IMG/VR virus record: IMGVR_UViG_3300047325_000170
Span: 1 to 64,000 of that record
DNA from: a virus
Reading direction: 5' to 3' (one strand)
DNA: 64,000 bases
In this document: piece by piece, positions 1 through 64,000 of the stretch
Numbering within the stretch: position 1 is the stretch's first letter
Layout: each line of letters begins with the position of its first letter
The notes under the pieces: model-generated
The model's input: the letters and a program-made list of their open reading frames with translations, nothing else
Told to the model about the DNA's origin: nothing
Databases searched by the model: none
Program-made: the position numbers and the translations under genes

Positions 1-513
1 ATACCGGAGCTCGAAGGGCTTCTCGTCCTTGACCATCCACTCGGTCCAGTCCACGATCACGTAGGTGCCGGCGCGATCCACAAAGACGAGGTCGTAGGTG
101 CCCGCGAGGGTGAAGCTCCCCCGCTCGAGACTGAAAGCTTCGTCAACAACGACTGGACGGATCTGTCCATTGAGCCGACGTGAGGTGATCTTGTTGATCA
201 CCGTTGCTCCGCGCAAGAGCATCTTCTCTTCAGGGCTCATCATGGCATTGAGGAAGGACGCGTTGTGCTTTTCGAACTGCCGGGTCGTTTGAATCGACAC
301 TTCCCAGAGCGTTGACCAGAGCCGGCGCACCTGAGCCTCGGTTAGTAGATTGCCCTCGAGCATCTCCGCATAGTAACGGACCAAAAGCGTGCGCATCCGA
401 CTCCGATAGTCGCGCTCGATCTGGGTGCCAGGCGTATCGAGCTTGCGCCGGCGCTCTCGTTCGGGACACTGCCGGAAGGTATCCAGCTCCCCGACTGAGA
501 TGACCGTGCGCAT
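1..513 (-). CDS. PD-(D/E)XK (RecB/AddB-like) nuclease-fold protein, partial (runs off the left edge), probably catalytically degenerate
   Basis: Not in the ORF track; translated by hand from ATG at 513: MRTVISVGELDTFRQCPERE...FSLERGSFTLAGTYDLVFVDRAGTYVIVDWTEW. It shows the N-terminal S-x5-F-x2-CP motif, G-x2-DL and IVDW, with T where the catalytic K is expected. Confidence 0.65.
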   Translation of the reverse strand, partial: MRTVISVGELDTFRQCPERERRRKLDTPGTQIERDYRSRMRTLLVRYYAEMLEGNLLTEAQVRRLWSTLWEVSIQTTRQFEKHNASFLNAMMSPEEKMLLRGATVINKITSRRLNGQIRPVVVDEAFSLERGSFTLAGTYDLVFVDRAGTYVIVDWTEWMVKDEKPFELRY

Positions 514-514
514 C

Positions 515-1147
515 TTAGCTCTTCTTCTGAGCTTCCGCTTCCTTGATTGCTTCAGCCATCAAGCGCTGGTACTCTTCGAACTCGCGACGTGTTTGCTCTT
601 CACGAGCAGCGATCTTCGCGAGGACCTCAGGGTCCGTCTCTTCTTCGTACTTGCTGAGGTTCTCAGGCAAGTTCGGAGGCAGCCCTTCTTTCTTCACTTG
701 GTCGAGCGGCTTCTCGCCAGGCTTGAACCGGTAGGGATCGGGACGTGGCAAAGGTGTCACCCGTGGATCTTTAGTATCGCCTTCATTGAAGAGCTTGGCT
801 TCCGCTTCTTCGCGTTCGGTTGGATCCATCGCCGCAAGGCGCATCTTCTCACGCTCGAGGATCTTCTCCTGAGCTTTGCTTGCGCATGTGAAGTGCGTCT
901 CATGCTGGACCTGCGAGAAGTAATCGTACCGGTCATCTGGCTTATCGAAGGGGCCCGCCGAGCTAATCGGACGACCACAGACCTTACAGAGGGTCACGTG
1001 GTTGGGATCTCCGACGAATTGGTTACCGCCCGGCCCTGTGGTGAGCTTACTCATCGCCGTTAGCTCACTTGCGCTATAGGAAGGTGCTACCTTTGGCGTC
1101 ACAGGAGGGCGGCCGCCAGTCGACTTAAACCCATTACTCTTTGGCAT
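515..1147 (-). CDS. Hypothetical protein with CxxC...HxxC putative zinc finger and charged C-terminus
   Basis: 210-aa ORF in the co-oriented gene run. Motifs LCKVCGRPI and HFTC; Glu/Lys-rich helical tail. Confidence 0.7.
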   Translation of the reverse strand: MPKSNGFKSTGGRPPVTPKVAPSYSASELTAMSKLTTGPGGNQFVGDPNHVTLCKVCGRPISSAGPFDKPDDRYDYFSQVQHETHFTCASKAQEKILEREKMRLAAMDPTEREEAEAKLFNEGDTKDPRVTPLPRPDPYRFKPGEKPLDQVKKEGLPPNLPENLSKYEEETDPEVLAKIAAREEQTRREFEEYQRLMAEAIKEAEAQKKS

Positions 1148-1168
1148 ATAAACCTATTGCCTTCGGGG

Positions 1169-1474
1169 TTATTTCTTCTTACGGACGGTGCCGGTTCCCT
1201 TAGCGGATGTCGTCGGCCCAGTCGTCTTCGTACCCGTCGCATTGCTCCCAGATTTGTAGCCCTTGCGACGAGTATCATTGGCAGCCACGGCTCCGCCATC
1301 GGTATCCTTGCCGGACACCTTGCTCACCTTCGTGCCGGTCTGTCCGACCTTCATCATGCCAGCAGATCCGCCATGAGAAGGACTGGACGCAGGACCAGAC
1401 CCACGGCGGTTATTGATCCCGCCCTTGGTTGCCGGCGGCGCCTTGTCGAGACCGTCAGCGCGTTTTTCGTCCAC
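1169..1474 (-). CDS. Small basic Gly/Thr/Lys-rich low-complexity protein
   Basis: 101 aa. GTG start overlaps the upstream TAG (TAGTG). Ends GPTTSAKGTGTVRKKK. Confidence 0.7.
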   Translation of the reverse strand: MDEKRADGLDKAPPATKGGINNRRGSGPASSPSHGGSAGMMKVGQTGTKVSKVSGKDTDGGAVAANDTRRKGYKSGSNATGTKTTGPTTSAKGTGTVRKKK

Positions 1475-1881
1475 TACTTGGGCTTCTTCTTGAGCGTCCC
1501 GGTCTTGCCGGCACTGGTCGTGGGGCCGGGATCCTTGGTACCAGTTTTGCCACCGGAACCAAAGGACTTCTGTCCGCGCGAGACCTTACCAGCATCAGGC
1601 GTAAGGCCTGGAGGAACCTTGCCGCCGCCCGGGCCAGCCTTACCAGAGGTATCCTTACCGGCGGGGCCAGACTTGCGTGGGGACTGGGATGGGCCCGTTC
1701 CCTTGGTCTTCTTATCGGCTTCGTATGTCATGCGCTTTCTCCCTATGGGAGCTGATTTCTTACGGCGAGCTCGCTCGGGAGCGGGCGCCTCAACAACTTC
1801 TGGTTTTGGCATCTCTGCAAGCCCAAGCGCAAAGGAAAGAGTCTCCCAGATCTGCTTGGTGCTCGCTAGGAATTCCTTCAT
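1474..1881 (-). CDS. Small basic Gly/Lys-rich low-complexity protein (possible second in-frame start at 1731)
   Basis: 135 aa with ATGA overlap to the upstream mini-ORF. An internal AGGGAG-N7-ATG precedes MTYEADKK. Ends GPTTSAGKTGTLKKKPK. Confidence 0.7.
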   Translation of the reverse strand: MKEFLASTKQIWETLSFALGLAEMPKPEVVEAPAPERARRKKSAPIGRKRMTYEADKKTKGTGPSQSPRKSGPAGKDTSGKAGPGGGKVPPGLTPDAGKVSRGQKSFGSGGKTGTKDPGPTTSAGKTGTLKKKPK

Positions 1882-1991
1882 TTGGCCTTCTTCTTTTTCC
1901 CTGTTTTCTTGCGAAGGGGTGCACCCGGCACCAAGGGTTTCTCAGGGGCTTGCTTTGGGTCCTTACCAGCTGGTAACTTTGCCTCGTCCAC
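1878..1991 (-). CDS. 37-aa Lys/Pro-rich micro-protein
   Basis: Below the ORF-track cutoff; hand translation MDEAKLPAGKDPKQAPEKPLVPGAPLRKKTGKKKKAK. It exactly fills the gap, with TAGTG and ATGA overlaps at its two ends. Confidence 0.65.
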   Translation of the reverse strand: MDEAKLPAGKDPKQAPEKPLVPGAPLRKKTGKKKKAK

Positions 1992-2254
1992 TACTTCTTC
2001 TTCCCTAGCATCTTGTTCGCTCTCGCCCTGATCTTTGCTTTCTGATCGGAGCTCAAACCCTTTGCCTTTGGGAGCATTTGCAACGCCAGTCTCGCGTGTT
2101 TAGCGTCTGGCATTGGAAATCGACCCGTGGGATAGTCCTTTGAGGGCTTGACCGTTGCGGACTTCTTGCGTGCAGCCGGCCCGAGGGGCTTGCCTTCCTC
2201 CACTTCCTCATCGACGGGAAGGTCCTCGTCGTAGTAAAAGTCCTGGAGGGCCAT
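1991..2254 (-). CDS. Small protein with acidic N-terminus and basic FPMPDxxHARxAL domain (DUF6582-like)
   Basis: 87 aa. GRFPMPDAKHARLAL resembles the (Y/F)P-x2-D-x2-H-x-R-x-AL motif of small phage proteins. Family call is from memory. Confidence 0.6.
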   Translation of the reverse strand: MALQDFYYDEDLPVDEEVEEGKPLGPAARKKSATVKPSKDYPTGRFPMPDAKHARLALQMLPKAKGLSSDQKAKIRARANKMLGKKK

Positions 2255-2256
2255 AG

Positions 2257-2457
2257 CTACTTGCTCTTCTTGGCGCCTGAAGTCTTCTGGGTCTTCTTGT
2301 TGGCATCAGCCTTGGAAGCGGACTTCGGCTTGTTGTCGAAGGCTGCTTTCCCACCGCCAAGCAGGCCGCCGGGAGCGCCGTCGGGCATATTGGCTAAGGG
2401 GTTCTTCTTGTCAGCCTTTTTCTTTGCTGCTTCAGTCTGAAACGTCAACTTGTCCAT
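2257..2457 (-). CDS. Small Lys-rich protein
   Basis: 66 aa, GAGGT RBS upstream of ATG, ends GAKKSK. Confidence 0.7.
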   Translation of the reverse strand: MDKLTFQTEAAKKKADKKNPLANMPDGAPGGLLGGGKAAFDNKPKSASKADANKKTQKTSGAKKSK

Positions 2458-2502
2458 TTAGTTTACCTCGTTTGAGCTTACAAGTCTACCTACTTACAGG
2501 TA

Positions 2503-3591
2503 CTAGCTGAGGGAAGTCGCGTACTGCATGGCTCGGTCGGGGGGAGCTTCGACCATCCAGCCCATCTCGGTGAACTGTTCCATGAACATCCGCCCCTTGA
2601 ACTCCGAGACCTTGCTCTTCGCGAAGTGGATCTCGAGCACCGACCCGGGCTCTGTTTGCCCATCCCGTTGGAAGAAGATCCGGGGATTGGGTTTCCCCAC
2701 CCCGACCTCCGAGTACAGCAAGAAGACCGTCCGGGCCTTGTACTTCCACTTGCGGGATCCGAGGATGTCATCGAGGATCGGCCGGCGCTGGTTGTTCTTC
2801 TTGAGCTCGGCGGTCCCGAGGAAGACGATCTGCTCTTCCTTGGCCAGGCGATCCACCTGGATCGCGACCTGCTCGGTGCGCTCGTTGAGGTCGCTATTGC
2901 CCGCTTCGATTTCCACATCGTGGAAATTATCGATGCAGACAACGAGCTTCATGTCCTCTGGTAAGGTGCTCTTAAAAGCTTTGATGTCGTCGCGGATCCG
3001 GGACCACTCCGCGGACTCAAGCGTATCGATCCCGATGAAGGAGAACTGACGGAGGTAATCCCCCCGCAGAAACTTCTTGTACATCTCTTCCCCGCGCGCA
3101 ACAATACGCTTCGCTTCTTTATGCCGGGGGTCGAGGTCATCCCACTTCGCTTCAAAGGCCTCGGGCTTGTGGACCGCATTGATCGGTACCTTGGCAGCCT
3201 GAGCGAGGAAGCAGTCGAAGAAGTACTCCTCGCCGTCGTCGAGGGTGTAGAAGCGGACGTGGACCTTCGGATTGTTCTGGATGATATCCCAGGCCATCAT
3301 ACGGAGGAGCGAGCTCTTTCCGATGTTCGTGTCAGCTGCGATGAGGTGGGTCCCAACATCGATACCGCCCCAGTTCTTGTTCAGCTGATAGAAGCGGTCC
3401 GTCCCAAGGGTAATGCCGCCATGAACACCACGCCCCCTGCGGTTCTTGGCCGCTTGCTCGATGAGCTCACGCGTTTGCTTCGTCCAACGGCTTTCCGAGG
3501 GGGCAGGGAGTTCCTCATTGGGGAGGATCTCGACAAAGTGATCAACGAGGTGCTTCTCGGTAAGGGCGCCGGCTTCGACGCCGTCATTCAT
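2503..3591 (-). CDS. DnaB-like (SF4) replicative helicase, C-terminal ATPase domain only
   Basis: Walker A AADTNIGKSS, Walker B VVCIDNFHD, and TAELKK-x4-RP-x2-DDILGS-x2-WKYKA...LEIHFAKSK. Start reassigned to ATG 3591 (ATGA overlap with the primase stop). Confidence 0.85.
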   Translation of the reverse strand: MNDGVEAGALTEKHLVDHFVEILPNEELPAPSESRWTKQTRELIEQAAKNRRGRGVHGGITLGTDRFYQLNKNWGGIDVGTHLIAADTNIGKSSLLRMMAWDIIQNNPKVHVRFYTLDDGEEYFFDCFLAQAAKVPINAVHKPEAFEAKWDDLDPRHKEAKRIVARGEEMYKKFLRGDYLRQFSFIGIDTLESAEWSRIRDDIKAFKSTLPEDMKLVVCIDNFHDVEIEAGNSDLNERTEQVAIQVDRLAKEEQIVFLGTAELKKNNQRRPILDDILGSRKWKYKARTVFLLYSEVGVGKPNPRIFFQRDGQTEPGSVLEIHFAKSKVSEFKGRMFMEQFTEMGWMVEAPPDRAMQYATSLS

Positions 3592-4754
3592 CCACGCTGC
3601 GGGAGAGCCGAGGTCCGGGATTGCCGAAGCTTCAGTCTCATCTGACCGATTGGACAAATTGTCTCCTGACATAAATGCGGTATGTTTCCCTGGACGTACG
3701 AGCATCCAGCATACAGCGTATTGTTTGTTCGGTACTCGCGTTGCAGGGTATCAAGCCAGTGAGCGCGGTCAGCTGGGTCTGTTACCGGGGGGTCACAATG
3801 GTTGAGTGACCAATCCTCAAGCTCAGCTTCAGCTTGCTCGAGCGTGAACCCTTCTTGCTTGAAGTGGCTAGCTAAGAGAAAGGCGACAGAGTGCCGGTAG
3901 CCCTTCTCGATCATATAGCCATCGGAGAAGGCCGTCTCGATGCAGGTCCAGTTACTACGGTTGTAACTACTGTTATCAGCTCGTCTTTCCTGTGGCTTCG
4001 GTAGGTAGGCCGTCAAAGACTCACGGTACAAGCGATCATACAGTAAGCTACCACGTGTGGAGCAGCTCGGTATTTTCCAGAAGTCCTTCGGCCGGCGCGG
4101 TCCCTTCGCAAACTCTTTCATGTTCTTGTGTTTGCGGCAGGCACTGAGCTCGCTGAAGCGCAGGGGGATCTTGTAGAGCTTGGTCTTCTGGTGGATTGAA
4201 TTCTCGAGACGGTAGAGATGCCGCGCTGAGTAGAGACACGGGTCAAGGTAGTGTAGCCCAAGCCGTTGGGTTAGGTCCTTTGCCCAGTGACCATAGACCC
4301 GGTGCAAGTCGTGATCAGGCCAGGCGTCAACCGCCTGCCAAGGGATCTCGAGGTGGATCCCCCGCGACCCAGAGAACCAGATCTGCAGTTGTTCGGGCGC
4401 GAGGTCGATCTCCGCATAGAGTTGGGCCGCAAGCCCCTCAACCTCAGCGATGAGCCTCGGCCATTCGCTTTCAAGCTCTGCGTTCTTGGAGACATCGAAG
4501 TCCATGGCGAAGTTCCCGTGGAAGAGAACCCGCAGTTCCTTGTAATTGGTAATGAACTCAGCGTCGTTCGAGAAGAGGACGGTCCGGAAGATCCCCGTGT
4601 CGGCGTACAGCTTTCGCCACGCTTGGACATCAAGCCCACTTTGGGCAAGGACATTGCGTTTGAACCCATCCCCCGCAAACGCTCCAAGCTCAAAGTAGCG
4701 AAAGTCGTTCGTGTCAGGAAGGACCTCACCGGTCTCTCGGTTAGCGAGAACCAA
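3588..4754 (-). CDS. Archaeo-eukaryotic primase (AEP/PrimPol) with C-terminal Cys-rich PriCT/PriL-like domain
   Basis: Motif I MDFD, motif II FSGSRGIH, then DPCLYSARHLYRLENSIHQKT. C-terminal WTCIE...GYRH...C...C...C. Start uncertain (TTG at 4754 assumed; the ORF is open to 4859). Confidence 0.85.
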   Translation of the reverse strand: MVLANRETGEVLPDTNDFRYFELGAFAGDGFKRNVLAQSGLDVQAWRKLYADTGIFRTVLFSNDAEFITNYKELRVLFHGNFAMDFDVSKNAELESEWPRLIAEVEGLAAQLYAEIDLAPEQLQIWFSGSRGIHLEIPWQAVDAWPDHDLHRVYGHWAKDLTQRLGLHYLDPCLYSARHLYRLENSIHQKTKLYKIPLRFSELSACRKHKNMKEFAKGPRRPKDFWKIPSCSTRGSLLYDRLYRESLTAYLPKPQERRADNSSYNRSNWTCIETAFSDGYMIEKGYRHSVAFLLASHFKQEGFTLEQAEAELEDWSLNHCDPPVTDPADRAHWLDTLQREYRTNNTLYAGCSYVQGNIPHLCQETICPIGQMRLKLRQSRTSALPQRG

Positions 4755-5163
4755 GACCGTATTGCTTCCAGACAAGTTCGCATTGGTACCGACGAACGCT
4801 TGCTTCTTTTGCGAAGTCGGTTGCCTTGATGATATCGGGTGGTTCCCCTCGCTCCTCACCCTCGTGATAATCAGAGATCAGGCAGTCAATCGCGAAGAGG
4901 GTCAGGTCAAGCCCAAGGCTACGGATAACGAAGAGCACCGCACCTACGTCACGGCGCAGGTTGTGATGCTCTGTGACTCCGCAGTGTTTGTAGTAGTACT
5001 CGACAATCTCTTCAGGCGAGAGGATCTCTTTGTCCCCTGGCATATCGCTGCCCGCTTCGATGCGAGTCTCCCCCGTGCTATCAACCTGGAGCTTATGTCG
5101 GAGGGGCTCATACCGCGTCAGGGGATGATAATAGAGCTTCCCTTGCTCGAGCAGATTACCCAA
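4741..5163 (-). CDS. Hypothetical protein in replication module
   Basis: 140-aa ORF tightly packed between the Rad52-like and primase genes. Confidence 0.7.
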   Translation of the reverse strand: MGNLLEQGKLYYHPLTRYEPLRHKLQVDSTGETRIEAGSDMPGDKEILSPEEIVEYYYKHCGVTEHHNLRRDVGAVLFVIRSLGLDLTLFAIDCLISDYHEGEERGEPPDIIKATDFAKEASVRRYQCELVWKQYGLGSR

Positions 5164-5165
5164 TG

Positions 5166-5813
5166 CTACTGAGGCTTGGTTTGGCCGGCAAGCTTGTCGG
5201 TCAGGAAGGCAATGAATCGGCGCAGGTTGGTACGATTGATATCGGTGAAGTGCTGGAGTTCATGATCGAATTCATGGACGTACGGATCCAGTAGGGACTT
5301 GTCCGTGATCTTCATGGCGATCATGAGGCTGCGCAGTTCCTCGAGGGACTGGGTAATCGTCTCATTGCTATCGCCGATCTGGACTTCGATCTTCTTCGTG
5401 TCCTGCTGTTCGAAGAGATCCTTGGAACGGCGTCCGACCCCAAGCCCATAGTGGGCCGTATAGATGAACGACATGTCTCGTGCGATCTCAAAGGATGAGG
5501 GTTCGCTCACGGGCACGCAGACCGAATACTCCCGAGCGATCTCGTTGAACTTATCGGCCGTGATGATCTCGATGACACACTGACATTGCCAGTGAGCGAC
5601 GATCTCGGTCTTGAAAGCCGTCGGGTTCTTCGCCTTCGGATAGCGAGGGACGAGCTTTGGGACCTCGGTAATCGTGGGTCCATCGAAGTGGAAGCTCCAG
5701 CCCTTCGCAAAGACGGAGTCGAGACGCTCGACGATAGAGTCGAAGGTAAATGAATCCATCTTCTCTTCAAGAGCATTGATGATTGATTGTGGCAGTCCGA
5801 ACTCGTTTTCCAT
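5166..5813 (-). CDS. Rad52/Sak-like single-strand annealing protein (divergent)
   Basis: IVERLDSVFAKGWSFHF and later YGLGVGR match the Rad52/22 family pattern (V-x2-RL-D/N-x-V-x4-W...lGiGR). Confidence 0.6.
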   Translation of the reverse strand: MENEFGLPQSIINALEEKMDSFTFDSIVERLDSVFAKGWSFHFDGPTITEVPKLVPRYPKAKNPTAFKTEIVAHWQCQCVIEIITADKFNEIAREYSVCVPVSEPSSFEIARDMSFIYTAHYGLGVGRRSKDLFEQQDTKKIEVQIGDSNETITQSLEELRSLMIAMKITDKSLLDPYVHEFDHELQHFTDINRTNLRRFIAFLTDKLAGQTKPQ

Positions 5814-5849
5814 AGGGCTTACCCCTTAGCCAAAGATACCGTTCTTTTG

Positions 5850-6050
5850 TACTGAGTGGGTCGAGTGGTAGGGTCGACCCCGCTGATGGCGGTCCCTCGA
5901 TTGTATCATACGATTCGACAGAACCGAAGGTAGGCTAGCTGACTTATAGGTCCTACCTAACTCCTTCTTTTTGGGAGGGTTCATCCTTCCCATGGCGCTA
6001 CCTTGTAGCATTCCCGAGGTAGAGCTACCACCTATGGTAGCTTCCCGCGC
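5850..6050. other. Hairpin-dense intergenic region (ncRNA, origin or regulatory leader candidate)
   Basis: Six inverted repeats in about 200 nt, e.g. agctacca/tggtagct (6023-6042), gctac/gtagc (5997-6009), aggtagg/cctacct (5928-5958), gggtcga/tcgaccc (5858-5880). Confidence 0.45.
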
Positions 6051-6091
6051 CTGATGAACTGCCTGATCGATAGCGATGTCGACAAGCCCCA

Positions 6092-6298
6092 TTATGACTG
6101 TGGCCCCGCAGGATCGGGAGGGGCAAGCCAACCACCCGCAAAGGCAAGGACCGCACCGAAGAGGACCGTCAAAGCGCTTGCAACATCAGAGGGTACAACG
6201 ATATGCCCAAGTCCTAAGAGCCAGACGACGAGAACCGTCAGGGCGCCGCCGACCACACTTCCACTCGTACTTGCGACGACTTTCGCATGGATCGGCAT
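6092..6298 (-). CDS. Putative holin (two transmembrane helices)
   Basis: 68 aa, KVVAST-SGSVVGGALTVLVVWLL...VP..VASALTVLFGAVLAFAGGWLAP. This is the architecture of small 2-TM phage holins. Confidence 0.7.
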   Translation of the reverse strand: MPIHAKVVASTSGSVVGGALTVLVVWLLGLGHIVVPSDVASALTVLFGAVLAFAGGWLAPPDPAGPQS

Positions 6299-6307
6299 TG
6301 TGCATTC

Positions 6308-8290
6308 CTATCGAGCGGCTGCCATCGCTTTCTGGATATCGGGCCGCGCAAAGAGTTCGGTTGCTTGCTTTGAGGTAAGGTTGTTGAGGAAGGGGATGTT
6401 CAAACTGTGGATGGGTTCCGGACGCTGGGGGTAATGGGCATCGCCCGTGAGCAGACCGCCGATGATCTGCTCGAGCTGTTGGGCCATGTGCTCGATGCCG
6501 CGGGAATGCCACACGTAGGCTTGCGCAGCTGAGGCCACATCGTGGCGGAGTTGTGGATCTTCAACGAGGCGTTTGAGATGTCGGTACCAGTCTGCTTCTG
6601 AACGAGCTAAGAAGGCAAGCTTCTGTCCGCGCGGCCGGCCCTCAGCTTCAAAGAGCGCGTAGGGTTCGACGTCGGAGGCAACGGGAACGATGCCAAAGGC
6701 TCCGTATTCAACGAGTTTGATGTCAGACTTACATCGATTGAAGAGCGTGTTCTCAATTGGTGCGAGTCCAATGTCCAGGCGAGCCATGTTCAGGACCTTG
6801 TAGTAATCGAAGACCGGCTCCTCATGTCCCCACGTTGCTGGGTACCATTCCATCCGGTTGAAGGGGACCTCGGGGAAATAGCTCCGGTAGTCAGCGCCAA
6901 TGAAGACAAGGACACACTGCGGGAATTCCGCCATGATCTTGTGCATCGCATTGACGGCGAGCTTCATGTCTGCGTCATGCGTCCCCGAGCCCGCCCACCC
7001 GATACGGACGGTGTCGTCGTGGTTCTCAAGGATGGTCGGGAGTCTTTGGAGATCGATGCAGTTCGGTACGACGTGGGTGTTCTTGTTGAAGCGACCGTAC
7101 TGGCGCGCGAGCTCCGGAGTCGAGACCGTGAGCGCCTGACACATATAGATCATCTTCTCCATGTTCCGTAGCCAGCGGGGGTTCTCAGCAAAGCCACGTT
7201 GTACAGGGTTCGTATCGGTCAAGCCATGGAAGAAGTCATCGATCTCATAGATGAAGAGCTTCTTGCGTATGTGACCCTTCCGCAATAAGTCGATCATGTA
7301 GTCTTCGACTTGGCGCTGATACACGATCACGTCGGCCCACATCATGAACTCATCGGGGGCATAGGTGGTGAAGAGCATCTCCCACCCCATCGACATCATC
7401 TTGCGGTAGGGCTTCTTGAGTCGGTAGGTACCGCACCCATCGTGGTCTGCCAGGAAGCAGCAGACCCGTCCATTTGGCGTGATCCCAGACTCCGGCTTAA
7501 AGACCCACTGTTCGGTCGAAGGATACGAGGGGCCAGATCCGTAGTATGAGCCGGCGTTATTGAACTGGTCGACGATATGGAGGCCGCCGTGTTTATCAAC
7601 AAAGTGGCCAAGATCCCGTAAGGAGTCTTCGCTCTTTGGAGTCCAGCGCAGTTGGATCTTTACACACGGGTCATACACCAGCCGGTATCCATCTTTGATA
7701 TTCCAAAGACACCAATCGTGCTCGTGATACGCACCCTTCAAGACCACATCAAAGAGACGAACCCGACGAATCAAGAGACAATCATCCGTCAACGACAGGA
7801 AGTCATTCAAGTTGCCGGCCATTCCCCAGTCCTTGGGGACACGCTGGTCGGCCGGAGTCGGGATCCCGCGTAGGTACACGCACCCACTGTGCTCGACGAG
7901 ATCCATCTCGTTCGTACACATCGGTGCAACGGCAGCGATCTTTGAGTGGGATTCCAAACGATCCACCAAGCGCTCGATCCACAAGGGCTCGATAGGGAAC
8001 ATCTTCGGCTGGAGCAGCAAGAGATAGGGCGTGGTCGCATGCCGCATGGCGAGGTTATAGGCCTGCCCCTTATAGGTCACGTCCCCGTCGATGATCACCT
8101 CAGTCGGGAGCGTCTCTCGTTTGCTTATAAAGTCGACTATAAGCTGTAGCGTTTCGTGGGTATACTTCTCGAGGGCGATGAAGAGGATCGGGTAGGGTTC
8201 CTCCTCAAGGCGAGAGAGAAGGGGCGGGAGGATCCAGGCGTCATCGGCGAAGGGGATGACGAGGGTGACCTTGGAAGAGTAGCTAGACAT
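6308..8290 (-). CDS. Bifunctional glycosyltransferase (GT2/GT-A domain fused to GT4/GT-B domain)
   Basis: N-terminal VTLVIP...YNLAM...PYLLLL...CLLIRR...HDWCL...GYRLVYDP (GT2). C-terminal GCGTYRL..PY...YEIDD...VSTPELA...VVPNCID...RIGWAGSGTH..D...DIGLAP...FNRCKSDIKLVEY (GT4-like). Start set to ATG 8290, which overlaps the upstream gene end. Confidence 0.85.
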   Translation of the reverse strand: MSSYSSKVTLVIPFADDAWILPPLLSRLEEEPYPILFIALEKYTHETLQLIVDFISKRETLPTEVIIDGDVTYKGQAYNLAMRHATTPYLLLLQPKMFPIEPLWIERLVDRLESHSKIAAVAPMCTNEMDLVEHSGCVYLRGIPTPADQRVPKDWGMAGNLNDFLSLTDDCLLIRRVRLFDVVLKGAYHEHDWCLWNIKDGYRLVYDPCVKIQLRWTPKSEDSLRDLGHFVDKHGGLHIVDQFNNAGSYYGSGPSYPSTEQWVFKPESGITPNGRVCCFLADHDGCGTYRLKKPYRKMMSMGWEMLFTTYAPDEFMMWADVIVYQRQVEDYMIDLLRKGHIRKKLFIYEIDDFFHGLTDTNPVQRGFAENPRWLRNMEKMIYMCQALTVSTPELARQYGRFNKNTHVVPNCIDLQRLPTILENHDDTVRIGWAGSGTHDADMKLAVNAMHKIMAEFPQCVLVFIGADYRSYFPEVPFNRMEWYPATWGHEEPVFDYYKVLNMARLDIGLAPIENTLFNRCKSDIKLVEYGAFGIVPVASDVEPYALFEAEGRPRGQKLAFLARSEADWYRHLKRLVEDPQLRHDVASAAQAYVWHSRGIEHMAQQLEQIIGGLLTGDAHYPQRPEPIHSLNIPFLNNLTSKQATELFARPDIQKAMAAAR

Positions 8291-9020
8291 ACGCCTTTGC
8301 AAGTGCGAGAACGCGATCAACCCCAAAGTTCTTGGGGCCGTCGTACACCAAGGTCGCACCGGGGTATGAACCCCAGACTTCCCCAACGACGTTCGAACAC
8401 AACAGGATGTGATTGGCCCCAACCGCATGTGTGAGGCGCGAGATCCCATTGTCGATGGTGATCACGCACTTCGCCTTGGAAAGCACGGCTGCGACGTCTT
8501 GCAGGGAATGACCAAGGTAGTAGTCGATGCCTTCGAAGGGCTGAGCTTCATCCGCGCTGCCGACCATACAGACTGAGCCGGGTAGCTGCGGGATGAGCTT
8601 GCGCCACTCATCGAGGGGCCACATGCGCACGCCATTGGCGCGGCTCATGGCGGAGATCACGTAGTCGTAGGCCGGGTGCTCGTCCTTGACCTCAAACTCG
8701 ATCTCGGGCTGGATGGCCCGCTCGTTCGGCGGGGTCTCGTTGTAGAGCTTGAAGAACCCGACCGTCGGGTGGAACATGTGCTGGCCACCGCAGCGAGCAA
8801 AGACGGTTGAGATATCGAGCTTCACGCAGGTGTGAGCGGTGGAACCGGTCATCTCCCAGACGGGTCGGATCCCGTACTTCTTGGGGATCAGGTTCGCGAC
8901 GTCCCAGTTCTTCATCGTGAGGAAGCAGGTGCCGGCTGGTTGCTTCTTCGCGAGGTGGATCATAAAGGGGATGGTCATTAAGCTATCGCCAAGGAGGCCT
9001 TCCTCGTTCACAATAAGCAC
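8283..9020 (-). CDS. Glycosyltransferase family 9 (heptosyltransferase-like)
   Basis: N-terminal GLLGDSLMTIP, then RMWPLDEW and SLQDVAAVLSKAKCVITIDNGISRL (GT9 D-S/N-G-x2-H-like motif). Confidence 0.8.
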   Translation of the reverse strand: MLIVNEEGLLGDSLMTIPFMIHLAKKQPAGTCFLTMKNWDVANLIPKKYGIRPVWEMTGSTAHTCVKLDISTVFARCGGQHMFHPTVGFFKLYNETPPNERAIQPEIEFEVKDEHPAYDYVISAMSRANGVRMWPLDEWRKLIPQLPGSVCMVGSADEAQPFEGIDYYLGHSLQDVAAVLSKAKCVITIDNGISRLTHAVGANHILLCSNVVGEVWGSYPGATLVYDGPKNFGVDRVLALAKAYV

Positions 9021-9033
9021 TACGTATTACCAA

Positions 9034-9303
9034 CTAACAAAGGGGGTCTCCTAAGAAACGGTAGACGTGCTGGAGGATGGGTGCAAGCTCGGGAGGGAGC
9101 TCTTCATCGTCCTCGTCGATGAACTGTTGGGACAGGGCGTAGTCGACGCAGTCCAGGAGGGCAAAGCTGACCGCCCGTATCCGTTCCTGCTCGTCTGTCT
9201 TGTAGTTGGCTTCGATAGCCGCCGCGTGCTGTGCTAGGCGGATGAGCTCTGGATCAACCACTCGTGGTCTTTCTGCGGCATCTCGATGAGGAAACAGCCC
9301 CAC
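9034..9303 (-). CDS. Hypothetical protein
   Basis: 89-aa ORF that fills the gap in the operon; acidic composition. Confidence 0.55.
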   Translation of the reverse strand: MGLFPHRDAAERPRVVDPELIRLAQHAAAIEANYKTDEQERIRAVSFALLDCVDYALSQQFIDEDDEELPPELAPILQHVYRFLGDPLC

Positions 9304-9360
9304 GATTCAACCATGGCATAGCGCTCGACGGGGCTGAGGGCTTGCAAGAGATTCTCTCCC

Positions 9361-10014
9361 TCAGAGGGCAGTGTAATAGCCATGAATCCGGCTCCTTAAG
9401 AGGTCACCGTTCGCCATCCGTTGCTCGTCGGTGGGAACTTGCCCGGCCGGGAGTGGCTCGAAGACCCCAAGGTCCCAACGCTCGTCATCGTAGCTGTCAT
9501 ACATCGCCGCCTCGGCATGCGTGATGACGTAGGGCTCAGCTTCGGTGTCGACCGTGTCGCCATTATTATCCACGTGCTGGGTCCGTTGCTCGTAGCTTAC
9601 TTGACCCAGGGGGTCAAGGTCGTACTTCTTGCAGAGCGCCGCTGCGCCAGCGCAGAGGTAGTCGACTTCGTGGACCTGGATAGGTTCCGTCCCGAAGTCT
9701 TGGTAGGTCGCATTGACCATCCCGGTGATAGAGATCCCCACCGCGTTCGTGTTGCGATGCCAGGTGTGGCTCGCCTCATAAGGAGGTCCCTTCACCTGAT
9801 CGCGGGGGTCGTGGGTGATCTCAAGCTGCCAGGCACTGCCCGCCAGCACCACGCAGACGTTGTAGTCCGGATAGGGCGTGCAGTAGTCTTGAGCGGTCCA
9901 ATGCAAATAGCAGCGGGTAATCCCACCCGCAGAGATCTCTGGGAGATCTGCGAGGAGGGTTTTCCCAGCCGCTAGCGCCTCTGCTGCCAGGGGCGCCTCT
10001 GCATTGAAGATCAC
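9361..10014 (-). CDS. Endolysin, N-acetylmuramoyl-L-alanine amidase (Amidase_2-like)
   Basis: YLHWTA, SHTWHRNTNAVGIS, ITHAEAA and ERWDL motifs of Zn-dependent amidases; lies between holin-like genes. Confidence 0.85.
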   Translation of the reverse strand: MIFNAEAPLAAEALAAGKTLLADLPEISAGGITRCYLHWTAQDYCTPYPDYNVCVVLAGSAWQLEITHDPRDQVKGPPYEASHTWHRNTNAVGISITGMVNATYQDFGTEPIQVHEVDYLCAGAAALCKKYDLDPLGQVSYEQRTQHVDNNGDTVDTEAEPYVITHAEAAMYDSYDDERWDLGVFEPLPAGQVPTDEQRMANGDLLRSRIHGYYTAL

Positions 10015-10211
10015 TCAGGCCACAGCCCGACCGTGATGCTGAGGGCATCCCCAAGCTTGAGGGATGCCCCAAGACTTGGCGGAACGACGGCTTGGAAGCT
10101 CATCGAGTTCGCCCCTTCGCCCTTTTGGAGGGCAACGAGGGCGTAGTTGCCATCAAGCATTTCGAGCCTGACGACGGTGGCTTTGTAGAGAGTGGGCTCA
10201 ACTGAGTCCAT
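10011..10211 (-). CDS. Hypothetical protein (small beta-barrel-like)
   Basis: 66 aa with AGGA RBS and GTGA overlap with the amidase. Confidence 0.6.
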   Translation of the reverse strand: MDSVEPTLYKATVVRLEMLDGNYALVALQKGEGANSMSFQAVVPPSLGASLKLGDALSITVGLWPE

Positions 10212-10247
10212 AAGACATCCTAGAACGAGCTAGGTTCTTGCTGTCTT

Positions 10248-10277
10248 ATCTTACCAGTTAATCATCCTCGAACTCAA
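10248..10277 (-). promoter_or_regulatory. Sigma70-type promoter candidate upstream of the amidase operon
   Basis: Minus strand TTGAGT-N18-TAAGAT with extended TG. The same 10-mer TGGTAAGATA recurs at 38315-38324. Confidence 0.5.
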
Positions 10278-10428
10278 GGGTAACGTGGTACTTGTCACCC
10301 AACTTATCAACCTGTCGAATGACCTTTGCGATTGCCTCGACTGCCCAGAAGTCCAACCAGAAAACCTGACCCTCCTGGTCCTGGATCATCCAACGATCCG
10401 GACCGGTGAAGACCCGCACCTGCGCCAT
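10258..10428 (-). CDS. Hypothetical 56-aa protein
   Basis: Not in the ORF track. GAGGAG-N5-ATG; MAQVRVFTGPDRWMIQDQEGQVFWLDFWAVEAIAKVIRQVDKLGDKYHVTLEFEDD. Confidence 0.65.
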   Translation of the reverse strand: MAQVRVFTGPDRWMIQDQEGQVFWLDFWAVEAIAKVIRQVDKLGDKYHVTLEFEDD

Positions 10429-10455
10429 GTGAGCTCCTCAAAGGGGGTAGGTACA

Positions 10456-10749
10456 CTAGCGGTGGAGCAGGGGCAGGACGTCTCCGAAGAGCACGAAGAG
10501 CCCCGCGATAAGCGCGATTCCGAAGGCCGCAAAGCCTCCGACAATCATCCGCCACTGGACCTTGACGGAGTCTTCAACATCCTTGACGTCGCTGACATGA
10601 TCTTCTTTGCTCACGTAGATCCCCGGCATGTCTTCAAGCTTCTTGGCGATCTTCTCGAGGAGATTGTCTTGCCGCGCAAGCACCGCGTCTTGGGCGTGGA
10701 GCTGACCCTTAATTTGGGCCAGCTGAACGGGAACCGATTCTTCATCCAT
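10456..10749 (-). CDS. Putative holin / XhlA-like membrane protein
   Basis: N-terminal coiled coil plus one C-terminal TM helix (MIVGGFAAFGIALIAGLFVLF); directly follows the tail fibre gene. Confidence 0.65.
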   Translation of the reverse strand: MDEESVPVQLAQIKGQLHAQDAVLARQDNLLEKIAKKLEDMPGIYVSKEDHVSDVKDVEDSVKVQWRMIVGGFAAFGIALIAGLFVLFGDVLPLLHR

Positions 10750-10751
10750 CG

Positions 10752-12839
10752 TTAGTACACGTATTGGCTGACGTCAATTGACACGCTGATTCCCGCCGCC
10801 GTTCCCAGAGTAGTTAAGATCGCTTGCACGTAGTCACCCTGGTTGATAACAACCGGTGAACCAAGAGTTGTGAGACCGGTGATCTGGCTGCTCGTGAGCG
10901 CCACCGTCCCTATCGACGAACCGTTCTTAAAGATGGTCGCTGTCGTCGCCGTTGAGCTATCGGCATTCGTTGCTGTGATGTGGAAGGCTTCGATCTTCCC
11001 ACCGTGGTAATTGGGGAAGGCGATCACCGGGAAGTTATTGGCATTGGCTGAAGCGGGACCGACCGTTGAGCCTAAGAAGAGCGACTGCAGGACGCGCCAG
11101 TTGCTGATGATCTGGCCGCCCGACGTCTGGACCACGTTCGTTAAGATCAGTGGTCCATGAGTCGCACTTCCCGAGCACACGAGGCTTGTCGTATTCACGG
11201 CAGTCGCCGAGAGGACGCCCACGCTTGCGCTCGCCGCAGAGATCTTCGAGCTGCTCAGGACATTGACGCTCCCTGAGCCGGCGACCACGAGCGAGGGTGA
11301 GGTAACGGCGGATGTCGCGGTCAGTGAGGCGGCCGTTGCACCGCCGACGATAGTTGCATTCGTCGGTCCGTAGGTTGATGATCCGAGCGCCAGTCCCGTG
11401 GCTGAGAGAACCCCGTAGATGCTCGTTGCGCCCGTGAACGTGAAGCTGTTCGTGTAGGTCATGCCGAAGTCTAGCTGACCATTTACGACAGGATTGTTTC
11501 CCAGGTTGATCCAGCCAGATCCCGGATTTGAGCCAGAGTAGAGGGTCGTATTAAAGAAGCCGATGTTGGCGGTGAGATGATTGTTGACGACGACGCCCGC
11601 CGACCCACTAAAGGTGGCGGTTCCGGGCCCAAACTGCGCCCAGCTCCCCGATGGCCCGAAGGTAATCGTTGAGAGGTTCGTGTTCGGGGATCCAATGAGG
11701 ATTGACTGACCTTCCTTGGCTCCAAGGACAAGGCCACCCGAGGCATTGACGCCGACACCGCCATAGCTTGATGTGGTCGGGATGGGGCCAAGCGAGAGGT
11801 TGTCGATGACAATCGCGCTGCCGCCAAGAAAGTTGATCGCCCCATTGACAGTGAGTGGCTGCGAGAGGTAAAACCCACTGGACTCGTCAAGATTCCAGGA
11901 GAGGTACGCCGATGAGCCAGCGCCACCAAAGCCAATCTTACCAACCGTGGGCGCGCTCGATGCCGAGCGACTCACGGCAATGTCCGAGCCGACCGTCAGT
12001 GCTCCGTTCACGTTCGCGGCCGTCGGTCCGTAGTACGACGAACCCGTGGAGTAGCCTACACTGCCAATCGTTCCGAATGCCGAGGACGAGACGGTATTGC
12101 CGAACGTGACCAGCCCACCTGCGCTCGGCGAGAGAACGGTCGTGTTCGTGCCGTTCGAAGAGAGCAGCGCTTCGCCACCCGCGTAGACCAACAGGTTACC
12201 GCTGAAGTTCAGGCTTGCGGTACCCGTCGATGAGAGCGTGACCGTTGAGAAGGTGGGGTTCAGGGAGAACGAGCCACCGAGAGCGGCGACGATCTGCGTC
12301 CCGATGTAGCTCTGAATGTTCGTTGAAGGGTTGGAGCTATTGATCGCGATCAGGTTGCCGTAGAGGGGTTGCGCGCCACCGATCTCATAGTAGGATGCCG
12401 GTGCATAGGAGGTCGTCGCGAGGGCTGAGGCGCCCGCGACCGCCGTGTCGATGTAGTTCTTGATCGAGACGTTGGGGGATGACAGTGACACCGAGACACT
12501 ATCACCGTAGAGCGGATCAGAGCCACCGATGCTGTGGGTCGGTGCGTGGGCCTGTGGGGGTCCCGCCGTGAGGTGCACCGTGGGGTCGGCGATGTGGTCG
12601 GCGAGCGTCTTCCAGTAGCCCCGGTGGGGGTAGGTGGGGTTGACGACCGTGACCTGAGATCCAGCGAACTGCTGCCCTGTGGCGAAGGTAACCGGTCCGC
12701 CCAGTGCCCCACCCACCAGCGGCAAGAACTGGGTGACGTAGGCCTCGATGTTCTGCTGGAGCTGGACGAAAAGGGAGCTTGAGACCGCGGTCTGCGTGTC
12801 GGTCGGGTAGAGAATCGAGAATTGGGGGATCGCTGCCAT
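10752..12839 (-). CDS. Tail fibre protein
   Basis: 695 aa, Gly/Ser/Thr-rich. Fibre signatures FLPLVGGALGGPVTF, LADHIADPTVH and HAPTHSIGGSDPL; C-terminal beta-sandwich. Confidence 0.75.
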   Translation of the reverse strand: MAAIPQFSILYPTDTQTAVSSSLFVQLQQNIEAYVTQFLPLVGGALGGPVTFATGQQFAGSQVTVVNPTYPHRGYWKTLADHIADPTVHLTAGPPQAHAPTHSIGGSDPLYGDSVSVSLSSPNVSIKNYIDTAVAGASALATTSYAPASYYEIGGAQPLYGNLIAINSSNPSTNIQSYIGTQIVAALGGSFSLNPTFSTVTLSSTGTASLNFSGNLLVYAGGEALLSSNGTNTTVLSPSAGGLVTFGNTVSSSAFGTIGSVGYSTGSSYYGPTAANVNGALTVGSDIAVSRSASSAPTVGKIGFGGAGSSAYLSWNLDESSGFYLSQPLTVNGAINFLGGSAIVIDNLSLGPIPTTSSYGGVGVNASGGLVLGAKEGQSILIGSPNTNLSTITFGPSGSWAQFGPGTATFSGSAGVVVNNHLTANIGFFNTTLYSGSNPGSGWINLGNNPVVNGQLDFGMTYTNSFTFTGATSIYGVLSATGLALGSSTYGPTNATIVGGATAASLTATSAVTSPSLVVAGSGSVNVLSSSKISAASASVGVLSATAVNTTSLVCSGSATHGPLILTNVVQTSGGQIISNWRVLQSLFLGSTVGPASANANNFPVIAFPNYHGGKIEAFHITATNADSSTATTATIFKNGSSIGTVALTSSQITGLTTLGSPVVINQGDYVQAILTTLGTAAGISVSIDVSQYVY

Positions 12840-12912
12840 AGGAAGCTCCTAGCAGAGGCTCAGGCCTTGCCTTCCTTGATAGTACCGCCGGCTCTTGGGG
12901 CCGGGCCTCGCC

Positions 12913-14199
12913 TTAGCTGGTGCCGGCCTGGAGTTGGACGGGCAGGTAGACAGGATAGTACTGGAGCTGGATCTGCTCGACGACCGGCAGGATCCCGGAG
13001 CCAGGCTGGAGCTGGACCTGGACGTAGACCGTCTGGACGAAGCCGGGGAGCACGTCACCCACGTTGAAGGGCACGACGTCCCCTGAGGGGTTGACGTAGA
13101 AGAGGGAGAGCGTCGCCCCATTGACGACCGGCCCCACGCCCGTGACATAGCGGAAGAAGTTATTGGCCAGGCTGAAGGGCACGAGCACGAGCGAGGGGTT
13201 CTGGTTGAAGGTCATGTAGCCAAAGTCAAGGACTGCCGCCCCCGTCACGAAGGCCTGAAGCCCCGGTGTAAGGACGAGGTTCGGGTTGCTCTGGCGGAAG
13301 GTGATGTCGATGGAGACGACCGGCGTATCGGGAAAGAGCAAGCGTGTTTTGCCCGCCGCAGCGAGGGGAATGATATTCCCTAAGTCGTCAACGGGAAGGA
13401 GTTGGATGGAAGCTGAGCCCGGTGCCCCGTAGAGCACGATGGAGGTGATATCGATTCCATACTCGGGGTAGGGATGAATCGTCACGTAGTTGCAGAGCAA
13501 GTTGTTGACGTACTGTTCAGGGGTCGTCAGCGTCACGGTCGTGAGGACTTCGGAGATCTGCTGGTTTGCGCTGAAGTACACATTCTGGCGCCAGTAGGTC
13601 GTCGCATCTCCATCGACTGCGGCGCTGATGTCATTACTGACGGTCGAGAAGGGAGAGATCGTCGGTGAGACAACCGGTGATCCAACGCTCGCCACATTGG
13701 GCGGGGTGACAATTTGCTGGCTAATGAGGTCAACAACGTAGGCCTTGGAGACCGGTGCCACCGCAAGCGACGGGATGATCTGTCCGTACTCTGGCGCGTA
13801 GACCGCACGGGACTGCGCGGCGAGGGGAGCCGAGGCAGGGAAGAATGAGGGGAAGCCGCCGTAGGAGACCTGCGAAGCGAAAAGGCTCTGGACGAGCGTG
13901 ACCGAGGCACCCTTGTTGAGAGCGTTCGGATTGCCGAAGCCGAGGAGGCTTGCGTAGTTCGTCTGGATAGCGTTGAGGAGATCTTCGGCCGCGGCGAGGG
14001 CCTGGAGGATCGTTGCATACTGGTTGGAGAGGATCTCGTTTGTGAGGTTCGTGGCGTTGAGCTGCTCTTGCAGTGCCTGATACGCCGTCACAAGGTCGTT
14101 ATACGCTGCTCGTGAGAAGTCGTTGAACTGTTTGGAGTTCGACGGCCCACGGAACTTGGCGTTGAAGGGTGCGGTCGTCGGGACAATCTGGTTTGCCAT
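12913..14199 (-). CDS. Virion structural protein (baseplate/fibre-associated)
   Basis: 428 aa. N-terminal FRGPSNSKQFNDF...YNDL helical motif and a discoidin-like AVDGDATTYW segment. Confidence 0.65.
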   Translation of the reverse strand: MANQIVPTTAPFNAKFRGPSNSKQFNDFSRAAYNDLVTAYQALQEQLNATNLTNEILSNQYATILQALAAAEDLLNAIQTNYASLLGFGNPNALNKGASVTLVQSLFASQVSYGGFPSFFPASAPLAAQSRAVYAPEYGQIIPSLAVAPVSKAYVVDLISQQIVTPPNVASVGSPVVSPTISPFSTVSNDISAAVDGDATTYWRQNVYFSANQQISEVLTTVTLTTPEQYVNNLLCNYVTIHPYPEYGIDITSIVLYGAPGSASIQLLPVDDLGNIIPLAAAGKTRLLFPDTPVVSIDITFRQSNPNLVLTPGLQAFVTGAAVLDFGYMTFNQNPSLVLVPFSLANNFFRYVTGVGPVVNGATLSLFYVNPSGDVVPFNVGDVLPGFVQTVYVQVQLQPGSGILPVVEQIQLQYYPVYLPVQLQAGTS

Positions 14200-15233
14200 T
14201 AGTTATATGCCGCCGCAATCTGTGCGAGGGTATCCCGAAGGTACCGCACCTTGTTGGTTGCCTTGCCAAGTTCGAAGACATTGCGAATCGCGACGGGCAT
14301 CGTTGCTCCGGTCGTAACGATAAAGAAGCGTCGGGAGTGGGGCACTTGCCCGGGAGGCGGTCCCGAGATCTGGGTGACGGAGGAAAGCCAGCCGACGCAG
14401 GGTGCGAGATTGGCGTTCGACCAACTCCAGCTTGTGATATATGGAACTACTCCATCAGAGAGAAAGGCGGGAAAGACCGACGTTGGGACGAGCGTCCCTG
14501 CGGTGTCGGTGATCGTTGCGATAGGGACGTTGAGGACATCGCAGTAGACCGTGAAGGTGTACTGATAGAATCCATTCACGAGGCCGCCGTTTGTCAGGGT
14601 CACCTGGAGATCGTGGGAGCCACCCTGGCTTGTCGTATTGTAGGGCAGCGCCTGCACGAGGGTCGTTGCCACCCCTCCGAGGGTCCGGTAGATCCCACCG
14701 CCACCGTTCGCAAAGCGGACATAGTAACCGTTCCCGAAGCCGTCGACAAAGCCGGGACCACAGCCCCCGTTCCCACTTGCGACGAAGGCACTGAAGAGCA
14801 CGGTGAAGGGTGTCTGCGAGAGATCGAGCGCCGAGGTTGCCATCAGATTCCCGGTATTGACGAGATAGCTTCCGGCGAACTCCCCGCTCTGTTGATAGAC
14901 GAAGGTCGCATTATTGGGAAAGTCCGTTGCCATGCCAAGGCCCGTGACGACCGCATCGATATAGACATCCGAAGCCTGTGGCAAAACCAGGTTCTGATAC
15001 GGAAGATTACCGATCCGCGTATCGATGACGAACTGTCCGGCCGGCAATCCCACCTGCAGCGACGAGGTCGGCAGGACGGGGGTCACGATGGTTGTCTGGT
15101 CGGGATCAAAGGCCGTCGGGAGAGCATTGATCTCCGCATCGATCTGCGTGATGTCATGCACGAAGCCCAGGCGATTCTGGTTGACGTTGAAGGAACTTCC
15201 CGGCCCGTTCTTCGGTGCGGTGTTCGGAAACAT
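14199..15233 (-). CDS. Virion structural protein, possible lectin-like beta-sandwich
   Basis: 344 aa with overlapping stop/start junctions on both sides; beta-rich, low-charge composition. Confidence 0.6.
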   Translation of the reverse strand: MFPNTAPKNGPGSSFNVNQNRLGFVHDITQIDAEINALPTAFDPDQTTIVTPVLPTSSLQVGLPAGQFVIDTRIGNLPYQNLVLPQASDVYIDAVVTGLGMATDFPNNATFVYQQSGEFAGSYLVNTGNLMATSALDLSQTPFTVLFSAFVASGNGGCGPGFVDGFGNGYYVRFANGGGGIYRTLGGVATTLVQALPYNTTSQGGSHDLQVTLTNGGLVNGFYQYTFTVYCDVLNVPIATITDTAGTLVPTSVFPAFLSDGVVPYITSWSWSNANLAPCVGWLSSVTQISGPPPGQVPHSRRFFIVTTGATMPVAIRNVFELGKATNKVRYLRDTLAQIAAAYN

Positions 15234-17446
15234 TAGCTGTACCCCATCGTCACGGTGAAGGTGTTGATCTTCGGTGTCAGGCTCGGTTGCACGGGAGATC
15301 CAGAGAGTTGGGCTTGAATGATGACCGAGGTGGGTGCGGTGACGTCACCCAGTCCTTGGGTTGTGACGTCATAGAGCGTGGTGGGAAGCTCGCGCACGAG
15401 GATCACTTGCTCGGGAAGGGTCCCTTGCTCGCCGGTATATGAGGGATCGACGGCAATCGCATAGCGCGAGTAGTCATTGCGCGCGGTCTGGTATTGAAGC
15501 TCAAAGAGCTGGACTTGCGTCATCGGACCCGAATCAGCATACCAGGTGATCTGCCCGTTATAGGCACAGAGCGTACTGAAGATCGCGGTCCCGAAGTTGA
15601 AGGGCGCCCCGCCAAGACTGTAATAGTTGTTGGTGACGATCTGCACGATATTCTTGCCCGCAACGAGTGGTAAGACGGCTTGGTAGGTGAGCATCCCCGC
15701 GCTTGCAACCGGAGTTGTGGTGGCGGCGGTGACATTGACCTGCGTGCCATTCACGTAGAGCGTGGCTCGTGGCGAGGAGGTCCCGGAGATCGCGAAGATC
15801 TGCGGGAGCGTCACGGTCGTCGCATTGAGACCAGCAAGCACCGAAGGCGCAAGCTGCGAGTTGACAATCAGGGTTGCCTCGAAGAGATGCATGACCTGAT
15901 CGTTGTTCGAGGCGAAGGGGTACTCGATAGCTGGTAAGCGCAAGGCGGAGGCAAGCGCCGGACTGAGGGCTCCGAACTGTTCGAGCGCATCGAACTCCGT
16001 TGGCTGATAGCGGGTGTAGATCTGCGGGTTCGTGCCACGCGGTGAGATAAAGTCCGCAATCGTCGGGGGCGGGTTCTGGATCACGCCCCCGGAGTTGACG
16101 TTATAGTGGTAGCTCTTGACGTGCCAGGCATTGCGTCCACGCCAGACCTGCGCGTCGCCGAACTGAATCGAGGGGTCAATCCGGCAGAGGTTAAAGAGCG
16201 GAGTGCGGCTGCCGCGCACGTTTGCGGTGACGGGAAGATCACCATCGACCGGAGGCCCGGCGGTGCCATTGACGACCGTTGTTGCCGAGACCGACGCCAC
16301 GACGCTGCGCACCGGATAGACGCGCTTCGCGTCCACCGTTGTGAGCGGGTTATACACAAGAGGTGTTCCCGGAACAATCGATCCAAAGGTGCCGCTCGGA
16401 CCCGTCGTCGAGAGCAACCAACTAATGCCACAGTTCGGCGGCACCACTTGGTCTGTTGTCAGGGTGATCGTTCCAATGGGCGCCCCTCCAAAGCTGATGG
16501 GGGCGGAAACGTACGCTGCCGCAGCGACATACTCTTCATAGAAGAGTGAGAAGTTCTTGATCCCGAAGTCGAAGTAGTAGACGCCCCCCTGCACGAGATC
16601 AGCCGCGCTCTTCGAGAGCACGATCTGAACACTTGAGACCGAGGTCGGGGTGAATTCCCACTCTGCTCGGCGACTGATGCCAACGGTCTGCGAGGGCAGG
16701 TTCTGATTCCCGAGGCTCACCGTCACGGTCGTGGCGGAGCCAATGTGTGCGATGAGGAGCGCCTTCGAGACGATCACCGCTGAGGCAGGGCCGGTTAAGG
16801 TCAGGTTGATCGTAAGACTCGCCGAAGTCGTGGCGGATGCAACGCGCACAAAGAAGGGCTCGTTGAGAGCATCGGAAACGATGTTTGCAAGGGTTCCAAC
16901 GACCGATGAGTCCGTTCCACTTGTTGTGTATGAGAGCGTTGCGCTTGTGAGGTCGGCTTTGTAGGTTCGATTCGAGGCCGGCGGAAGCTCGCAGGTATAG
17001 TCTTCGAAATCAATCGCCGCTGTCGTAAGGTCGATGTTTGTTCCCATCAGGGAACCAAAGCTCTCCTGATAGGTGAGGGTGTTATCGACCGAAGCGGCTT
17101 GCAGCTGGGCTGCAACGTCGACAATCCGCTGAGCAACGCGCTCACGCCGCGTCTGCTTATAGTCAAAGTCGCGGATGAGCCGGTTGACGAGATCGATGTT
17201 CTCGTCGTAGAGATCTTCGAGGTCAGACTGAACCTGGCCGACAACCGTATTCATCGGACCGGGATTCGTGACCGACCACATCCCAACGGGAGTAACTTGG
17301 GTCTGTGGGGTGCCTGCAACCCGTCCCCCTAAGACTTCATAGACGCCCGCAATGACGGATTGCACCGATGGGAGCGTCCCCTGAACGAGGAAGTTCTCGA
17401 TGACTTGGTTTGCGATGCGTCCGATCTGCTTGATCCTGATGGCCAT
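15233..17446 (-). CDS. Virion structural (baseplate wedge-type) protein
   Basis: 737 aa. Coiled-coil N-terminus (QSDLEDLYDEN), YYFDFGIKNF and C-terminal LTPKINTFTV, all shared with the two upstream paralogues. Confidence 0.7.
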   Translation of the reverse strand: MAIRIKQIGRIANQVIENFLVQGTLPSVQSVIAGVYEVLGGRVAGTPQTQVTPVGMWSVTNPGPMNTVVGQVQSDLEDLYDENIDLVNRLIRDFDYKQTRRERVAQRIVDVAAQLQAASVDNTLTYQESFGSLMGTNIDLTTAAIDFEDYTCELPPASNRTYKADLTSATLSYTTSGTDSSVVGTLANIVSDALNEPFFVRVASATTSASLTINLTLTGPASAVIVSKALLIAHIGSATTVTVSLGNQNLPSQTVGISRRAEWEFTPTSVSSVQIVLSKSAADLVQGGVYYFDFGIKNFSLFYEEYVAAAAYVSAPISFGGAPIGTITLTTDQVVPPNCGISWLLSTTGPSGTFGSIVPGTPLVYNPLTTVDAKRVYPVRSVVASVSATTVVNGTAGPPVDGDLPVTANVRGSRTPLFNLCRIDPSIQFGDAQVWRGRNAWHVKSYHYNVNSGGVIQNPPPTIADFISPRGTNPQIYTRYQPTEFDALEQFGALSPALASALRLPAIEYPFASNNDQVMHLFEATLIVNSQLAPSVLAGLNATTVTLPQIFAISGTSSPRATLYVNGTQVNVTAATTTPVASAGMLTYQAVLPLVAGKNIVQIVTNNYYSLGGAPFNFGTAIFSTLCAYNGQITWYADSGPMTQVQLFELQYQTARNDYSRYAIAVDPSYTGEQGTLPEQVILVRELPTTLYDVTTQGLGDVTAPTSVIIQAQLSGSPVQPSLTPKINTFTVTMGYS

Positions 17447-19798
17447 TTAAGAGAGAGGCTCGCCTTCGAGAATCAGTGAGTACGCTTGCAGTCGCGGGGT
17501 AACCGATGTCTCTGCGCCAAGCTGGGCGAAGGTCGCCTGCAGACAGATTTGCTGGGCGGGAGCCGAAACCGCATTGTAGCCACTCGTCGTGACCGTGCCG
17601 GCGTTCTGAGCGGTGAGAGTCGACGTCGTTGACGGATTGACAAGGAACGTCCGTGGGGTTGAAGAGCTGTAATGGCTCTGCGGAGAGATCTGCGTCCACG
17701 TTGAACCACCATCAAGGGAGAACGAGTAGGTGATCCAGTTGCCGCTCACGGTGGTCGTCGTCTCGGGAATGAGCTCGGTCACATTCAAAGAGACAAGCTT
17801 GATGTCAATGGGCACCGTGAAGTTGACGCTCGTGAAGACACCGCTTGTGGCATAGCTTATGCCGCCGAAGGCAATGTCGGAGAGCGAGATTGCATAGCGC
17901 CAGCCAGGGAAGGCTTCGACGAGTGGCCCGATGAGTTGACTGCTCGAAGAGCTCGAGCTATTGAGTTGATTGCCCGAGCCGCCCGTGCCGGGGAGGTAGC
18001 TTGAGATCCCGGTGATTGTGGAGAGAACGGTCCCGGCGCTCTCAAGGATATCTTCATAGTTTGGGAGAGGCCCATCGACGCGCTCGTAGTACACGGCCGT
18101 ACTGCCCTGGTTATCGAAGGAGATGCTTGTTCCCATCAACGCACTGAGCAGCGCGGGATCGGTGACACCCTGGCCTTGGACCTGCTGGGCCCACACGATG
18201 TGTCCAATGTTTGTCTGATAGCTCTGTGTCTGTTGGACGACAATACGTGCCTGGCTCACGAGGGTCGAGGGGAACTGCCAGAGAGAGACCGCCGGCGGAA
18301 CGGTGGTGGGGTCTTCGATAGCAGTTGAAGTCGTGCTTGGGACAACGGCCTGTTGCTGCACCTGCGTGGCAGAGATCCAGCCATTGACACCGGGCGTTGA
18401 GACTTCCACCGACACAAAGGTCGGCGGCTTGTTGTTGAGGATGTTTGGCGTCAGGGAGATCTGCGTGAGCGTCTGGGGCGTACTGAAGGTTGCTAAGAGT
18501 GCCAGGGTCAGGACCCCGCCCGTCTCCGGCGCACCGCCCTGCGTTAGGGTGATCCCCGTTCCTGAAGCGACATAGGCGCTCGTGCTGCCCGCAAGCGTAA
18601 CGTCGACGGCTGCTGCAGCATTGGGCTGAATGTACATGCCCGTTGCGTCAACTTCGGGTGCGGCCTGATTGATCTTCTGCGTCGTCGCAGGCGGCGGAAA
18701 GAATGCCAGAGGCTGAAGCGGCCGGCTCGCTAACCCGTGAAACTGCCACCAGGGAACGTCTTTGGTTGTCTGCGTCCCTGGGGTTGGAACCTCAAGGTCG
18801 AAGCCGTAGTAGTTGCACGGATTGGCCTTGAGGGTATCAGGGATGTTGCACACTTCGTACTCAAACCAGGTGGCGCTATTGCCATCGATAAGAACGCTGA
18901 CGTCACCGTGCATTCCCGAGTCACCAACAAAGGCGATTGTCGAGCCCGGTGTTGGGTTCTGTTGAACGACGGAGGTTGTGGGGCCGCCATCCGTCCCACT
19001 TCCATAGAAGCTGCTGACCAGGAAGGGAGATCCCGTTGGGGCGCCTGTCCCCGTGTAGCCTGCCGTTGGGTCTTGTCCCGATGATGATGTGCCGGTCTGG
19101 TTTGAGGTTGTTAAGGGGTTCGTATTCTCTGGGACGGTCACTTCGTGGGTGTTCCCGACGAAGCCGTTCGAGGCGCCGCCTGGAGAGGTGACGGCTGTGT
19201 TGTTGACTGCTGCAAGAGCCAGCTTTACATATTCATCGTCGATGCTTAAGGTCACATACTTCGAGAAGTCTGAAGAGCCCGTTGAGGCAAGTTCAACTTC
19301 GTTGTTGAGCACGACGATGTTGGAACAGCTCGTGCCATCGACCTTCGAGTTGTCCTGAAAGTTATCGGAGACGGTCCAGCTCTGGAGACCAAGGCGCGTT
19401 GGGCGTGTTGCGGTGTACGTGTTGACCAACGCCTGCAGCGAGTTTGCTGCTTCGCCGAGCATCGCGGTTTCAACCGTGCTATAGAGGAGGGCTTGATTGG
19501 CACCGTTCTCGATGTCGACCGTCTGAACGTAGAGAATGCCTAAGTCGGCAATGACTTGTTGCTGATAGAGATTCCATTCATCGGCAATTGGGAGTCCGTT
19601 AAAGACGATAGGCATTGTCAGTGGCCGGCCGAGATTCGCGTAGAAGGAGACGAAGACATCGGTGATAGCCCCGATGAGATCTCCCTGCGATTGGATTTGC
19701 TGTGGGTCGGCATAGGCACCAAGCAAGAGGCCCATCCGGCTATTGGCCTGGTCTTGGAGCATCTGGGACTGAAGGCTGATGAGTGAGTAGTTGGGCAT
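17447..19798 (-). CDS. Virion structural (baseplate wedge-type) protein
   Basis: 783 aa; IADLGILY, LIDGNSATWFEYE, WRYAISLSDI and C-terminal VTPRLQAYSL. Confidence 0.7.
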   Translation of the reverse strand: MPNYSLISLQSQMLQDQANSRMGLLLGAYADPQQIQSQGDLIGAITDVFVSFYANLGRPLTMPIVFNGLPIADEWNLYQQQVIADLGILYVQTVDIENGANQALLYSTVETAMLGEAANSLQALVNTYTATRPTRLGLQSWTVSDNFQDNSKVDGTSCSNIVVLNNEVELASTGSSDFSKYVTLSIDDEYVKLALAAVNNTAVTSPGGASNGFVGNTHEVTVPENTNPLTTSNQTGTSSSGQDPTAGYTGTGAPTGSPFLVSSFYGSGTDGGPTTSVVQQNPTPGSTIAFVGDSGMHGDVSVLIDGNSATWFEYEVCNIPDTLKANPCNYYGFDLEVPTPGTQTTKDVPWWQFHGLASRPLQPLAFFPPPATTQKINQAAPEVDATGMYIQPNAAAAVDVTLAGSTSAYVASGTGITLTQGGAPETGGVLTLALLATFSTPQTLTQISLTPNILNNKPPTFVSVEVSTPGVNGWISATQVQQQAVVPSTTSTAIEDPTTVPPAVSLWQFPSTLVSQARIVVQQTQSYQTNIGHIVWAQQVQGQGVTDPALLSALMGTSISFDNQGSTAVYYERVDGPLPNYEDILESAGTVLSTITGISSYLPGTGGSGNQLNSSSSSSSQLIGPLVEAFPGWRYAISLSDIAFGGISYATSGVFTSVNFTVPIDIKLVSLNVTELIPETTTTVSGNWITYSFSLDGGSTWTQISPQSHYSSSTPRTFLVNPSTTSTLTAQNAGTVTTSGYNAVSAPAQQICLQATFAQLGAETSVTPRLQAYSLILEGEPLS

Positions 19799-22700
19799 TA
19801 GAAGATCGTCACCGCAGCAATGCTCGTGATGGCTGTTGCACTCTCCGCTTCAAGCAGCCAGTCCGTGCTCTGCAAGAAGTCCGTCGTGAAGCCTGAGAAG
19901 ATCGTTGCGGGATTGATCGTCCCTGGTCCATTGGGTGCAAGGACGAGCGGGTTTGCGATCCCAACGACAATCGCTTGGCCGGGGTTGATCGGGATCGTAT
20001 TGGAGCCGTCGGCGTTGAGGATCTCGTAGTCGACCCCACGCAAGAGGCCACCGCTCGATGGAATATAGCAGCTTGAATCGAAGTCCCAATAGACGGTTGT
20101 GCCATTGCTCGGATCGTAGTTCGCGCGTAAGAGATCGGGCACGGAGCCGGAGTTGATAATGCGCCACCAATTGAACTGCGTGAAGGTCGGCAGGGGCAGG
20201 TAGTTCGGGCCGCCGGTCGCAGGCGACACGTTCCCCGTGATGAAGCCGATGCCGGGGTTCGTCTGCGTGGTGGAGCCCAAGCTATAGAGCTCGAGATCTC
20301 CCCACGCAACTTCGGGGAATTCCTGACTCTCGTAGGACGTCACGTTCCCGTCGCGCGCGAGGAAGGTGTAGCCGTAGAGGTGCGGCGTGGCTGACTGATT
20401 CACGGGATCGACCCGCGTGAAGGTTGCCCGTACCCGTGTCGTATCGAAGAGCCGCATGTAGGTAACGGTCACGGTCGCCGTGTCGGGGATCTCCACGTTG
20501 AAGTACAGCTGCTGATTGACGAGGATGTACTCAATGACGGGATATAAGGTCGCGTTGAAGGGGGTGAGGGCAGCGTCGCCGCGCCCCGTGTAATCGGTTG
20601 CGTCGACGATGACCGGCGGCGCGTTGAAGTTGGACGTGTAGTACCAGTAGTTGAGGACAATCGCGCCGACGACACCGGTATTCTCATTCACAAAGGTGAC
20701 CGTCCCAGGCCCGGGGTTGTAGATCCAGATGCTGTTCCCGTTCGCATCAAACTGAGGGATCGGTAAGGGTGGGGCCTGAGGGTCCTTGTCGATAGCAAAG
20801 AGCGAGGGAACATGACGCGTATCCCAGTTCCCATGCGCAGCGGAGAAGTTGCTCGAGGCACGCGGGTCGGGATCAGTTGAGGTCAGAAGCTCGTAGTTGT
20901 GCCCCGCACCGTCGGTCACTTGGACCGAGGTATAGATATCTTGTTGATGAGAGATGTCTTGGGCAAAGCTTGAGATGCTCGCTGAGATCCCCGAACTATT
21001 GACGATGTTCGGGAAGGTGATCGGCATGTTCGTGATTGAGACCTGGATCGGCACGTACTCACTTAAGGGATTGCCGTTCGGCTCAAAGTTAATGGAGATC
21101 TGATCGCTGTCGATGTAGGGCTCGGAGGTGAGCTTCAGCCCGCGCAAGACATCGATCTCTGAGCCAGAGAAGACAAAGGTCTCTTGGGTCGCAGAGTTCG
21201 AGGCCTCTGCGAGATCCAGGAAGTTCACGTACTGTGAGGTGTCGATGGGCGTGTAGGAGAGAACGTAGAAGCCGGGCCCGGCGAGCTCGGCACTGAAGGG
21301 GACGAGGTTGATCTGCGTCGGTCCAACAGACGTCCCGGAGACGCCCTGCACGAGGACACCCCCGATGAGCGTTGCGTTCCCGAGTCCATCGAACGAGGTC
21401 ACGTAGACCGGCGTGCCTGGTGTTGCTTGCAAGCGCAGGGTGAGGAGACTCGTATCGCTCTCGATCTCGAGAGGTTCGTGGACGAGCGTTGCATCGAGCG
21501 GCGCAAGGGGATACCAGGGCTGCGACTGACCGAAGGTGAGATCGAAGGTCAAGGTCGCAGCCGGCGCCTCCCAACTCAAGGGAATTGCCGCGTTCCCAAA
21601 CCAGGCCCCTGATGCTGCAATGCTCGTTGACGTTAAGGGGATATCGTAGTCGGGAAGGATCGCGCCCTGGACGAGATTGTAGGGTGATTTTTGGGCGACG
21701 GAGATGAACTGGCTCTGCGTCACATAGGATTGGTTGTAGACCTCGATGTCATAGGCACCGTAGGTGTACTGATACTTTGTGTAGGTGTGGCTCTGCGTAT
21801 TGGGGGTCGTAAAGCTACCCGAGAGATTACTTGAGACCGCTTGACCAAGGGTCTGAATGAGATCTTCGGGTTGCGTAAAGGAGAGATCGAGCTGGGGTGA
21901 AGAGTTCGAGGAGATCAACGCTTGGGGAACCCCGAGGAGCGGGGTGTTCCCGAGCATCTGCTGCCAAAGGGAATTAGCATACGCGACACCCATCGGCAAT
22001 GAGAAGACCTCACGCGTATAGTGCGGCTGATGGAAGACGAGGGTGATCCAGAGGCAGTCTTCCTGGAGAGGGAAGTACAGACGCTGGGTTTGATTGAGCC
22101 ACAGGCGTCCTTGATCGTCTCGCTGCGAAGCAAACTCTGTGATGTAGGAGCGCACATAGCCCGCCGGGATCGTTGGGTCAACGGGAAGCGTCGTCGTTAG
22201 CGGTTGTGGCGTTGCGCTTGAGAGATTGGCGGATGGGACCACCACAGCGGCACTTGCTCCCGGGGGTGTCCAAAGGAGTTGGAGAACCGCATTGTTCGTC
22301 GACTCTTGATACTCAATCGTGATCGGGTACCAGGTGTTCTCGGCGAGCGTAATGGTGCCTGAGTTTGTATAGACCCCATAGGTTGTGGCGCTCTGCGCGG
22401 TGGCGAGATGGGCCAAGATCTCAATCCCATTGACGTAGAGATTGACGCCATTTGAGGAGTTGACCCCAATCGTATAGGTACCGGCGTTCTGCGCGAAGAT
22501 CCAGCCTTCGTAGCGTCCGTAGAAGTAGCTTGTGTTCACACCAGCGGGGAAGTAGGAACTTGCCCCGCCCAGTGCGGCGGCTGTTGCTCCAAAGTTAATC
22601 GTTGAGGGCGTATTCGTGACGTTCGGTGTGACGTCGAATTCGCCGCCATAGGTCGGATACCAGAGAGCCGCTGATCCATTCCAATACTTGGCCTGCAGGG

Positions 22701-23631
22701 TGCCATCGCCGCCAACAAAGGCGCCACCTTGAAGGAAGCGCGTTTCGCCAAGTTCATTGAAACCGGGATCGCGCTTCACGACGAAGACGGCTGCAAGGTT
22801 GATCGCTTGCTCGCAGAAGGGCTGAATCGTCAGCGAGTTCCAGGGAGTCGGTTGATTGTAGTTGATGGTGTATTCGCACACCGCCCCCTCGCTCAAGCTC
22901 TCCAGTGCCCCGAGTGCAACGGCTCCCTGATAGACGGAGTTGATGGGCGGCCACGGCAGCTGCACGGGTTGATCGCTGAGGACAACGTCGCCCCAGTAGG
23001 ATGTTCCATTCCCGTCGACAGCGTGAATGGGCGTCCGGAGCTGCGCAAAGGTCGCATCGGGAAGACCGAGCTGGAGATCCAGGTTTACATCGACGAGGAC
23101 CGTGCCCGAGGAACTGTGGAGGGTATCGACCTTTGATTGCAGCCCGAGCGTTAACCCTTGCAGTTCGGGGTCATAGGTCGCCAGGGGCAATCCGCCGACG
23201 ATGATCGGATCGAGTTCGATAGCCGAGTTGTCGATGAAGTCGACCCGGTTGTAGACCGTATAGCCGGCATTGTAGCCAAGCTGGAGATCAGATGTCGCCT
23301 GGATCTGCTTCTCAAGGCGGTCTACTTGAGCGGTGACCTGAGTAAGGTTACTGAGTCCCAGCTGCTCGACGGCACCCACACGATTGTTGTTGTCGTTGGC
23401 CGCAGCGAAGAGGCGCACGAGATCGGTTGAGACTTGGGTGAAGAAGGTATTCCAACTCAAGCTGCTGAGCGTCGAGGCGTTGAAGAAGTCCGTCGAGACC
23501 GGGTTGTACACCGTCGAGGGGACGCTCTGAGTTAAGGACGCAGCCACAGCCGTACCAGCGGCAATAGACTCCACCAAAGCGGAATCAGGCTGGGCAGTAG
23601 CGGCCGCAAGCAGATCGAGCGGACTCGACAA
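19798..23631 (-). CDS. Virion structural protein with inserted PA14 domain
   Basis: 1277 aa; STDLVRLF, YQYTYGAYDI, ATPHLYGYTF. PA14-like segment at about 22220-22700 (GRYEGWI.AQNAGTYTIGV.S.NG..LYVNG...YPITIEYQE...LQLLWTPPG). Confidence 0.75.
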   Translation of the reverse strand: MSSPLDLLAAATAQPDSALVESIAAGTAVAASLTQSVPSTVYNPVSTDFFNASTLSSLSWNTFFTQVSTDLVRLFAAANDNNNRVGAVEQLGLSNLTQVTAQVDRLEKQIQATSDLQLGYNAGYTVYNRVDFIDNSAIELDPIIVGGLPLATYDPELQGLTLGLQSKVDTLHSSSGTVLVDVNLDLQLGLPDATFAQLRTPIHAVDGNGTSYWGDVVLSDQPVQLPWPPINSVYQGAVALGALESLSEGAVCEYTINYNQPTPWNSLTIQPFCEQAINLAAVFVVKRDPGFNELGETRFLQGGAFVGGDGTLQAKYWNGSAALWYPTYGGEFDVTPNVTNTPSTINFGATAAALGGASSYFPAGVNTSYFYGRYEGWIFAQNAGTYTIGVNSSNGVNLYVNGIEILAHLATAQSATTYGVYTNSGTITLAENTWYPITIEYQESTNNAVLQLLWTPPGASAAVVVPSANLSSATPQPLTTTLPVDPTIPAGYVRSYITEFASQRDDQGRLWLNQTQRLYFPLQEDCLWITLVFHQPHYTREVFSLPMGVAYANSLWQQMLGNTPLLGVPQALISSNSSPQLDLSFTQPEDLIQTLGQAVSSNLSGSFTTPNTQSHTYTKYQYTYGAYDIEVYNQSYVTQSQFISVAQKSPYNLVQGAILPDYDIPLTSTSIAASGAWFGNAAIPLSWEAPAATLTFDLTFGQSQPWYPLAPLDATLVHEPLEIESDTSLLTLRLQATPGTPVYVTSFDGLGNATLIGGVLVQGVSGTSVGPTQINLVPFSAELAGPGFYVLSYTPIDTSQYVNFLDLAEASNSATQETFVFSGSEIDVLRGLKLTSEPYIDSDQISINFEPNGNPLSEYVPIQVSITNMPITFPNIVNSSGISASISSFAQDISHQQDIYTSVQVTDGAGHNYELLTSTDPDPRASSNFSAAHGNWDTRHVPSLFAIDKDPQAPPLPIPQFDANGNSIWIYNPGPGTVTFVNENTGVVGAIVLNYWYYTSNFNAPPVIVDATDYTGRGDAALTPFNATLYPVIEYILVNQQLYFNVEIPDTATVTVTYMRLFDTTRVRATFTRVDPVNQSATPHLYGYTFLARDGNVTSYESQEFPEVAWGDLELYSLGSTTQTNPGIGFITGNVSPATGGPNYLPLPTFTQFNWWRIINSGSVPDLLRANYDPSNGTTVYWDFDSSCYIPSSGGLLRGVDYEILNADGSNTIPINPGQAIVVGIANPLVLAPNGPGTINPATIFSGFTTDFLQSTDWLLEAESATAITSIAAVTIF

Positions 23632-23642
23632 GGGTTAGCTCC

Positions 23643-26555
23643 CTAGCTTGGTTGAATCGGGACTAACGTTCCGGGAGTCACCAGGCCATAGAATGCTGGC
23701 GAGGCGTACTTCGCGAAGACTGCTTGCACGAGTGTCTGGCTGTAGTTGGCGTCTGGAATGACACCGAAGGGCGCGGGGAACTGCACGTTCCCAACATAGA
23801 CGCCGTACATCTGGAAGGCTGGACCGTCGTAGTCCACGAGATCCCACCAGAAGTCATCATTGAGGCTGAGCGAATTTGCGCTGATGAGGCCGCCACCGCG
23901 GGTCCGGCTGTCGACGACGAGTGCCGGGTCAACGGAGTTCCTGATATGGACCCGTGCGAAGGGCTGCTGTTTGGCCGTCTTGATCGTGACGCCGCCGAGG
24001 ACCTGAAGCACATTGAGGCTGGCATAAGCGGTCAGACCTTGGTAGGTCGCTACCGCCTTGCCAATCCCGGTCGTATTTGCGGTGAAGAGTCCGCTCCCGT
24101 TTATTGTACCAACCCCGCCGACAACCGTCCAGGTCAGGTTCGCTGGGCTGAGAGTTACCTCGTTGCCATAGCTATCGAAGCCGAGGGCGGTGAACTGCGT
24201 CGTTTGCCCGAGCTGGAGGAGTGAGGCGTTGGGGGAGACCTGGAGGAGGTAGACGGCTCCGGGGACGATGATCGCTTGGGCGGAACCCGAGATCGCCGAA
24301 TCAACGGTCGACTGGGCCACAATCGTCACGTTCGTACCAGCGATCTCTGCGGTAAAGAGCCCGCTTGTTTGATCGATGCTTCCCGCCCCATTCACATTCA
24401 CAACAGACCAGGTCACCTCGGAGGTTGGGGTGGCTCCATTGTATTCATCGATGGCAAGGGCCGTGTAACTTTGGGTCGCACCCGCTGCGAGGACCATGAG
24501 GGGCGGCGTCACGCGCAGGGCAATGAGGTCGGCGCTGGGATCTGCCGGTGGCGTGCCGGCCGTGACGGTGACGGTGGTTGACGTGGAGATCCCTGAGCCA
24601 TCGGTTGCCGCGCAGTCGACGGTGATTGCCAGACCAGCGGAGGTATCACCCTGCAGGTTTGTGTAGGGAACCAGCGCCATGCTGCCGCCTGGTGGCTGCC
24701 AGTATAAGAAGAGCCCCGCCGTGCCCGTATTGCCATACCCATACTCGATGACGATGGGATAGCGTTGTCCGGCAACAAGGGAGATCGTGCTCGACATTGA
24801 GGGCTGGCCGTTATTCTGGAGGGTCTGGGTTGTTAAGCCAAGGCTTGTCACGAGCCCTTGACCGTTGACGATGAGGTTTGCCCCATTCGCAGAGTCAAGA
24901 CCAATCGTATATTGCCCCGTGCTTGGCGCAAGCAGATAGCCAACGAGACGAGCGTAATAATAGGTCGAGTTGACGCCTGCGGGGCGGGCACCGAGATTTG
25001 GCGCCACCTGCGTCGAGGTCACATCGGCGGTTCGGTTGATCGGCCCGAAGTCTCCGCTCGGCAGATAGTTTCCGGCTGTGCCATTCCACCACGAGGTCTC
25101 AAGGTAGTTCGGGAGATCAATAGCGGTAAAGAGACCAGCGGAGGTGATCGTTCCGACCGCACCGCTGATGTTATTGACTGTCCAGGTCACCGGGGGATAG
25201 ACGGTTTGACCTGCGGTGTTGATACCACTGGAGGTAAACTGCACGCTCCCGCCCACCAGAACACTTGGGTTCTGGGGCGAGATCGTCAGCGACGAGAGAG
25301 GCGGCGGTGGAACAACGCGAGCCGCAATCGTGACCGAGGCTGTCCCCCGAACCGCACCGCCCTGGCCACCGGTCACCGCCGTGACGGTGACCGCGTTGCC
25401 TGGCGTAACGGCGAGGAAGAGTCCTGTTAACGGATCAATCGAACCTTCGCCGTTCGTATTGGTGACCGACCACTGGACGCCAGTGGTCAGGGCACTCGTT
25501 GTTCCATCGCTGTAGGTTCCAACGGCACTGAACTGCTGGCTTGCTCCCGTTGTGAGGGTGACATTCCCCGGCTGAATCGTTAAGAGAACAAGGGTTGCCG
25601 GTGGCGTTGAAACGGGAGGCGCGGGGAAGGTCAGGGCCGCTTCGTTGGAATAGGCGGAGGTCAGCGTCAGCCCCGTGACCGTATAGGGAAGGGCGTTCGT
25701 CGTGTAGACGCCATTGCTTGCGTACACTTGATTGACGCCAACGGCTGCGCTGTTGGGAACGACAACGGAGATCAGTGATGAAGAGAGTGTGTTGGTCGTT
25801 GCGGGATGGCTTTGGTTATCGAAGTACACCGTATAGCCGCCGACCATATTCGCACAGGTGATCTGCAAGAGCGAGTTGCGACCGCCTGATGTTGGCGCAA
25901 AGGAGATGAGCGAGGGCGTCGGCGGTGGTGCAGCGGGCAGCGCACCTTGTAAGGTGAGGATGCCGCCATTCTGGATGTCGCCCGGCAGGCCGTCGTTGAA
26001 GAGCGCGTTCTCGAAGTCATTGGTCTCGTAGTGACTGATGTTGAGCAGCTGGATCTGCATGCCCGCTGTCGAGCTTGAGCCGGGTTTCTTTGGCCAGATG
26101 CGGCAGCGGAAGGCGTTCCAGTTGTTGATCGAGACGAGATCATTCTGGATGGTCGGGGGCAAGACGTTGCAGCCCTGATGGTTGTTGGTTCCAAAGAGGC
26201 TGTTGTGATGCTGCTGCGTCGTAAAGCTGTAGGCGTAAGGGCCCGTCGCTCCGGTCGAGCACTCAACGGAGAGTGCAACCTGTGAGGTTGTCGCCGTCGA
26301 ATCGAAGAGTCCATTCGTCGGCGAGATGACCTTCCACACAAAGCTGAAGCGCTCGTAATAGACGGTCGAGTAGCCCTGGTTATCGTCCCAATACCAGAAG
26401 GTCAGCGAGCCATCGGTGTTTTCAGTCAGGGCCATCGAGCCCTTCCACCCGGTCGTGGAGGCGTTGTAATCAAACTCGCCCGTCAGGAAGTTGCCATTCC
26501 CGGTCACGCCGGAATAGTTGTGGGCGAGAAGTTCTGTTTCGGTAATGTAGGCCAT
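23643..26555 (-). CDS. Tail/baseplate adhesin with IPT/TIG, Ig-like (Big_2) repeats and PA14 domain
   Basis: PSLISFAPTSG (TIG), four L-x-I/V-x-P...QF/YTA...VTWSV...GSID..GLFTA repeats (Big_2), PA14 at about 24650-25100, C-terminal DSRTRGGGL. Confidence 0.8.
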   Translation of the reverse strand: MAYITETELLAHNYSGVTGNGNFLTGEFDYNASTTGWKGSMALTENTDGSLTFWYWDDNQGYSTVYYERFSFVWKVISPTNGLFDSTATTSQVALSVECSTGATGPYAYSFTTQQHHNSLFGTNNHQGCNVLPPTIQNDLVSINNWNAFRCRIWPKKPGSSSTAGMQIQLLNISHYETNDFENALFNDGLPGDIQNGGILTLQGALPAAPPPTPSLISFAPTSGGRNSLLQITCANMVGGYTVYFDNQSHPATTNTLSSSLISVVVPNSAAVGVNQVYASNGVYTTNALPYTVTGLTLTSAYSNEAALTFPAPPVSTPPATLVLLTIQPGNVTLTTGASQQFSAVGTYSDGTTSALTTGVQWSVTNTNGEGSIDPLTGLFLAVTPGNAVTVTAVTGGQGGAVRGTASVTIAARVVPPPPLSSLTISPQNPSVLVGGSVQFTSSGINTAGQTVYPPVTWTVNNISGAVGTITSAGLFTAIDLPNYLETSWWNGTAGNYLPSGDFGPINRTADVTSTQVAPNLGARPAGVNSTYYYARLVGYLLAPSTGQYTIGLDSANGANLIVNGQGLVTSLGLTTQTLQNNGQPSMSSTISLVAGQRYPIVIEYGYGNTGTAGLFLYWQPPGGSMALVPYTNLQGDTSAGLAITVDCAATDGSGISTSTTVTVTAGTPPADPSADLIALRVTPPLMVLAAGATQSYTALAIDEYNGATPTSEVTWSVVNVNGAGSIDQTSGLFTAEIAGTNVTIVAQSTVDSAISGSAQAIIVPGAVYLLQVSPNASLLQLGQTTQFTALGFDSYGNEVTLSPANLTWTVVGGVGTINGSGLFTANTTGIGKAVATYQGLTAYASLNVLQVLGGVTIKTAKQQPFARVHIRNSVDPALVVDSRTRGGGLISANSLSLNDDFWWDLVDYDGPAFQMYGVYVGNVQFPAPFGVIPDANYSQTLVQAVFAKYASPAFYGLVTPGTLVPIQPS

Positions 26556-27478
26556 TACGAGTCAGCCACCGGGCTCGCTGCGATAGGAGCGGGGAAGTAC
26601 GTGATGCTCGAGGGGTTCACCGTTTCGCCACCCGCTGGGGACGTGCCATTATCGTAGCCTTGCACGACGAAGTACTGTGTGGACCCATTGAACGGGAACT
26701 GGCCTGAGGGAAAGGAGTACGTGTAGACGCTATTGATCGGATTGAACTGTCCGATAGGAACGGAGACCGAGTTCGGATACGGACCACCCTCGGTTGTCGA
26801 CCAACTGATCTTGAAACCCGCAAGGGGCGCAGATCCTTGACCGATTTCTTCCCAGGTCAAGGTTGCTTGTTGGTTATTCAAGCTCGCTACCAGATTGAGG
26901 GGAGCCGGCGGCGGAGCAATACCGCCCGTTGAGTTGGTCCCATAATCGTAACTTCCGAGCCACCAGGCAGCGGGCGGAACGCCATTATCCTGATCTGGGA
27001 TTGCCTGAACTCCAATGTAGGCAATGGCATAAACGCCCTCAGCAGCGTAGGGATTGGCAAGCTGGGCCGTGCTGAGCTGGGCTGAGAGGGTGCCGCCCGC
27101 AACGGAGATCTCATTGAGATAGACAACCGGCTCACCCGTCAGTGTCGAGGTGAAGCTGCCATAGCCGTACGTAACGGGCAGGGGCTGGAAGAAGTCATAG
27201 ATCGTATTTGCGGGGTCCGCTCCGAACTGCGTGTGGATGATCCCAAAGGCACGATAGAATCCCGCCTGCCCATTGCCGGTGTTGGTCGTTGTGGGATTCG
27301 TCCCCGCGAGGATCGACTGGACGAAGACCCCATTCTGTGCAGAGGGAACCGGCGTCGCATAGTTCAGCGTTGGGAGCCCGGAGCTATAGTCCGTGCCCTC
27401 AACGCCGCCGCTGAGAATGATCGACGGGGCTGTTGAGTAGATGTTGATCGACCCGTCGGGGTTGGGTGCAAAGATCAT
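26555..27478 (-). CDS. Structural protein with fibronectin type III domain
   Basis: PPAPLNLVAS...ATLTW...LAGFKISWST...YFVVQGYD is an FN3 signature. Confidence 0.75.
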   Translation of the reverse strand: MIFAPNPDGSINIYSTAPSIILSGGVEGTDYSSGLPTLNYATPVPSAQNGVFVQSILAGTNPTTTNTGNGQAGFYRAFGIIHTQFGADPANTIYDFFQPLPVTYGYGSFTSTLTGEPVVYLNEISVAGGTLSAQLSTAQLANPYAAEGVYAIAYIGVQAIPDQDNGVPPAAWWLGSYDYGTNSTGGIAPPPAPLNLVASLNNQQATLTWEEIGQGSAPLAGFKISWSTTEGGPYPNSVSVPIGQFNPINSVYTYSFPSGQFPFNGSTQYFVVQGYDNGTSPAGGETVNPSSITYFPAPIAASPVADS

Positions 27479-30400
27479 GAGGAGTATGCGTGGATGGTCG
27501 GGATTGCGGCATAGCGGGTTCCGGCCATCGCATTGTTCGTATCGTACGCTAGCGGGGTATCAGGATTGTCGAGGAGATCGAGGACCGCGTGGAAGGGCCA
27601 CCCATCAGCGGTGAGATACATGTAGAGTGCCCGCTCAACGAGCAAGTACGTCGGCAACTCATCTTCGATGGCGGCTTGGTAGTTGATGTCGAGGGTGTAG
27701 GTGATGGGAAAGACCCCCGCATACGAACTCGTATCACTGTTGAGCGTCACGAAGCCTTGAACGGTGATCGTGTAGGGCCCGGAGATCGCTTCGGGATTGA
27801 TGTAGGGTGAGGTGTAGAGCGGGTCGCTCGGAGTGATCGTGTAGGTCGCCAGGAGATTGTTGTTGGGATCGTAGAGCTTGATGAGCAGATAGAAGGATCC
27901 GACACTGGCTGCGAGGGACGGGTTGGGGAATGCCAGTTGTGAGAAGGCAAGAGCGATCTCGCTCGCCGGTCCCTGCGGCGCAACGGTATAGGCGCTCGTT
28001 GTATAGGTCCGTAAGGGACCGGCAGCAGCGGTGTAAAAGGTCGTGTTGACTGCATCGACTTCGTGCCAGCCATACGTGAAGTTCATCGAACAGGGGAAGC
28101 TTGCCGTCCCCGTATTCGATGATGTCGTTGAAGCCGTCAGGCGCCAATAGTAGATCGAGCCCGTCAAACCCGCGTTCCAGACGGTAAAGGATGTGGGGCC
28201 CGTGATCTTCACACTCCCAAGCGGGGTCTCGGTTGAATCGAGAAGCTCAAGCAAGAAGTAAGATGACCCCTTCGAACTCGACGGCAGCGTGACTGAGTTG
28301 ACGTTAAAGCTTAACGCATCGGCACTGGTCGTCGGGGAAATGAAGGAAACGAAGGGGGCTGAACTTGAGGCCGGCATCTCAAAGAGCTGGGGGGTTGCGG
28401 CATCGGGCAGGTAGACGGTCCCCGAGATCTGTTCGTACCACAGAAACTCTGCATGGAAGGAACAGTCATAGTAGGCCGCTCCCACATTATTGGAACTCAC
28501 TTCTGCCTGGACGGTCCAGGTGTAAACCCCTGTTGGTTCGCTCGAGCCAGAGTAATAGGTGAGCGTCGAGCCCGCAAAGCCGGTCCCGGTGATGCCCGTC
28601 CAGGTATTGAGGAGGGTCATGCTCGGCGTGTAGAGCTTGACGGTGAAGCTCGTGCTGCCATAGGCATCACTTGGTGTGACGATAGCGGTCATCGAGAGCT
28701 GAACCTGATCGGTTGTATCCTGCGGACCAAGGGTCGTCGAGGGTGTCTGGAACGTATAGAGCGCCCCCGGCGAGGTGACGTAGGTCGTCGAATAGGTTGT
28801 GACCGTAGCGACTGAACTATACGCGAAGGTACAGTCATAGGCACTCACACCGGTGTCGGTGTTGGTACAGGCCGCTGAGATGATCCAGGTGTAGGACCCA
28901 GCAATGGCGCTTGCGTTGTAGTATGTATAGGTTGTCCCCGACGTCACGCCCGTATGCGACTGCAAAACCGTCCCGATGGGACTCAGCAGAGCAATGGTCA
29001 GTGACGATGCACCGTAGGAATCTGAGGGGCAGACGACGCTCGAGAGGGTCAAGGAAAGTTCGGTGCCTGAGGTGGTCGGGGCAACCGTGAGAGCGCTTCC
29101 AACGATCTGCGTTGGGAGGCCGGGGGTGTTGTTGTAGAGATAGCTTGAGGATCCCACCATCTCATACCAGGTGTTGATCGCTTTTAGTGAACAGTTATAT
29201 GAAGACGTTCCATAATTCGTTGGGGTATTGGTGGCTTGGATAGCCCAGACCCAACTGCCGCCCTGCGCTGTTGGACTCCAGTAACTGAAGCTCTGATTGG
29301 AGCTTGTTGTTACTGTCCAGGATTGAATCAGTGCGCCATTGGGTGAATAGAGCCCGATCTCATAGAAGGGCGTCCCAAAGTTATTTTGGATCGGGAAGGA
29401 GATCTCCGAGAGTGAGAGGGTCAGCTGCGTTGCACTCGAGCTCGGCGCGAGCGTATTGGGCGAGCTCTGAATGACCGTCGCCTCGCCGGGAACAGCGGTG
29501 TAGGTATAGGTCGTCGTTGAGTGGATATCGGTCCAGGTCCAATTGACGGTCGCGCTACAGTTGTAGGTCGAGGGGCCCGCGTTCGTTGGCGTCGCAGTGG
29601 CCCAGACATCCCAGCGATAGACACCCCCAAGCGCATTCGGATTGATATAGGTGAGTGCCGTTCCGGAGGCAAGTCCAAGTTGGGAGAGCAAGACGGCGCC
29701 ATTTGGCCCGATGAGCTGCACGTTGTACTTGGTTGTTCCATTCGCATCCGAAGGCAAGCTCACGCTTGAGAGCGTGAAGGTCATCTTCAGCGCTTGCGTC
29801 GTCGGCGCAAGGGTCGTCGCCGTCGTGTAGTAGCTCATCACCGCCCCGGGATTGGCAACGTAGGTCGTGACATCGTCGCCCTGCAGGGCACTGATCGCCA
29901 CCTGCCCCGTGTAGTTCATGAGGATCGGATTGGCGAGGTTCGCAGCGAGGGGGAAGTTATCGGTCCACAGTTCTTGGCCGCTTGAGGATGCCATGCCAAC
30001 AAGCCAGGTGTACGTGCCCGTTGAGGCCCAGTTATCAAAGGTGATGTTGTAGGCACTGTTGCCGGTCGGGACAATCCACTCGCCGATGTTGTAGCCTTCA
30101 GGAGAGATCAGCTGCACGAAGACGTGGAAGGTCGGGGCCGGGTCGCTGCCGCCGGCTGGCGTGCTATTGGTGGCGTCGTACTGATTGAAGATGTATTCAT
30201 CTTGCATCCCCGTGCCGAGATTGCTCACCGAGAATGCGGGATTGGTTAAGGAGAAGGTCAGCTGACTGTTCTGTGAAGTGGGAGCGACGCTGACGGTGAT
30301 GGGGAAGGTTTGTGTTTGATAGGTGCCACCGGCATAGGGCATCGTTGCCGTATGCTGGTAGTGAGATCCCGAGACGGTCGTGACGATCTTGCCCGTCTGA

Positions 30401-33400
30401 TTGAGTGACCCCGTCGTCGTGACGCGCGCAATCGTCGAGTTTGTGCTCCCGGTGATTGTCGGGACGGAGACGTTCGAGGAGGTATCGCTCTCGGCGGTCT
30501 GCGTATTGGTTGTTGAAGGGGTCGCAGTGATGCTGGTTGTTTCTGCATCGAAGGATGTCTTCGTCTGCTGTCCTGGGCTCGTTGTCGTTAAGGGCGTGTT
30601 CGTGACTGCGGCAATCGATGAGCCCGTTCCGGCGACGGTCGTGACAACCGGTGCGCCCGATGACGAGGGACTAATTGAGGGAACCTGGGTATTGGTCGCA
30701 ACGGAGTTGAATTGGACCTTCGAGCTCTCGGAGGTCGAGACAATGGTTGCCGTCCCGCCTGCAGTTGCAGCATGAACCTGCGCCATCGGCGTATCGACGG
30801 GCGAGAGGTAGCTTGAAACCTGCGGCGAGGAGTTATCCTGGTACGCATCGAGGTTCGGGTTGTCGTTGATGTTCCAAAGATTGAACCAGGTATGTCCGCC
30901 AGCGGGGTTCACGTCAAGGTGAATGAAGCGGTCGAACTGATCGGGGAAGCCGCGGTAGACGTAGTAGTACTCGAGATAGTCGTAGTTGACATGGACCGTG
31001 TCGCTCGACGTCAGGGTCACATTGCTTAAGGTAATCGTTCCCCGGCCGCCGTTGATATCGGCAAGAGCTGTCGGCAGGTAAGCACCGGAGGAGGTCAGGT
31101 TATCGCGTGTCACCCAGAGGTTCGTGATCCCGGCAGGAGACTGGCGCGTGACGATGACATCAATCGGATAGTTTGGATTGATGTAGATCGGCGTGTGCTG
31201 CACCTGGATCGTCGTGGCATTGAGAACGGTTGCCTTCTCATTGTTCGTTGCAATGAGGGGAATGAGTTGATCGAAGTTCTGGGTGTAGTATGGCTCAAGA
31301 CCGACAAGGTAGGTATTGTCGCTAGGATCTGTGTACGTCAGCCAACCCCGGTGCATACGCAAGTACCAATTGCGCGACGCATCGAGGTTATCGGGTTCCT
31401 GGAGGAAGATCTGCGGACCATTGTCGGTCGTCGCATAGATCGTTCCATCGGGGAGGGGCAGCGAGAAGTTGAAGGCAAGGGTCCGCTGCTGGCTATTGTC
31501 ACCCGATGAGGTGGGATTAATCTCGTACCAGCTGTAGGATCCTTCCCAGGTGCAGTAATAACTGCCCGTTCCCGTTCCCGTGTTGATGACGAATGCCGTG
31601 ATTGCCCAGACCCACGTGCCACCAACCGCATTAATGTTCGCGTAGGTGAAGGTCTGGGGTGAGGTGATGTTCGTCCACGTCTGGACAACGCCCCCGAGCG
31701 GTGAGGTCAGGGTCACTTGGAGAAACGAAGATCCCTGACTGTTGCTTGGGCATCCGACCGAGGTGAGGTCGAGGGTCAGGGCGTCATTGGTTGAGAGGGG
31801 AGCGATGGTCGTTAGGGGTGTCGTCTCAAGGATGGAGCTGCCCGGCACACTCGTATACGTATAGGTCGTGCCGCTGACATAGATGAACCAGCCCATCGTT
31901 GCCGAGAGCGAACACGCATAGGTGGACGCCCCATTATTATTGGGGATCACACTTGCGTAGACGGACCACGTCCACACGCCGCCCGGTGCTCCTGTCGCAA
32001 AGTACGACAGGGACTGGGCGCTCATGACAACCCACGTTTGCACCGGGGTCACATTGCTTAAGGGTGAGAAGAGCGCAACGTTGTAGACGGTCGTTCCGTA
32101 GCTATCAGAGGGCAAGTTGATGCCAGTGACATTGAAGGTCAGCTGTGTCGTCGCACCCACCGGACCCTCGGTTCCGCTCGGAGTCGTATAGGTCGTCGTG
32201 TTTCCATTGCTCGCGTTATAGACGGTTGCAAGGGGCGTATACCAGCTGTATGTCCCAGCCCATCCGGCGTCATAGCCGTACGTGCCGTACGGCGGAGGGC
32301 TTGCCTCCGCCGAAGTGATGTTGACTGATCCAAAGATTTGAATCGTGTAGGCTCCGGGGACCGCACTTGCATTGTAGTAGGTCAAGGTCTGCGGGGTCGT
32401 CACGGCCCATGTCTGGAGAACCGTTCCAGAGCCCGGTGCGAGGACATTCACAACAACTTCGCCGCTGCCGTGACTGTCTGATGTGATGCTGACACTCGTC
32501 AGATCAATACTCAGTGCGGTCCCACTTGTCGTTGGGGCAACGGTATTCGCCGGCGTTGGAGACGTAAATGCCGCGCCATTATGGACCTGGAATCCCTGCG
32601 CGCTGTAGGTGTAATAGACGTTTTGCCCCGCGACCTTTGTCAGGGTTCCGCTGCCCGTCGTCGACGGGGTGGTTGCGGAGATCTGCGGACTTGAGGCATT
32701 CGAGATCGGTGAGCTGTGAGGAACGTTGTTGTCAGTTGTATCAACCGAAGAGACAATGGTCGCCGTTGAGTTGGAGGTGACCGAAGGCAAGGTTGAGGAG
32801 ACAAGTTCGGCCCCGACAGAATTATCAAGGACGGGCGCTGCGATATAGGCAAAGGGGAGAAAGGTTGTGCTCGGCTTGATCGCCTGAAAGAAGCACGGCG
32901 TGACGTTGAGCGTCTCGGAGTTCTCACCCCACTTGACGACATAGCGCTGCCGGTAGGTCCCTTGGAAGTTCGTGAAGACCTGAAGATAGAAGTCGTCACC
33001 CGTCAATCCAATCGGCTGAACCGCCCAGAGATATCCTAAGGGAAGGGGCTTGCCACTCTCGGACTGGATGGAAACCAGACTGTTGAGCTGCTGGGTGTTG
33101 GGGTTCTGGTAATACGCAATTGTTTCGCCCGTCGCGAGATTGCTTTCGCCCTCTTCAAGGAGCGCAATGAAGTCATCGGTAATCGCGTTCCGCAAATTAT
33201 CGGGGAGCCCGGAGAAGGACACTGGGAAGCGCAGATACTCACTGTAGAAGAGCGGGATGTTTGTTGTGGCGCCGGCGGAGTCCGTGAAGGGCGATGTGAT
33301 GGTCGTGAAGAGAACGTTATCCGTTGGGGCCGACCACGGTTCATTTGTCTCAGGGTCGATGACCTGACCGCCGACGAGCAAGAGCTGCCGCACATTCGCA

Positions 33401-33591
33401 TCGAGGTTGTTGCCCATGAACTTCTCGGAGTTCTGCAGGTCGTCATCGGCGACGACAACGTCAGGCACCGGGGGGATCTTCGTTTGCACATACGCGAGGT
33501 TGACCGCGCCCTCAGGGACGTAGTCACCATATCCCACGACGATGCCGGGGGAACTTTGACCGTAGGGGATCTCAACGTATGAACGTGCCAT
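27475..33591 (-). CDS. Giant Ser/Thr-rich virion protein with about 10 internal beta-sandwich repeats
   Basis: 2038 aa. Recurrent ~110-120-aa unit: (V/L)AP...L.L.L..V..PS.S.G...V.L.SP.G...Q.W...TY.N..A..G.(Y/W).W.I.A...Y.C...W. Confidence 0.8.
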   Translation of the reverse strand: MARSYVEIPYGQSSPGIVVGYGDYVPEGAVNLAYVQTKIPPVPDVVVADDDLQNSEKFMGNNLDANVRQLLLVGGQVIDPETNEPWSAPTDNVLFTTITSPFTDSAGATTNIPLFYSEYLRFPVSFSGLPDNLRNAITDDFIALLEEGESNLATGETIAYYQNPNTQQLNSLVSIQSESGKPLPLGYLWAVQPIGLTGDDFYLQVFTNFQGTYRQRYVVKWGENSETLNVTPCFFQAIKPSTTFLPFAYIAAPVLDNSVGAELVSSTLPSVTSNSTATIVSSVDTTDNNVPHSSPISNASSPQISATTPSTTGSGTLTKVAGQNVYYTYSAQGFQVHNGAAFTSPTPANTVAPTTSGTALSIDLTSVSITSDSHGSGEVVVNVLAPGSGTVLQTWAVTTPQTLTYYNASAVPGAYTIQIFGSVNITSAEASPPPYGTYGYDAGWAGTYSWYTPLATVYNASNGNTTTYTTPSGTEGPVGATTQLTFNVTGINLPSDSYGTTVYNVALFSPLSNVTPVQTWVVMSAQSLSYFATGAPGGVWTWSVYASVIPNNNGASTYACSLSATMGWFIYVSGTTYTYTSVPGSSILETTPLTTIAPLSTNDALTLDLTSVGCPSNSQGSSFLQVTLTSPLGGVVQTWTNITSPQTFTYANINAVGGTWVWAITAFVINTGTGTGSYYCTWEGSYSWYEINPTSSGDNSQQRTLAFNFSLPLPDGTIYATTDNGPQIFLQEPDNLDASRNWYLRMHRGWLTYTDPSDNTYLVGLEPYYTQNFDQLIPLIATNNEKATVLNATTIQVQHTPIYINPNYPIDVIVTRQSPAGITNLWVTRDNLTSSGAYLPTALADINGGRGTITLSNVTLTSSDTVHVNYDYLEYYYVYRGFPDQFDRFIHLDVNPAGGHTWFNLWNINDNPNLDAYQDNSSPQVSSYLSPVDTPMAQVHAATAGGTATIVSTSESSKVQFNSVATNTQVPSISPSSSGAPVVTTVAGTGSSIAAVTNTPLTTTSPGQQTKTSFDAETTSITATPSTTNTQTAESDTSSNVSVPTITGSTNSTIARVTTTGSLNQTGKIVTTVSGSHYQHTATMPYAGGTYQTQTFPITVSVAPTSQNSQLTFSLTNPAFSVSNLGTGMQDEYIFNQYDATNSTPAGGSDPAPTFHVFVQLISPEGYNIGEWIVPTGNSAYNITFDNWASTGTYTWLVGMASSSGQELWTDNFPLAANLANPILMNYTGQVAISALQGDDVTTYVANPGAVMSYYTTATTLAPTTQALKMTFTLSSVSLPSDANGTTKYNVQLIGPNGAVLLSQLGLASGTALTYINPNALGGVYRWDVWATATPTNAGPSTYNCSATVNWTWTDIHSTTTYTYTAVPGEATVIQSSPNTLAPSSSATQLTLSLSEISFPIQNNFGTPFYEIGLYSPNGALIQSWTVTTSSNQSFSYWSPTAQGGSWVWAIQATNTPTNYGTSSYNCSLKAINTWYEMVGSSSYLYNNTPGLPTQIVGSALTVAPTTSGTELSLTLSSVVCPSDSYGASSLTIALLSPIGTVLQSHTGVTSGTTYTYYNASAIAGSYTWIISAACTNTDTGVSAYDCTFAYSSVATVTTYSTTYVTSPGALYTFQTPSTTLGPQDTTDQVQLSMTAIVTPSDAYGSTSFTVKLYTPSMTLLNTWTGITGTGFAGSTLTYYSGSSEPTGVYTWTVQAEVSSNNVGAAYYDCSFHAEFLWYEQISGTVYLPDAATPQLFEMPASSSAPFVSFISPTTSADALSFNVNSVTLPSSSKGSSYFLLELLDSTETPLGSVKITGPTSFTVWNAGLTGSIYYWRLTASTTSSNTGTASFPCSMNFTYGWHEVDAVNTTFYTAAAGPLRTYTTSAYTVAPQGPASEIALAFSQLAFPNPSLAASVGSFYLLIKLYDPNNNLLATYTITPSDPLYTSPYINPEAISGPYTITVQGFVTLNSDTSSYAGVFPITYTLDINYQAAIEDELPTYLLVERALYMYLTADGWPFHAVLDLLDNPDTPLAYDTNNAMAGTRYAAIPTIHAYSS

Positions 33592-33607
33592 TATTCGGAG
33601 TGCCTGC

Positions 33608-36600
33608 TCATTCGAAGGGTGTATACATTTCGATGAAGGTCTGGGCTAACAAAGTGGAGATCGGATTGCCTTGGTCATCAAAGAGCTGCATGGCCGCGGT
33701 CACCTGGGCAACTTGCGAGAACTCAGAGGCGGGGAAGTGCGTCGAGACCTGACCGTAGTAATCGGTCGTGCCATTATAGGTCTGTGTTCCCTCGCGATAG
33801 GAAACAAGGATGATCACCGGCAGCCCATTGGTCGCATTCCCCGCGGCATCCGTGACCTGGACCCGCACGCTGAAGGTCGTCACTCCATCTGCTACAACCG
33901 AGGCCGGGTCAGCAATCACCGTCATCGTCGTCGGTAAATAGAAGTCAGACGTCACATAGACGAAGCCTTGATTGCGTGGGTTGAAGTAGGGGTGGAGGGG
34001 CAGTGACGTGAGGTTGCGACCACTCCCTCCCTCGTAGAGGATGAGGACGCCGGTCGGCTGGTCTTGATCCATCACGAAGTAACTTCCGATGTCGGTCGTT
34101 GAGGGATCGATGTAGAAGCTGTTCTGCAGCTGGTAGGAGATCGTCAACTCGGTCGTGTCCGGGACAACCGTGGTGAAGGTCAAGCTGTTGTCGAGAGATC
34201 CCGTTGCGCTCGGAGTGTACGTGAGCCCATCGCTTGCGGCGAGGACGTTGATGTTCTCAAGGCCTTCGTAGGTGAGGTAGACGGTTGCCGTGCCATTGCC
34301 GCTGACGGTTTCGCTCGTCGTGAGGGTATAGTTGTTGGCATCGTCGGTGAAGTAGACGCGGCGCAGGGGTGTGAAGCCGCCGTCAAGCGCCACGATGGAG
34401 GCGTAGACCGGCGTATTGGGCATCGCGCCATTGAGTAAGAGGTTGCTTGAAACCGTCTCAGCGTAGATCGGCTGTGAGAAGAAGTAGTGCTCTTCTTGAT
34501 TGAGATAGTAGACGCCGGGTGCCACCATGGCAAACCACGCGTCACTCTCTTGGGCGAGGGGCACGAAGGGTGTGGGTTGGTAGGTCGTGCCATTGAGCTG
34601 CCGTTGCTGTGCTGCTTGATTGGCTGCGGTCGCTGTGGCTGCGGCAATATCGGTCGGGAAGGCAATGGAGAGGAAACAGTCGGTGTCTTGTCCGATGCCG
34701 GCCTGGAAAGCCATGAAGCGGTTGATCGTCGCGGTTGAGATCGCCGTCCCCGGTGTATTGAAGTCAACGTAGTAACCGGTTGTCGAGGGGGTCGCCGAGA
34801 AGGTCGACTCGCCGAAGATCGTTGAGCCGAAGATCGAGGGTGTGTAGTTTGCGCCGGGGATCGTCGTCAGCGTCCCGGAGTAGAAGATCCGCTGGGGCGA
34901 GAGCGTCTCGGCATACTGCGGATCAAAGAGATTCGGCAAGAAGCCAAAGTCACTGTAGCGCTCATTGAGCGTATGCCAGATATTGCGATCCCAGCGCACG
35001 TCGCCCCACTCGAGGGGCGCAACCGTCGTGATCTCCTGGGCGAAGGCACGGAGAAGCGGCGTCGCCGCACCCTGTGCGGTGTAGAGGAGATCTTGGATCT
35101 GCGGGTCGGTGAGGTTGTTGACCCAGACCTGATCGCCGTCAATATAGCGCAGATCATAGGTCTCCGTGAAAGGCGACATGGAGAGGTACTGTCCGTCCCA
35201 GGTGACGGTGGGCGGGAGGGTGACGAGAAGATCAAAGGGAGCGGCCGTGGCAGAACCCGAGTTCGTCACATTGACCGTCAGCGTCCAGGTCGCATTCGTT
35301 GGGATTGCGGCGGGATCTACATCCGGTGGTGTACTTGTGTAGTTGGGGAAGAGGGGCACACCTGCGGGCGTTGGGTCTACCGTGTAATGCGCCGAGATCC
35401 GCATGATCGGCGCAAGATCCGTAAGGACGTCAGGCTGCGCTTCGAGCTCGAGCGGGAAGTTCCCCAAACTGTCGTCGTAGATGTAGCCAAGCTGAAGCTG
35501 ATCGCCCGCTGTCGCTGGTGTGCTCAAGGTGAAAACACTGGTGGAAAGTTCGCTATAGTCCACGCCCTTGACGAGCGCATAGCCATTCTTCCAGACCTGT
35601 AAGCTGCCGGGGTACCAGCGATTCGTGGGTGCTCCGAAGCTCGTTGTGTCGCGGGTGGGGTTGATGAGATCGTAGATTGGCTGGGCCGAGGCCGGGACGG
35701 TGTTCGTGAAGAGGAGGGGCACCGCACCGGGCACGACGATCCCACCCGTTGCCATGAGCTGTAAAGTCGAACTTGCGGTGCCGCCGATTCCGAGTTGCGG
35801 GAAGCTGAGGACGACTTGATTCTGTGCGTTCTCTGCGGTGCCGCTGGCTGCATCAGCGAGGGTGGTAACGACGCTGTAGTACGGGAGGGGAAGGCGGTCG
35901 ATGAGGATCGTGTCCCCGTAGACATTTCCCGTACCAATCGCGATGACGGGCGAGGATGCGGTGGCCCCCGAGAGATTGGTAAGGTTGGGATGGATGCCCC
36001 AGCTCACATGGTTGACCAGGCCCAGTTCTGTTGCGAGGGCGTTGCGTAAGAGCGGGAGGGTTGGTCCCGAAGGATAGAGGACCGCATCGATGAGCCGGCG
36101 CTGGTAGGCGAGGTTATCTTCGCCTTGCAGGCGGGGCTTATTGAGATAGGTGCCGCACTCATCGAGTCCCGTCCACACCATGTGGAGAACCGGTGGAAAG
36201 ACGACCTCGCCCGGTGCAAGATTGTTGACCGCCGTTCCGCCATTCGGTGTCGGTCCGGTCGTCTGCAACCAAACCTCGAAGTACGGTTCGCGGGTGTAGA
36301 CGTAGGGCACGTCTTCTGGCAAGACATAGAAGACATCGTAGGTCGTGTAGTGGACTTCGAAAGTCGAACCCGACGCGGGAGCCGCCGAAGCCGTAAAGGT
36401 CAGGGTCTGGAGATCTCCAGCCACGGAGTAGTTATACGAAGGGATCTCAACATTGGGACCGTTGAGATAGATCCACTCAATCTGCCGCGAGCCATCTTCG
36501 TTGACCCCCACCCGATTGGGAAGCGAGTAGGCCGATGCACCTCCCGCATACGTCGCAATCTGCGAGAGCCCATAGTAGAAGTCAAAGAGGCGAAAGCATT

Positions 36601-37045
36601 GCTGTAAGATGAGCTGCGGGACACGGTTGGGATTGAGCGTCTCGGTGCCATCGGGCTGGACCGTCCCAAGATAACTTGGCTCGAGCGTAGCGGAAGCACC
36701 CGTACAGCCGGTCTGCGAGTTCTGCAGGGAGACACGGTAGACAAGGTCCAGAGAAGCAGGCGAGCGCCCCGGGTACTCCAGGAAGCGCTCGTAGAGGTTC
36801 TCATCAAGAGCCATGTCGAGCAGCTCAAGCTCGATGGCAAAGGTGTTCATCAGGCGCTGCCAGTGGCTCCCCTGAAGGCTTGCGTTATAGGCCGATGCAG
36901 CAGTAACCGCTGTAAGTGACAGCGGTCCTTGGGGCAGCCCATAGGTGCGGGCATCGGTCCAGCTAGGGAGGGTATTCGCCAACTCCTGCGTGAGGTTTGT
37001 TGGCGGATTCTCCCCCGGAAGCAGATGCCTGAAGTCAGCAGGCAT
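33608..37045 (-). CDS. Baseplate wedge-type protein with C-terminal Ig-like (Big_1) domain
   Basis: 1145 aa following the J-like gene. LDECGTYLNKPRLQGEDNLAYQRRLID...LRNALATELG motif; C-terminal ADPASVVADG...VQVTDAAGN (Big_1). Confidence 0.75.
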   Translation of the reverse strand: MPADFRHLLPGENPPTNLTQELANTLPSWTDARTYGLPQGPLSLTAVTAASAYNASLQGSHWQRLMNTFAIELELLDMALDENLYERFLEYPGRSPASLDLVYRVSLQNSQTGCTGASATLEPSYLGTVQPDGTETLNPNRVPQLILQQCFRLFDFYYGLSQIATYAGGASAYSLPNRVGVNEDGSRQIEWIYLNGPNVEIPSYNYSVAGDLQTLTFTASAAPASGSTFEVHYTTYDVFYVLPEDVPYVYTREPYFEVWLQTTGPTPNGGTAVNNLAPGEVVFPPVLHMVWTGLDECGTYLNKPRLQGEDNLAYQRRLIDAVLYPSGPTLPLLRNALATELGLVNHVSWGIHPNLTNLSGATASSPVIAIGTGNVYGDTILIDRLPLPYYSVVTTLADAASGTAENAQNQVVLSFPQLGIGGTASSTLQLMATGGIVVPGAVPLLFTNTVPASAQPIYDLINPTRDTTSFGAPTNRWYPGSLQVWKNGYALVKGVDYSELSTSVFTLSTPATAGDQLQLGYIYDDSLGNFPLELEAQPDVLTDLAPIMRISAHYTVDPTPAGVPLFPNYTSTPPDVDPAAIPTNATWTLTVNVTNSGSATAAPFDLLVTLPPTVTWDGQYLSMSPFTETYDLRYIDGDQVWVNNLTDPQIQDLLYTAQGAATPLLRAFAQEITTVAPLEWGDVRWDRNIWHTLNERYSDFGFLPNLFDPQYAETLSPQRIFYSGTLTTIPGANYTPSIFGSTIFGESTFSATPSTTGYYVDFNTPGTAISTATINRFMAFQAGIGQDTDCFLSIAFPTDIAAATATAANQAAQQRQLNGTTYQPTPFVPLAQESDAWFAMVAPGVYYLNQEEHYFFSQPIYAETVSSNLLLNGAMPNTPVYASIVALDGGFTPLRRVYFTDDANNYTLTTSETVSGNGTATVYLTYEGLENINVLAASDGLTYTPSATGSLDNSLTFTTVVPDTTELTISYQLQNSFYIDPSTTDIGSYFVMDQDQPTGVLILYEGGSGRNLTSLPLHPYFNPRNQGFVYVTSDFYLPTTMTVIADPASVVADGVTTFSVRVQVTDAAGNATNGLPVIILVSYREGTQTYNGTTDYYGQVSTHFPASEFSQVAQVTAAMQLFDDQGNPISTLLAQTFIEMYTPFE

Positions 37046-37875
37046 TACGTAATGGAGATCGTTCCTGGAAGAAGCTGCTGATCAAACTGCGGTGTGTAGT
37101 TCCGCAGGAGCTGCTCGACCGTGTTCCCATTCGCGTCGGTCGTCGAGATCGTTAAAAGATCGAAGTCGGTGATGGTGCCGTTCGTCCCCGATGACGTCAG
37201 GACGACGGCATCAAGCTCAGCCGTAATCAAGGCTTGTCCCATCGTCAGCCCATTGATGTAGGTGTTGATCGCTGCCTGCGCTTGTGTTTGCAAATTGGCA
37301 ACGTTCGTGCCGACGCCCGTTGAGGTGGTAATGGTCGCCGTGAGATTGACGTAGAGTGGGGTCGGGGTGAGGACGATGTTATAAGCGCCAGCTGCTCCCA
37401 AGAGGGCAAGCGCACTCGCTGCCGCACTCACCGTCGCTGCATCGACAATACTTCCACTTGACACCAAGTAGAAGGCCATAGTCCCGATCCCTTGGGTGTA
37501 GGGGACCGTCACCACGTTCGTCACACTCGAGAGGTTTGAGAGCGCGCTCACAAGCGCAGAGAGATTGGTCCCCGTCGCACCGGTGATCGCCCCCGCAATA
37601 CGCGCACGCAATGCGGCATCGCTCTCGCCCATGCGGGCGGTCACGCCGACGAGGAGACCGAGCCCTTCGAGCGAGTCGGTGGCAGCCTGTGAGAGGTACT
37701 GCGTCCCGAGGTTCGAGGCCATGTCGCTGTAGAGATCAGCGATGTGGAGATCCACGGACTCAACCATGCTGCGGAGCACGGTGCCTTGGTAGTTGGCATC
37801 GGTATAGCCAAGAGAAGAAAGTCGGGCAACCGCGTCAGCGTTGAGGGTGGCGAAGTCTTTCTGGATCAAGGCCAC
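37045..37875 (-). CDS. Baseplate J-like protein
   Basis: YLSQA...LEGLGLLVGVTARMGESDAALRARI...GT...AINTYINGL.MG is the baseplate J signature. Confidence 0.85.
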   Translation of the reverse strand: MALIQKDFATLNADAVARLSSLGYTDANYQGTVLRSMVESVDLHIADLYSDMASNLGTQYLSQAATDSLEGLGLLVGVTARMGESDAALRARIAGAITGATGTNLSALVSALSNLSSVTNVVTVPYTQGIGTMAFYLVSSGSIVDAATVSAAASALALLGAAGAYNIVLTPTPLYVNLTATITTSTGVGTNVANLQTQAQAAINTYINGLTMGQALITAELDAVVLTSSGTNGTITDFDLLTISTTDANGNTVEQLLRNYTPQFDQQLLPGTISIT

Positions 37876-37885
37876 GGAAAGACTC

Positions 37886-38275
37886 CTACGATTGGTTCGT
37901 CAGATCAACCACGGTTGTGTAGAGAGGGGCGGTCGACTGGACGGTTGGCTCTGTTACGCTGACGGCAAACATGATTGAGTTGAGATCCAGGGGCACGGCA
38001 TCAACGGTCACGTTCGAACTACTAAAGCGCCCGTCGTAGGTCAGGGCGCTTTGGATGTTCGATTCCCCAAGACTCCCGGTCTGCTGGTTATTGGGCATCC
38101 CGACGATATCGAGGAGGTTGGCCCCGATGGGCCACTGTGCTTGGTCTGGGTTCGAGGTAAGACACCGGTAGTTGATGTCTTGCATATCGATAGAAATGCC
38201 GCTGCCAACGACCAAGCCACCCTGGTAGTTGGGAATGAGATCTCCGGTGGGGGTAATCGCCAGATCGACCATCAT
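37886..38275 (-). CDS. Baseplate wedge / sheath-initiator protein (gp25/GPW-like)
   Basis: DLAITPTGDL...QDINYRCLT...IGANLLDIVG...IQSALTYDGRF; lies directly upstream of the J-like gene. Confidence 0.75.
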   Translation of the reverse strand: MMVDLAITPTGDLIPNYQGGLVVGSGISIDMQDINYRCLTSNPDQAQWPIGANLLDIVGMPNNQQTGSLGESNIQSALTYDGRFSSSNVTVDAVPLDLNSIMFAVSVTEPTVQSTAPLYTTVVDLTNQS

Positions 38276-38315
38276 GCTCCTGGGAGCGAGGATGTAGTCT
38301 AGCTACGTTCTCTCT

Positions 38316-38326
38316 ATCTTACCACA
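38316..38326 (-). promoter_or_regulatory. Extended -10 promoter candidate (TGTGGTAAGAT) for the baseplate/fibre operon
   Basis: TRTGn-TAAGAT about 40 nt upstream of the ATG at 38275; same core as the 10248 site. Confidence 0.45.
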
Positions 38327-38379
38327 AGGAAAGAAGCTGATGCTATGGCGAAGGAGGACCCTATCCGAAGTTGCCACCT

Positions 38380-38521
38380 CCTACCCTCTTATGCCCCGCC
38401 CCCATCTGTAGGGCGCCAGTTCTCATAAAAGAAACGTGGCGCCAGGATGTATGGGGTATGGGTACTAGCCAGAGGCACGAGGGCTTGGCCGACGCTTGCG
38501 CGCCGTAGGGTAAAGGGTAGC
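38380..38521. ncRNA. Structured intergenic element, ncRNA candidate
   Basis: Nested complementarity ctaccct/agggtag, ccccat/atgggg and ggcgcca/tggcgcc in one of the few large gaps of the structural region. Confidence 0.3.
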
Positions 38522-38525
38522 TTCT

Positions 38526-39383
38526 CTAGCCCCCGCCCGAAGTTCCTGCTGAGCTCAGGGCTGGTCCGATCCCCGGCACGGCGGAGAGAAGCAAGCTCTG
38601 GAGCTGGGTTCCAAGGACGGTGCCTTCGATGGAGGCGTTGTAGGCGGGCTGGAATTGGTATTTGATGAGAGGCTGGAGGGCTAGGCCCACCGGCCCGAGG
38701 GTGACGGGGAAGCCAGCCGCCTCGAGCAGCCCCGGGATCCCCTGCATGAGCATTTGGAGGAACATGATCGCCGCGAAGTTGAGCATCGGGAGCTTCTGCG
38801 GGGTCAGGGTGCAGTAGGTCTGGAAGGGGTCGGTGTAGTTGACTGCCCCGTCAATGGCCGAGAAGTCCCCGCCGACGGAGGAGATCGTGCTCTGGATCCC
38901 CGAGATCGTGGACTGAAGGGAGGTCAGACTTGAGATCCCAGGAACTGCGGCCTCCCCATACGCGAAGGCGTTCTGGAGCTCAGAGATCCCCGGCGGCATG
39001 TTGAATGTTGGGTTGAGGGCCGGGTTGAAGGGCGTGTAGTTCCAGAGTAAGCTGCCATTGGCGGCCTTGAAGTGGATGATCGGCGCCGAGGCGATGATGA
39101 CATCAGCATAGGTCAGGGCGCAGGTGGCATTGGTTCCCGCGTCATTCCCGATGAGGAGCATGCCCGCTTGCCCGGACGCAAGGGCCGCTTCCTGCCGACT
39201 GTCGTGCCCGTCGGTGACATAGCTGCGTAGCCGCAGGACTTGATTGGTCTGCGTGTTGATGATGCCCTGATCGTCGTCTTTCCAGTAGGCGCCCCGCGCT
39301 TCCACTTGGGTTGGAGGAAGGACACGGGTAAAGAGATCGGTGATGGCGAGCTGCCAGGGCTGGCTTTGAAGACCAAAAGACAT
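38526..39383 (-). CDS. Putative baseplate spike/assembly protein
   Basis: 285 aa, positioned between the SLT gene and the gp25-like gene; function inferred from synteny only. Confidence 0.5.
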   Translation of the reverse strand: MSFGLQSQPWQLAITDLFTRVLPPTQVEARGAYWKDDDQGIINTQTNQVLRLRSYVTDGHDSRQEAALASGQAGMLLIGNDAGTNATCALTYADVIIASAPIIHFKAANGSLLWNYTPFNPALNPTFNMPPGISELQNAFAYGEAAVPGISSLTSLQSTISGIQSTISSVGGDFSAIDGAVNYTDPFQTYCTLTPQKLPMLNFAAIMFLQMLMQGIPGLLEAAGFPVTLGPVGLALQPLIKYQFQPAYNASIEGTVLGTQLQSLLLSAVPGIGPALSSAGTSGGG

Positions 39384-40630
39384 TAGTCGGTCGTTCCTAC
39401 GGGGATACCGCTCTTGCTTCCAGCGTTGGTAGGATCATTATACTTCACTTCTCGCCGCTGGTTGATCTTCAGCTTCCCAAGCTCGGTTGAACGGGCCTGG
39501 TACTGCTTCCAGCTTCGTGCGACGACCACAAGGTAGTGGTCATTCTCACCATGGTCAATGGGCTTGTAGGGATCAGTTACCCCACGGCCGATGGAGGGAT
39601 TAACAATACCCGCTCCCCCATTATACGCGCGAATGATCCAGAGCGGATTCATATTTCCTGGTGAGTTGACATACTGTGTGATAAGAAGGTTGACGTAGGC
39701 AGCGCAACACCAAATACTCGTCGTTGCGTTGCGGGGATCTTTCTTCAGCGTGGGGTTCTTAGCAAAAGCGGCCGGGTAGGCATCGCCATTGAAGGTATTG
39801 GGCTCGAGCTGGCAGAGACCCATAGCTCCGGTGCGTGAAAGAGCTTGTGTGTCACCATGTGATTCATTCGTAAGGATTGCGGCAATGAAGTTCGGGTCAA
39901 TGTTGTAGGCAATCCCCGCTTGGTTGATGTCAAAACGGTAGGCATAACAACAGCAGCTGGGATCGCAGTTGAAGCCAGAGGCCCCATAGTTCATCCCGGC
40001 TGGGGTAAGGCTATTCCCGTCGAATGGGCCGCCAAACCCGCCGCCTGATGTGCCCGGCGCAGAGACGCCCGTATTGTCAAAACCCCCAACGAGGGTGGTA
40101 CTACCCGTTAAGGTTTGGGGCGTCGTCCCGGTGTTTTGGAGCTCAGCAATGACATGTTGCACGGGCGGGTGCAAGAACTGATAGGAGACCGGGGCGCACT
40201 CGGAGGGCTTCCCGCCATCGTAGAGGATCTTCACGGCGAGGGGTTGGCCCCCGTCCTTAAGATAGTGAATGAGATCGCTGCGACGACTTGCCTCGATGTT
40301 ATTGATATGCATCGGCAAGTTGTAGATCCACTTGTTCCCTTGTGGTGTACGAACTCGGACGTCGAGGAGAACGTCATCGTTCTGGAAGCCATCGACCCGT
40401 CCGAAGAACCCGGCGATGTAAGTCTCAAAGGATTGAATAGCGGAGGCGAGGGTGTACCAGAACTCTTGGGGCGTGTAGCTTGCGCCGGTGGTGAAACGGC
40501 TGTAGCTTCCTCCCGGTGGAGTCAGATAGGCCTCTCCCGTGTCGGGATAGAGCGTGACGCGGCGCGCGGGATCAACGACCTTCTCAAAGATCTCTTGTTT
40601 GAACTTGGTCCGGTTGTTGATCTGACTCAT
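39383..40630 (-). CDS. Tail-associated lytic transglycosylase (SLT domain)
   Basis: IDPNFIAAILTNESHG (catalytic E-S), SRTGAMGLCQL and RAYNGGAG motifs. Confidence 0.9.
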   Translation of the reverse strand: MSQINNRTKFKQEIFEKVVDPARRVTLYPDTGEAYLTPPGGSYSRFTTGASYTPQEFWYTLASAIQSFETYIAGFFGRVDGFQNDDVLLDVRVRTPQGNKWIYNLPMHINNIEASRRSDLIHYLKDGGQPLAVKILYDGGKPSECAPVSYQFLHPPVQHVIAELQNTGTTPQTLTGSTTLVGGFDNTGVSAPGTSGGGFGGPFDGNSLTPAGMNYGASGFNCDPSCCCYAYRFDINQAGIAYNIDPNFIAAILTNESHGDTQALSRTGAMGLCQLEPNTFNGDAYPAAFAKNPTLKKDPRNATTSIWCCAAYVNLLITQYVNSPGNMNPLWIIRAYNGGAGIVNPSIGRGVTDPYKPIDHGENDHYLVVVARSWKQYQARSTELGKLKINQRREVKYNDPTNAGSKSGIPVGTTD

Positions 40631-41065
40631 TTACTCTGCTCCGAGATGAACGTGGTCTGCGCCGTTATCGGTGAAGCCCTTCTCGCCAATCGCTGCGTAG
40701 TTTGCATCGGTCTGCGCGGCCCCGCCAAGTCCGATCTGATAGCACCAGACGGACTGGGCCGCAGCCGAAAGGAAGGCCTGGAACTTCGGATCGTTCTGGT
40801 CCATGTAGTCGCCCGCCGTCTCGGAATTCAAAGGCCAGCAATCAACGCAGTAGCCGTTCGCATGGGAGTGCAGGCCGAGGTAGGCATCGTTGGAATGGTC
40901 GGTGCGCACTGCCGTAATCTCAAGGTGGAACCCCTTCCCGAGGAGCTCGAGCAAGAGCGCGATGAGCCCCGTCTGTGTGAGGGATTCGTTGAGCAGATCA
41001 GACTTCTGGGTGCTGTCCTGGTAGATCAGCTGGGCGGCGAGTGACTCACGGGCTTGTAACGACAC
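40631..41065 (-). CDS. Peptidase M15-type (Hedgehog/DD-peptidase fold) Zn-peptidase
   Basis: HSHANGYCVDC (SxHxxGxAxD-like) and DHVHLG (HxH). Confidence 0.75.
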   Translation of the reverse strand: MSLQARESLAAQLIYQDSTQKSDLLNESLTQTGLIALLLELLGKGFHLEITAVRTDHSNDAYLGLHSHANGYCVDCWPLNSETAGDYMDQNDPKFQAFLSAAAQSVWCYQIGLGGAAQTDANYAAIGEKGFTDNGADHVHLGAE

Positions 41066-41098
41066 GAGACTTCCCCTTCACGGGAAGATCGGGCCTAA

Positions 41099-44000
41099 CT
41101 AGGTGCGCGTTGCGATATGGATGTGGGCACCGGTTCCACGATCAATAAACATGATCGTGCCATCTCCAACATCGGTCCCTGCGGGGGTCGTCAGTTCAGC
41201 GAGCTGGCCCGCATCGTAGTAGCTGTTCACACCGATCTGGGCGACATTGTATCGTTCGGCGAGACGAATGAGTCGCAGTCCAGCCGGAGGGGTTGCGGCA
41301 ACATTAATCATCGGCCCACCGTTCTCGCTGACGAGACCGATATCGATGGCCTGTCCCTTGTAGTGATAGGACCCCGTCCCCGCCCCGAGATCTCCATGGG
41401 AACGTGCTGCTGCTGCAGTCATATAGACCGAGATGCCGTTCTGTGTGAGGAAGTTTAAGAAGGAGATGATGTCATTGCTGACACCTTGGCTTGGCGGGGC
41501 GGTCTGTTGTGTGAGGAGCTCGGTCATAATCAGTGAGCTTTCCCATTGGTGCTTACTGATAATGGCCATACGCGAGGACGTGCTGTAGCTGGTTCCACCG
41601 CTAAGAAAGGTGACGGGATTGGCAACTGACCCGCTCTCCGTTGGAACAGCGATGCCGGCAACCGGAGCAACAATGACCGATTGCGCGGGCGAGGCTGTCT
41701 CTAAGCCCTTTGCGAGGGTGGCATGAACCATGTCTCCCCGTGGCTGAATGGCCCCCAATTGACGGAGCTTCTCTTTGTCCGCGTCACTGATCGTGAGCGA
41801 CGTATCTCCGGGGAGGGCAGCCTGTAGGACAACGGACTCCGAGTGTCCGTTCAGGCCTGCTTGAAGTTCCGCCCCGCGATACTTGAGAAAGACCATGACA
41901 AGGGAGGTCTGGTCGTCCCAGTACCGTGAGATCGCAGTCCATGCGTACCCAAAGATAATCTGGAAGATGACGTTCGCCGCAAGGCCAATGGGATTGAAGC
42001 ATGAGATGATGCGGGCTTCCATGAGGATCGGGAAGAGCTCTGCAGCGAGTCCTGCAAGGCGCCCACCGGCGACGGCGAGATCTTCGGTGACTACAGCTTG
42101 GATGCTCTTCTCACCGACTTGCCCAAAGGCATCAGCAAGGATCTCGGTGAGATCAGCTCCCGCGCCAGCAAGGGTCTTCGAGGTGAGGGTCGTTGACTCG
42201 CGGGTGAGGAAGTTCAGGACGCCGCGCTTGGCAATGACTTCCGCCGCGGTCCGGTTGACTGCTTGATCGAATGTCCCGTTCGTGAAGTTCAGGAAGTTCT
42301 TGGCAATGGCGTCCTTGATAGCCGCATCGAGGATCTCTTCGCCATTCTCGTCGATAGCTTCGGCAAGAACTTCGTTGATGATCTGGGCGGCTGTCTCACC
42401 GGAGACTTTCTCGACGCCAGTCTTCCCAAAGATTGACCGTGTCTTACTGACGGCATTGCTGATGTTCTGGGCGAGTTGCTGGTACTCGCTTGCAGTGGTT
42501 CCAAAAGATGATTGCACGGAGGTCGAGACACTTGTGCTTCCGGAGAGAACACGATTGAGCCCATCGAGGATGAGGTTGCGGATCTGATAGGTGAGGAAGC
42601 GGGGTTTGAACGTCGAGACCGCTTTGCCTCCGATCTTTAGTTCGTAGCCAGTCGGGGGCGGTTTGCTGCCGCCCTTCAGAAACGAGAAGATCCGCTGGGT
42701 GATGTTCTGCTTGGTGACCTTTACGCCAAAGTTGAAGAGTGACTGAGAGAATTGCTTGGTCCCTTGACACAGGGCCCACTTTGCTCCCAAGAGACTGACC
42801 ACGTCCGCCGCAAGGTAGCCGCCAAACCAGGCCCACATCGAGCTCCAGTAGTTCTCACCCTTTACTTCGCAGAGCATGTCCGGCTCAATCGAAGTCACAT
42901 ACCCGACATCGAAACCGAAGTGATGAGTGACCTTGCGCACTCCGCACAGTCCTCGCACGTCCGTGTAGGTGTCGTTGAGGTACATGATGTCGTAGGGCTT
43001 GACTGTCGGATCTCCAAGGACAAGCACCTGCCCTTGGTACATGAGCTTTTGGTAGTCACGCAAGATCGCGCGCGCCATCTGGCGCATGTTCTCCTCGGTG
43101 ATCCAATGCCCCATGCCGCCGGCAATCGAGAAGTCGGTGCCGGGGATCCCGATATTCTCTGCCCAGTAGCCGACAAGGTCGAGCCCCAAGCTCCCGATAA
43201 TGGCCGCCTTGGTTGGCGCAACGTCGAGACCAAGGACGTCGGTGTTTACAATCGCTGTCTTGCGGAAGGCCGAGGAGATCTGCCGGTCAACGGTCTGATG
43301 AACAGGCTTGGGCGTCGGGCGTGAGGACTGATAGCCCTGGCCGTTGTACCACATGGCAATGACGTCCGTGTAGGTCTCTTCGTCTGAGGCACGGATCGTG
43401 TTCGTTAAGAGGTTAGACGTTGAGCCATAGTAGTGGAACTGGCAGAAGGTCTTGGTCTTGTAGCCGACCGGGTAGCCGTAGAAGCGATCAAGCCCCGGGT
43501 CCGCTTGCCCGAGATCGTAGGCGGAGACGCGCTGGTAATCATAGCGGAACTGATAGTAGGGCGCTCCAAAGAAGAGGGTCGAGCGGTACTCGAAGGGCAC
43601 GACGGCCGCGACGTAGGGCGGGAAGTATTGTGCCATCGTGGAGATGACATCCCAGCAGGTCTTGTTCTTCGTGTACATGTTGAAGGTAATGCCCGGCGGG
43701 TGTGGGCCCATGAGTTGCGTCTGTCCCACGTCAGGGAGAGGCGGCGCGTCAAACTGTCCCGAGCTGGGATTGAACCCACCCTGGGCTGCCTTCGCTTGAA
43801 CGTTATCGATAGCCGTCTTTACACTGTAGGGATTGGCAATGACACCAGCGGCTTGCTGCGCAAAGTAGTTGACGCCAACTGCTGATGAGAAGCTGCCAAC
43901 TTCTCGGAAGAACTTCGAGAAGGGGGTGTAGATCGAGTAGACGTTCTCGCAGGTCTCACCGTATCCCGATGGGATTCCTTGGTTGAGCATGTTCGCGGTA

Positions 44001-47000
44001 TTGCCGACCAGAGCAGCCGCGATGCCCGCAACCTTGTACGTTTCCGCAAGCTTCGGTTGCCCTGCCGCTCCCGCAACCCCCGCCGCCGTTGTAAGACCAG
44101 CCTCGAGTAAGCCACCCGTAAGAAAGTTGATACCGGCGAGGGAGGCTTGGTACACATAGTCGGTCAGGGTCTTCGAGGGATTGGTGAACGGCGCCACCTT
44201 CCGGTAGGCGCTGATCTGCTGGGGCTGATTGATCACGTGCGTGTCAGGGTCGAGAACGTCGATGCCCTCAGGTCCATTGTCACCAATTGCGTCCCAGAAC
44301 TGGAAGAGGTAGGGGTTGCCGAAGTGGCTGATACCAATGGGGTTCTCGGCCCATGCGCCGCCTTGGCTTGCACTATAGATGTCGTGCTTGATGAGGTTCC
44401 AGAACTTCGTCCCAAGACTGTAGTCGTAGAGCTCTTCGCCGTGGGAGTTGAGCATCTGCCCAATGATTTCACGTGGCTCGTAGGTGAGATCCATCATCTC
44501 ACCGGTCGGCGCCTGACCGTGCACGAGACGGTTCCCATCAGCAAGGAGTCCCGGAAGGAAGCCGCGGTCGGGTCGGTTGATGGAGTTTGTCTCGGATTCG
44601 GCAGAGGGGATCAGCTTCGTGAGCTCGATTCCATCACCAACTGCGATGATCTGCACCCGCTCGCCGAGACCGACCTCCGCAATACGTCCATTGAAGAGGA
44701 CCGGGAATTTGGCGCCGTTTGAACCGTAACCCATGCGGATGTGGACGCGCACGCCTGGCGCAAGCATGACCTGACCTTGCTGCTTCTTGCGCTGTTCAAT
44801 TTGCTGCTGAACGACACTGTCCGTCCCGAGCAGCAGGCGGATCGGGTTGACGAATCCCTCGACCCAGCGATTGATGTTGTTGCGGATGTCGTCGGTGGCC
44901 GCAAAGACCTCGCCCATGTTGAAGCTTACTGCGCCCTTCGCCACGCTGAGTGCGGCAGTCCCGAGATTGCTGAGAACCGGGATCGTATCTCCGTTGTAGT
45001 TGTAGAGCGCTGAGAGCATATTTGCGCTCAGCTGGAACTGCGTGTAAGACGAGAGATTGCCGTAGGTGTTCATGATCTCAATGATGGCGGTATGCATCGG
45101 ATCCCGGCGATCATTGATGATGTCTATGGATTGGATAGCCTGGAGGGCATAGAGATTCGGCATGAGGTTTTGCCAGCCGATCTTCGGGCCTTCGTCCATG
45201 AGCTGAAAGACGTAGGTGGGGTAGGCTTGAACGAGCCGCCCCGTCATGTCGTGTTCCATAAGATCCCGAAGCATGGCGATCATACGCCCATGTTCGTCGA
45301 TCTGCTGTGAACCAACATCGACGGGATGGTGACTCTGAAGCGCCTGATTCAGGTAGGCTCGCGGGTCCTTCCCATCTTTTTTCTGTCCTAGGATCTCTTG
45401 TGCGGAGTCCTGGACCGCCGCCGGAAGTCCGGGGATTTTCAGCCAGGATGCCGTCCCGTAGTTCCCGGCATTGACACCATAGCTATTTTCTCCCGGGTGG
45501 GTAATCTGGACCGACTGCCCGTCGACCTGAAGCGTCGCTTGGTAGTTGCTTTGCTGCGTGACCGTGGGGGTAAACTGATTCGTAGCCGTTTGGGTGCCGT
45601 TGTTAATGGTCGGCATCGTTAGTGAGCCAACGAGATTGGTGTGGCCGCGCTGCGGACCTGATTCCCAGGCAGTCGACGGCCGCCCTTGATTCGTATTGTC
45701 GCTACCGGGTGCTGCCTCGGGAGCCGTTGCGCCCATCGCCTGAGGATCAACCCCGTAGAGACCGCCCGCCGGATGCTCATCAAAGAGAGACTGCCGAACC
45801 GCTTCGCTAACGGAGCCAGTGATGTTGAGAGCGATAGTTCCGTTCTGGTTGAGGGTGGAGATTTGGCTCGCGACCTGAGCAAGGTACGATGAGGTAGCCG
45901 CTCCGAGGGGGTTGATCGGAATGTTCAGCTTTTCGGCGAGGAGCTCGTTTGGGTAATCGATGTAGAAGTCAGGATCGACGAAGCGACCCTGGTCAGTCCA
46001 ATACTCCCAGCGCAGTTGCTGCATGGCGAGCTGCGCCTGTGCCTCACCGAGCTGCGATGGGTCGAAGATCTCTCCGTTCTGAAGAGCTGCCTGGATACGC
46101 TCGAAGGTCGGAAGCTCGAGGTCAGGATAGAGCTCGAGGTAGGCCATCTGTTCTTTTGCTTCCTGAATAGGCGCAGCCGCAAACCACGCATTGACCGGCC
46201 GACCGGTTGTATCGAAGCCATTGTTGCCCTTGTCACCGGTTGGTTGACGGGGGTCCTTGGCAGGGTTGTAGTCGTTGATATAGCGCTGCCAGAAGACATA
46301 GCGCGGATCGGTCCCGGCGCTGATGGGTCCAACTTCGCCCGAGACCCCTGAAGGCAACTGCTCGTTGATGAGCTGGGGCAGGAGCGCTGCGCCCTTCACG
46401 GCTTCAATACGGCGTTGATGACGCTCGAAAGAGATCATCTCAATCGCGACGGTAAAGATGTTGGGATAGCCCTCGACGGGTTCCGACACAATGTTCGTGA
46501 AAACGACATTATGCACGCCCATAAGGGAAGCGATCTCATTCTCAAAGCCAACAAAGCCGGCAACGAGTTCATAGCGTGCCTCGCGGGCATTGGTACGAGC
46601 GTATTCAACCATTGCCCGCACGGAGTCGAGTGCCGCGAGGGTCAGTGCGGTGAAGGTAACGGTGAAGCGAACTTCGCCCCCTCCCATGTGTTGGTAGCCC
46701 GGCGTCTCATTCGCTGGAGAGCGCACCATCACAAATGAGTTGTTGATCTCGGCCGAGATGCCGGTCATGATCAGGTCGGGTGTATCCCATGGACGCATCC
46801 GTGCCTTGGCGTCATCGGTGAAATTGGTGATTTCAGCGAGAAGGTTCTCGAGCGCTTCGTAGATCGAAAGCTTCTCACTCTGTGGCAAGATCTTCACCGC
46901 ATCGCTGAGGGCATAGGTCTGCCAGCGGTTGTACTGATCGTGAAGATCAGAGAGCCCCTTCAGCCATGCGCTGTCGACAACCGTGAATTGAAACTGGGCT

Positions 47001-47794
47001 GACATGGCGTCGAATGGTTCGCGAGTACTGATGAGGTAGGGCTGCGAAGCAGTCAGTCCATTAAAGGTCTGTTGTTCCGAGGTGGTAAGGGGGGCCGAGC
47101 TTGGAAGATCGGGCCATTTCGCACATACGCGCCACTGCCCCGGCAGCCATTCCGCATAGGCTTGCTGCCAGTACCAGCGTTGTAAGGGGTAGATGAAAGC
47201 GGAGTCAAACTGATAGGGCGGGATCGATGAACAGAAGGTGCCGATTTCGAGAGCCTTACACCACAAGACAACAGCAAGCGCGTTCGGGATCTGTTGTCCA
47301 TCCTTGGTACCGGCCCGGAGGAAGAGCCGCTCGAGCGCGAGGACATGAACCCCATTCGAATTGAGGTACGTGTTCGTGACGGGCAAGATGGGCGTGCGCT
47401 TGAATTGAGCAATCAGACTCGCGATACTGCGATTGTCGATAGGTGGCGAGCTTAAGTAGCCCCCGCTGACGCGACGATTATCGGGATTAGGATCAACTTC
47501 TCCGGTCGAGAGTCCGAAGACATCATAGGCACTCGTGACTTCAAACTCGATCTGGACGATCTTCTCCACAAAGCCGGTGGACATGACAATACCGCCCGTT
47601 GTCCGAGGGACCGGTTCGACGTGGTTGTTGGAGACATCCGTGAGAGAGATACGGTACGGCGGGACCGTCGCGGCAAAGTCTCCGATACGAAGGTAGTCTT
47701 CGTTACCGATGAGCTCCCCGTCCAAACTGCGGTCAAAGTTGATCGCGAGGAGCTGGGGGAAGTTCTCATCAGAAGGATAGCGGAGGAGAGGCAA
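41099..47794 (-). CDS. Giant baseplate hub-like protein with C-terminal M15-type peptidase domain
   Basis: 2231 aa. PGVRVHIRMGYG...LFNGRI and YQGQVLVLGDPTVKPYD...VRKVTHHF...GYVTSI are gp27/GpD hub-like. C-terminal GSYHYKGQAIDI...HIHIA. Confidence 0.75.
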   Translation of the reverse strand: MPLLRYPSDENFPQLLAINFDRSLDGELIGNEDYLRIGDFAATVPPYRISLTDVSNNHVEPVPRTTGGIVMSTGFVEKIVQIEFEVTSAYDVFGLSTGEVDPNPDNRRVSGGYLSSPPIDNRSIASLIAQFKRTPILPVTNTYLNSNGVHVLALERLFLRAGTKDGQQIPNALAVVLWCKALEIGTFCSSIPPYQFDSAFIYPLQRWYWQQAYAEWLPGQWRVCAKWPDLPSSAPLTTSEQQTFNGLTASQPYLISTREPFDAMSAQFQFTVVDSAWLKGLSDLHDQYNRWQTYALSDAVKILPQSEKLSIYEALENLLAEITNFTDDAKARMRPWDTPDLIMTGISAEINNSFVMVRSPANETPGYQHMGGGEVRFTVTFTALTLAALDSVRAMVEYARTNAREARYELVAGFVGFENEIASLMGVHNVVFTNIVSEPVEGYPNIFTVAIEMISFERHQRRIEAVKGAALLPQLINEQLPSGVSGEVGPISAGTDPRYVFWQRYINDYNPAKDPRQPTGDKGNNGFDTTGRPVNAWFAAAPIQEAKEQMAYLELYPDLELPTFERIQAALQNGEIFDPSQLGEAQAQLAMQQLRWEYWTDQGRFVDPDFYIDYPNELLAEKLNIPINPLGAATSSYLAQVASQISTLNQNGTIALNITGSVSEAVRQSLFDEHPAGGLYGVDPQAMGATAPEAAPGSDNTNQGRPSTAWESGPQRGHTNLVGSLTMPTINNGTQTATNQFTPTVTQQSNYQATLQVDGQSVQITHPGENSYGVNAGNYGTASWLKIPGLPAAVQDSAQEILGQKKDGKDPRAYLNQALQSHHPVDVGSQQIDEHGRMIAMLRDLMEHDMTGRLVQAYPTYVFQLMDEGPKIGWQNLMPNLYALQAIQSIDIINDRRDPMHTAIIEIMNTYGNLSSYTQFQLSANMLSALYNYNGDTIPVLSNLGTAALSVAKGAVSFNMGEVFAATDDIRNNINRWVEGFVNPIRLLLGTDSVVQQQIEQRKKQQGQVMLAPGVRVHIRMGYGSNGAKFPVLFNGRIAEVGLGERVQIIAVGDGIELTKLIPSAESETNSINRPDRGFLPGLLADGNRLVHGQAPTGEMMDLTYEPREIIGQMLNSHGEELYDYSLGTKFWNLIKHDIYSASQGGAWAENPIGISHFGNPYLFQFWDAIGDNGPEGIDVLDPDTHVINQPQQISAYRKVAPFTNPSKTLTDYVYQASLAGINFLTGGLLEAGLTTAAGVAGAAGQPKLAETYKVAGIAAALVGNTANMLNQGIPSGYGETCENVYSIYTPFSKFFREVGSFSSAVGVNYFAQQAAGVIANPYSVKTAIDNVQAKAAQGGFNPSSGQFDAPPLPDVGQTQLMGPHPPGITFNMYTKNKTCWDVISTMAQYFPPYVAAVVPFEYRSTLFFGAPYYQFRYDYQRVSAYDLGQADPGLDRFYGYPVGYKTKTFCQFHYYGSTSNLLTNTIRASDEETYTDVIAMWYNGQGYQSSRPTPKPVHQTVDRQISSAFRKTAIVNTDVLGLDVAPTKAAIIGSLGLDLVGYWAENIGIPGTDFSIAGGMGHWITEENMRQMARAILRDYQKLMYQGQVLVLGDPTVKPYDIMYLNDTYTDVRGLCGVRKVTHHFGFDVGYVTSIEPDMLCEVKGENYWSSMWAWFGGYLAADVVSLLGAKWALCQGTKQFSQSLFNFGVKVTKQNITQRIFSFLKGGSKPPPTGYELKIGGKAVSTFKPRFLTYQIRNLILDGLNRVLSGSTSVSTSVQSSFGTTASEYQQLAQNISNAVSKTRSIFGKTGVEKVSGETAAQIINEVLAEAIDENGEEILDAAIKDAIAKNFLNFTNGTFDQAVNRTAAEVIAKRGVLNFLTRESTTLTSKTLAGAGADLTEILADAFGQVGEKSIQAVVTEDLAVAGGRLAGLAAELFPILMEARIISCFNPIGLAANVIFQIIFGYAWTAISRYWDDQTSLVMVFLKYRGAELQAGLNGHSESVVLQAALPGDTSLTISDADKEKLRQLGAIQPRGDMVHATLAKGLETASPAQSVIVAPVAGIAVPTESGSVANPVTFLSGGTSYSTSSRMAIISKHQWESSLIMTELLTQQTAPPSQGVSNDIISFLNFLTQNGISVYMTAAAARSHGDLGAGTGSYHYKGQAIDIGLVSENGGPMINVAATPPAGLRLIRLAERYNVAQIGVNSYYDAGQLAELTTPAGTDVGDGTIMFIDRGTGAHIHIATRT

Positions 47795-47818
47795 CCAGGA
47801 AGCAGATCCTTTACGGGG

Positions 47819-50800
47819 CTACGAGCGGCCTTTCAACTGATCACTCGCGTCCTTGTCACGGTCGCGGGTCGTGCGGCGTGCGTCTTGCATATCGACGTTC
47901 ACCTGGGCCCCAATGGCGTTGCTGATCCCGGCACGGAGCGCTTCGGGGCTTGACATGTCCCCGTTCCGACTTGCACGTACCTGGATGTTGTAGCTCTGGG
48001 CCGAGCCACCGGTGTCGTTACTCATGACGCGGGTGCGGCCGCCCGTTGGGGGCTTGGGCATCTCGGGGGCGTCGCGGATCTCCCCGCTCTGTCCGAAGGT
48101 CACGGCTGCGGTTGCCAGGGCGCCTGCGCCAAGGCCGGCCATGACCCAGGGGTTCCGGAGTTTCTCCATCACCCCGCTCATTGAGAGCTTCTTTGCTATT
48201 TTAGCACCATCTTCGACCATTGAGCTAGCGTTTTGGGTGACCGGGGCCGAGATCATGTTCTCGGTGAGGTCCTTGGTCTCGGGCAGCACGGACTCTGGGA
48301 TGCTTGCCCCGATCTTGGGTTCGGTCAGAGCTTGGCTTGCTGCCTGTGCCTCTTGCATGCGCTCTTCGGTTGTTCCGGCGGCGTCGATAGCCCCACGTCC
48401 AAAGATCCGTGAGAAGATGTCAACCGCGCTCCGGCCGACTTTCTTCCCTGGGTTGGTAATAGTGCGCACCCAGTCCCCGGCATTCGCTAGGTCAAGTGGC
48501 CCGGCGCCGTTCTTCATGGCGGCTTGAGATTTCCAATTGACCGGTTCGGTAAAGGATTCAAACCAGGAGATCTCTTTGCCCCACTTGTCAAATTTCGGTT
48601 CCGCAGCCTGGCCAGTTTTCACCATGTCTGTGAAAGCCTTGAGGGCTTGGTACTTCCAGATATCCTTACCGGCTTCCATGTCCTCCTTGGCGCCCGCAAG
48701 GAAGTACTTGTCCATGTAGCTATCAACGTTCATGGAGCCAGCGCTCGTTTGCAGCAAGCCGCTTTTTTTGTCATAGAGGTCCTGCGTCTTGTCGATCACC
48801 GATGCTCCCGCCACGCCCGGGACACTCACGGGCTTGCCAACCGACTGCTGTTGAAGGAGCGTGGTGAAAGCGTAGGGGTCAAACTGATTGCCGCCCTTCA
48901 CCTTGAGGAACTCTTCACGAATGATGCCCGCGCCGGTATACTGCAGCGCTGCTAGCTCTCGTTCTTCTGGACTTGCTGCGGTGTTCTTGATCGTGTTCAT
49001 GAGCCGGTCTTGGATAGGCGTCGTCACCGCTCCGATGAGACCCTGCGCACTATCAACCTCGTGCTGCTCGAGGATCCTCTCCATCGTGCTCATCTTTAAG
49101 ATTGGGAGATTGGTATGATAGTAGTTCTCAAAGTTGGCGAAGAGCTCTGCTGTTTTGGGCAGGTTCGCTTTGATCTCTTTAAGGGCGGCTTCATGCCCTT
49201 CCCACGCTGCAACCTTGGCCGTCCATGCCGATTCGAATTGCCCGTGCAATTTCTGCATGATCGCCCGATTGATTTTCGTTCCCTCAAGCATGCCGGCAAG
49301 GACAACACGGACCTTGTCACCGTCCGAGTCACCATAGAGTGCCTTACGCAGACTGTCATGAACGTAGAGGCCAAATCCCTTGATGGTATCGTCGACATAG
49401 ACCTTTGCGCCCATACGACCGTAGATCGCATTGGGGTCGCGGTGCACGGTTGCCCAGAAGAACTCTTGTCCCCGCTCGTCTTTCAGCAAGCTTTGGCCCG
49501 GGACAGCGCCGATTTGTTTAGCAAACTCCCGAGAAACCTTGGCGCTGAAGGGTTGGAAGGACGCATCGTCCGCCCAGAGGGACTGCTGAAGGGGTGCCTT
49601 TAAGAAGCCCTTCCCGCTGAAGTCGAGGCTCTTGTAGAGGTTGTTAAGGAGACCCTTCTTGCCCTTGATCTGCGTTGCAAGCGATTGCTGGTAGGACTCA
49701 ATAGATTTATTGAGATCATCCAGGTGGGCAAGATTCTCAGGATCGATCCGAGCGCTGAGCGCAATCACGCGGTCGAGGGCGCGTTGCGATTCGGAGGGAC
49801 GGTAGCCACCGCCCTTTACGTCGGTGAGATCGGGGATCTCATCGGGGGCGTAGAGCCGCCGCCCGTTTCCAATATCGATATACTGTGCGCCACGCCCATA
49901 GCGTGCGAGGTATTCGTCCTTTGAGAGGACGTTCTTCGGTGCTTGTTCGCGTAGGGCGATCTGTTCGGCGGTCATTTCTGTTGCGCCGGTCGCATTCCCG
50001 AATTTCATCGGATTTTGGTTGGCTTCATACGCAGAGAGGTATTGGTGGAGCTTGTAGGCTCTCTTCTGAGTGGTCGGGTTAGCGAGGTAAGAGGTCTTGA
50101 GATTCTCAGCCTGGAGAAGGAGACCCTCAGCCTCGTAGGCCTTAATGTCAAAGGCCTGCATACCGGCTTCGTTCCGCTTGGGATTGAGGCGTTTGTGCTT
50201 TGCGTAGAGCGCTTCTTCCGCTGTCATGTCCGTCGTGGGCGAAGGATCATTGATGACGCGAGTGGCCAGCATCGACTGTTCATACTGCACGCGGTAGCGG
50301 TTCCCGCTCCGTGAGGTGAAGTTGGTTGTTTGGAGTAATTCCATGCCGCCGCTCGGATCGATCTTCTGTCCGAGCTCGTTCATCATGCGCTTCGCTTCAA
50401 GGGCCTTCGCCACGTTGGTCTCATCAAAGCGATGTTTGCCGGAGATCGCTCGGTTGACGACGTAGCCATTCTCGATGCTGAACTTCATACCGAGACCAAG
50501 CTGATCGAAGATCTCCTGCAACCCTTGTTGAAGAGCAAGGGCCTTCTGGGGATCCTTGCCAGCCCGCGCCATCATCATATTCATCTGACCGCGGACGAGC
50601 ATGCCTGCGCCTTCGTGCTTCTGGAGGGTCTTCACGAGTGGGACGCCAGAGAAGATCTTGACGAAGTCATCGTCCCAGGTCGTTTTCCCACCGTTGATGA
50701 CGACGGTGTTCTTCGACATATCGGCCATGATCTTCATGTTGTGAAGATTGGCCCCGGCCCCGAAGGCCTCGTTGATCTCGGGCTTCGCGATGGCCTGTTG

Positions 50801-53557
50801 TTCGTAGGCCCCCATCACCTGCATCATCTCGTCGGTCCCAAGAGTACGGACAACATTCCCCGCCTCGTCGAGCTCCTCGCCGCCAACGATGAAACCCATG
50901 CCGACATTGCGCTGGTAGGTGGGGTCTGCGAACTCCTTCCCGAGGCGGGACTCTACGCGTTGGAACTGCGTCATCGCAATCTCGTCCTCTGAATTGCGCA
51001 GGGGCACGGCATTGAACTCTTGTTGTGGTCGCGCCCAGGGATTACCACCGGGGACCACGTCTTGATAGATCGCCGCTGCGACGGGAGATCCCTGACGGCC
51101 CGCCTTATTACCAATGATCGCGAGACCCTCGACCCCCTGTCCGGGAGCGGAGCCTTGAATCAGCCGCGTGCGAATCCGCTGCAGTTGCCGGTTCTTGACG
51201 GACGTATTTGAGCCGATGGTATTGAAGATGCGATTTGCAAAGCTTCCCTCGAAGCCGCCTCTTTCATCCTCTTTGTTTAAGAACTTCTCTTGAACTGTGT
51301 CTCCGCCGGCGCTTTCATAGAGGGCTTTTGCAACGGCATTACCTTCCTTGGGTTCGATACGTCCGTCCTCTGCATTTTGAAAGAACTGCCTGAAGAACTT
51401 GTCGCGGTTGATGCGACTCTTATCGGTTGTGGCAAAAGCATAGATTGGATTGATTGTCGACTCTGGCAAGAGCAAAGCATTATGAACGAGGAGTTGTTCT
51501 TGTGTCTGAACGGCCGACGCGGAGATAGCAATCCCGGGATCCTCGGCCGTGGCATCAAGGACGCCCTTCCCGAGCTCAGACGTTGCTTGGTCAAAGAGTC
51601 CCATGTCGAGTTTGCGGACTGCGCGCTGCATGCGGCGGCCGACCGATGCGAACATGACTTCGGTGGCTGAGAAAACATGGAGTCCGCCTTGGATGCGGTT
51701 CTGCGCCGCAATCTTTCGTGCCTCGGAGTAGTTATTAAATGTCTCCGGTCTGACATGAACTGTCTGATATTTCAGTCCTTGGTTGATGAGCTCGTTATCG
51801 TCGAGGAACTCGCTTCCCCGGCCCGATTGCCGTAGGACGAGGTCACTGACGCCAAGGTACTGGCCGATATATTTGCTCCCGCCGGCCGTTTGGAAGACAC
51901 CGTTGACGTCTTCAACGGGAAGGAAGAACTGAGCGGCCCCGCCGGTTCCTTTTGAGATGGCAGCGTTCTCGTGGGGAGCAATGTGAACCCAGACACCGAA
52001 TCCTTGGCCACCGCCCTTGAGAGGGTTCGACTCTTGGAAGGAATAGGAGACCTTCCACTTCGCTGCACGCGGGACCGATTTTCCGTCCTTCTGCTCAAAG
52101 CTTTGAAAGAACTTGATACGTTCCTGAAGATAGTCGAAGGCGGCTTCACGGTTTCCGCCGATGTTGCCGTTCCCGAAGGCGACGATGCCTGTTTTCTTCT
52201 CAAAGGTATCAAGGGCCCGAAGCCGCGCGCGTACATGGGCGGCTTCATCGAACTCATTGACCTTGCCGGTCCACACTTTCTTGCTACCTTCTTGCTTCAT
52301 CTCGAAGACTTCGCGTGAGGTAAGCTGCGCGATGTGGGACTCAAGACCACCGGGGATCTCTTCCGTACCCATCTTGAGGCCCATATGCTGGCCTTGTTGT
52401 TCAAGGTTTTCAAAGTGCCGGCGGAAGAAGCCAAAGGCTCCCTCTCCGGTGAAGGCTTCGCGCCGTAAGACATCCGCCCCGTGGGGCATGCCAAGGCCAT
52501 TCACTGAGGTTTGCATCGCCTCGAGAACAGGGTTCATAAAGCGCTGCCACATCTTCTTGCGCAGAGCAGCGCGCATCGCTGGATGCTGGGCCGGATCTCC
52601 CTTGATCCGGCCATTCTTTACCAGTCGTTGCCATTGGTTCTCAAAGGCGGTCTCGAAGGTGTTGTAGATTGCCCGGCTCATCGCTACATTCTGGGGAGCG
52701 ACGAAGCCCTGCATCACCCGGTTATAGAGGCCCTGTGCATCCTTCGTGTAGACGCCGCCGATCCCGCGACTGCGGATCTTCGGGACGATCCCGCCATCGT
52801 CGGTTGTGACCGATCCGCGCTCGAGCAGTGCCTTGAAGCCGTCGGGATTGAGGAATTCGTGGGGCGACTTCTCATCATTCGTCACGCCACTGAGGGCCAT
52901 CATCGTGCGCTGATGAGTCATGATGAGATCCTGGAAGCGGATCTGGCGCGCGGTCGCCTTGGTCTGTGCCATGTTAAACATGAGCTGACCGACATCTTCG
53001 GGGTTCATGGTTGCAGAGAAGCTCTTGCCAAGCTTTCCTATGGCGCCCTGGGGGACGATGTTCATCGCCACCTGTCCGCTCTCGGTGAGCGAGGAGCTAA
53101 CCTTATAGACTCCAAACTGCTTGGTCAACTCGGGGTCCATGAAGCCAGCAGCACGTAGAGAATCCGTCATGACGTAATAGCCAGAAGGAAGCTCACCTTG
53201 CGCGATCTTGGCAGCGGTCTGAGCGCCGGCTGTTTTCATCTCCTCAAGGCGTCCCGCAGCATTGGCGGCCCTCTCCGCCTTCGTCTCGGGAGTGAAACGG
53301 AAGTCACGTAAGGCAACTCCCATGTCCATGTCGCGGATCTTCCGCCGCGCCGAGGTGAACTCAGGGAGATCCTTGGTGGAGGGAACCTTTGTGATCATGG
53401 CTTGCCAGACATTTGTGCCGCCCTCTTTAACAAACTTCCAGAGGTTTGCCGTCGCCAGATAGCCGCTGCCCCGCATCTTCATATAGACCCCACTCTTGGT
53501 GGTGTCTGCGCCTTGGGCTGGAGCGTAATTCTTAACTACCTTGTCGTAGAGAGACAT
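47819..53557 (-). CDS. Putative single-chain virion RNA polymerase (two-barrel, beta'-like catalytic core)
   Basis: 1912 aa with colinear beta' motifs SLATQIKGKKGLLNNLYKSLDFSGKG, VHRDP (R1373) and YGDSDGD (D1410/D1412/D1414; nt 49316-49333). Confidence 0.8.
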   Translation of the reverse strand: MSLYDKVVKNYAPAQGADTTKSGVYMKMRGSGYLATANLWKFVKEGGTNVWQAMITKVPSTKDLPEFTSARRKIRDMDMGVALRDFRFTPETKAERAANAAGRLEEMKTAGAQTAAKIAQGELPSGYYVMTDSLRAAGFMDPELTKQFGVYKVSSSLTESGQVAMNIVPQGAIGKLGKSFSATMNPEDVGQLMFNMAQTKATARQIRFQDLIMTHQRTMMALSGVTNDEKSPHEFLNPDGFKALLERGSVTTDDGGIVPKIRSRGIGGVYTKDAQGLYNRVMQGFVAPQNVAMSRAIYNTFETAFENQWQRLVKNGRIKGDPAQHPAMRAALRKKMWQRFMNPVLEAMQTSVNGLGMPHGADVLRREAFTGEGAFGFFRRHFENLEQQGQHMGLKMGTEEIPGGLESHIAQLTSREVFEMKQEGSKKVWTGKVNEFDEAAHVRARLRALDTFEKKTGIVAFGNGNIGGNREAAFDYLQERIKFFQSFEQKDGKSVPRAAKWKVSYSFQESNPLKGGGQGFGVWVHIAPHENAAISKGTGGAAQFFLPVEDVNGVFQTAGGSKYIGQYLGVSDLVLRQSGRGSEFLDDNELINQGLKYQTVHVRPETFNNYSEARKIAAQNRIQGGLHVFSATEVMFASVGRRMQRAVRKLDMGLFDQATSELGKGVLDATAEDPGIAISASAVQTQEQLLVHNALLLPESTINPIYAFATTDKSRINRDKFFRQFFQNAEDGRIEPKEGNAVAKALYESAGGDTVQEKFLNKEDERGGFEGSFANRIFNTIGSNTSVKNRQLQRIRTRLIQGSAPGQGVEGLAIIGNKAGRQGSPVAAAIYQDVVPGGNPWARPQQEFNAVPLRNSEDEIAMTQFQRVESRLGKEFADPTYQRNVGMGFIVGGEELDEAGNVVRTLGTDEMMQVMGAYEQQAIAKPEINEAFGAGANLHNMKIMADMSKNTVVINGGKTTWDDDFVKIFSGVPLVKTLQKHEGAGMLVRGQMNMMMARAGKDPQKALALQQGLQEIFDQLGLGMKFSIENGYVVNRAISGKHRFDETNVAKALEAKRMMNELGQKIDPSGGMELLQTTNFTSRSGNRYRVQYEQSMLATRVINDPSPTTDMTAEEALYAKHKRLNPKRNEAGMQAFDIKAYEAEGLLLQAENLKTSYLANPTTQKRAYKLHQYLSAYEANQNPMKFGNATGATEMTAEQIALREQAPKNVLSKDEYLARYGRGAQYIDIGNGRRLYAPDEIPDLTDVKGGGYRPSESQRALDRVIALSARIDPENLAHLDDLNKSIESYQQSLATQIKGKKGLLNNLYKSLDFSGKGFLKAPLQQSLWADDASFQPFSAKVSREFAKQIGAVPGQSLLKDERGQEFFWATVHRDPNAIYGRMGAKVYVDDTIKGFGLYVHDSLRKALYGDSDGDKVRVVLAGMLEGTKINRAIMQKLHGQFESAWTAKVAAWEGHEAALKEIKANLPKTAELFANFENYYHTNLPILKMSTMERILEQHEVDSAQGLIGAVTTPIQDRLMNTIKNTAASPEERELAALQYTGAGIIREEFLKVKGGNQFDPYAFTTLLQQQSVGKPVSVPGVAGASVIDKTQDLYDKKSGLLQTSAGSMNVDSYMDKYFLAGAKEDMEAGKDIWKYQALKAFTDMVKTGQAAEPKFDKWGKEISWFESFTEPVNWKSQAAMKNGAGPLDLANAGDWVRTITNPGKKVGRSAVDIFSRIFGRGAIDAAGTTEERMQEAQAASQALTEPKIGASIPESVLPETKDLTENMISAPVTQNASSMVEDGAKIAKKLSMSGVMEKLRNPWVMAGLGAGALATAAVTFGQSGEIRDAPEMPKPPTGGRTRVMSNDTGGSAQSYNIQVRASRNGDMSSPEALRAGISNAIGAQVNVDMQDARRTTRDRDKDASDQLKGRS

Positions 53558-56500
53558 TAGGCCGCCTGCTGAATCTGCATGTTCACTTGATGTTGCTGAG
53601 CATTATTGGGATAGAGCTGGATATCGATATCGCGAAGCCCCATACCATCGAGGACGCGATGGAGGTTCGCTTTGATGTTGCCGGGGGTCTCGCGGAAGGG
53701 ACGGATGTCTTTGATCCCAAGCTCACTGACTCGCTCTTCATCCTGCGGCCAGAAGCCTTGGGAGGTCATATCGAGACCCTCTTGCTTCGTGACAACCAGA
53801 CGGTAGTCGTCAAGTGAGTTCTCAGCCTGCCAACCATTCCAGTCCGCGGGCGGCAGGTAATGGTGCTTGAAGTACTCGATGAGTTCTGGCTTCTCATCGA
53901 CCTTTAGGCCATAGGCGGCTTGCAAGAAACGGCGCTCGTTCTTGGGCACCATCTTGAGGATCTCTTTCCGCTCAGGCCCCGGGGCCTTGAGGAACGCCTG
54001 GAAGAACTCACGCTCCTTGGGGTCAAGTGAGAGCAAGACCTTTTGGAGATCGCTACCTGGCTTCGCACCATAGAGTGTCGTCTGCGCGACCTGACGATAC
54101 TGGATCGCAAGGATATCATCACGGGTGAGCTTCAGCTCCTTGCGATAGGACTGCAGCTCGGAGATCTCTTGGTTGATCTCGTGCAAGCGCTTCGCTTGCT
54201 TCTTCTTGTCGCCCTTAATGATGATGCGCCGCTTCTCTTGCCGTAGTTGGGAGATGCGGTGCTTGCGATCATCGCCTTCGCGTTCGTAGCGGTCGATGAT
54301 CGCGCCGATGTCTTTGTGCTCATGTTTGAGAACGTAGGCGCGCGTCTTCTCGTAGAGCCCCTCGTACTTCATGTACTTAAGAATGTCGAAGTACTCTTTG
54401 GTCTCGCGCTCTTTCTTACGATACTCCGGTATGGGATCTTGTGACACCTTATGGCTGAAGGCAAGCGCGCCGGCAATCGCCATCGAAGCACCCATCAAGA
54501 TGGCGCGCGACTTCAACTGGATCTTCCCAAGCTTGAAGCCAAATTTGGTGTTGGGGAGACGCTCAATGAGCTTCCCGCCGTAGAGGGGGCCAACCCCGAG
54601 GAAGTACCCGATAGCACCGGCAACCGCCATACCGGCGATGCCTTGTGCGGCAGCTGATTCAAACGAGGGGAAGATGTAATCCCGGAAAGGGTGCTTCCAG
54701 TCTTGCCAATCCTTACCGTAGACTTGCGTACGCTTATAGAGTTCGATAGGTGAGTCAAGGGCCATGTACTTATTGTGAAGCAGGGTGATCGGCAGGTGCC
54801 CAATGCGCTCAAGGGCTCCGGCCCAGGCGATCTCGTTGCTCGTGTACTGTGCATGCATACCAGCGGGCGAACTATCTTGGGTCTCTGAGCCGTAGTCCTG
54901 ATCGATAGCTTCGCGGTTGAGCATCCGCCCATGGCTAAAGACGACAGCGTGGATGGTGTTGAGGGTATCCTTCGAGACACGCTGCGCTTGATCGTGAGCA
55001 TAGCCGATCTTCACCGTACGCCCCGGCCCGAGATTCTGGCTGAGCCAGGTGGTCGCATCGGCATCGCTGCGGACGTGAACACCCGCAAGGCGGATCGGAT
55101 TGTCGGGGTGCTCGAGCGTCGTGAAGGTATTATTGTCGATCATCTTATCGATATGGACGGTCTCATAGTCGAGCTGTGCATACCGGAGATGATAGGGTGC
55201 CATCGTTACGCGGTGCTTGCGCTGCGTAACCTGTTCCTTGACGGTCTTGATGCGTGCTCGATCTTCGTCGGAGAGGACGCCTTCGGGGAGATGCACGAGA
55301 TAGTCGCGGTAGCGCCGGTACTGTGAGGACCAGGGCGCCACATCACCGAGGATCTCGAGCTTCGTGACATCATCGTAGAACTGGCCTTGGCTCCAAAGGC
55401 CTTCTTTCGTCTCCTTGGCGATCTGCTTGCGGACATCGTCGACCTTTGCAATCGTCTTATCGTAGAGATCCTGATCGAAGGTCAGCTGCGCGGAACGCTG
55501 CTCATTTGGATTGTCGCGGTTGACGTAGACGATGCCGCCCTGCTTTGCGCCAAGCTCGGCCATGTCCAGGTTGAGTTGTTCGCGATGGCGTGCATCAATC
55601 GTGTCATGCAGTTCGCGATAACGCTTCTGCGAGAGGGTGTGGATCTCAATTGGGTTGCCGTCCTTGGTGACAAAGTCGACGGTTCCGGAGATCCCAAGCT
55701 TCTTGTCATCGTAACTGACGTCACGCTTGCCACCCGGCGACTCGCCGAGAAGCTCATGCTTGATCTTCTCATGCAGCTCTCCACCGCGTTCAGCGATTTC
55801 CTGTGAGTAGGCATAGAAGGGCTCGTGGTCTCCCGTTAAGAGTCCATAGAGTCCGTCGCGAGAGTAGCCGATCTGCGTGCTGCGTAGCTTGAGGTCCATG
55901 GCTGGTATTCCATGGAGTTTCTCGTAGGCCGCACCTGGCAGGCGCGCTTCACCGTTCGGGATCGTGACATAGGGGTCGCCGTGGAGGAAGTCGAGGAAGT
56001 AGGCGGGGTCTTCACCGCCCTGCCCCGGCAACCAGGTGGGCATTGTATTCCGGATCGGATTGTATTCGGTGTTGGAGTGATAGCGGTGGGGCAGGAAACG
56101 ACGGAAGGCTTCTGAGAGCCCCGGTGTCGGCAGCATGCCGCCGGTGTTCCAGTTATCCCAGTACTGCCGCTCGAACGAGGTCATCCGTCCTGCTGATTGC
56201 AGGGTCGGCAAGTTGGAGTAGGGATAGTCCACGGTGCTCGCCGCGGCGAAGCCGTAGATACCGCCGATTTCCGTTAAGGAGTAGTAGCCAAGACCGGCCT
56301 GATAGCGTGGATCGTTGGGATTGATGAGTCGCTTGAGGGAGCGGGGATCATTCGGATCCTGCGACTTGAAGAGCCCCGGCGCTTGCGTGCCTTCGAGCAT
56401 ACGCCCCGGCGTGAAGCGCTGCGCTGCCTTGAGCTTCTCGTTGGACTCACGGATCTTTTGGCGTGTCTTCGCCTTGGCCGAACCGTAGGGCGCAATCGCC

Positions 56501-58743
56501 CGCGCACCCTTCCCGTAGCTGCCGCGCTGGACGCCTTCGTCATAGCCCGCATCGCTGTCGTCAGCGTCGTCTTGGGTATCGTCATTGATCGCAGCAATCG
56601 CCCGATCAGAACCGGGCAGGCCCACCGCGCCCATCGGCAGGATCTGGCCCGAGGCGGTGACAAAGCCGGTGAGTTCTTGGTTAGCAGCCTTTTCTTTGAT
56701 TTGCTCGTTGAGGGTGCGAAGATCTCCGCGGTACTTGGGATTGCGTTCGCCCTGGTGGGGGCCAGAGATCAAATACGGAAGATCCTCCGCATGCATGTAT
56801 TTCGTCGGCTTGAGGATCGGGCCGAGAATTGGGTTGAGGAGGGCGCCCCAGGGTGAAGTGGGCTCAAAGAGCGGGGCGGAGATCGGATAGGGGCGGTCCT
56901 TGTAGTGCTTCTTCTCGTAGTGATAGCGATCAAAGAGGAAGTGCTGCGCCCAACTGAAGGGATGCGTCGGTGTGGGGAGGGCGGCATTAGCGTAGTATTC
57001 ATCAACTGAACCGAAAAGGGTGTCGGTCTTGGTGATGTCGCCAGCTAAGGCTTGACGATGAGCATTGGGAGCAAAGTACTGGATGCGCTCGCCGCGGAAC
57101 GGCGTGCTCGATCCGAAGCTCCACCAGCGGCCCTTGCGGACCGGGACATAGCCACTGTCCTGTTGCTCCTTGAGTTCCTCTTGGCTGAGGCCAACCTTCG
57201 CATCGACGAAGGGGTGGGCGATGTGAGAGAGGACACCGCCGGAGAGCTCATCGACATGCTTGAGCCACGGACTGATCCCAAGCTTGTCCTTAAGTCCCGC
57301 CCACCAGAGCTCACCCTTATCCTTGGCGAGCTGTGCTTGATCGGTCGGGCGGCGCCCCATGAGCTTGCCGAGTTCATCGTTGAGATAGCCTGCGTAGAAG
57401 ATCCCCGCCGCGATAGGCAAGGCCCGCTTGAGCATGACATTCGCAAAGTAGGCGGTCGGACCCTTAAAGGCTAGCTTCCCGAGCTTGAACTCGGTGGATG
57501 ATCCCGACATCGCAAGCCATGGGAAGAGGCCATTGTAGGCCATGCCCGTGTTGATACGCTCGAGGAGATGATAGGCGGCAAAGGTGCCGGTGTTGATCTC
57601 GGTTCCGCGGGTTGCCCCGAAGAACATGTTCTTGAGACCAGTGGGCGTGAACTCCATGGCCCGTGCCACCCCGAAGGGCAGCTGATCAGCAAGGCGTCGT
57701 GCCTCGGGAAGATCCTCGACTGCAATGTTTCCGAAGCGGGACTGCCAGAACTTCTCGCGGCCCTCTTTGCTCCAGATTGCCGCGCCGCGCTCATTGAGGC
57801 CAACGTCGAAGAAGCGTTGCGCACGAGCTCGTAAGCTGGTGTTTCCGGGATCGCGAATCGCAGCGATCTTCTCGAGCTTCTCATTGAGCGTCTCAAGGTT
57901 GAAAAGCCGCACCCCTTCTTCCTGAGAGATTCCCCGCTCTTCGCGGATAACATCTCCCCGGATCCTTGAGATGAGTTTTTGATTGCGACTAATGCGAGCA
58001 TGGATATTGCCGACATCATAGCTCTCGCCGAGGAGATCGCCACGCATGCGCTCGATGGCGTTCTTCTTCTCGCCAATCCCCGCCTTACCATAGAGCCAGT
58101 ACTTGCCTTCAATGGTATGGATCTTGCTCCACAGTAGCTGTGGAGGCGCCCCTTCGCCCGGGCTATCAAGAAGGGCTTGAACGACGTGAACCTTACCACC
58201 GACGAAGTAGGCACGGGCGTGCTCTGAGATCCCGCGCTTCTGGAGTTCTTCAGGGGTGAGGAGGCCGAGCTTGCCGATTCTCCCGAGGGCTTGGAACTGA
58301 GAGGTCGACTTGCCGGCCGTCCCATACATCTCACGGAGTTCAGGACCGAAGGCGAGCTTATCGGCGATCTGGAGCGGCAGGAAGGTCTGAGACGCTTTCT
58401 GCCACGCGGTCATCAGCGGCGAGCGGCTAATGAACATCCCCAGGGCATGGATGCTATTGGCTTCAGGGGCCTTGCCCTGCAGGTGGTTGTAAAGGAGATT
58501 GGTTTCGATGGTCCGCCGCTGCATGGCACGCAGGGCAGTCGTTTGCTTCATCCAGCCAGGTGGCGTGAAGGCGAGGCCGCCCTGTTGGAAGGCGACCTGC
58601 ATCTCCGCAGCAAGGGTCTTATCAGCCCACGGCTTGAGGCCCTTGCCCAACGCAAAAAGACCGCCGACAGTAGCTGCTCCGGTGAGGAGCGAACGGCGGC
58701 GGTCGTCTTCGCTGTTGGGGGGGTTGTAGCCGTACTCAGCCAC
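53557..58743 (-). CDS. Tape-measure-like protein with embedded Cas4-like PD-(D/E)XK and SNase-like domains
   Basis: 1728 aa immediately after the tail chaperones. Several Gly/Ala hydrophobic helices. GISGTVDFV...IEIHT...EQLNLDM and IDKMIDNNTF...IRLAGV...LNREAI segments. Confidence 0.65.
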   Translation of the reverse strand: MAEYGYNPPNSEDDRRRSLLTGAATVGGLFALGKGLKPWADKTLAAEMQVAFQQGGLAFTPPGWMKQTTALRAMQRRTIETNLLYNHLQGKAPEANSIHALGMFISRSPLMTAWQKASQTFLPLQIADKLAFGPELREMYGTAGKSTSQFQALGRIGKLGLLTPEELQKRGISEHARAYFVGGKVHVVQALLDSPGEGAPPQLLWSKIHTIEGKYWLYGKAGIGEKKNAIERMRGDLLGESYDVGNIHARISRNQKLISRIRGDVIREERGISQEEGVRLFNLETLNEKLEKIAAIRDPGNTSLRARAQRFFDVGLNERGAAIWSKEGREKFWQSRFGNIAVEDLPEARRLADQLPFGVARAMEFTPTGLKNMFFGATRGTEINTGTFAAYHLLERINTGMAYNGLFPWLAMSGSSTEFKLGKLAFKGPTAYFANVMLKRALPIAAGIFYAGYLNDELGKLMGRRPTDQAQLAKDKGELWWAGLKDKLGISPWLKHVDELSGGVLSHIAHPFVDAKVGLSQEELKEQQDSGYVPVRKGRWWSFGSSTPFRGERIQYFAPNAHRQALAGDITKTDTLFGSVDEYYANAALPTPTHPFSWAQHFLFDRYHYEKKHYKDRPYPISAPLFEPTSPWGALLNPILGPILKPTKYMHAEDLPYLISGPHQGERNPKYRGDLRTLNEQIKEKAANQELTGFVTASGQILPMGAVGLPGSDRAIAAINDDTQDDADDSDAGYDEGVQRGSYGKGARAIAPYGSAKAKTRQKIRESNEKLKAAQRFTPGRMLEGTQAPGLFKSQDPNDPRSLKRLINPNDPRYQAGLGYYSLTEIGGIYGFAAASTVDYPYSNLPTLQSAGRMTSFERQYWDNWNTGGMLPTPGLSEAFRRFLPHRYHSNTEYNPIRNTMPTWLPGQGGEDPAYFLDFLHGDPYVTIPNGEARLPGAAYEKLHGIPAMDLKLRSTQIGYSRDGLYGLLTGDHEPFYAYSQEIAERGGELHEKIKHELLGESPGGKRDVSYDDKKLGISGTVDFVTKDGNPIEIHTLSQKRYRELHDTIDARHREQLNLDMAELGAKQGGIVYVNRDNPNEQRSAQLTFDQDLYDKTIAKVDDVRKQIAKETKEGLWSQGQFYDDVTKLEILGDVAPWSSQYRRYRDYLVHLPEGVLSDEDRARIKTVKEQVTQRKHRVTMAPYHLRYAQLDYETVHIDKMIDNNTFTTLEHPDNPIRLAGVHVRSDADATTWLSQNLGPGRTVKIGYAHDQAQRVSKDTLNTIHAVVFSHGRMLNREAIDQDYGSETQDSSPAGMHAQYTSNEIAWAGALERIGHLPITLLHNKYMALDSPIELYKRTQVYGKDWQDWKHPFRDYIFPSFESAAAQGIAGMAVAGAIGYFLGVGPLYGGKLIERLPNTKFGFKLGKIQLKSRAILMGASMAIAGALAFSHKVSQDPIPEYRKKERETKEYFDILKYMKYEGLYEKTRAYVLKHEHKDIGAIIDRYEREGDDRKHRISQLRQEKRRIIIKGDKKKQAKRLHEINQEISELQSYRKELKLTRDDILAIQYRQVAQTTLYGAKPGSDLQKVLLSLDPKEREFFQAFLKAPGPERKEILKMVPKNERRFLQAAYGLKVDEKPELIEYFKHHYLPPADWNGWQAENSLDDYRLVVTKQEGLDMTSQGFWPQDEERVSELGIKDIRPFRETPGNIKANLHRVLDGMGLRDIDIQLYPNNAQQHQVNMQIQQAA

Positions 58744-58755
58744 GTAGGAAGTCCT

Positions 58756-59502
58756 TTACGATCTGTTCTGTTTGAGACTTGCCATCAGTTGCTGACGACG
58801 TTGTGCTTTCTCGAACTTTGGTAGGACTTCACTGAGCGGCTTGAGGGCTGCTCGATCTGCGCCGTCGATGACCCCGAGGGTTGATCCACTCTCGTCGGCG
58901 ACCTGTTGATTCTTGTTGAGGCGCTCTTGAAGTTCGGCCATGCGTTCTTTGTTATTGAGGCCACGCGGTGGCTTGATTGGTTTCTCTTCTTCTTTCTTAC
59001 TCTGCTGGATCTTCAGCCCCGGCGTCGTCGCTTCAAGGATCCAACAAGCCCGTGCATAGGCATCGAAGAGTTGATCGTGACTCCAATCACTGTAGCGGGC
59101 GAAAAGCCCCCCGCCATCAAAGGCATAGTCGATCATCGTCTCCATCTGAGCTTCAAAGTCTTCAACGATACGCCCCTGGTAGAAGCCGAGGCGTCCTTCC
59201 ATATCGATGATGCCGGAAGAATTGAGGACCTGAGCGCAGATAGCATCCGGTACACCGGCCGGTCCATCTTGGACTGCGGGGGCATCTGCCTTCCATCCCT
59301 CGGGCCAGAGGAGCGTTGTCTCGCAGACTTCTTCGGCGCGTTCGAGCTCGTCTTCGATATGAATAATAGCTCGGTACTCACGCCGCGAGAGTCGCCGGTA
59401 GATGTAGATCTGCTCGACGTGCTGGAATAAGAAAATAGCCCCGTAGTCAGCAATCCAACTACGGAAGCGTTCCTCCGGCGGCGCTTGCGGCGCTGCCTCC
59501 AC
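58756..59502 (-). CDS. Tail assembly chaperone 2
   Basis: YIYRRLSRREY...TLLWP...AGVPDAI...VLNSSG; paralogous to the upstream gene and located between the tubes and the tape measure. Confidence 0.7.
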   Translation of the reverse strand: MEAAPQAPPEERFRSWIADYGAIFLFQHVEQIYIYRRLSRREYRAIIHIEDELERAEEVCETTLLWPEGWKADAPAVQDGPAGVPDAICAQVLNSSGIIDMEGRLGFYQGRIVEDFEAQMETMIDYAFDGGGLFARYSDWSHDQLFDAYARACWILEATTPGLKIQQSKKEEEKPIKPPRGLNNKERMAELQERLNKNQQVADESGSTLGVIDGADRAALKPLSEVLPKFEKAQRRQQLMASLKQNRS

Positions 59503-59505
59503 TCC

Positions 59506-59982
59506 TTAGAGCTGAATGCTCTCCGCGACGGGTTGGAAAGCGGAGTAGGCATAGAACTCTTGCATCACGACTTGGACAGCACCGGCCGGCATGTTCTGCA
59601 ACACGGTGCGGTCCGAGCAATCCGGGAAGAGACAGATCTTCGTGAAGAGGGTATCTTCGCGTTGATCGGGATCTTCGATAGCGGAAATAAGCTTCTGAAC
59701 GGCCTTCCACTCAAGGCGCGTCATCGTGCGATAGACACATCCACTGCCATCGGCGAAGAGCACGCAGAGCACCTTGCTGTGAGGATACTTAAGCTTGATT
59801 TCCTCGACCTGAGAGCGCGTGGGGCCGCCTTCATAGAGAGGCTCATCCTGACCGAGCGTCTCAAGGACGCTGGCGGTCTTCGGTGGCTCTTCGGCAACGA
59901 CGGGGGCAACGACGGGGAATTCTTCAGCGAAGGGAATTGCATCGAGGGCAGCTTGCTGTTCGGCGGTTAACTCTTCAGACAA
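59506..59982 (-). CDS. Tail assembly chaperone 1
   Basis: VYRTMTRLEWK...ICLFP...MPAGAV...YSAF; synteny. Confidence 0.7.
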   Translation of the reverse strand: MSEELTAEQQAALDAIPFAEEFPVVAPVVAEEPPKTASVLETLGQDEPLYEGGPTRSQVEEIKLKYPHSKVLCVLFADGSGCVYRTMTRLEWKAVQKLISAIEDPDQREDTLFTKICLFPDCSDRTVLQNMPAGAVQVVMQEFYAYSAFQPVAESIQL

Positions 59983-60012
59983 AACACATCAAACCCTTGG
60001 GAGATCGTGCAC

Positions 60013-60714
60013 TTACAAGCTTACGATAGAGCGATTGGGCGCATTGATATCAGTAGCGATGAACTGGAACATCTCTTGGATGTTTTCACCAGAGAGGTCG
60101 ATGCGTTGGCCGACCGACATCAGGCTGACTCCCTCAATCGTACGGACGCGTCCGCTATTACGAGCAGTGATGTCAATACTGTCGATATCTCCGTAGACGA
60201 GCAAGATCTGAAAGTTCGTATTAGTGAAGTAAGGAACACGCGAGAGATCGGTTTGCCCTTGGTTGATGATCGTCTCGAGATTGCCCCAGTTGATGTTCTT
60301 TTGATTCTGGATCCACTGTTGATAGCCGGTCGGGTCCGTCTGGGGGTCCGGCATCGCCGTTGGGGCATAGGGATTCGGTTGAAGGGTCTGCGAGGCGAGC
60401 GGCGCCGCTTCTTGGTCATTGATGCTATTGACCAACTCATGGAGGTAATCGCCCGGCCGCAGGTTGATACAGAAAGACCCCTGGACGATACGCGTCCCTG
60501 GGATAATCCTATTAGCAGTATAGGATGCGTAGGAATAGATTGGGTATTGGTTTTCGGTCAACGCGCATTGAAACTCACAGATTTCGTCGATGTAATTGCC
60601 AGCCAAGAAGAGCGAGACGTCAACCCCGGAGAAGTATTCAACAGGATAGACTTCGTTGTAGGCCGGTGTGTAGGGGTTGACCTGCGCCCCGCGGTAGGGA
60701 GTGATGAAGGACAT
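60013..60714 (-). CDS. Tail tube-like protein 3
   Basis: YFSGVDV...PIYSYAS...GTRIVQGSFCIN...FQILLVYG...IEGV...FIATDI; divergent paralogue of the tube. Confidence 0.75.
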   Translation of the reverse strand: MSFITPYRGAQVNPYTPAYNEVYPVEYFSGVDVSLFLAGNYIDEICEFQCALTENQYPIYSYASYTANRIIPGTRIVQGSFCINLRPGDYLHELVNSINDQEAAPLASQTLQPNPYAPTAMPDPQTDPTGYQQWIQNQKNINWGNLETIINQGQTDLSRVPYFTNTNFQILLVYGDIDSIDITARNSGRVRTIEGVSLMSVGQRIDLSGENIQEMFQFIATDINAPNRSIVSL

Positions 60715-61364
60715 TAGGCGATGACGGCCCCGGAACTAACCACCGTCGGATAGGCTGGTTGGAGGGGAACGTAGTCGAGAGCGATGTAGGACATCTGCTC
60801 CTCAAGGATCAGGTCATCGATACCGGCAGTTATGCCATTCGTGACAATCTCAACGCCGATGATCTTCGCGAGCGATGACTGCCCATACTCATTGACCATG
60901 GTGATTGTGATATCGAAAGGGGGAACTTCGTCCGCCTGCATGCGGGCAATGACTGCGGGAAGGTTTCCCGTTGCCGTCGAGTAGTTCGTATTGACCTGTT
61001 GGTAGTAGCTCGAAACCGCGTTCTCGACGGCGTAGAGGCTCTCTCGGTCAAACATCGTAAAGATCAGAGATCCCGCAATGGTCCGGCAGCCACGGGTGAA
61101 GCCTCGGGGGTTGATGGACTTTAAGGCGCGGACCGGCACCTTGTCACGGTGGGTCGAAATCGAGACCGTCTGGAGGGTCGCAATCGTGATCGGAGCGGTG
61201 ATCAGGGGCGAGGGGTTAAAACCCACCCCCGGCTGATACTGGTCATTGGTCAGCATCGGGACCGTAATCGAACAGACGATGTCGCAGCCGGCGTAGCTCG
61301 AGAAGAGCGACGTCATGTAGGCGTTGGGGCCAGTCGGGAGCATGGCGGGCAGGTAGCTAGACAA
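60714..61364 (-). CDS. Tail tube-like protein 2
   Basis: SYAGCDI...LQTVSISTHRDKVPV...GFTRGCRTIAGSLIF...VPPFDITITMVNEYG. Confidence 0.8.
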   Translation of the reverse strand: MSSYLPAMLPTGPNAYMTSLFSSYAGCDIVCSITVPMLTNDQYQPGVGFNPSPLITAPITIATLQTVSISTHRDKVPVRALKSINPRGFTRGCRTIAGSLIFTMFDRESLYAVENAVSSYYQQVNTNYSTATGNLPAVIARMQADEVPPFDITITMVNEYGQSSLAKIIGVEIVTNGITAGIDDLILEEQMSYIALDYVPLQPAYPTVVSSGAVIA

Positions 61365-61400
61365 GGCTCATCCTAGAGGTGGAGCTAAACTACGCTAGCC

Positions 61401-61434
61401 AAAACAAAGAAGGGAGAGCCGAAGCTCTCCCTTC
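61401..61434 (-). terminator. Rho-independent terminator after the major tube gene
   Basis: Minus strand GAAGGGAGAGC-TTCG-GCTCTCCCTTC-TTTGTTTT: 11-bp stem, cUUCGg tetraloop, U-tract. Confidence 0.9.
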
Positions 61435-61465
61435 CAGAGTATCACAAAAGCGGGGTCTTTGCCAG

Positions 61466-62236
61466 TTAGGACGTTTTGCCGGTCTGGCCGTTCGGGGTAA
61501 CCGAGGACTGGCTGATGGGCGAGCTGGTGTTGGCGATACCGCTCGTGTAGAAGCCAGGGCGCAGACGCTGTGCCTTACGGGCGATGAAGGTGCAGGCACG
61601 CTCGAGGTTGATGTCGTCGATGGAGACGCCGGTTCCCTCGTTGAGGATTTCGACGTCTTGGATGATCATGTTCGCGGCGTTGCCATATTCGTTCGCGAAG
61701 GTGATCGTGATGTCGAAGGGTGGGACCTGATCTTCGTAGGTCCAGAACTCACCAGGCTGGTCGCCGTGGAGTTGGACGAAGGGCGTGCTGTTCGCGGCAA
61801 CCTGGGCGGCGTTGGCAGCATTGAACTGCACGACCGTCGAGAGGTTGTTGAGTGTCGAGTTAAGCGGGAGACCGTTGTAGACACCGGCTTGGTTGACCAG
61901 GTTCGTTGGCTGGGCGTTGACCTGGATCACACCCTGATTGCCGGCTGCCGTGTACTGTGGGATCGTGCCGAATTGAGCAGCTGCCTGCTCCATTTCGACG
62001 AGAAGCGCGTCGCGGTCAAACATGACGAAGACGAGATTCCCGGCGATGCCACGCTTACCGCGGCTGAAGGAGAGCGGGTCGGGGTCCCCGAGGACATAGA
62101 TGGGACCCTTCTCACGCTGAATGTTAATCGTGATCGCCTGGAGCTCTCCGATGACCTGCCCGTTGAAGGTGGCAATGGCGTCCGCACCCGAAAAGCTGGT
62201 GTAGGTGCCGTCAGTGCCCAGATTGAAATTTGCCAA
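61466..62236 (-). CDS. Major tail tube protein
   Basis: Follows the sheath gene. YTSFSGAD...GELQAI...REKGPIYVLG...FSRGKRGIAG...VPPFDITITFANEYG. GAGGT RBS and its own terminator. Confidence 0.85.
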   Translation of the reverse strand: MANFNLGTDGTYTSFSGADAIATFNGQVIGELQAITINIQREKGPIYVLGDPDPLSFSRGKRGIAGNLVFVMFDRDALLVEMEQAAAQFGTIPQYTAAGNQGVIQVNAQPTNLVNQAGVYNGLPLNSTLNNLSTVVQFNAANAAQVAANSTPFVQLHGDQPGEFWTYEDQVPPFDITITFANEYGNAANMIIQDVEILNEGTGVSIDDINLERACTFIARKAQRLRPGFYTSGIANTSSPISQSSVTPNGQTGKTS

Positions 62237-62289
62237 GAGTCATACCTCTAGATAGAGCTACCTGAGCTCCAGGTTCTAGCACTAACCTA

Positions 62290-63969
62290 TTAGGTTACTC
62301 CACCTTGTTGGCTGCTGCTGCCGGACTGGGTGATCGCTCCCGGTGCAGTGAGCGAGATCGTGACGTAGATCTTCCGGATCTGCAGAGCGGGAACGAGCTG
62401 CAGGTTGATCTGGAAGGTACCGGCGATCTGGTTCGCTGCCGTAGCGTTGATGTTCCAGGTGTAGTCAAGCAGGGCACCTGAGCTCTTGAGAGCCGCGAGT
62501 GCGGAGTTGACGGCGGTACCCATGGCGTTAATCGTAGCGGGGTTGGCTGCTCCGCCGATGAAGCCGGCGCAAGCCTGACGGACCGCTTCCATCGAGGCGT
62601 AGGTGATACGCAGCGTGGAGAGCTTGGCGAAGTCTCCACCAGAGACTTCGTAGGTCTGGTCAGCAACCGTGCGGACCGATCCCTGCTGGGTGTTGAAGAC
62701 CACGAAGCCCGGACCGGAACCGACGAGGGTGTTGATGACCGAGGCTCCGTAGTTGTAGGAGAGGCCGACAACCGAAGAGAGGGTCTTGTTCGTCATACCG
62801 ATTTGCGGCTGGATGGTCGTCGACTTTCCAGCGTAGGTTGCGGCGCCGTCCATGACGTAGTTGCCAAGGCGCTGGTTGTTGAGGATCGGGTCGGGACCGA
62901 CGCAGATGTTGAGCAAGTACCCGATGTTCAGAGCCGCACCCGCCGTGGTCAAGACCTCAGCGTTTGAGACCGCCGGGCTGTTCGTGTTGTAGCCCGAGAG
63001 GTAGTTGAAGTTGTACTTTGTTAACGCCAACTGATTGCCGCGACGAACCGCGTTCGTGAAGGTCGGCACCGAGAGGGGAGCAACTGAGATCACACCGTAG
63101 CAGGACTGGGTATCGACCGAGACGCGCGCACAGAACTGCGCGAGATTCTGACCGAACCAGACCGTATCGCCGCTGTTTGCATTGGCGATGGTTGGGTTGC
63201 CGGAGGCATCGAGCGCGTAGGTGGGCTGCAGGTAAGCACCCAGGGGGCAGACGACGTCCACGCCGTAGGTCTCGAGCTGCATGTAGGCCGCAACGAGCGC
63301 GTCATTGTACTGCGCATCGGTGAGGTTGGTGCCGTCGTTACCACCGCTGAAGTTGGTCGGGCCAGAGTTCACAACGTTGATCGTGGCGAGGGGGTTCCCT
63401 GACGTGCTCGCCTGCGTTGCGACAACGTTGATCGTCGAGAAGTTAACCGCGTTCATCAGGTCGCCCCAGATGCCGCCCACCGGGATCGGGAAGGCGTGCG
63501 CGACGCCATCGAGGGTCGTGATGGTCAGAGATCCAGCGCCTGTGCCGGGAGCAACAACCGTTGCCGTCAGGCCATTGTACTTCACGCCGGGGTAGTTCGC
63601 GGTGAGGGTCACGCTATTCGCGGGGGTGACCGTGTCGGTGATAACAACTGAAGAACCCGTGCCCGAAACGCGCACGAGGTTGATGTTGGTGCAGCCAGCT
63701 TGGAAGGCTTCGTAGACGCCGCGAGTGAGCGACTTCGCCAGAATCGGCGCAGCCGTAATCGACGGCGCTGCCGTGGTGATCCCGAAGATCTGCTCGGCTT
63801 GAGCAATCGAGGTGATCTGGATCGGCGTGTAAAGGGGGCCGTCCGTCGCCACACCAAGCAGCAAGACTGCGTCGGTGAGATTCTGCGGCGGTTGTGCAAC
63901 CTTGAGGCCGAAGTCCTGAATCTGGGCTACAAAGCCTGGAGTATTCGGGTAGATGTCGGAGATTGGCAA
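62290..63969 (-). CDS. Contractile tail sheath protein
   Basis: YPNTPG...LLLGVATDGPLYTP...AEQIFG...NLVRV, FSGGNDG and C-terminal INLQLVPALQIRKIYVTI. Start moved to TTG 63969 after an AAGGAG RBS. Confidence 0.9.
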   Translation of the reverse strand: MPISDIYPNTPGFVAQIQDFGLKVAQPPQNLTDAVLLLGVATDGPLYTPIQITSIAQAEQIFGITTAAPSITAAPILAKSLTRGVYEAFQAGCTNINLVRVSGTGSSVVITDTVTPANSVTLTANYPGVKYNGLTATVVAPGTGAGSLTITTLDGVAHAFPIPVGGIWGDLMNAVNFSTINVVATQASTSGNPLATINVVNSGPTNFSGGNDGTNLTDAQYNDALVAAYMQLETYGVDVVCPLGAYLQPTYALDASGNPTIANANSGDTVWFGQNLAQFCARVSVDTQSCYGVISVAPLSVPTFTNAVRRGNQLALTKYNFNYLSGYNTNSPAVSNAEVLTTAGAALNIGYLLNICVGPDPILNNQRLGNYVMDGAATYAGKSTTIQPQIGMTNKTLSSVVGLSYNYGASVINTLVGSGPGFVVFNTQQGSVRTVADQTYEVSGGDFAKLSTLRITYASMEAVRQACAGFIGGAANPATINAMGTAVNSALAALKSSGALLDYTWNINATAANQIAGTFQINLQLVPALQIRKIYVTISLTAPGAITQSGSSSQQGGVT

Positions 63970-64000
63970 GTCACTCTCTCCTTGAGAGGAGATCAACAAA

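Follow-up and report, generated by a model that had tools for sequence, protein, structure and literature searches.

The window analysed in this study, i.e. the whole stretch of 64,000 nucleotides (positions 1 to 64,000 of the IMG/VR virus record IMGVR_UViG_3300047325_000170), comprises the tail module of a jumbo phage that has a contractile tail and is a relative of Bacillus phage 0305phi8-36. The record as a whole has 111 kb and is about 70% complete; the genome-wide negative results given below cover that portion. Unless indicated otherwise, all of the features described lie on the minus strand. Positions 60714..64000 hold a tail sheath gene, cut off by the end of the window, together with two tube-like paralogues. 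The sheath was assigned by its matches to phrog_16991 ("tail sheath", E 5.9e-67) and to Pfam Phage_sheath_1C, while the positions of the tube-like paralogues correspond to those of gp140 and gp141 of 0305phi8-36. Two paralogous tail-chaperone-like genes (58756..59982), both matching phrog_29362, take the place of the "tail chaperonins" gp143 and gp144 of that phage, and directly downstream of them lie three giant genes, named P0001, P0002 and P0003. The resulting order (sheath, tube, chaperones, P0001, P0002, hub P0003) is that of ORF139-148 of 0305phi8-36, and the small ORF following P0003 is found at the place of the gpV-like gp148. Synteny with related phages, proposed as a check in an earlier sequence-only reading of this DNA, was thus confirmed.

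The three giant ORFs, at 53557-58743 (P0001, 1728 aa), 47819-53557 (P0002, 1912 aa) and 41099-47794 (P0003, 2231 aa), were located exactly where that reading had placed them, as was the TAATG at 53557, in which the stop codon of P0001 overlaps the start codon of P0002. Judged by their homologues, all three are genuine genes and not chance ORFs, since at least 86 homologous clusters were counted for P0001 and six for P0002, and hub proteins from six distinct phages matched P0003. The assignment of the whole trio to the tape-measure position holds for P0001 and P0002, but not for P0003, which is the hub gene that follows the slot. A 3306-aa ORF (genome positions 70251-80171) was considered as an alternative tape measure and rejected on account of its position between the head and sheath genes; searches with this ORF returned no Pfam match, no phage match and only two weak PHROG matches. 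Each of the three proteins contains the hydrophobic segment ascribed to it, with Kyte-Doolittle values of 1.68 (P0001, residues 1368-1385), 1.45 (P0002, residues 1802-1822) and 1.76 (P0003, residues 1935-1952).

P0003 (41099..47794) matched phrog_20474 with an E value of 1.2e-142, and tblastn identified the hub proteins of 0305phi8-36 (gp147), KLEB27-3, WH1, Edson, MTATph1 and ME3, six distinct phages that correspond to 8 database records. Its hub domain of the T4 gp27/XkdQ type spans residues about 1370-1654 (42833..43687), the best PHROG stretch being 1370-1642; the Pfam YQBQ-like match was weak (E 0.081) and fell below the cut-off. A gp27 domain has been described in gp147 (PMC2147016). Close to the C-terminus (residues 2142-2226, 41117..41371) we recognized a LAS-type zinc-peptidase motif, S-x-H-x-x-G-x-A-x-D ... 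H-x-H, which was read from the sequence and for which Pfam and PDB sequence searches gave no match. By homology, P0003 is a gp27-like baseplate hub with a putative cell-wall peptidase motif, not a third cargo protein.

P0001 (53557..58743) is the homologue of gp145 (31% identity, E 1e-123 in tblastn) and the first gene of the tape-measure slot. The prediction that one of the giant proteins carries nuclease-fold domains was borne out in P0001, which contains a conserved SNase-like and an inserted PD-(D/E)xK-like domain. The former, a SNase/thermonuclease-like stretch at residues about 1193-1285 (54889..55167), is kept across the gp145-like family, and a 62-member family profile compared with the PDB matched staphylococcal nuclease chains (E 0.003); equivalents of the Ca-binding residues D40/E43 were not evident in this alignment. 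The PD-(D/E)xK (Cas4-like) domain (residues about 957-1122, 55378..55875; phrog_1706, E 1.7e-10) is an insertion common only to P0001 and gp145 of 0305phi8-36, missing from WH1, KLEB27-3, MTATph1 and ME3; in P0001 the aligned catalytic Lys is replaced by Arg and the Tyr of QxxxY by Asp. Two Gly/Ala-rich hydrophobic helices follow at residues about 1368-1440 (54424..54642), a block kept in five relatives, and the protein ends in a tail, G-L-x-D-I-x-I...V-N-M-x-I (53560..53676), whose form is kept in gp145, MTAT_26, WH1 gp096 and KLEB gp033. Residues 380-960 gave no usable match in the ESM Atlas. Inteins occur in some gp145-like proteins.

P0002 (47819..53557), by synteny the second gene of the slot (gp146 position), is far more isolated. 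Among 1.84 billion representative proteins only six homologous clusters were found, and the protein matched nothing in Pfam or PHROGs; the PDB sequences gave no match either, whether searched with the single protein or with a 7-sequence profile. Against 50,697 phage records tblastn likewise gave no match. Contigs from viruses, metagenomes and genomes, scanned with alignments or single proteins, revealed no relative, and the sole hit of a word-based profile search was the query itself. Its Gly/Ala-rich, glycine-zipper-like helix N-P-W-V-x-A-G-L-G-A-G-A (48092..48154) is kept in gp146 and in every family member that reaches the C-terminus. The C-terminal tail, S-Y-N-I-Q-V-R-A...V-N-V-D-M-x-D-x-R...Q-L-K-G-R (47822..48010), is kept in all family members, matches WH1 gp095 (3.6e-7) and, besides the shared C-terminal helix, is the only part of P0002 that aligns with gp146. 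The similarity between the tails of P0001 and P0002, already pointed out from the sequence alone, extends to the matching proteins of relatives: P0001-type and P0002-type tails are kept in 0305phi8-36, WH1, KLEB27-3, MTATph1 and BtI1, as well as in all metagenomic homologues.

A further trait common to P0001 and P0002 is the complete lack of cysteine: both contain no Cys, P0003 contains 10, and outside an intein not a single Cys was present in any of the examined homologues of the first two proteins. The same applies to two known proteins, lambda gpH (0 Cys in 853 residues) and P23-45 gp96 (0 in 5002), whereas hub proteins contain 4-10 Cys and the other virion ORFs average about 0.64% Cys. P0001 and P0002 share four tape-measure-like traits, i.e. 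(i) a slot between the chaperones and the hub, (ii) a hydrophobic helix, (iii) a conserved C-terminal tail and (iv) the absence of Cys. The measuring of tail length may be divided between the two, as the sequence-only reading had proposed. If it indeed reflects passage through the tail tube, complete Cys absence could serve as a simple bioinformatic marker for proteins that take this route.

The sequence-only reading had assigned an RNA polymerase to one of two tube-loaded giant proteins, and our results agree: P0002 carries an RNA polymerase catalytic module, as indicated by its motif, the conservation of that motif and the predicted fold. The catalytic signature (49316..49441) consists of R1373-D-P, followed after 37 aa by D1410-S-D-G-D1414. 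DxDGD is kept in 5/5 homologous clusters covering the region, at 22-39% identity; two clusters read ADFDGD, in one case within NADFDGD. The spacing between R-x-P and the Asp triad (37 aa) is close to that in E. coli beta' (35), P23-45 gp96 (38) and the Firmicutes relatives (38-40), and no other ORF of at least 150 aa in the 111-kb record contains DxD[GA]D.

A clamp-like connector and a beta'-like double-psi beta-barrel (DPBB-A) were assigned to residues about 1182-1452 (49202..50014) by structure comparison. The AF2 model used covers residues 790-1660 and is of middling quality (mean pLDDT 53; a single-sequence model, with pLDDT 36, was unusable). When it was compared with the PDB using Foldseek, the best 50 matches were all largest subunits of RNA polymerases, the top one being 7s01_d with a modest E value of 7.8e-4. 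VIA-align placed the double-psi barrel at residues 1315-1452 and aligned clamp plus barrel with RNA polymerases at modest Z scores of 6.5-7.0 over 206-251 residues; across the VIA-align matches the rmsd was 2.5-7 and 82-251 residues were aligned. Residues about 1490-1525 (48983..49090), which form a long helix in the model and include a block kept in the P0002 family, A-Q-G-x-I-G, may represent a bridge helix, to judge from position and conservation; the Firmicutes relatives show a parallel A-R-x-G...I-G...N block. In two-barrel polymerases DPBB-A is followed by a bridge helix and a trigger loop; I-R-E-E-x-L-K-V-K at residues 1546-1554 is a further conserved block in this part of P0002. The helix and tail described above lie about 390 residues beyond the polymerase module.

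The second barrel (beta-like DPBB-B), which in two-barrel polymerases contributes two basic residues, was not located, and therefore only half of the active site has been demonstrated. Its candidate region, residues about 886-1100 (50258..50902), is beta-rich in the AF2 model and contains K942-x6-K949 within a K-x-M-A-D-x-x-K-G-T block, which is suggestive of a position for this barrel; the region yielded no fold match, and residues 860-1130 had no usable match in the ESM Atlas. In both the P0002 family and that of the Firmicutes relatives, a K-x(6-8)-[KR] motif is situated 468-601 aa upstream of the Asp triad.

One may ask whether the missing half resides in the neighbouring protein, so that P0002 would provide a beta'-like barrel and the coupled P0001 a beta-like barrel, the two being co-ejected and assembled into one enzyme. 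Such a split polymerase would be in line with the two genes being coupled through TAATG and invariably adjacent, with the helix, tail and Cys absence common to their products, with the presence of their homologues on contigs of identical size, and with the inteins of gp145-like proteins, since inteins tend to reside in conserved catalytic proteins. However, the 62-sequence P0001 profile had staphylococcal nuclease as its sole kind of PDB match, RNA polymerase beta/Rpb2 chains being absent, the gp145-like family is well kept in 0305phi8-36 although its partner there has lost the active site, and P0002 has a conserved beta-rich region of its own, with K-x6-K, upstream of the barrel. P0001 as a beta-like subunit is thus not supported, and we consider this arrangement improbable.

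The sequence-only reading had likened all three proteins to a single ejected cargo set of the type known from crAss-like podoviruses. All three are indeed giant, adjacent and equipped with hydrophobic helices, and one of them has a DxDxD polymerase, as does crAss gp66 (PMC10770324). Yet P0003, a homologue of gp27-type hubs, contains 10 Cys and does not end in the shared tail. The three genes belong to the stretch from tail chaperones to baseplate in a sheath-bearing phage and not to a head/muzzle module. Moreover, gp66 (6VR4), a QDE-1-like polymerase, was not among the fold matches listed, which by itself does not exclude similarity. Taken together, these data leave very little room for a trio of giant ejected proteins, and the crAss-like phages, podoviruses with their cargo in the capsid, are the wrong precedent.

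The signature R-x-P...DxDxD recurs in the slot proteins of WH1, KLEB27-3, BtI1/pBTHD789-2, the C. baratii plasmid pCBJ, a P. urinalis plasmid (partial ORF) and ME3. Seven phages and phage-like plasmids, i.e. most of the relatives checked, carry it; in full-length slot proteins it lies at 68-79% of the length (74% in P0002). The Asp triad is kept in 12/12 divergent proteins from distantly related hosts, with R-x-P at a fixed spacing, the ME3 protein displaying the variant DHDQD. Collinear similarity between the P0002 family and the WH1/KLEB proteins was detected with hhalign (E 0.0035), and the fold matches of P0002 in BFVD include the ME3 protein (1.6e-5) and a siphovirus "minor tail protein" (4.9e-6). 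WH1 gp095 and KLEB27-3 gp034 are labelled structural, these labels being the depositors' annotations, and the database records name the remaining slot proteins hypothetical or structural. According to their annotation, gp145 and gp146 of 0305phi8-36 were detected in virions by mass spectrometry, and gp146 is named there a hypothetical tape measure. Plasmid-borne prophages of B. thuringiensis israelensis and C. baratii also belong to the lineage.

The exception is 0305phi8-36 itself, whose gp146 has no Asp triad. Among these relatives, this phage is also the only one in which tblastn revealed a separate YonO-like polymerase, orf99. The P0002 family showed no significant hhalign match to orf99, nor did Pfam, PDB-sequence or hhalign comparisons link P0002 to any RNA polymerase family, gp96 and orf99 included. 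Within the 111-kb record (~70% complete) neither a PF05183 match nor an orf99 homologue was detected that would represent another polymerase.

These observations can be read in another way, namely that P0002 is an ordinary tape measure or ejection protein whose barrel is a dead relic or, instead of transcribing, has another task in nucleotidyl transfer or DNA handling, for instance in priming or as a DNA-pulling anchor. That 0305phi8-36 retains the protein without the motif means that the slot protein has a catalysis-independent function, and the modest fold scores, the ME3 variant DHDQD, the lack of a second barrel and the lack of a sequence match to an RNA polymerase family all fit such a role. 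Against it stand the invariance of the triad and of the R-x-P spacing across the 12 divergent proteins, and the fact that the sole phage that lost the motif has a separate polymerase. A promoter-like motif specific to the phage, found ahead of small genes, argues in the same direction, and we therefore regard a relic or other role as unlikely.

This motif, YCACG-N5-6-AGDGG, is concentrated on the plus strand, where 17/18 copies fall within 10 kb of small genes (genome positions 100-110 kb); about 4 copies would be expected genome-wide. Each copy in the small-gene region precedes an RBS by about 10 nt; many copies come immediately after a terminator-like hairpin that has a T-rich run. On these grounds, YCACG-N5-6-AGDGG is a candidate phage-specific promoter.

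With an RNA polymerase active site in the tape-measure slot, the phage probably brings its own polymerase into the cell by way of the tail, P0002 being the carrier. As a whole, the data are best explained, in our opinion with reasonable though far from full confidence, by P0002 being a tape-measure-slot protein that delivers a two-barrel-type RNA polymerase through the tail, with P0001 as its partner and P0003 as the hub. According to the model that we propose, P0002 and the translationally coupled P0001, both Cys-free, would be loaded in an extended form into the lumen of the tail tube; unfolded storage of the polymerase is assumed because a folded polymerase cannot fit in the tube. The C-terminal tails of both proteins may dock on the hub P0003. 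Upon contraction of the sheath, P0001 and P0002 would be expelled ahead of the DNA, and their hydrophobic helices would insert into the cytoplasmic membrane, so that both proteins might become tethered there. The polymerase module of P0002 could then refold on the inner side of the membrane, transcribe the first-entering genes from phage-specific promoters and possibly help to pull the genome in. If true, this would account for the start of transcription in these phages, add a deep-branching family to the two-barrel polymerases, and bear on the fate of the myovirus tape measure after contraction. A broader extension, which we put forward only tentatively and judge somewhat doubtful, is that the whole 0305phi8-36 lineage, phages and phage-plasmids alike, might use a two-protein tail-lumen entry machine, composed of a new family of membrane-anchored two-barrel polymerases and a DNA-binding/nuclease-fold partner, which would transcribe at phage-specific promoters during entry.

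Among the closest known systems, 0305phi8-36 has the same gene order, with P0001 and P0003 corresponding to gp145 and gp147 and with the helix and tail of P0002 shared by gp146; it differs in the absence of the Asp triad from gp146 and in the possession of the separate YonO/RdRP-like polymerase orf99. For gp145, gp146 and gp147 see Thomas et al. 2007 and Hardies et al. 2007 (PMC2147016). In the portions of the literature searched, gp146 is treated only as a tape measure and the slot proteins are nowhere described as polymerases.

Classical tape measures such as lambda gpH and T4 gp29, a class whose length is proportional to that of the tail, resemble P0002 in the slot following a chaperone pair, in a hydrophobic segment near the C-terminus and in a conserved end, and lambda gpH also in the lack of Cys (0/853). 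In contrast, they are almost entirely helical and carry no polymerase, whereas the modelled part of P0002 is mixed alpha/beta and globular and two tape-measure-type proteins are arranged here in tandem. N4 and the crAss-like podoviruses likewise contain a polymerase inside a giant protein that is injected for early transcription, but they store it in the capsid, there is no tape-measure context, and no fold match to them was listed. The N4 enzyme is T7-like, not of the two-barrel type.

By analogy, siphovirus P23-45 offers the closest precedent: its gp96 combines a tail tape measure and a virion two-barrel RNA polymerase in a single fusion protein (Chaban et al. 2024; PMC10770324). gp96 and P0002 are both giant and placed in the tape-measure slot, with R-x-P...DxDGD at a spacing of 38 versus 37 aa, a transmembrane-type segment, no Cys and no Zn-binding clamp motifs; for gp96, too, ejection through the tail and transcription of the first genes have been proposed. 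The differences are considerable. P23-45 has a 5002-aa protein with an N-terminal polymerase (motif at 16% of the length), compared with 1912 aa, a motif at 74% and a contractile tail in the present case. No metallopeptidase domain was found in P0002, a search of the 111 kb revealed no second polymerase of the non-virion kind, and, unlike in P23-45, a second tape-measure-type protein (P0001) precedes the putative polymerase. Since gp96 (residues 1-1200) and the P0002 family core gave no collinear match in hhalign (E 0.14), P0002 does not belong to the gp96 sequence family, although by analogy it would work like gp96.

To our knowledge, P23-45-like Thermus siphoviruses are the only group in which a tape measure has been demonstrated to be fused to a virion RNA polymerase. 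What is new here is the predicted polymerase module, unrelated in sequence, in the corresponding slot of a jumbo phage with a contractile tail. Its signature occurs in cultivable isolates (B. cereus WH1, B. australimaris KLEB27-3 and A. baumannii ME3), and also on large phage-like plasmids of Bacillus, Paenibacillus and Clostridium. Should the lineage-wide reading prove true, injected tape-measure polymerases would be ancient and widespread, and not the curiosity of one Thermus phage.

The three consecutive giant ORFs described in the sequence-only reading are all located on the minus strand, at 53557-58743 (P0001, 1728 aa), 47819-53557 (P0002, 1912 aa) and 41099-47794 (P0003, 2231 aa), and the sequence bears out the TAATG overlap of P0001 and P0002, the hydrophobic segments and the similarity of the two C-terminal tails. 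The viral record comprises 111,160 bp (estimated completeness ~70%), and its minus strand carries all of the large genes. PHROG and Pfam matches place the trio (in the order P0001, P0002, P0003) behind genes for a tail sheath, two tube-like paralogues and two chaperone-like paralogues; it is followed by a small ORF, an SLT transglycosylase and gp25-like and gpJ-like baseplate genes, after which come large virion proteins. This gene order is that of ORF139-151 of Bacillus phage 0305phi8-36, where gp145 is annotated as a virion protein (mass spectrometry) and gp146 as a hypothetical tape measure (detected by mass spectrometry), while the baseplate hub is gp147, which has wall-degrading domains, and gp148 resembles gpV. 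A sheath paralogue of 358 aa (phrog_16991; minus strand, genome 64082-66085, L004:82-2085) precedes the main sheath gene, in the position that the sheath paralogue gp137 takes in 0305phi8-36. A 3306-aa ORF between the head and sheath genes (minus strand, genome 70251-80171, L004:6251-16171) matched nothing in Pfam or, by tblastn, among phage records, and PHROGs gave just two weak matches; a 2038-aa ORF of the baseplate/fibre region (minus strand, window 27475-33591) had no PHROG or Pfam match.

The synteny search revealed the three-gene arrangement also in WH1, KLEB27-3, MTATph1 (where it is broken by a transposase) and Acinetobacter phage ME3. The same genes occur in the same order on large plasmids of Bacillus thuringiensis (BtI1) and Clostridium baratii (pCBJ), and at least the first two are present on a P. 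urinalis plasmid. In Moorella phage MTATph1 the gene in the slot of P0002, i.e. the tape-measure position between tail chaperones and baseplate hub (L008:17741-25097), seems to be split by the transposase insertion: CDS0027 has no C-terminal tail, and the 313-aa CDS0031 bears a hydrophobic helix and the tail.

The earlier interpretation of the trio proved partly right: a polymerase is predicted in P0002 and nuclease folds are present in P0001, but P0003 is the baseplate hub. It matches hub proteins (phrog_20474, E 1.2e-142), with a gp27/XkdQ-type domain at residues 1370-1654 and hydrophobic helices at residues 1906-1952. Its C-terminal S-x-H-x-x-G-x-A-x-D...H-x-H pattern is read as a putative LAS peptidase motif, for which Pfam and PDB sequence searches returned nothing.

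BLAST detected no relative of P0002 among phage records, and the protein can be aligned with gp146 only over the last ~100 residues; a similar C-terminal-only alignment of gp146 with BtI1 was reported by Hardies et al. (PMC2147016). When 1.84 billion representative proteins were searched exhaustively with HMMER, only six homologous clusters emerged, four of them full-length (1854-2208 aa). The best-conserved stretch reads H-R-D-P...G-R-M-G-A-K...Y-V-H-D-S-L-R-x-A-L-Y-G-D-S-D-G-D, and its DxDGD motif (the Asp triad) is retained in all homologues covering the region (as NADFDGD in one and LADFDGD in another). The Arg and the first Asp are 37 aa apart; the corresponding distance is 35 aa in E. 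coli beta' (R425 to D460) and 38 aa in gp96 of phage P23-45.

Comparable signatures were found in the slot proteins of WH1 (R-Y-P-T...K-A-D-H-D-G-D), KLEB27-3 (the WH1 pattern, but with Y-D-G-D), BtI1 (R-Y-P-S...G-D-F-D-G-D), pCBJ (R-E-P-T-F-H...N-A-D-I-D-G-D), the P. urinalis plasmid (R-Y-P-T-F-H...K-A-D-S-D-G-D, in a partial ORF) and, as the variant D-H-D-Q-D, ME3. The motif lies 68-79% along the full-length slot proteins, and hhalign aligned the P0002 family with WH1/KLEB27-3 collinearly over 192 columns ending at the triad (E 0.0035).

An AF2 model of P0002 residues 790-1660 was built from a 9-sequence alignment (mean pLDDT 53; 202 residues above 70). The best 50 Foldseek matches in the PDB were all RNA polymerase largest subunits, from phage AR9, bacteria and yeast Pol I (best E 7.8e-4). 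VIA-align placed a double-psi barrel at residues 1315-1452, and its longer matches (206-251 residues) covered the clamp and barrel of the Rpb1, A190, beta', AR9 and phiKZ enzymes, with the catalytic loops inside the matched chain ranges and with Z values (6.5-7.0) of a size that, by itself, VIA-align rates as common. It is the motif, spacing, conservation and uniformly polymerase matches taken together that make the case for a polymerase in P0002. The second barrel was not located in P0002; a candidate region is the beta-rich segment at residues 886-1100, with its conserved K-x-M-A-D-x-x-K-G-T block, and both protein families have a comparable K-x(6-8)-[KR] block 468-601 aa before the triad. 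A long helix with conserved A-Q-G-x-I-G, ~90 aa past the triad, is a candidate bridge helix.

The model's best BFVD matches comprised A0A8S5SD80 (4.9e-6), labelled "minor tail protein" and originating from an uncultured siphovirus, an unnamed protein, the protein from ME3 (1.6e-5) and A0A075BUT7 from Microcystis phage MaMV-DC (1.3e-4), with giant-virus polymerase subunits coming after them. The siphovirus and Microcystis phage matches hint that tail-linked polymerase modules may also exist outside the 0305phi8-36 lineage. The predicted slot polymerase seems to be a hallmark shared by a lineage that is both old and widespread.

The only examined relative whose slot protein lacks the triad is 0305phi8-36, gp146 (L001:14624-22237) having a gap at that position. 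By tblastn, it is also the only one of these relatives with the separate YonO/RdRP-like polymerase orf99 (L003:12027-15683), and it looks as if one polymerase had been replaced by another. In the 111 kb of the present record, neither an orf99-like gene nor a PF05183 match occurs, and no ORF besides P0002 carries DxD[GA]D; any further polymerase would reside in the missing ~30% of the genome, which probably holds replication genes. Primase-like and DnaB-like helicase genes are located at the start of the record (minus strand, window 1-4859).

P0001 and gp145 share 31% identity (E 1e-123), and the nuclease-fold domains claimed for the trio are present in P0001. A profile built from 62 members of its family matches staphylococcal nuclease at residues ~1193-1285 (E 0.003), and an insertion that only gp145 has in common with P0001 contains a PD-(D/E)xK match (phrog_1706, E 1.7e-10). 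Since the former alignment shows no evident Ca-binding Asp and Glu and the aligned catalytic Lys and Tyr of the latter are substituted, P0001 has the nuclease folds, yet it is doubtful that it acts as a nuclease. Other gp145-like proteins carry Hint/intein, LAGLIDADG, SNase or Vsr-like domains (precomputed Pfam). P0001 is a second tape-measure-type protein, the nuclease-fold-bearing upstream partner of P0002.

In both families, a Gly/Ala-rich hydrophobic block precedes a conserved, two-strand-like C-terminal tail. Cysteine is absent from P0001 and P0002, from metagenomic homologues (P0004-6, P0008, P0013, P0015), from the counterparts of both in 0305phi8-36, WH1, KLEB27-3, ME3 and BtI1, and from the pCBJ slot protein. 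The gp145-like pCBJ protein (L013:8791-15753) has eight, all within a ~400-residue insert (residues 707-1095) that is missing from P0001 and annotated LAGLIDADG; the first follows a conserved W-x-L-G block, as intein Cys1 would, and the insert is read as a probable intein. Hub proteins contain 4-10 Cys, and in other virion ORFs of the window Cys makes up ~0.64% of residues, a frequency at which the calculated chance of none in 1912 residues is ~5e-6. The tape measure gpH of lambda (0/853) and P23-45 gp96 (0/5002) are likewise Cys-free, whereas lambda J, L and K have 11, 8 and 6. Judged from their sequences, P0001 and P0002, unlike P0003, seem to behave like tail-lumen proteins, and P0002 is very probably a tail-delivered polymerase.

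Outside the window, 17 of the 18 plus-strand copies of YCACG-N5-6-AGDGG fall within genome 100,216-110,270 (about 4 would be expected in the entire record, counting both strands). Each clustered copy lies ~10 nt upstream of a GGAGG-type RBS, before small ORFs, and many directly follow a terminator-like hairpin with a T-rich run; the motif ends (CCAC and GTGG) are self-complementary. The cluster has the look of a set of phage-specific early promoters and is a candidate for one; its link to P0002 we infer.

Hardies et al. (2007; PMC2147016) treated gp146 purely as a tape measure, and orf99 is the only entry for 0305phi8-36 in Iyer et al. (2021). The supplementary survey of Chaban et al. (PMC10770324) does not include 0305phi8-36, ME3, WH1, or any Microcystis, Moorella or Acinetobacter phage. 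Full-text searches combining tape measure with two-barrel or double-psi turned up no further account in the incomplete set of papers covered, and one may exist elsewhere. The functional precedent for P0002 is the tape-measure-fused virion polymerase of P23-45, which transcribes pre-early genes and is proposed to act at the tape-measure pore while DNA enters (Chaban et al., PMC10770324). Such a fusion is already known, and P0002 adds a predicted new variant. It differs from gp96 in belonging to another sequence family, in its contractile-tailed context, in the C-proximal position of the predicted polymerase and in having a coupled partner protein, P0001.

Follow-up and report, generated by a model that had tools for sequence, protein, structure and literature searches.

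Two-barrel RNA polymerases (RNAPs) that are delivered from the virion have been shown in crAss-like phages, in phiKZ-like jumbo phages, where the enzymes are multisubunit and carried in the head, and in a single siphovirus of Thermus, whose tape measure has the enzyme fused to it. The crAss-like phage phi14:2 is podovirus-like, and its RNAP, gp66, is packaged in the capsid. This virion-carried enzyme, a large (~2000 aa) single chain with two barrels, was found through its DFDxD motif (10.1101/2020.03.07.982082). The Thermus siphovirus is P23-45, which has a non-contractile tail; in its gp96 the virion RNAP occupies the N-terminal ~1200 of 5002 residues, and after it comes a long ruler that includes a metallopeptidase (PMC10770324). 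The contractile-tailed phages phiKZ and AR9 have their own beta/beta'-like enzymes, which are made of 4-5 polypeptides, come from genes that lie outside the tail module, and contain a flap (SBHM) insertion (PMC7598289, PMC7824862). Coliphage N4, a podovirus, offers a functional analogue in a giant polymerase that is ejected and acts on early genes, but the N4 virion RNAP is a T7-like single-subunit palm-fold enzyme whose fold is unrelated to the one considered here.

In Bacillus phage 0305phi8-36 the RNAP is encoded by a separate PF05183-type gene (gp99/orf99) in the non-structural arm of the genome (PMC2147016). The tail module of this phage includes two giant virion proteins, gp145 (by mass spectrometry) and gp146; the latter, a "hypothetical tape measure protein" of 2537 aa, has no DxDxD motif. 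Among the slot proteins of the 0305phi8-36 lineage, conservation is confined to the last 60 residues (PMC2147016).

The locus described here belongs to a contractile-tailed phage distantly related to 0305phi8-36. The window analyzed is 64,000 nucleotides long (positions 1 to 64,000 of IMG/VR record IMGVR_UViG_3300047325_000170) and is part of a 111-kb contig that is about 70% complete; its features are given in Table 1. A sequence-only reading had pointed to a 1912-aa open reading frame as a candidate RNAP in a contractile-tail structural module; the frame is present as claimed, on the minus strand, which that reading had left unstated, and the module is supported by flanking sheath, tube, chaperonin, and hub homologues. 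The gene falls in the interval from the tail chaperones to the baseplate hub and is the second after the chaperonins, as is gp146, in synteny with gp143-gp147 and with ME3_33-37 of Acinetobacter phage vB_AbaM_ME3. The earlier reading had set the RNAP apart from the tape measure, on its hub side; instead, the protein itself fills the tape-measure slot as the positional counterpart of gp146. With gp146 it shares its flanking genes, freedom from cysteine, a C-terminal hydrophobic helix, and the last ~60 residues (most family members end in KGR), but unlike gp146 it has the DxDxD motif. Extreme cysteine depletion is common only to the two slot proteins, the candidate RNAP and its 1728-aa neighbor, and the start codon of the former overlaps the stop codon of the latter. 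A comparison of the candidate RNAP's family with gp145 by hhalign gave no match.

Table 1. Features of the candidate RNAP gene and its neighborhood, in window coordinates
Feature	Position	Strand	Remarks
2231-aa protein, gp147 homologue	41099..47794	-	Baseplate hub, cell-wall-degrading domains; downstream of candidate RNAP
Candidate single-chain two-barrel RNAP in tape-measure slot (P0001), 1912 aa	47819..53557	-	0 Cys
C-terminal tail, residues 1835-1912	47822..48055	-	Resembles last ~60 residues of 0305phi8-36 gp146 (hhalign E 0.004)
Hydrophobic Gly/Ala-rich helix, residues 1804-1822	48092..48148	-	Kept in family
Beta'-like catalytic barrel core, HRDP (R1373, P1375) to GDSDGD (D1410, D1412, D1414)	49316..49441	-	
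SLATQIKGKKGLL...SGKG, residues 1292-1317	49607..49684	-	Parallels E. coli-type beta' block; hhalign and family conservation
APDEIPDL...GGG...RVI, residues 1237-1265	49763..49849	-	Parallels beta' LPPDLRP...GG...RVI; by eye, outside hhalign alignment
Beta-like double-psi barrel region, residues 850-1120	50198..51010	-	Without room for flap insertion
K942...K949, candidate basic-residue pair of beta-type barrel	50711..50734	-	
1728-aa Cys-free giant, gp145 homologue	53557..58743	-	blastp 30% identity over 1473 aa; upstream of candidate RNAP
Two tail-chaperonin homologues (gp143/gp144-like)	58756..59982	-	
gp142-like protein, two tail-tube paralogues (gp141- and gp140-like), tail sheath	60013..63999	-	

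The four peptide strings from which an RNAP core had been proposed all occur in the protein at the residue numbers given, and they span window positions 49316-49849, within the 49300-49860 originally claimed. Residues 1289-1420 align by hhalign with beta' residues 323-470 with the motifs in register and 28% identity (pairwise E 0.026, against a single beta' sequence); in this alignment the Arg-to-first-Asp spacing is 37 aa versus 35 in E. coli beta', as had been counted before. Residues 1339-1423 align with the barrel that bears DFDGD in the virion RNAP of P23-45, a proven enzyme (hhalign E 0.011). The beta-like region contains the motifs RPQQ (843-846, just upstream), GAYEQQ (916-921), K-x-MADM-x-K, KHE (980-982), and RG (989-990); because only ~25 residues lie between GAYEQQ and K-x-MADM-x-K, the protein has no flap. 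A possible correspondence between the conserved IREE-x-LKVK of the family and EVWALEAYGAA...LTVKSDD of E. coli beta was non-significant by hhalign (E 0.65) and is not relied on.

Structural modelling covered residues 800-1650, and in the model both barrels have an RNAP-like fold, similar to that of RNAP large subunits. A beta'-type double-psi beta-barrel (DPBB) bearing the D-x-D-x-D metal-binding triad was found around GDSDGD, where the sequence-only reading had expected one, and a second, beta-type DPBB with two conserved basic residues is modelled upstream of it. DNA-dependent multisubunit RNAPs match the model best; each of the two separate domains matches a different RNAP subunit, the order is the correct one, and such hits take the top places in the match lists, with the AR9 and phiKZ nvRNAP subunits (7s00_d, 7s00_C, 7ogp_C) among the best matches for both barrels. 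The structures of crAss gp66, QDE-1, and P23-45 are not among the top 50 matches, which is an absence only and excludes no relationship. The nearest named Atlas cluster is that of RNA-dependent RNA polymerases (RdRPs).

The family comprises seven proteins (P0001, the protein of this locus, to P0007) among 1.84 billion representatives. Overall identity is 19-36%. None of the seven departs from R1373, P1375, G1380, or the aspartate triad D1410/D1412/D1414; G1299, K1300, G1302, L1303, G1315, and G1317 are invariant in five. Two distant members read ADFDGD (P0005) and NADFDGD (P0006), and the sole occurrence of D-x-D-[GQ]-D among the contig's open reading frames of at least 150 aa is in P0001. The seven-member invariance, the (N)ADFDGD variants, this uniqueness, and both hhalign alignments together argue that the motif match is beyond chance.

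Curated sequence models do not recognize the family. Pfam and PHROGs assigned P0001 to no named family, Pfam matched none of the seven members even at E 10 (PF00623, PF00562, PF04997, and PF05183 included), six-frame searches of the contig for PF00623 and PF05183 gave no match, in contrast to the PF05183-type RNAP gene of 0305phi8-36, and PDB sequences searched with P0001 and with the family profile likewise gave none. Curated models likewise overlooked the proven enzymes of P23-45 and the crAss phage; as such models miss the present family too, the claim is limited to the two-barrel superfamily rather than a curated family. No match was found by tblastn against 50,697 isolated-phage records with whole P0001 (E<=1e-5), its core motif region (E<=10), P0006, or P0007; by a second word-based search with P0006, beyond P0006 itself; or when family alignments or single members were scanned against IMG/VR, JGI metagenome contigs (2), and GTDB genome contigs (2).

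The arrangement has its precedent in P23-45 gp96, from which it differs in several respects: the phage has a tail sheath, the 1912-aa protein has its core in mid-protein and comes second in the pair of giants that separates chaperonins from hub, and it appears to keep the beta'-specific GKxGL block and R-x-P, with no homology to gp96 detected beyond the barrel. It resembles phi14:2 gp66 in being a large single-chain two-barrel protein, whereas it differs from the phiKZ and AR9 enzymes in its one chain, beta-then-beta' order, and lack of a flap. The earlier reading knew of no characterised myovirus with such an arrangement; phiKZ and AR9 are myoviruses with known multisubunit virion RNAPs, and it is the single-chain tail-slot form that is new.

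A repeated element, CCACG-N5-6-AGDGG, is enriched ahead of small genes in the 100-110 kb part of the contig (17 copies, one of them at contig 104,557-104,571) and is a candidate promoter of non-sigma-70 type before early genes. Reading it as a strict hairpin was rejected, as the AGAGG and AGGGG variants do not preserve the CCAC/GTGG pairing.

With RNAP barrels within a protein of the tape-measure slot, the phage probably sends in a transcription enzyme of its own by way of the tail. Taken as a whole, the explanation that we consider likely is a tail-delivered, single-polypeptide two-barrel RNAP that fills the tape-measure slot and transcribes early genes. We infer that the protein is catalytically active on a DNA template, is located in the virion, is ejected, and uses promoters; synteny, freedom from cysteine, and the promoter-like motif array suggest the virion location and the role in early transcription. 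The chain would form a beta-type barrel (about residues 870-1100, with K942/K949) and then a beta'-type barrel (about residues 1290-1430, with R1373-x-P1375 and D1410/D1412/D1414 as metal ligands). The C-terminal hydrophobic helix and ~60-residue lineage tail would allow assembly in the tail lumen beside the hub. Upon infection the enzyme would be expelled through the tube together with the 1728-aa protein and would then make transcripts of the small early genes, which lie at the contig's far end, probably from the repeated element.

The protein could instead be a tape-measure or ejection protein that measures the tail, plugs it, or forms an entry channel, with the RNAP-like core an inactive relic. 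The slot it fills is that of gp146, which itself lacks DxDxD, its C-terminal anchor and hydrophobic helix are tape-measure-like, and profile-level similarity to RNAPs is absent; we nevertheless regard a relic as unlikely, because relics normally lose such catalytic residues, whereas the metal triad, R-x-P, GKxGL, and two Lys are invariant despite the low identity and the ME3_36 family keeps R-E-P and D-x-D-Q-D (D1217/1219/1221 in ME3 gp36) invariant. It is similarly improbable that an active RNAP for middle or late genes is left unpackaged and sits in the structural operon incidentally. P23-45 and phiKZ do possess non-virion RNAPs as well, but the exact synteny with two virion-proven giants, the C-terminal tail in common with gp146, the restriction of extreme cysteine depletion to the two slot proteins, and the overlap of its start codon with the gp145 homologue's stop codon all speak for a virion protein.

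Two further readings concern the core itself. A two-barrel nucleotidyl transferase with another role (an RdRP, a primase-like enzyme, or a DNA-pulling motor) would agree with the presence of RdRPs and PolD in the superfamily and with the nearest Atlas cluster, and the template cannot be read from the protein sequence. The structural matches to DNA-dependent multisubunit RNAPs, the DNA-dependent nature of the tail- or virion-delivered two-barrel precedents, and the promoter-like array ahead of early genes leave this reading with little probability. Chance resemblance, in which short acidic or Gly-rich motifs in a long protein combine with over-read low-confidence models, is very improbable, given that two independent domains match two RNAP subunits in order at the tops of the lists and that the motifs appear to run in the beta' order and are kept by every relative.

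If the tail-delivered RNAP is real, the tape-measure slot of a phage with a contractile tail is filled by a single-chain enzyme of beta-then-beta' order, and tail-lumen delivery of a transcription enzyme would have arisen more than once. Giant "hypothetical tape measure" proteins would then be a place to seek hidden enzymes. Surveys conclude that most jumbo phages lack RNAPs (PMC7824862); a family that is nearly invisible (7 in 1.84 billion, with no profile match) suggests that comparable enzymes have probably been missed by such surveys. The flap-less minimal fused beta-beta' architecture would also bear on the kinship of single-chain and multisubunit RNAPs.

Gene 36 of the cultured Acinetobacter phage ME3 lies in the same slot and is a probable distant homologue of the family. 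The ME3_36 sequence by itself was not significant against the P0001 family profile, that profile found no match in the ME3 and 0305phi8-36 genomes by HMMER, and the ME3_36 family matched neither E. coli beta nor beta' directly, but comparison of the two family profiles gave E 4.9e-4. A broader account, which we offer tentatively and rate somewhat below an even chance, is that in a 0305phi8-36-like branch including ME3 the slot protein turned into a minimal flap-less fused beta-beta' RNAP that rides the tail lumen, is the first protein to enter the cell, and transcribes early genes from a phage-specific promoter, CCACG-N5-6-AGDGG, while the DNA emerges. Tape measure and RNAP would then have been fused a second time, independently, and the single-chain enzyme would stand nearer to the multisubunit RNAPs than to the clade of RdRPs and YonO. 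The probable ME3 homologue makes the proposal directly testable in culture, with the 17-copy element as a promoter candidate alongside.

P0001, the 1912-aa product of a minus-strand ORF, is a candidate single-chain, two-barrel RNA polymerase (RNAP). The ORF proposed in the sequence-only reading is real, and every string quoted from it occurs at the residue numbers claimed. The spacing from the arginine to the first aspartate also holds, R1373 to D1410 being 37 residues versus 35 in E. coli beta' (hhalign alignment). The D-x-D-[GQ]-D of P0001 is the only one among ORFs of at least 150 aa in the 111-kb contig. Neither Pfam nor PHROG gave matches to P0001, sequence-profile methods being blind to the RNAP core, and PDB sequences matched neither P0001 nor its family profile. 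In pairwise profile comparisons, residues 1289-1420 align with E. coli beta' 323-470 (hhalign; 28% identity, 128 columns, E 0.026) and residues 1339-1423 with residues 719-792 of P23-45 gp96, its DFDGD barrel (E 0.011); the motifs are in register in both cases and the E-values are modest.

Two AlphaFold2 models were built on alignments of 6-7 sequences. The larger (residues 800-1650) is poor (pLDDT 50), yet about 47 of its best 50 PDB matches in Foldseek are RNAP largest subunits; they include AR9 nvRNAP (7s00_d, E 0.013), E. coli beta', Pol II, Pol IV, and phiKZ nvRNAP. The second model (residues 850-1120; pLDDT 64, pTM 0.66) covers the part of P0001 with the least sequence-motif support. From GAYEQQ (916-921) to K-x-MADM-x-K (942-949) there are only about 25 residues, whereas GYNFEDS and GDKMAGRHGNKG of E. 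coli beta lie about 250 residues apart, flap included; thus the beta-type barrel, as read from the sequence and the aligned ranges, is minimal and flap-less. The predicted two-barrel architecture is very probably correct, being well supported, short of proof.

An exhaustive HMMER search (residues 1000-1700, 1.84 billion representatives) gives a family of only seven, P0001 included, and among 5.8 billion clusters a word-based search returned the same two closest relatives. The relatives, annotated as "hypothetical proteins" in metagenomic data from JGI, ENA, NCBI, and Logan, are about 1850-2200 aa long, apart from one fragment, and share 19-36% identity with P0001. Scans of IMG/VR and of JGI metagenome and GTDB genome contigs yielded no other member, and the present contig is the one genomic context seen. 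The polymerase reading had turned on homologues keeping the Asp triad, and D1410, D1412, and D1414 are invariant in all seven members, as are R1373, P1375, and G1380. In the five full-length closer members, K942, D946, K949, K976, K980, H981, R989, G1299-K1300-x-G1302-L1303, and E1548/K1552-V1553-K1554 are also invariant. At the triad, the more distant P0005 and P0006 have ADFDGD and NADFDGD, the canonical beta' signature, and P0007 has GDTDQD. Nearly all C-termini of P0002-P0006 and P0008-P0010 read exactly (L/I/M)(K/Q)GR-COOH, preceded in the family by Y-N-[IV]-x-V-[RK]-A and V-N-V-x-D-x-R blocks; the (K/Q)GR motif may serve as a terminal signal for assembly or cleavage.

The contig, a linear IMG/VR virus record of 111,160 bp with 58% G+C and a completeness of about 70% (CheckV), carries a full structural module on its minus strand, including terminase, portal, protease, major capsid protein, baseplate J, a 3306-aa giant, two sheath paralogues, tube proteins, and three giants. 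The sheath is most closely related to those of Moorella phage MTATph1 and Bacillus phage 0305phi8-36, and the tail genes are syntenic with those of the latter, gene by gene (blastp). The region of 0305phi8-36 equivalent to the 3306-aa ORF, which lies between capsid and neck/sheath genes, encodes candidate curly-fibre proteins. By eye, the 2231-aa hub homologue ends, over its last ~70 residues, in a sequence (H-x-x-x-G-x-A-x-D ... H-x-H) like the zinc site of M15/VanY peptidases. The hub gene is followed by a separate gene for an SLT transglycosylase.

Positions and counterparts of features of the P0001 locus and related loci
Feature	Position	Counterpart or match
P0001 ORF	window 47819-53557 (-)	
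P0001 motif set	window 49316-49849	
APDEIPDL...RVI block, P0001	residues 1237-1265	
SLATQIKGKKGLL...GKG block, P0001	residues 1292-1317	
HRDP, P0001	R1373	
GDSDGD, P0001	D1410/D1412/D1414	
Hydrophobic Gly/Ala-rich helix (one), P0001	residues 1804-1822	
KGR of the C-terminal KGRS, P0001	residues 1909-1911; window 47825-47833	
256-aa protein		0305phi8-36 gp140, tube (38% identity, blastp)
216-aa protein		0305phi8-36 gp141 (blastp)
233-aa protein		0305phi8-36 gp142 (blastp)
158- and 248-aa proteins		0305phi8-36 gp143/gp144, chaperonins (blastp)
1728-aa protein	window 53557-58743 (-)	0305phi8-36 gp145 (30% identity over 1473 aa, blastp)
Stretch of 1728-aa protein	residues 976-1111; window 55411-55818 (-)	phrog_1706 'CRISPR/Cas system associated' (E 1.7e-10); DUF3854 (faint)
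2231-aa protein	window 41099-47794 (-)	0305phi8-36 gp147, hub (blastp)
SLT transglycosylase gene	window 39383-40630	
3306-aa ORF	genome 70,251-80,171 (-), outside window	PHROG (faint only)
ME3_36	KU935715 33172-37983	
MTATph1 slot gene	OR602862 30512-37868	

P0001 had been placed between tape measure and hub. It does adjoin the hub homologue, but it follows the gp145 homologue and itself occupies the slot of gp146, which is annotated as "hypothetical tape measure protein" and was detected with gp145 in 0305phi8-36 virions by mass spectrometry. Only the last ~60 residues of P0001 and gp146 can be aligned (1835-1897 versus 2457-2516, E 0.004), and slot proteins of the 0305phi8-36 lineage are likewise conserved only there (Hardies et al., PMC2147016). 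Since gp146 lacks D-x-D-x-D and 0305phi8-36 encodes a separate RdRP-family RNAP, orf99, elsewhere (PMC2147016), the polymerase core belongs to the P0001 family of slot proteins, not to the slot.

P0001 and the 1728-aa protein have no Cys in 3640 residues, compared with 0.66% Cys across the remaining 43 genes (P about 4e-11). Also Cys-free are gp145, gp146, ME3_35, ME3_36, MTATph1 CDS26, 27, and 31, and all relatives of P0001; the two post-chaperonin giants lack Cys in all four phages and in metagenomic relatives, whereas the hub and other structural proteins contain it. Together with the hydrophobic helix of P0001, this suggests that such proteins assemble inside the tail tube and are expelled along it. 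Beyond the fold, conservation, and context documented for P0001, the later steps of the following scheme are modelled on P23-45 gp96, crAss gp66, phiKZ vRNAP, and N4 vRNAP. The flap-less beta-type barrel (two Lys) and the beta'-type barrel (Asp triad) would form one active site within a single chain; the C-terminal helix and tail would direct assembly into the tail next to the hub; and sheath contraction would expel P0001 together with the gp145-like protein, whereupon P0001 would start early transcription on the incoming DNA.

A candidate promoter element, CCACG-N5-6-AGDGG, lies beyond the window. CACG-N5-6-AGDGG occurs 18 times in contig 100,001-111,160 versus 0.77 expected, a count reached in none of 200 dinucleotide shuffles; 17 of the 18 copies are on the plus strand, spanning genome 100,216-110,284, and the rest of the 111 kb has one match per strand. 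The element often lies directly 3' of a strong, terminator-like hairpin and pyrimidine run, and in 14 of 17 cases an ORF of 43-180 codons, preceded by an RBS, lies 7-79 nt (most 17-56) downstream of it. This arrangement fits a putative phage-specific promoter of an early-gene cluster divergent from the structural genes; similar patterns would be expected of an operator or an RNA element. The region shows no enrichment of sigma-70-type sites (3 found, 3.5 expected), and neither a sigma factor nor any T7-type RNAP, RdRP-type RNAP, or beta'-type family was detectable in the contig.

The closest functional precedent is P23-45 gp96, an experimentally proven tape-measure-fused virion RNAP (PMC10770324), but P23-45 is a siphovirus, its domain order and size are different, and homology to P0001 is detectable only in the barrel. 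Structurally, P0001 is best matched by subunits of multisubunit RNAPs, the AR9 and phiKZ enzymes among them; these consist of several polypeptides and carry a flap, in contrast to the single, flap-less chain of P0001. A 2021 survey reported jumbo phages to lack RNAP except for phiKZ-like phages and two YonO-type cases (PMC7824862), and a 2026 review makes no mention of a tail-slot RNAP. Virion RNAPs are already known; what appears new is a contractile-tailed lineage with a predicted single-chain RNAP, ordered beta then beta', in the tail slot.

Against predicted viral structures (Foldseek), the large model had significant matches to two unnamed or uncharacterised proteins, A0A7R7G2L5_2 (E 5e-6) and, from Acinetobacter phage vB_AbaM_ME3, A0A172Q021_2 (E 2.5e-5); a Microcystis phage MaMV-DC protein and nudivirus LEF-9 matched more weakly. 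The uncharacterised BFVD entries A0A7R7G2L5_2, A0A7D5YKQ3, and A0A075BUT7_2 (MaMV-DC) match at E 5e-6 to 4e-3. ME3 shares the tail-module synteny, and its gene 36 product, ME3_36, is a Cys-free, 1603-aa "hypothetical" protein encoded between the gp145 and gp147 homologues, its length fitting two BFVD pieces of ~802 residues. SREP (1173-1176)...VVLDSTID...GGDHDQD (1217-1221) of ME3_36 corresponds to HRDP...VYVDDTIK...YGDSDGD of P0001, and seven relatives of ME3_36 (36-99% identity) all keep R1174-E-P and D1217/D1219/Q1220/D1221. The two families align in profile-profile comparison (E 4.9e-4, 225 columns) with all of the motifs just named in register; single-sequence and HMMER comparisons of ME3_36 with the P0001 family gave no significant match, nor did the ME3_36 family match E. 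coli beta or beta' directly. Homology of ME3_36 to P0001 is somewhat favoured and, if true, would make the hypothesis testable in an isolated phage. By eye, NKGRANVGTGNKAS near residue 883 of ME3_36 recalls the beta motif DKMAGRHGNKG. The MTATph1 slot gene, which lacks D-x-D-x-D, is apparently interrupted by a transposase flanked by CDS27 (1309 aa) and CDS31 (313 aa); all pieces are Cys-free, and CDS31 bears the hydrophobic helix and conserved C-terminal tail.
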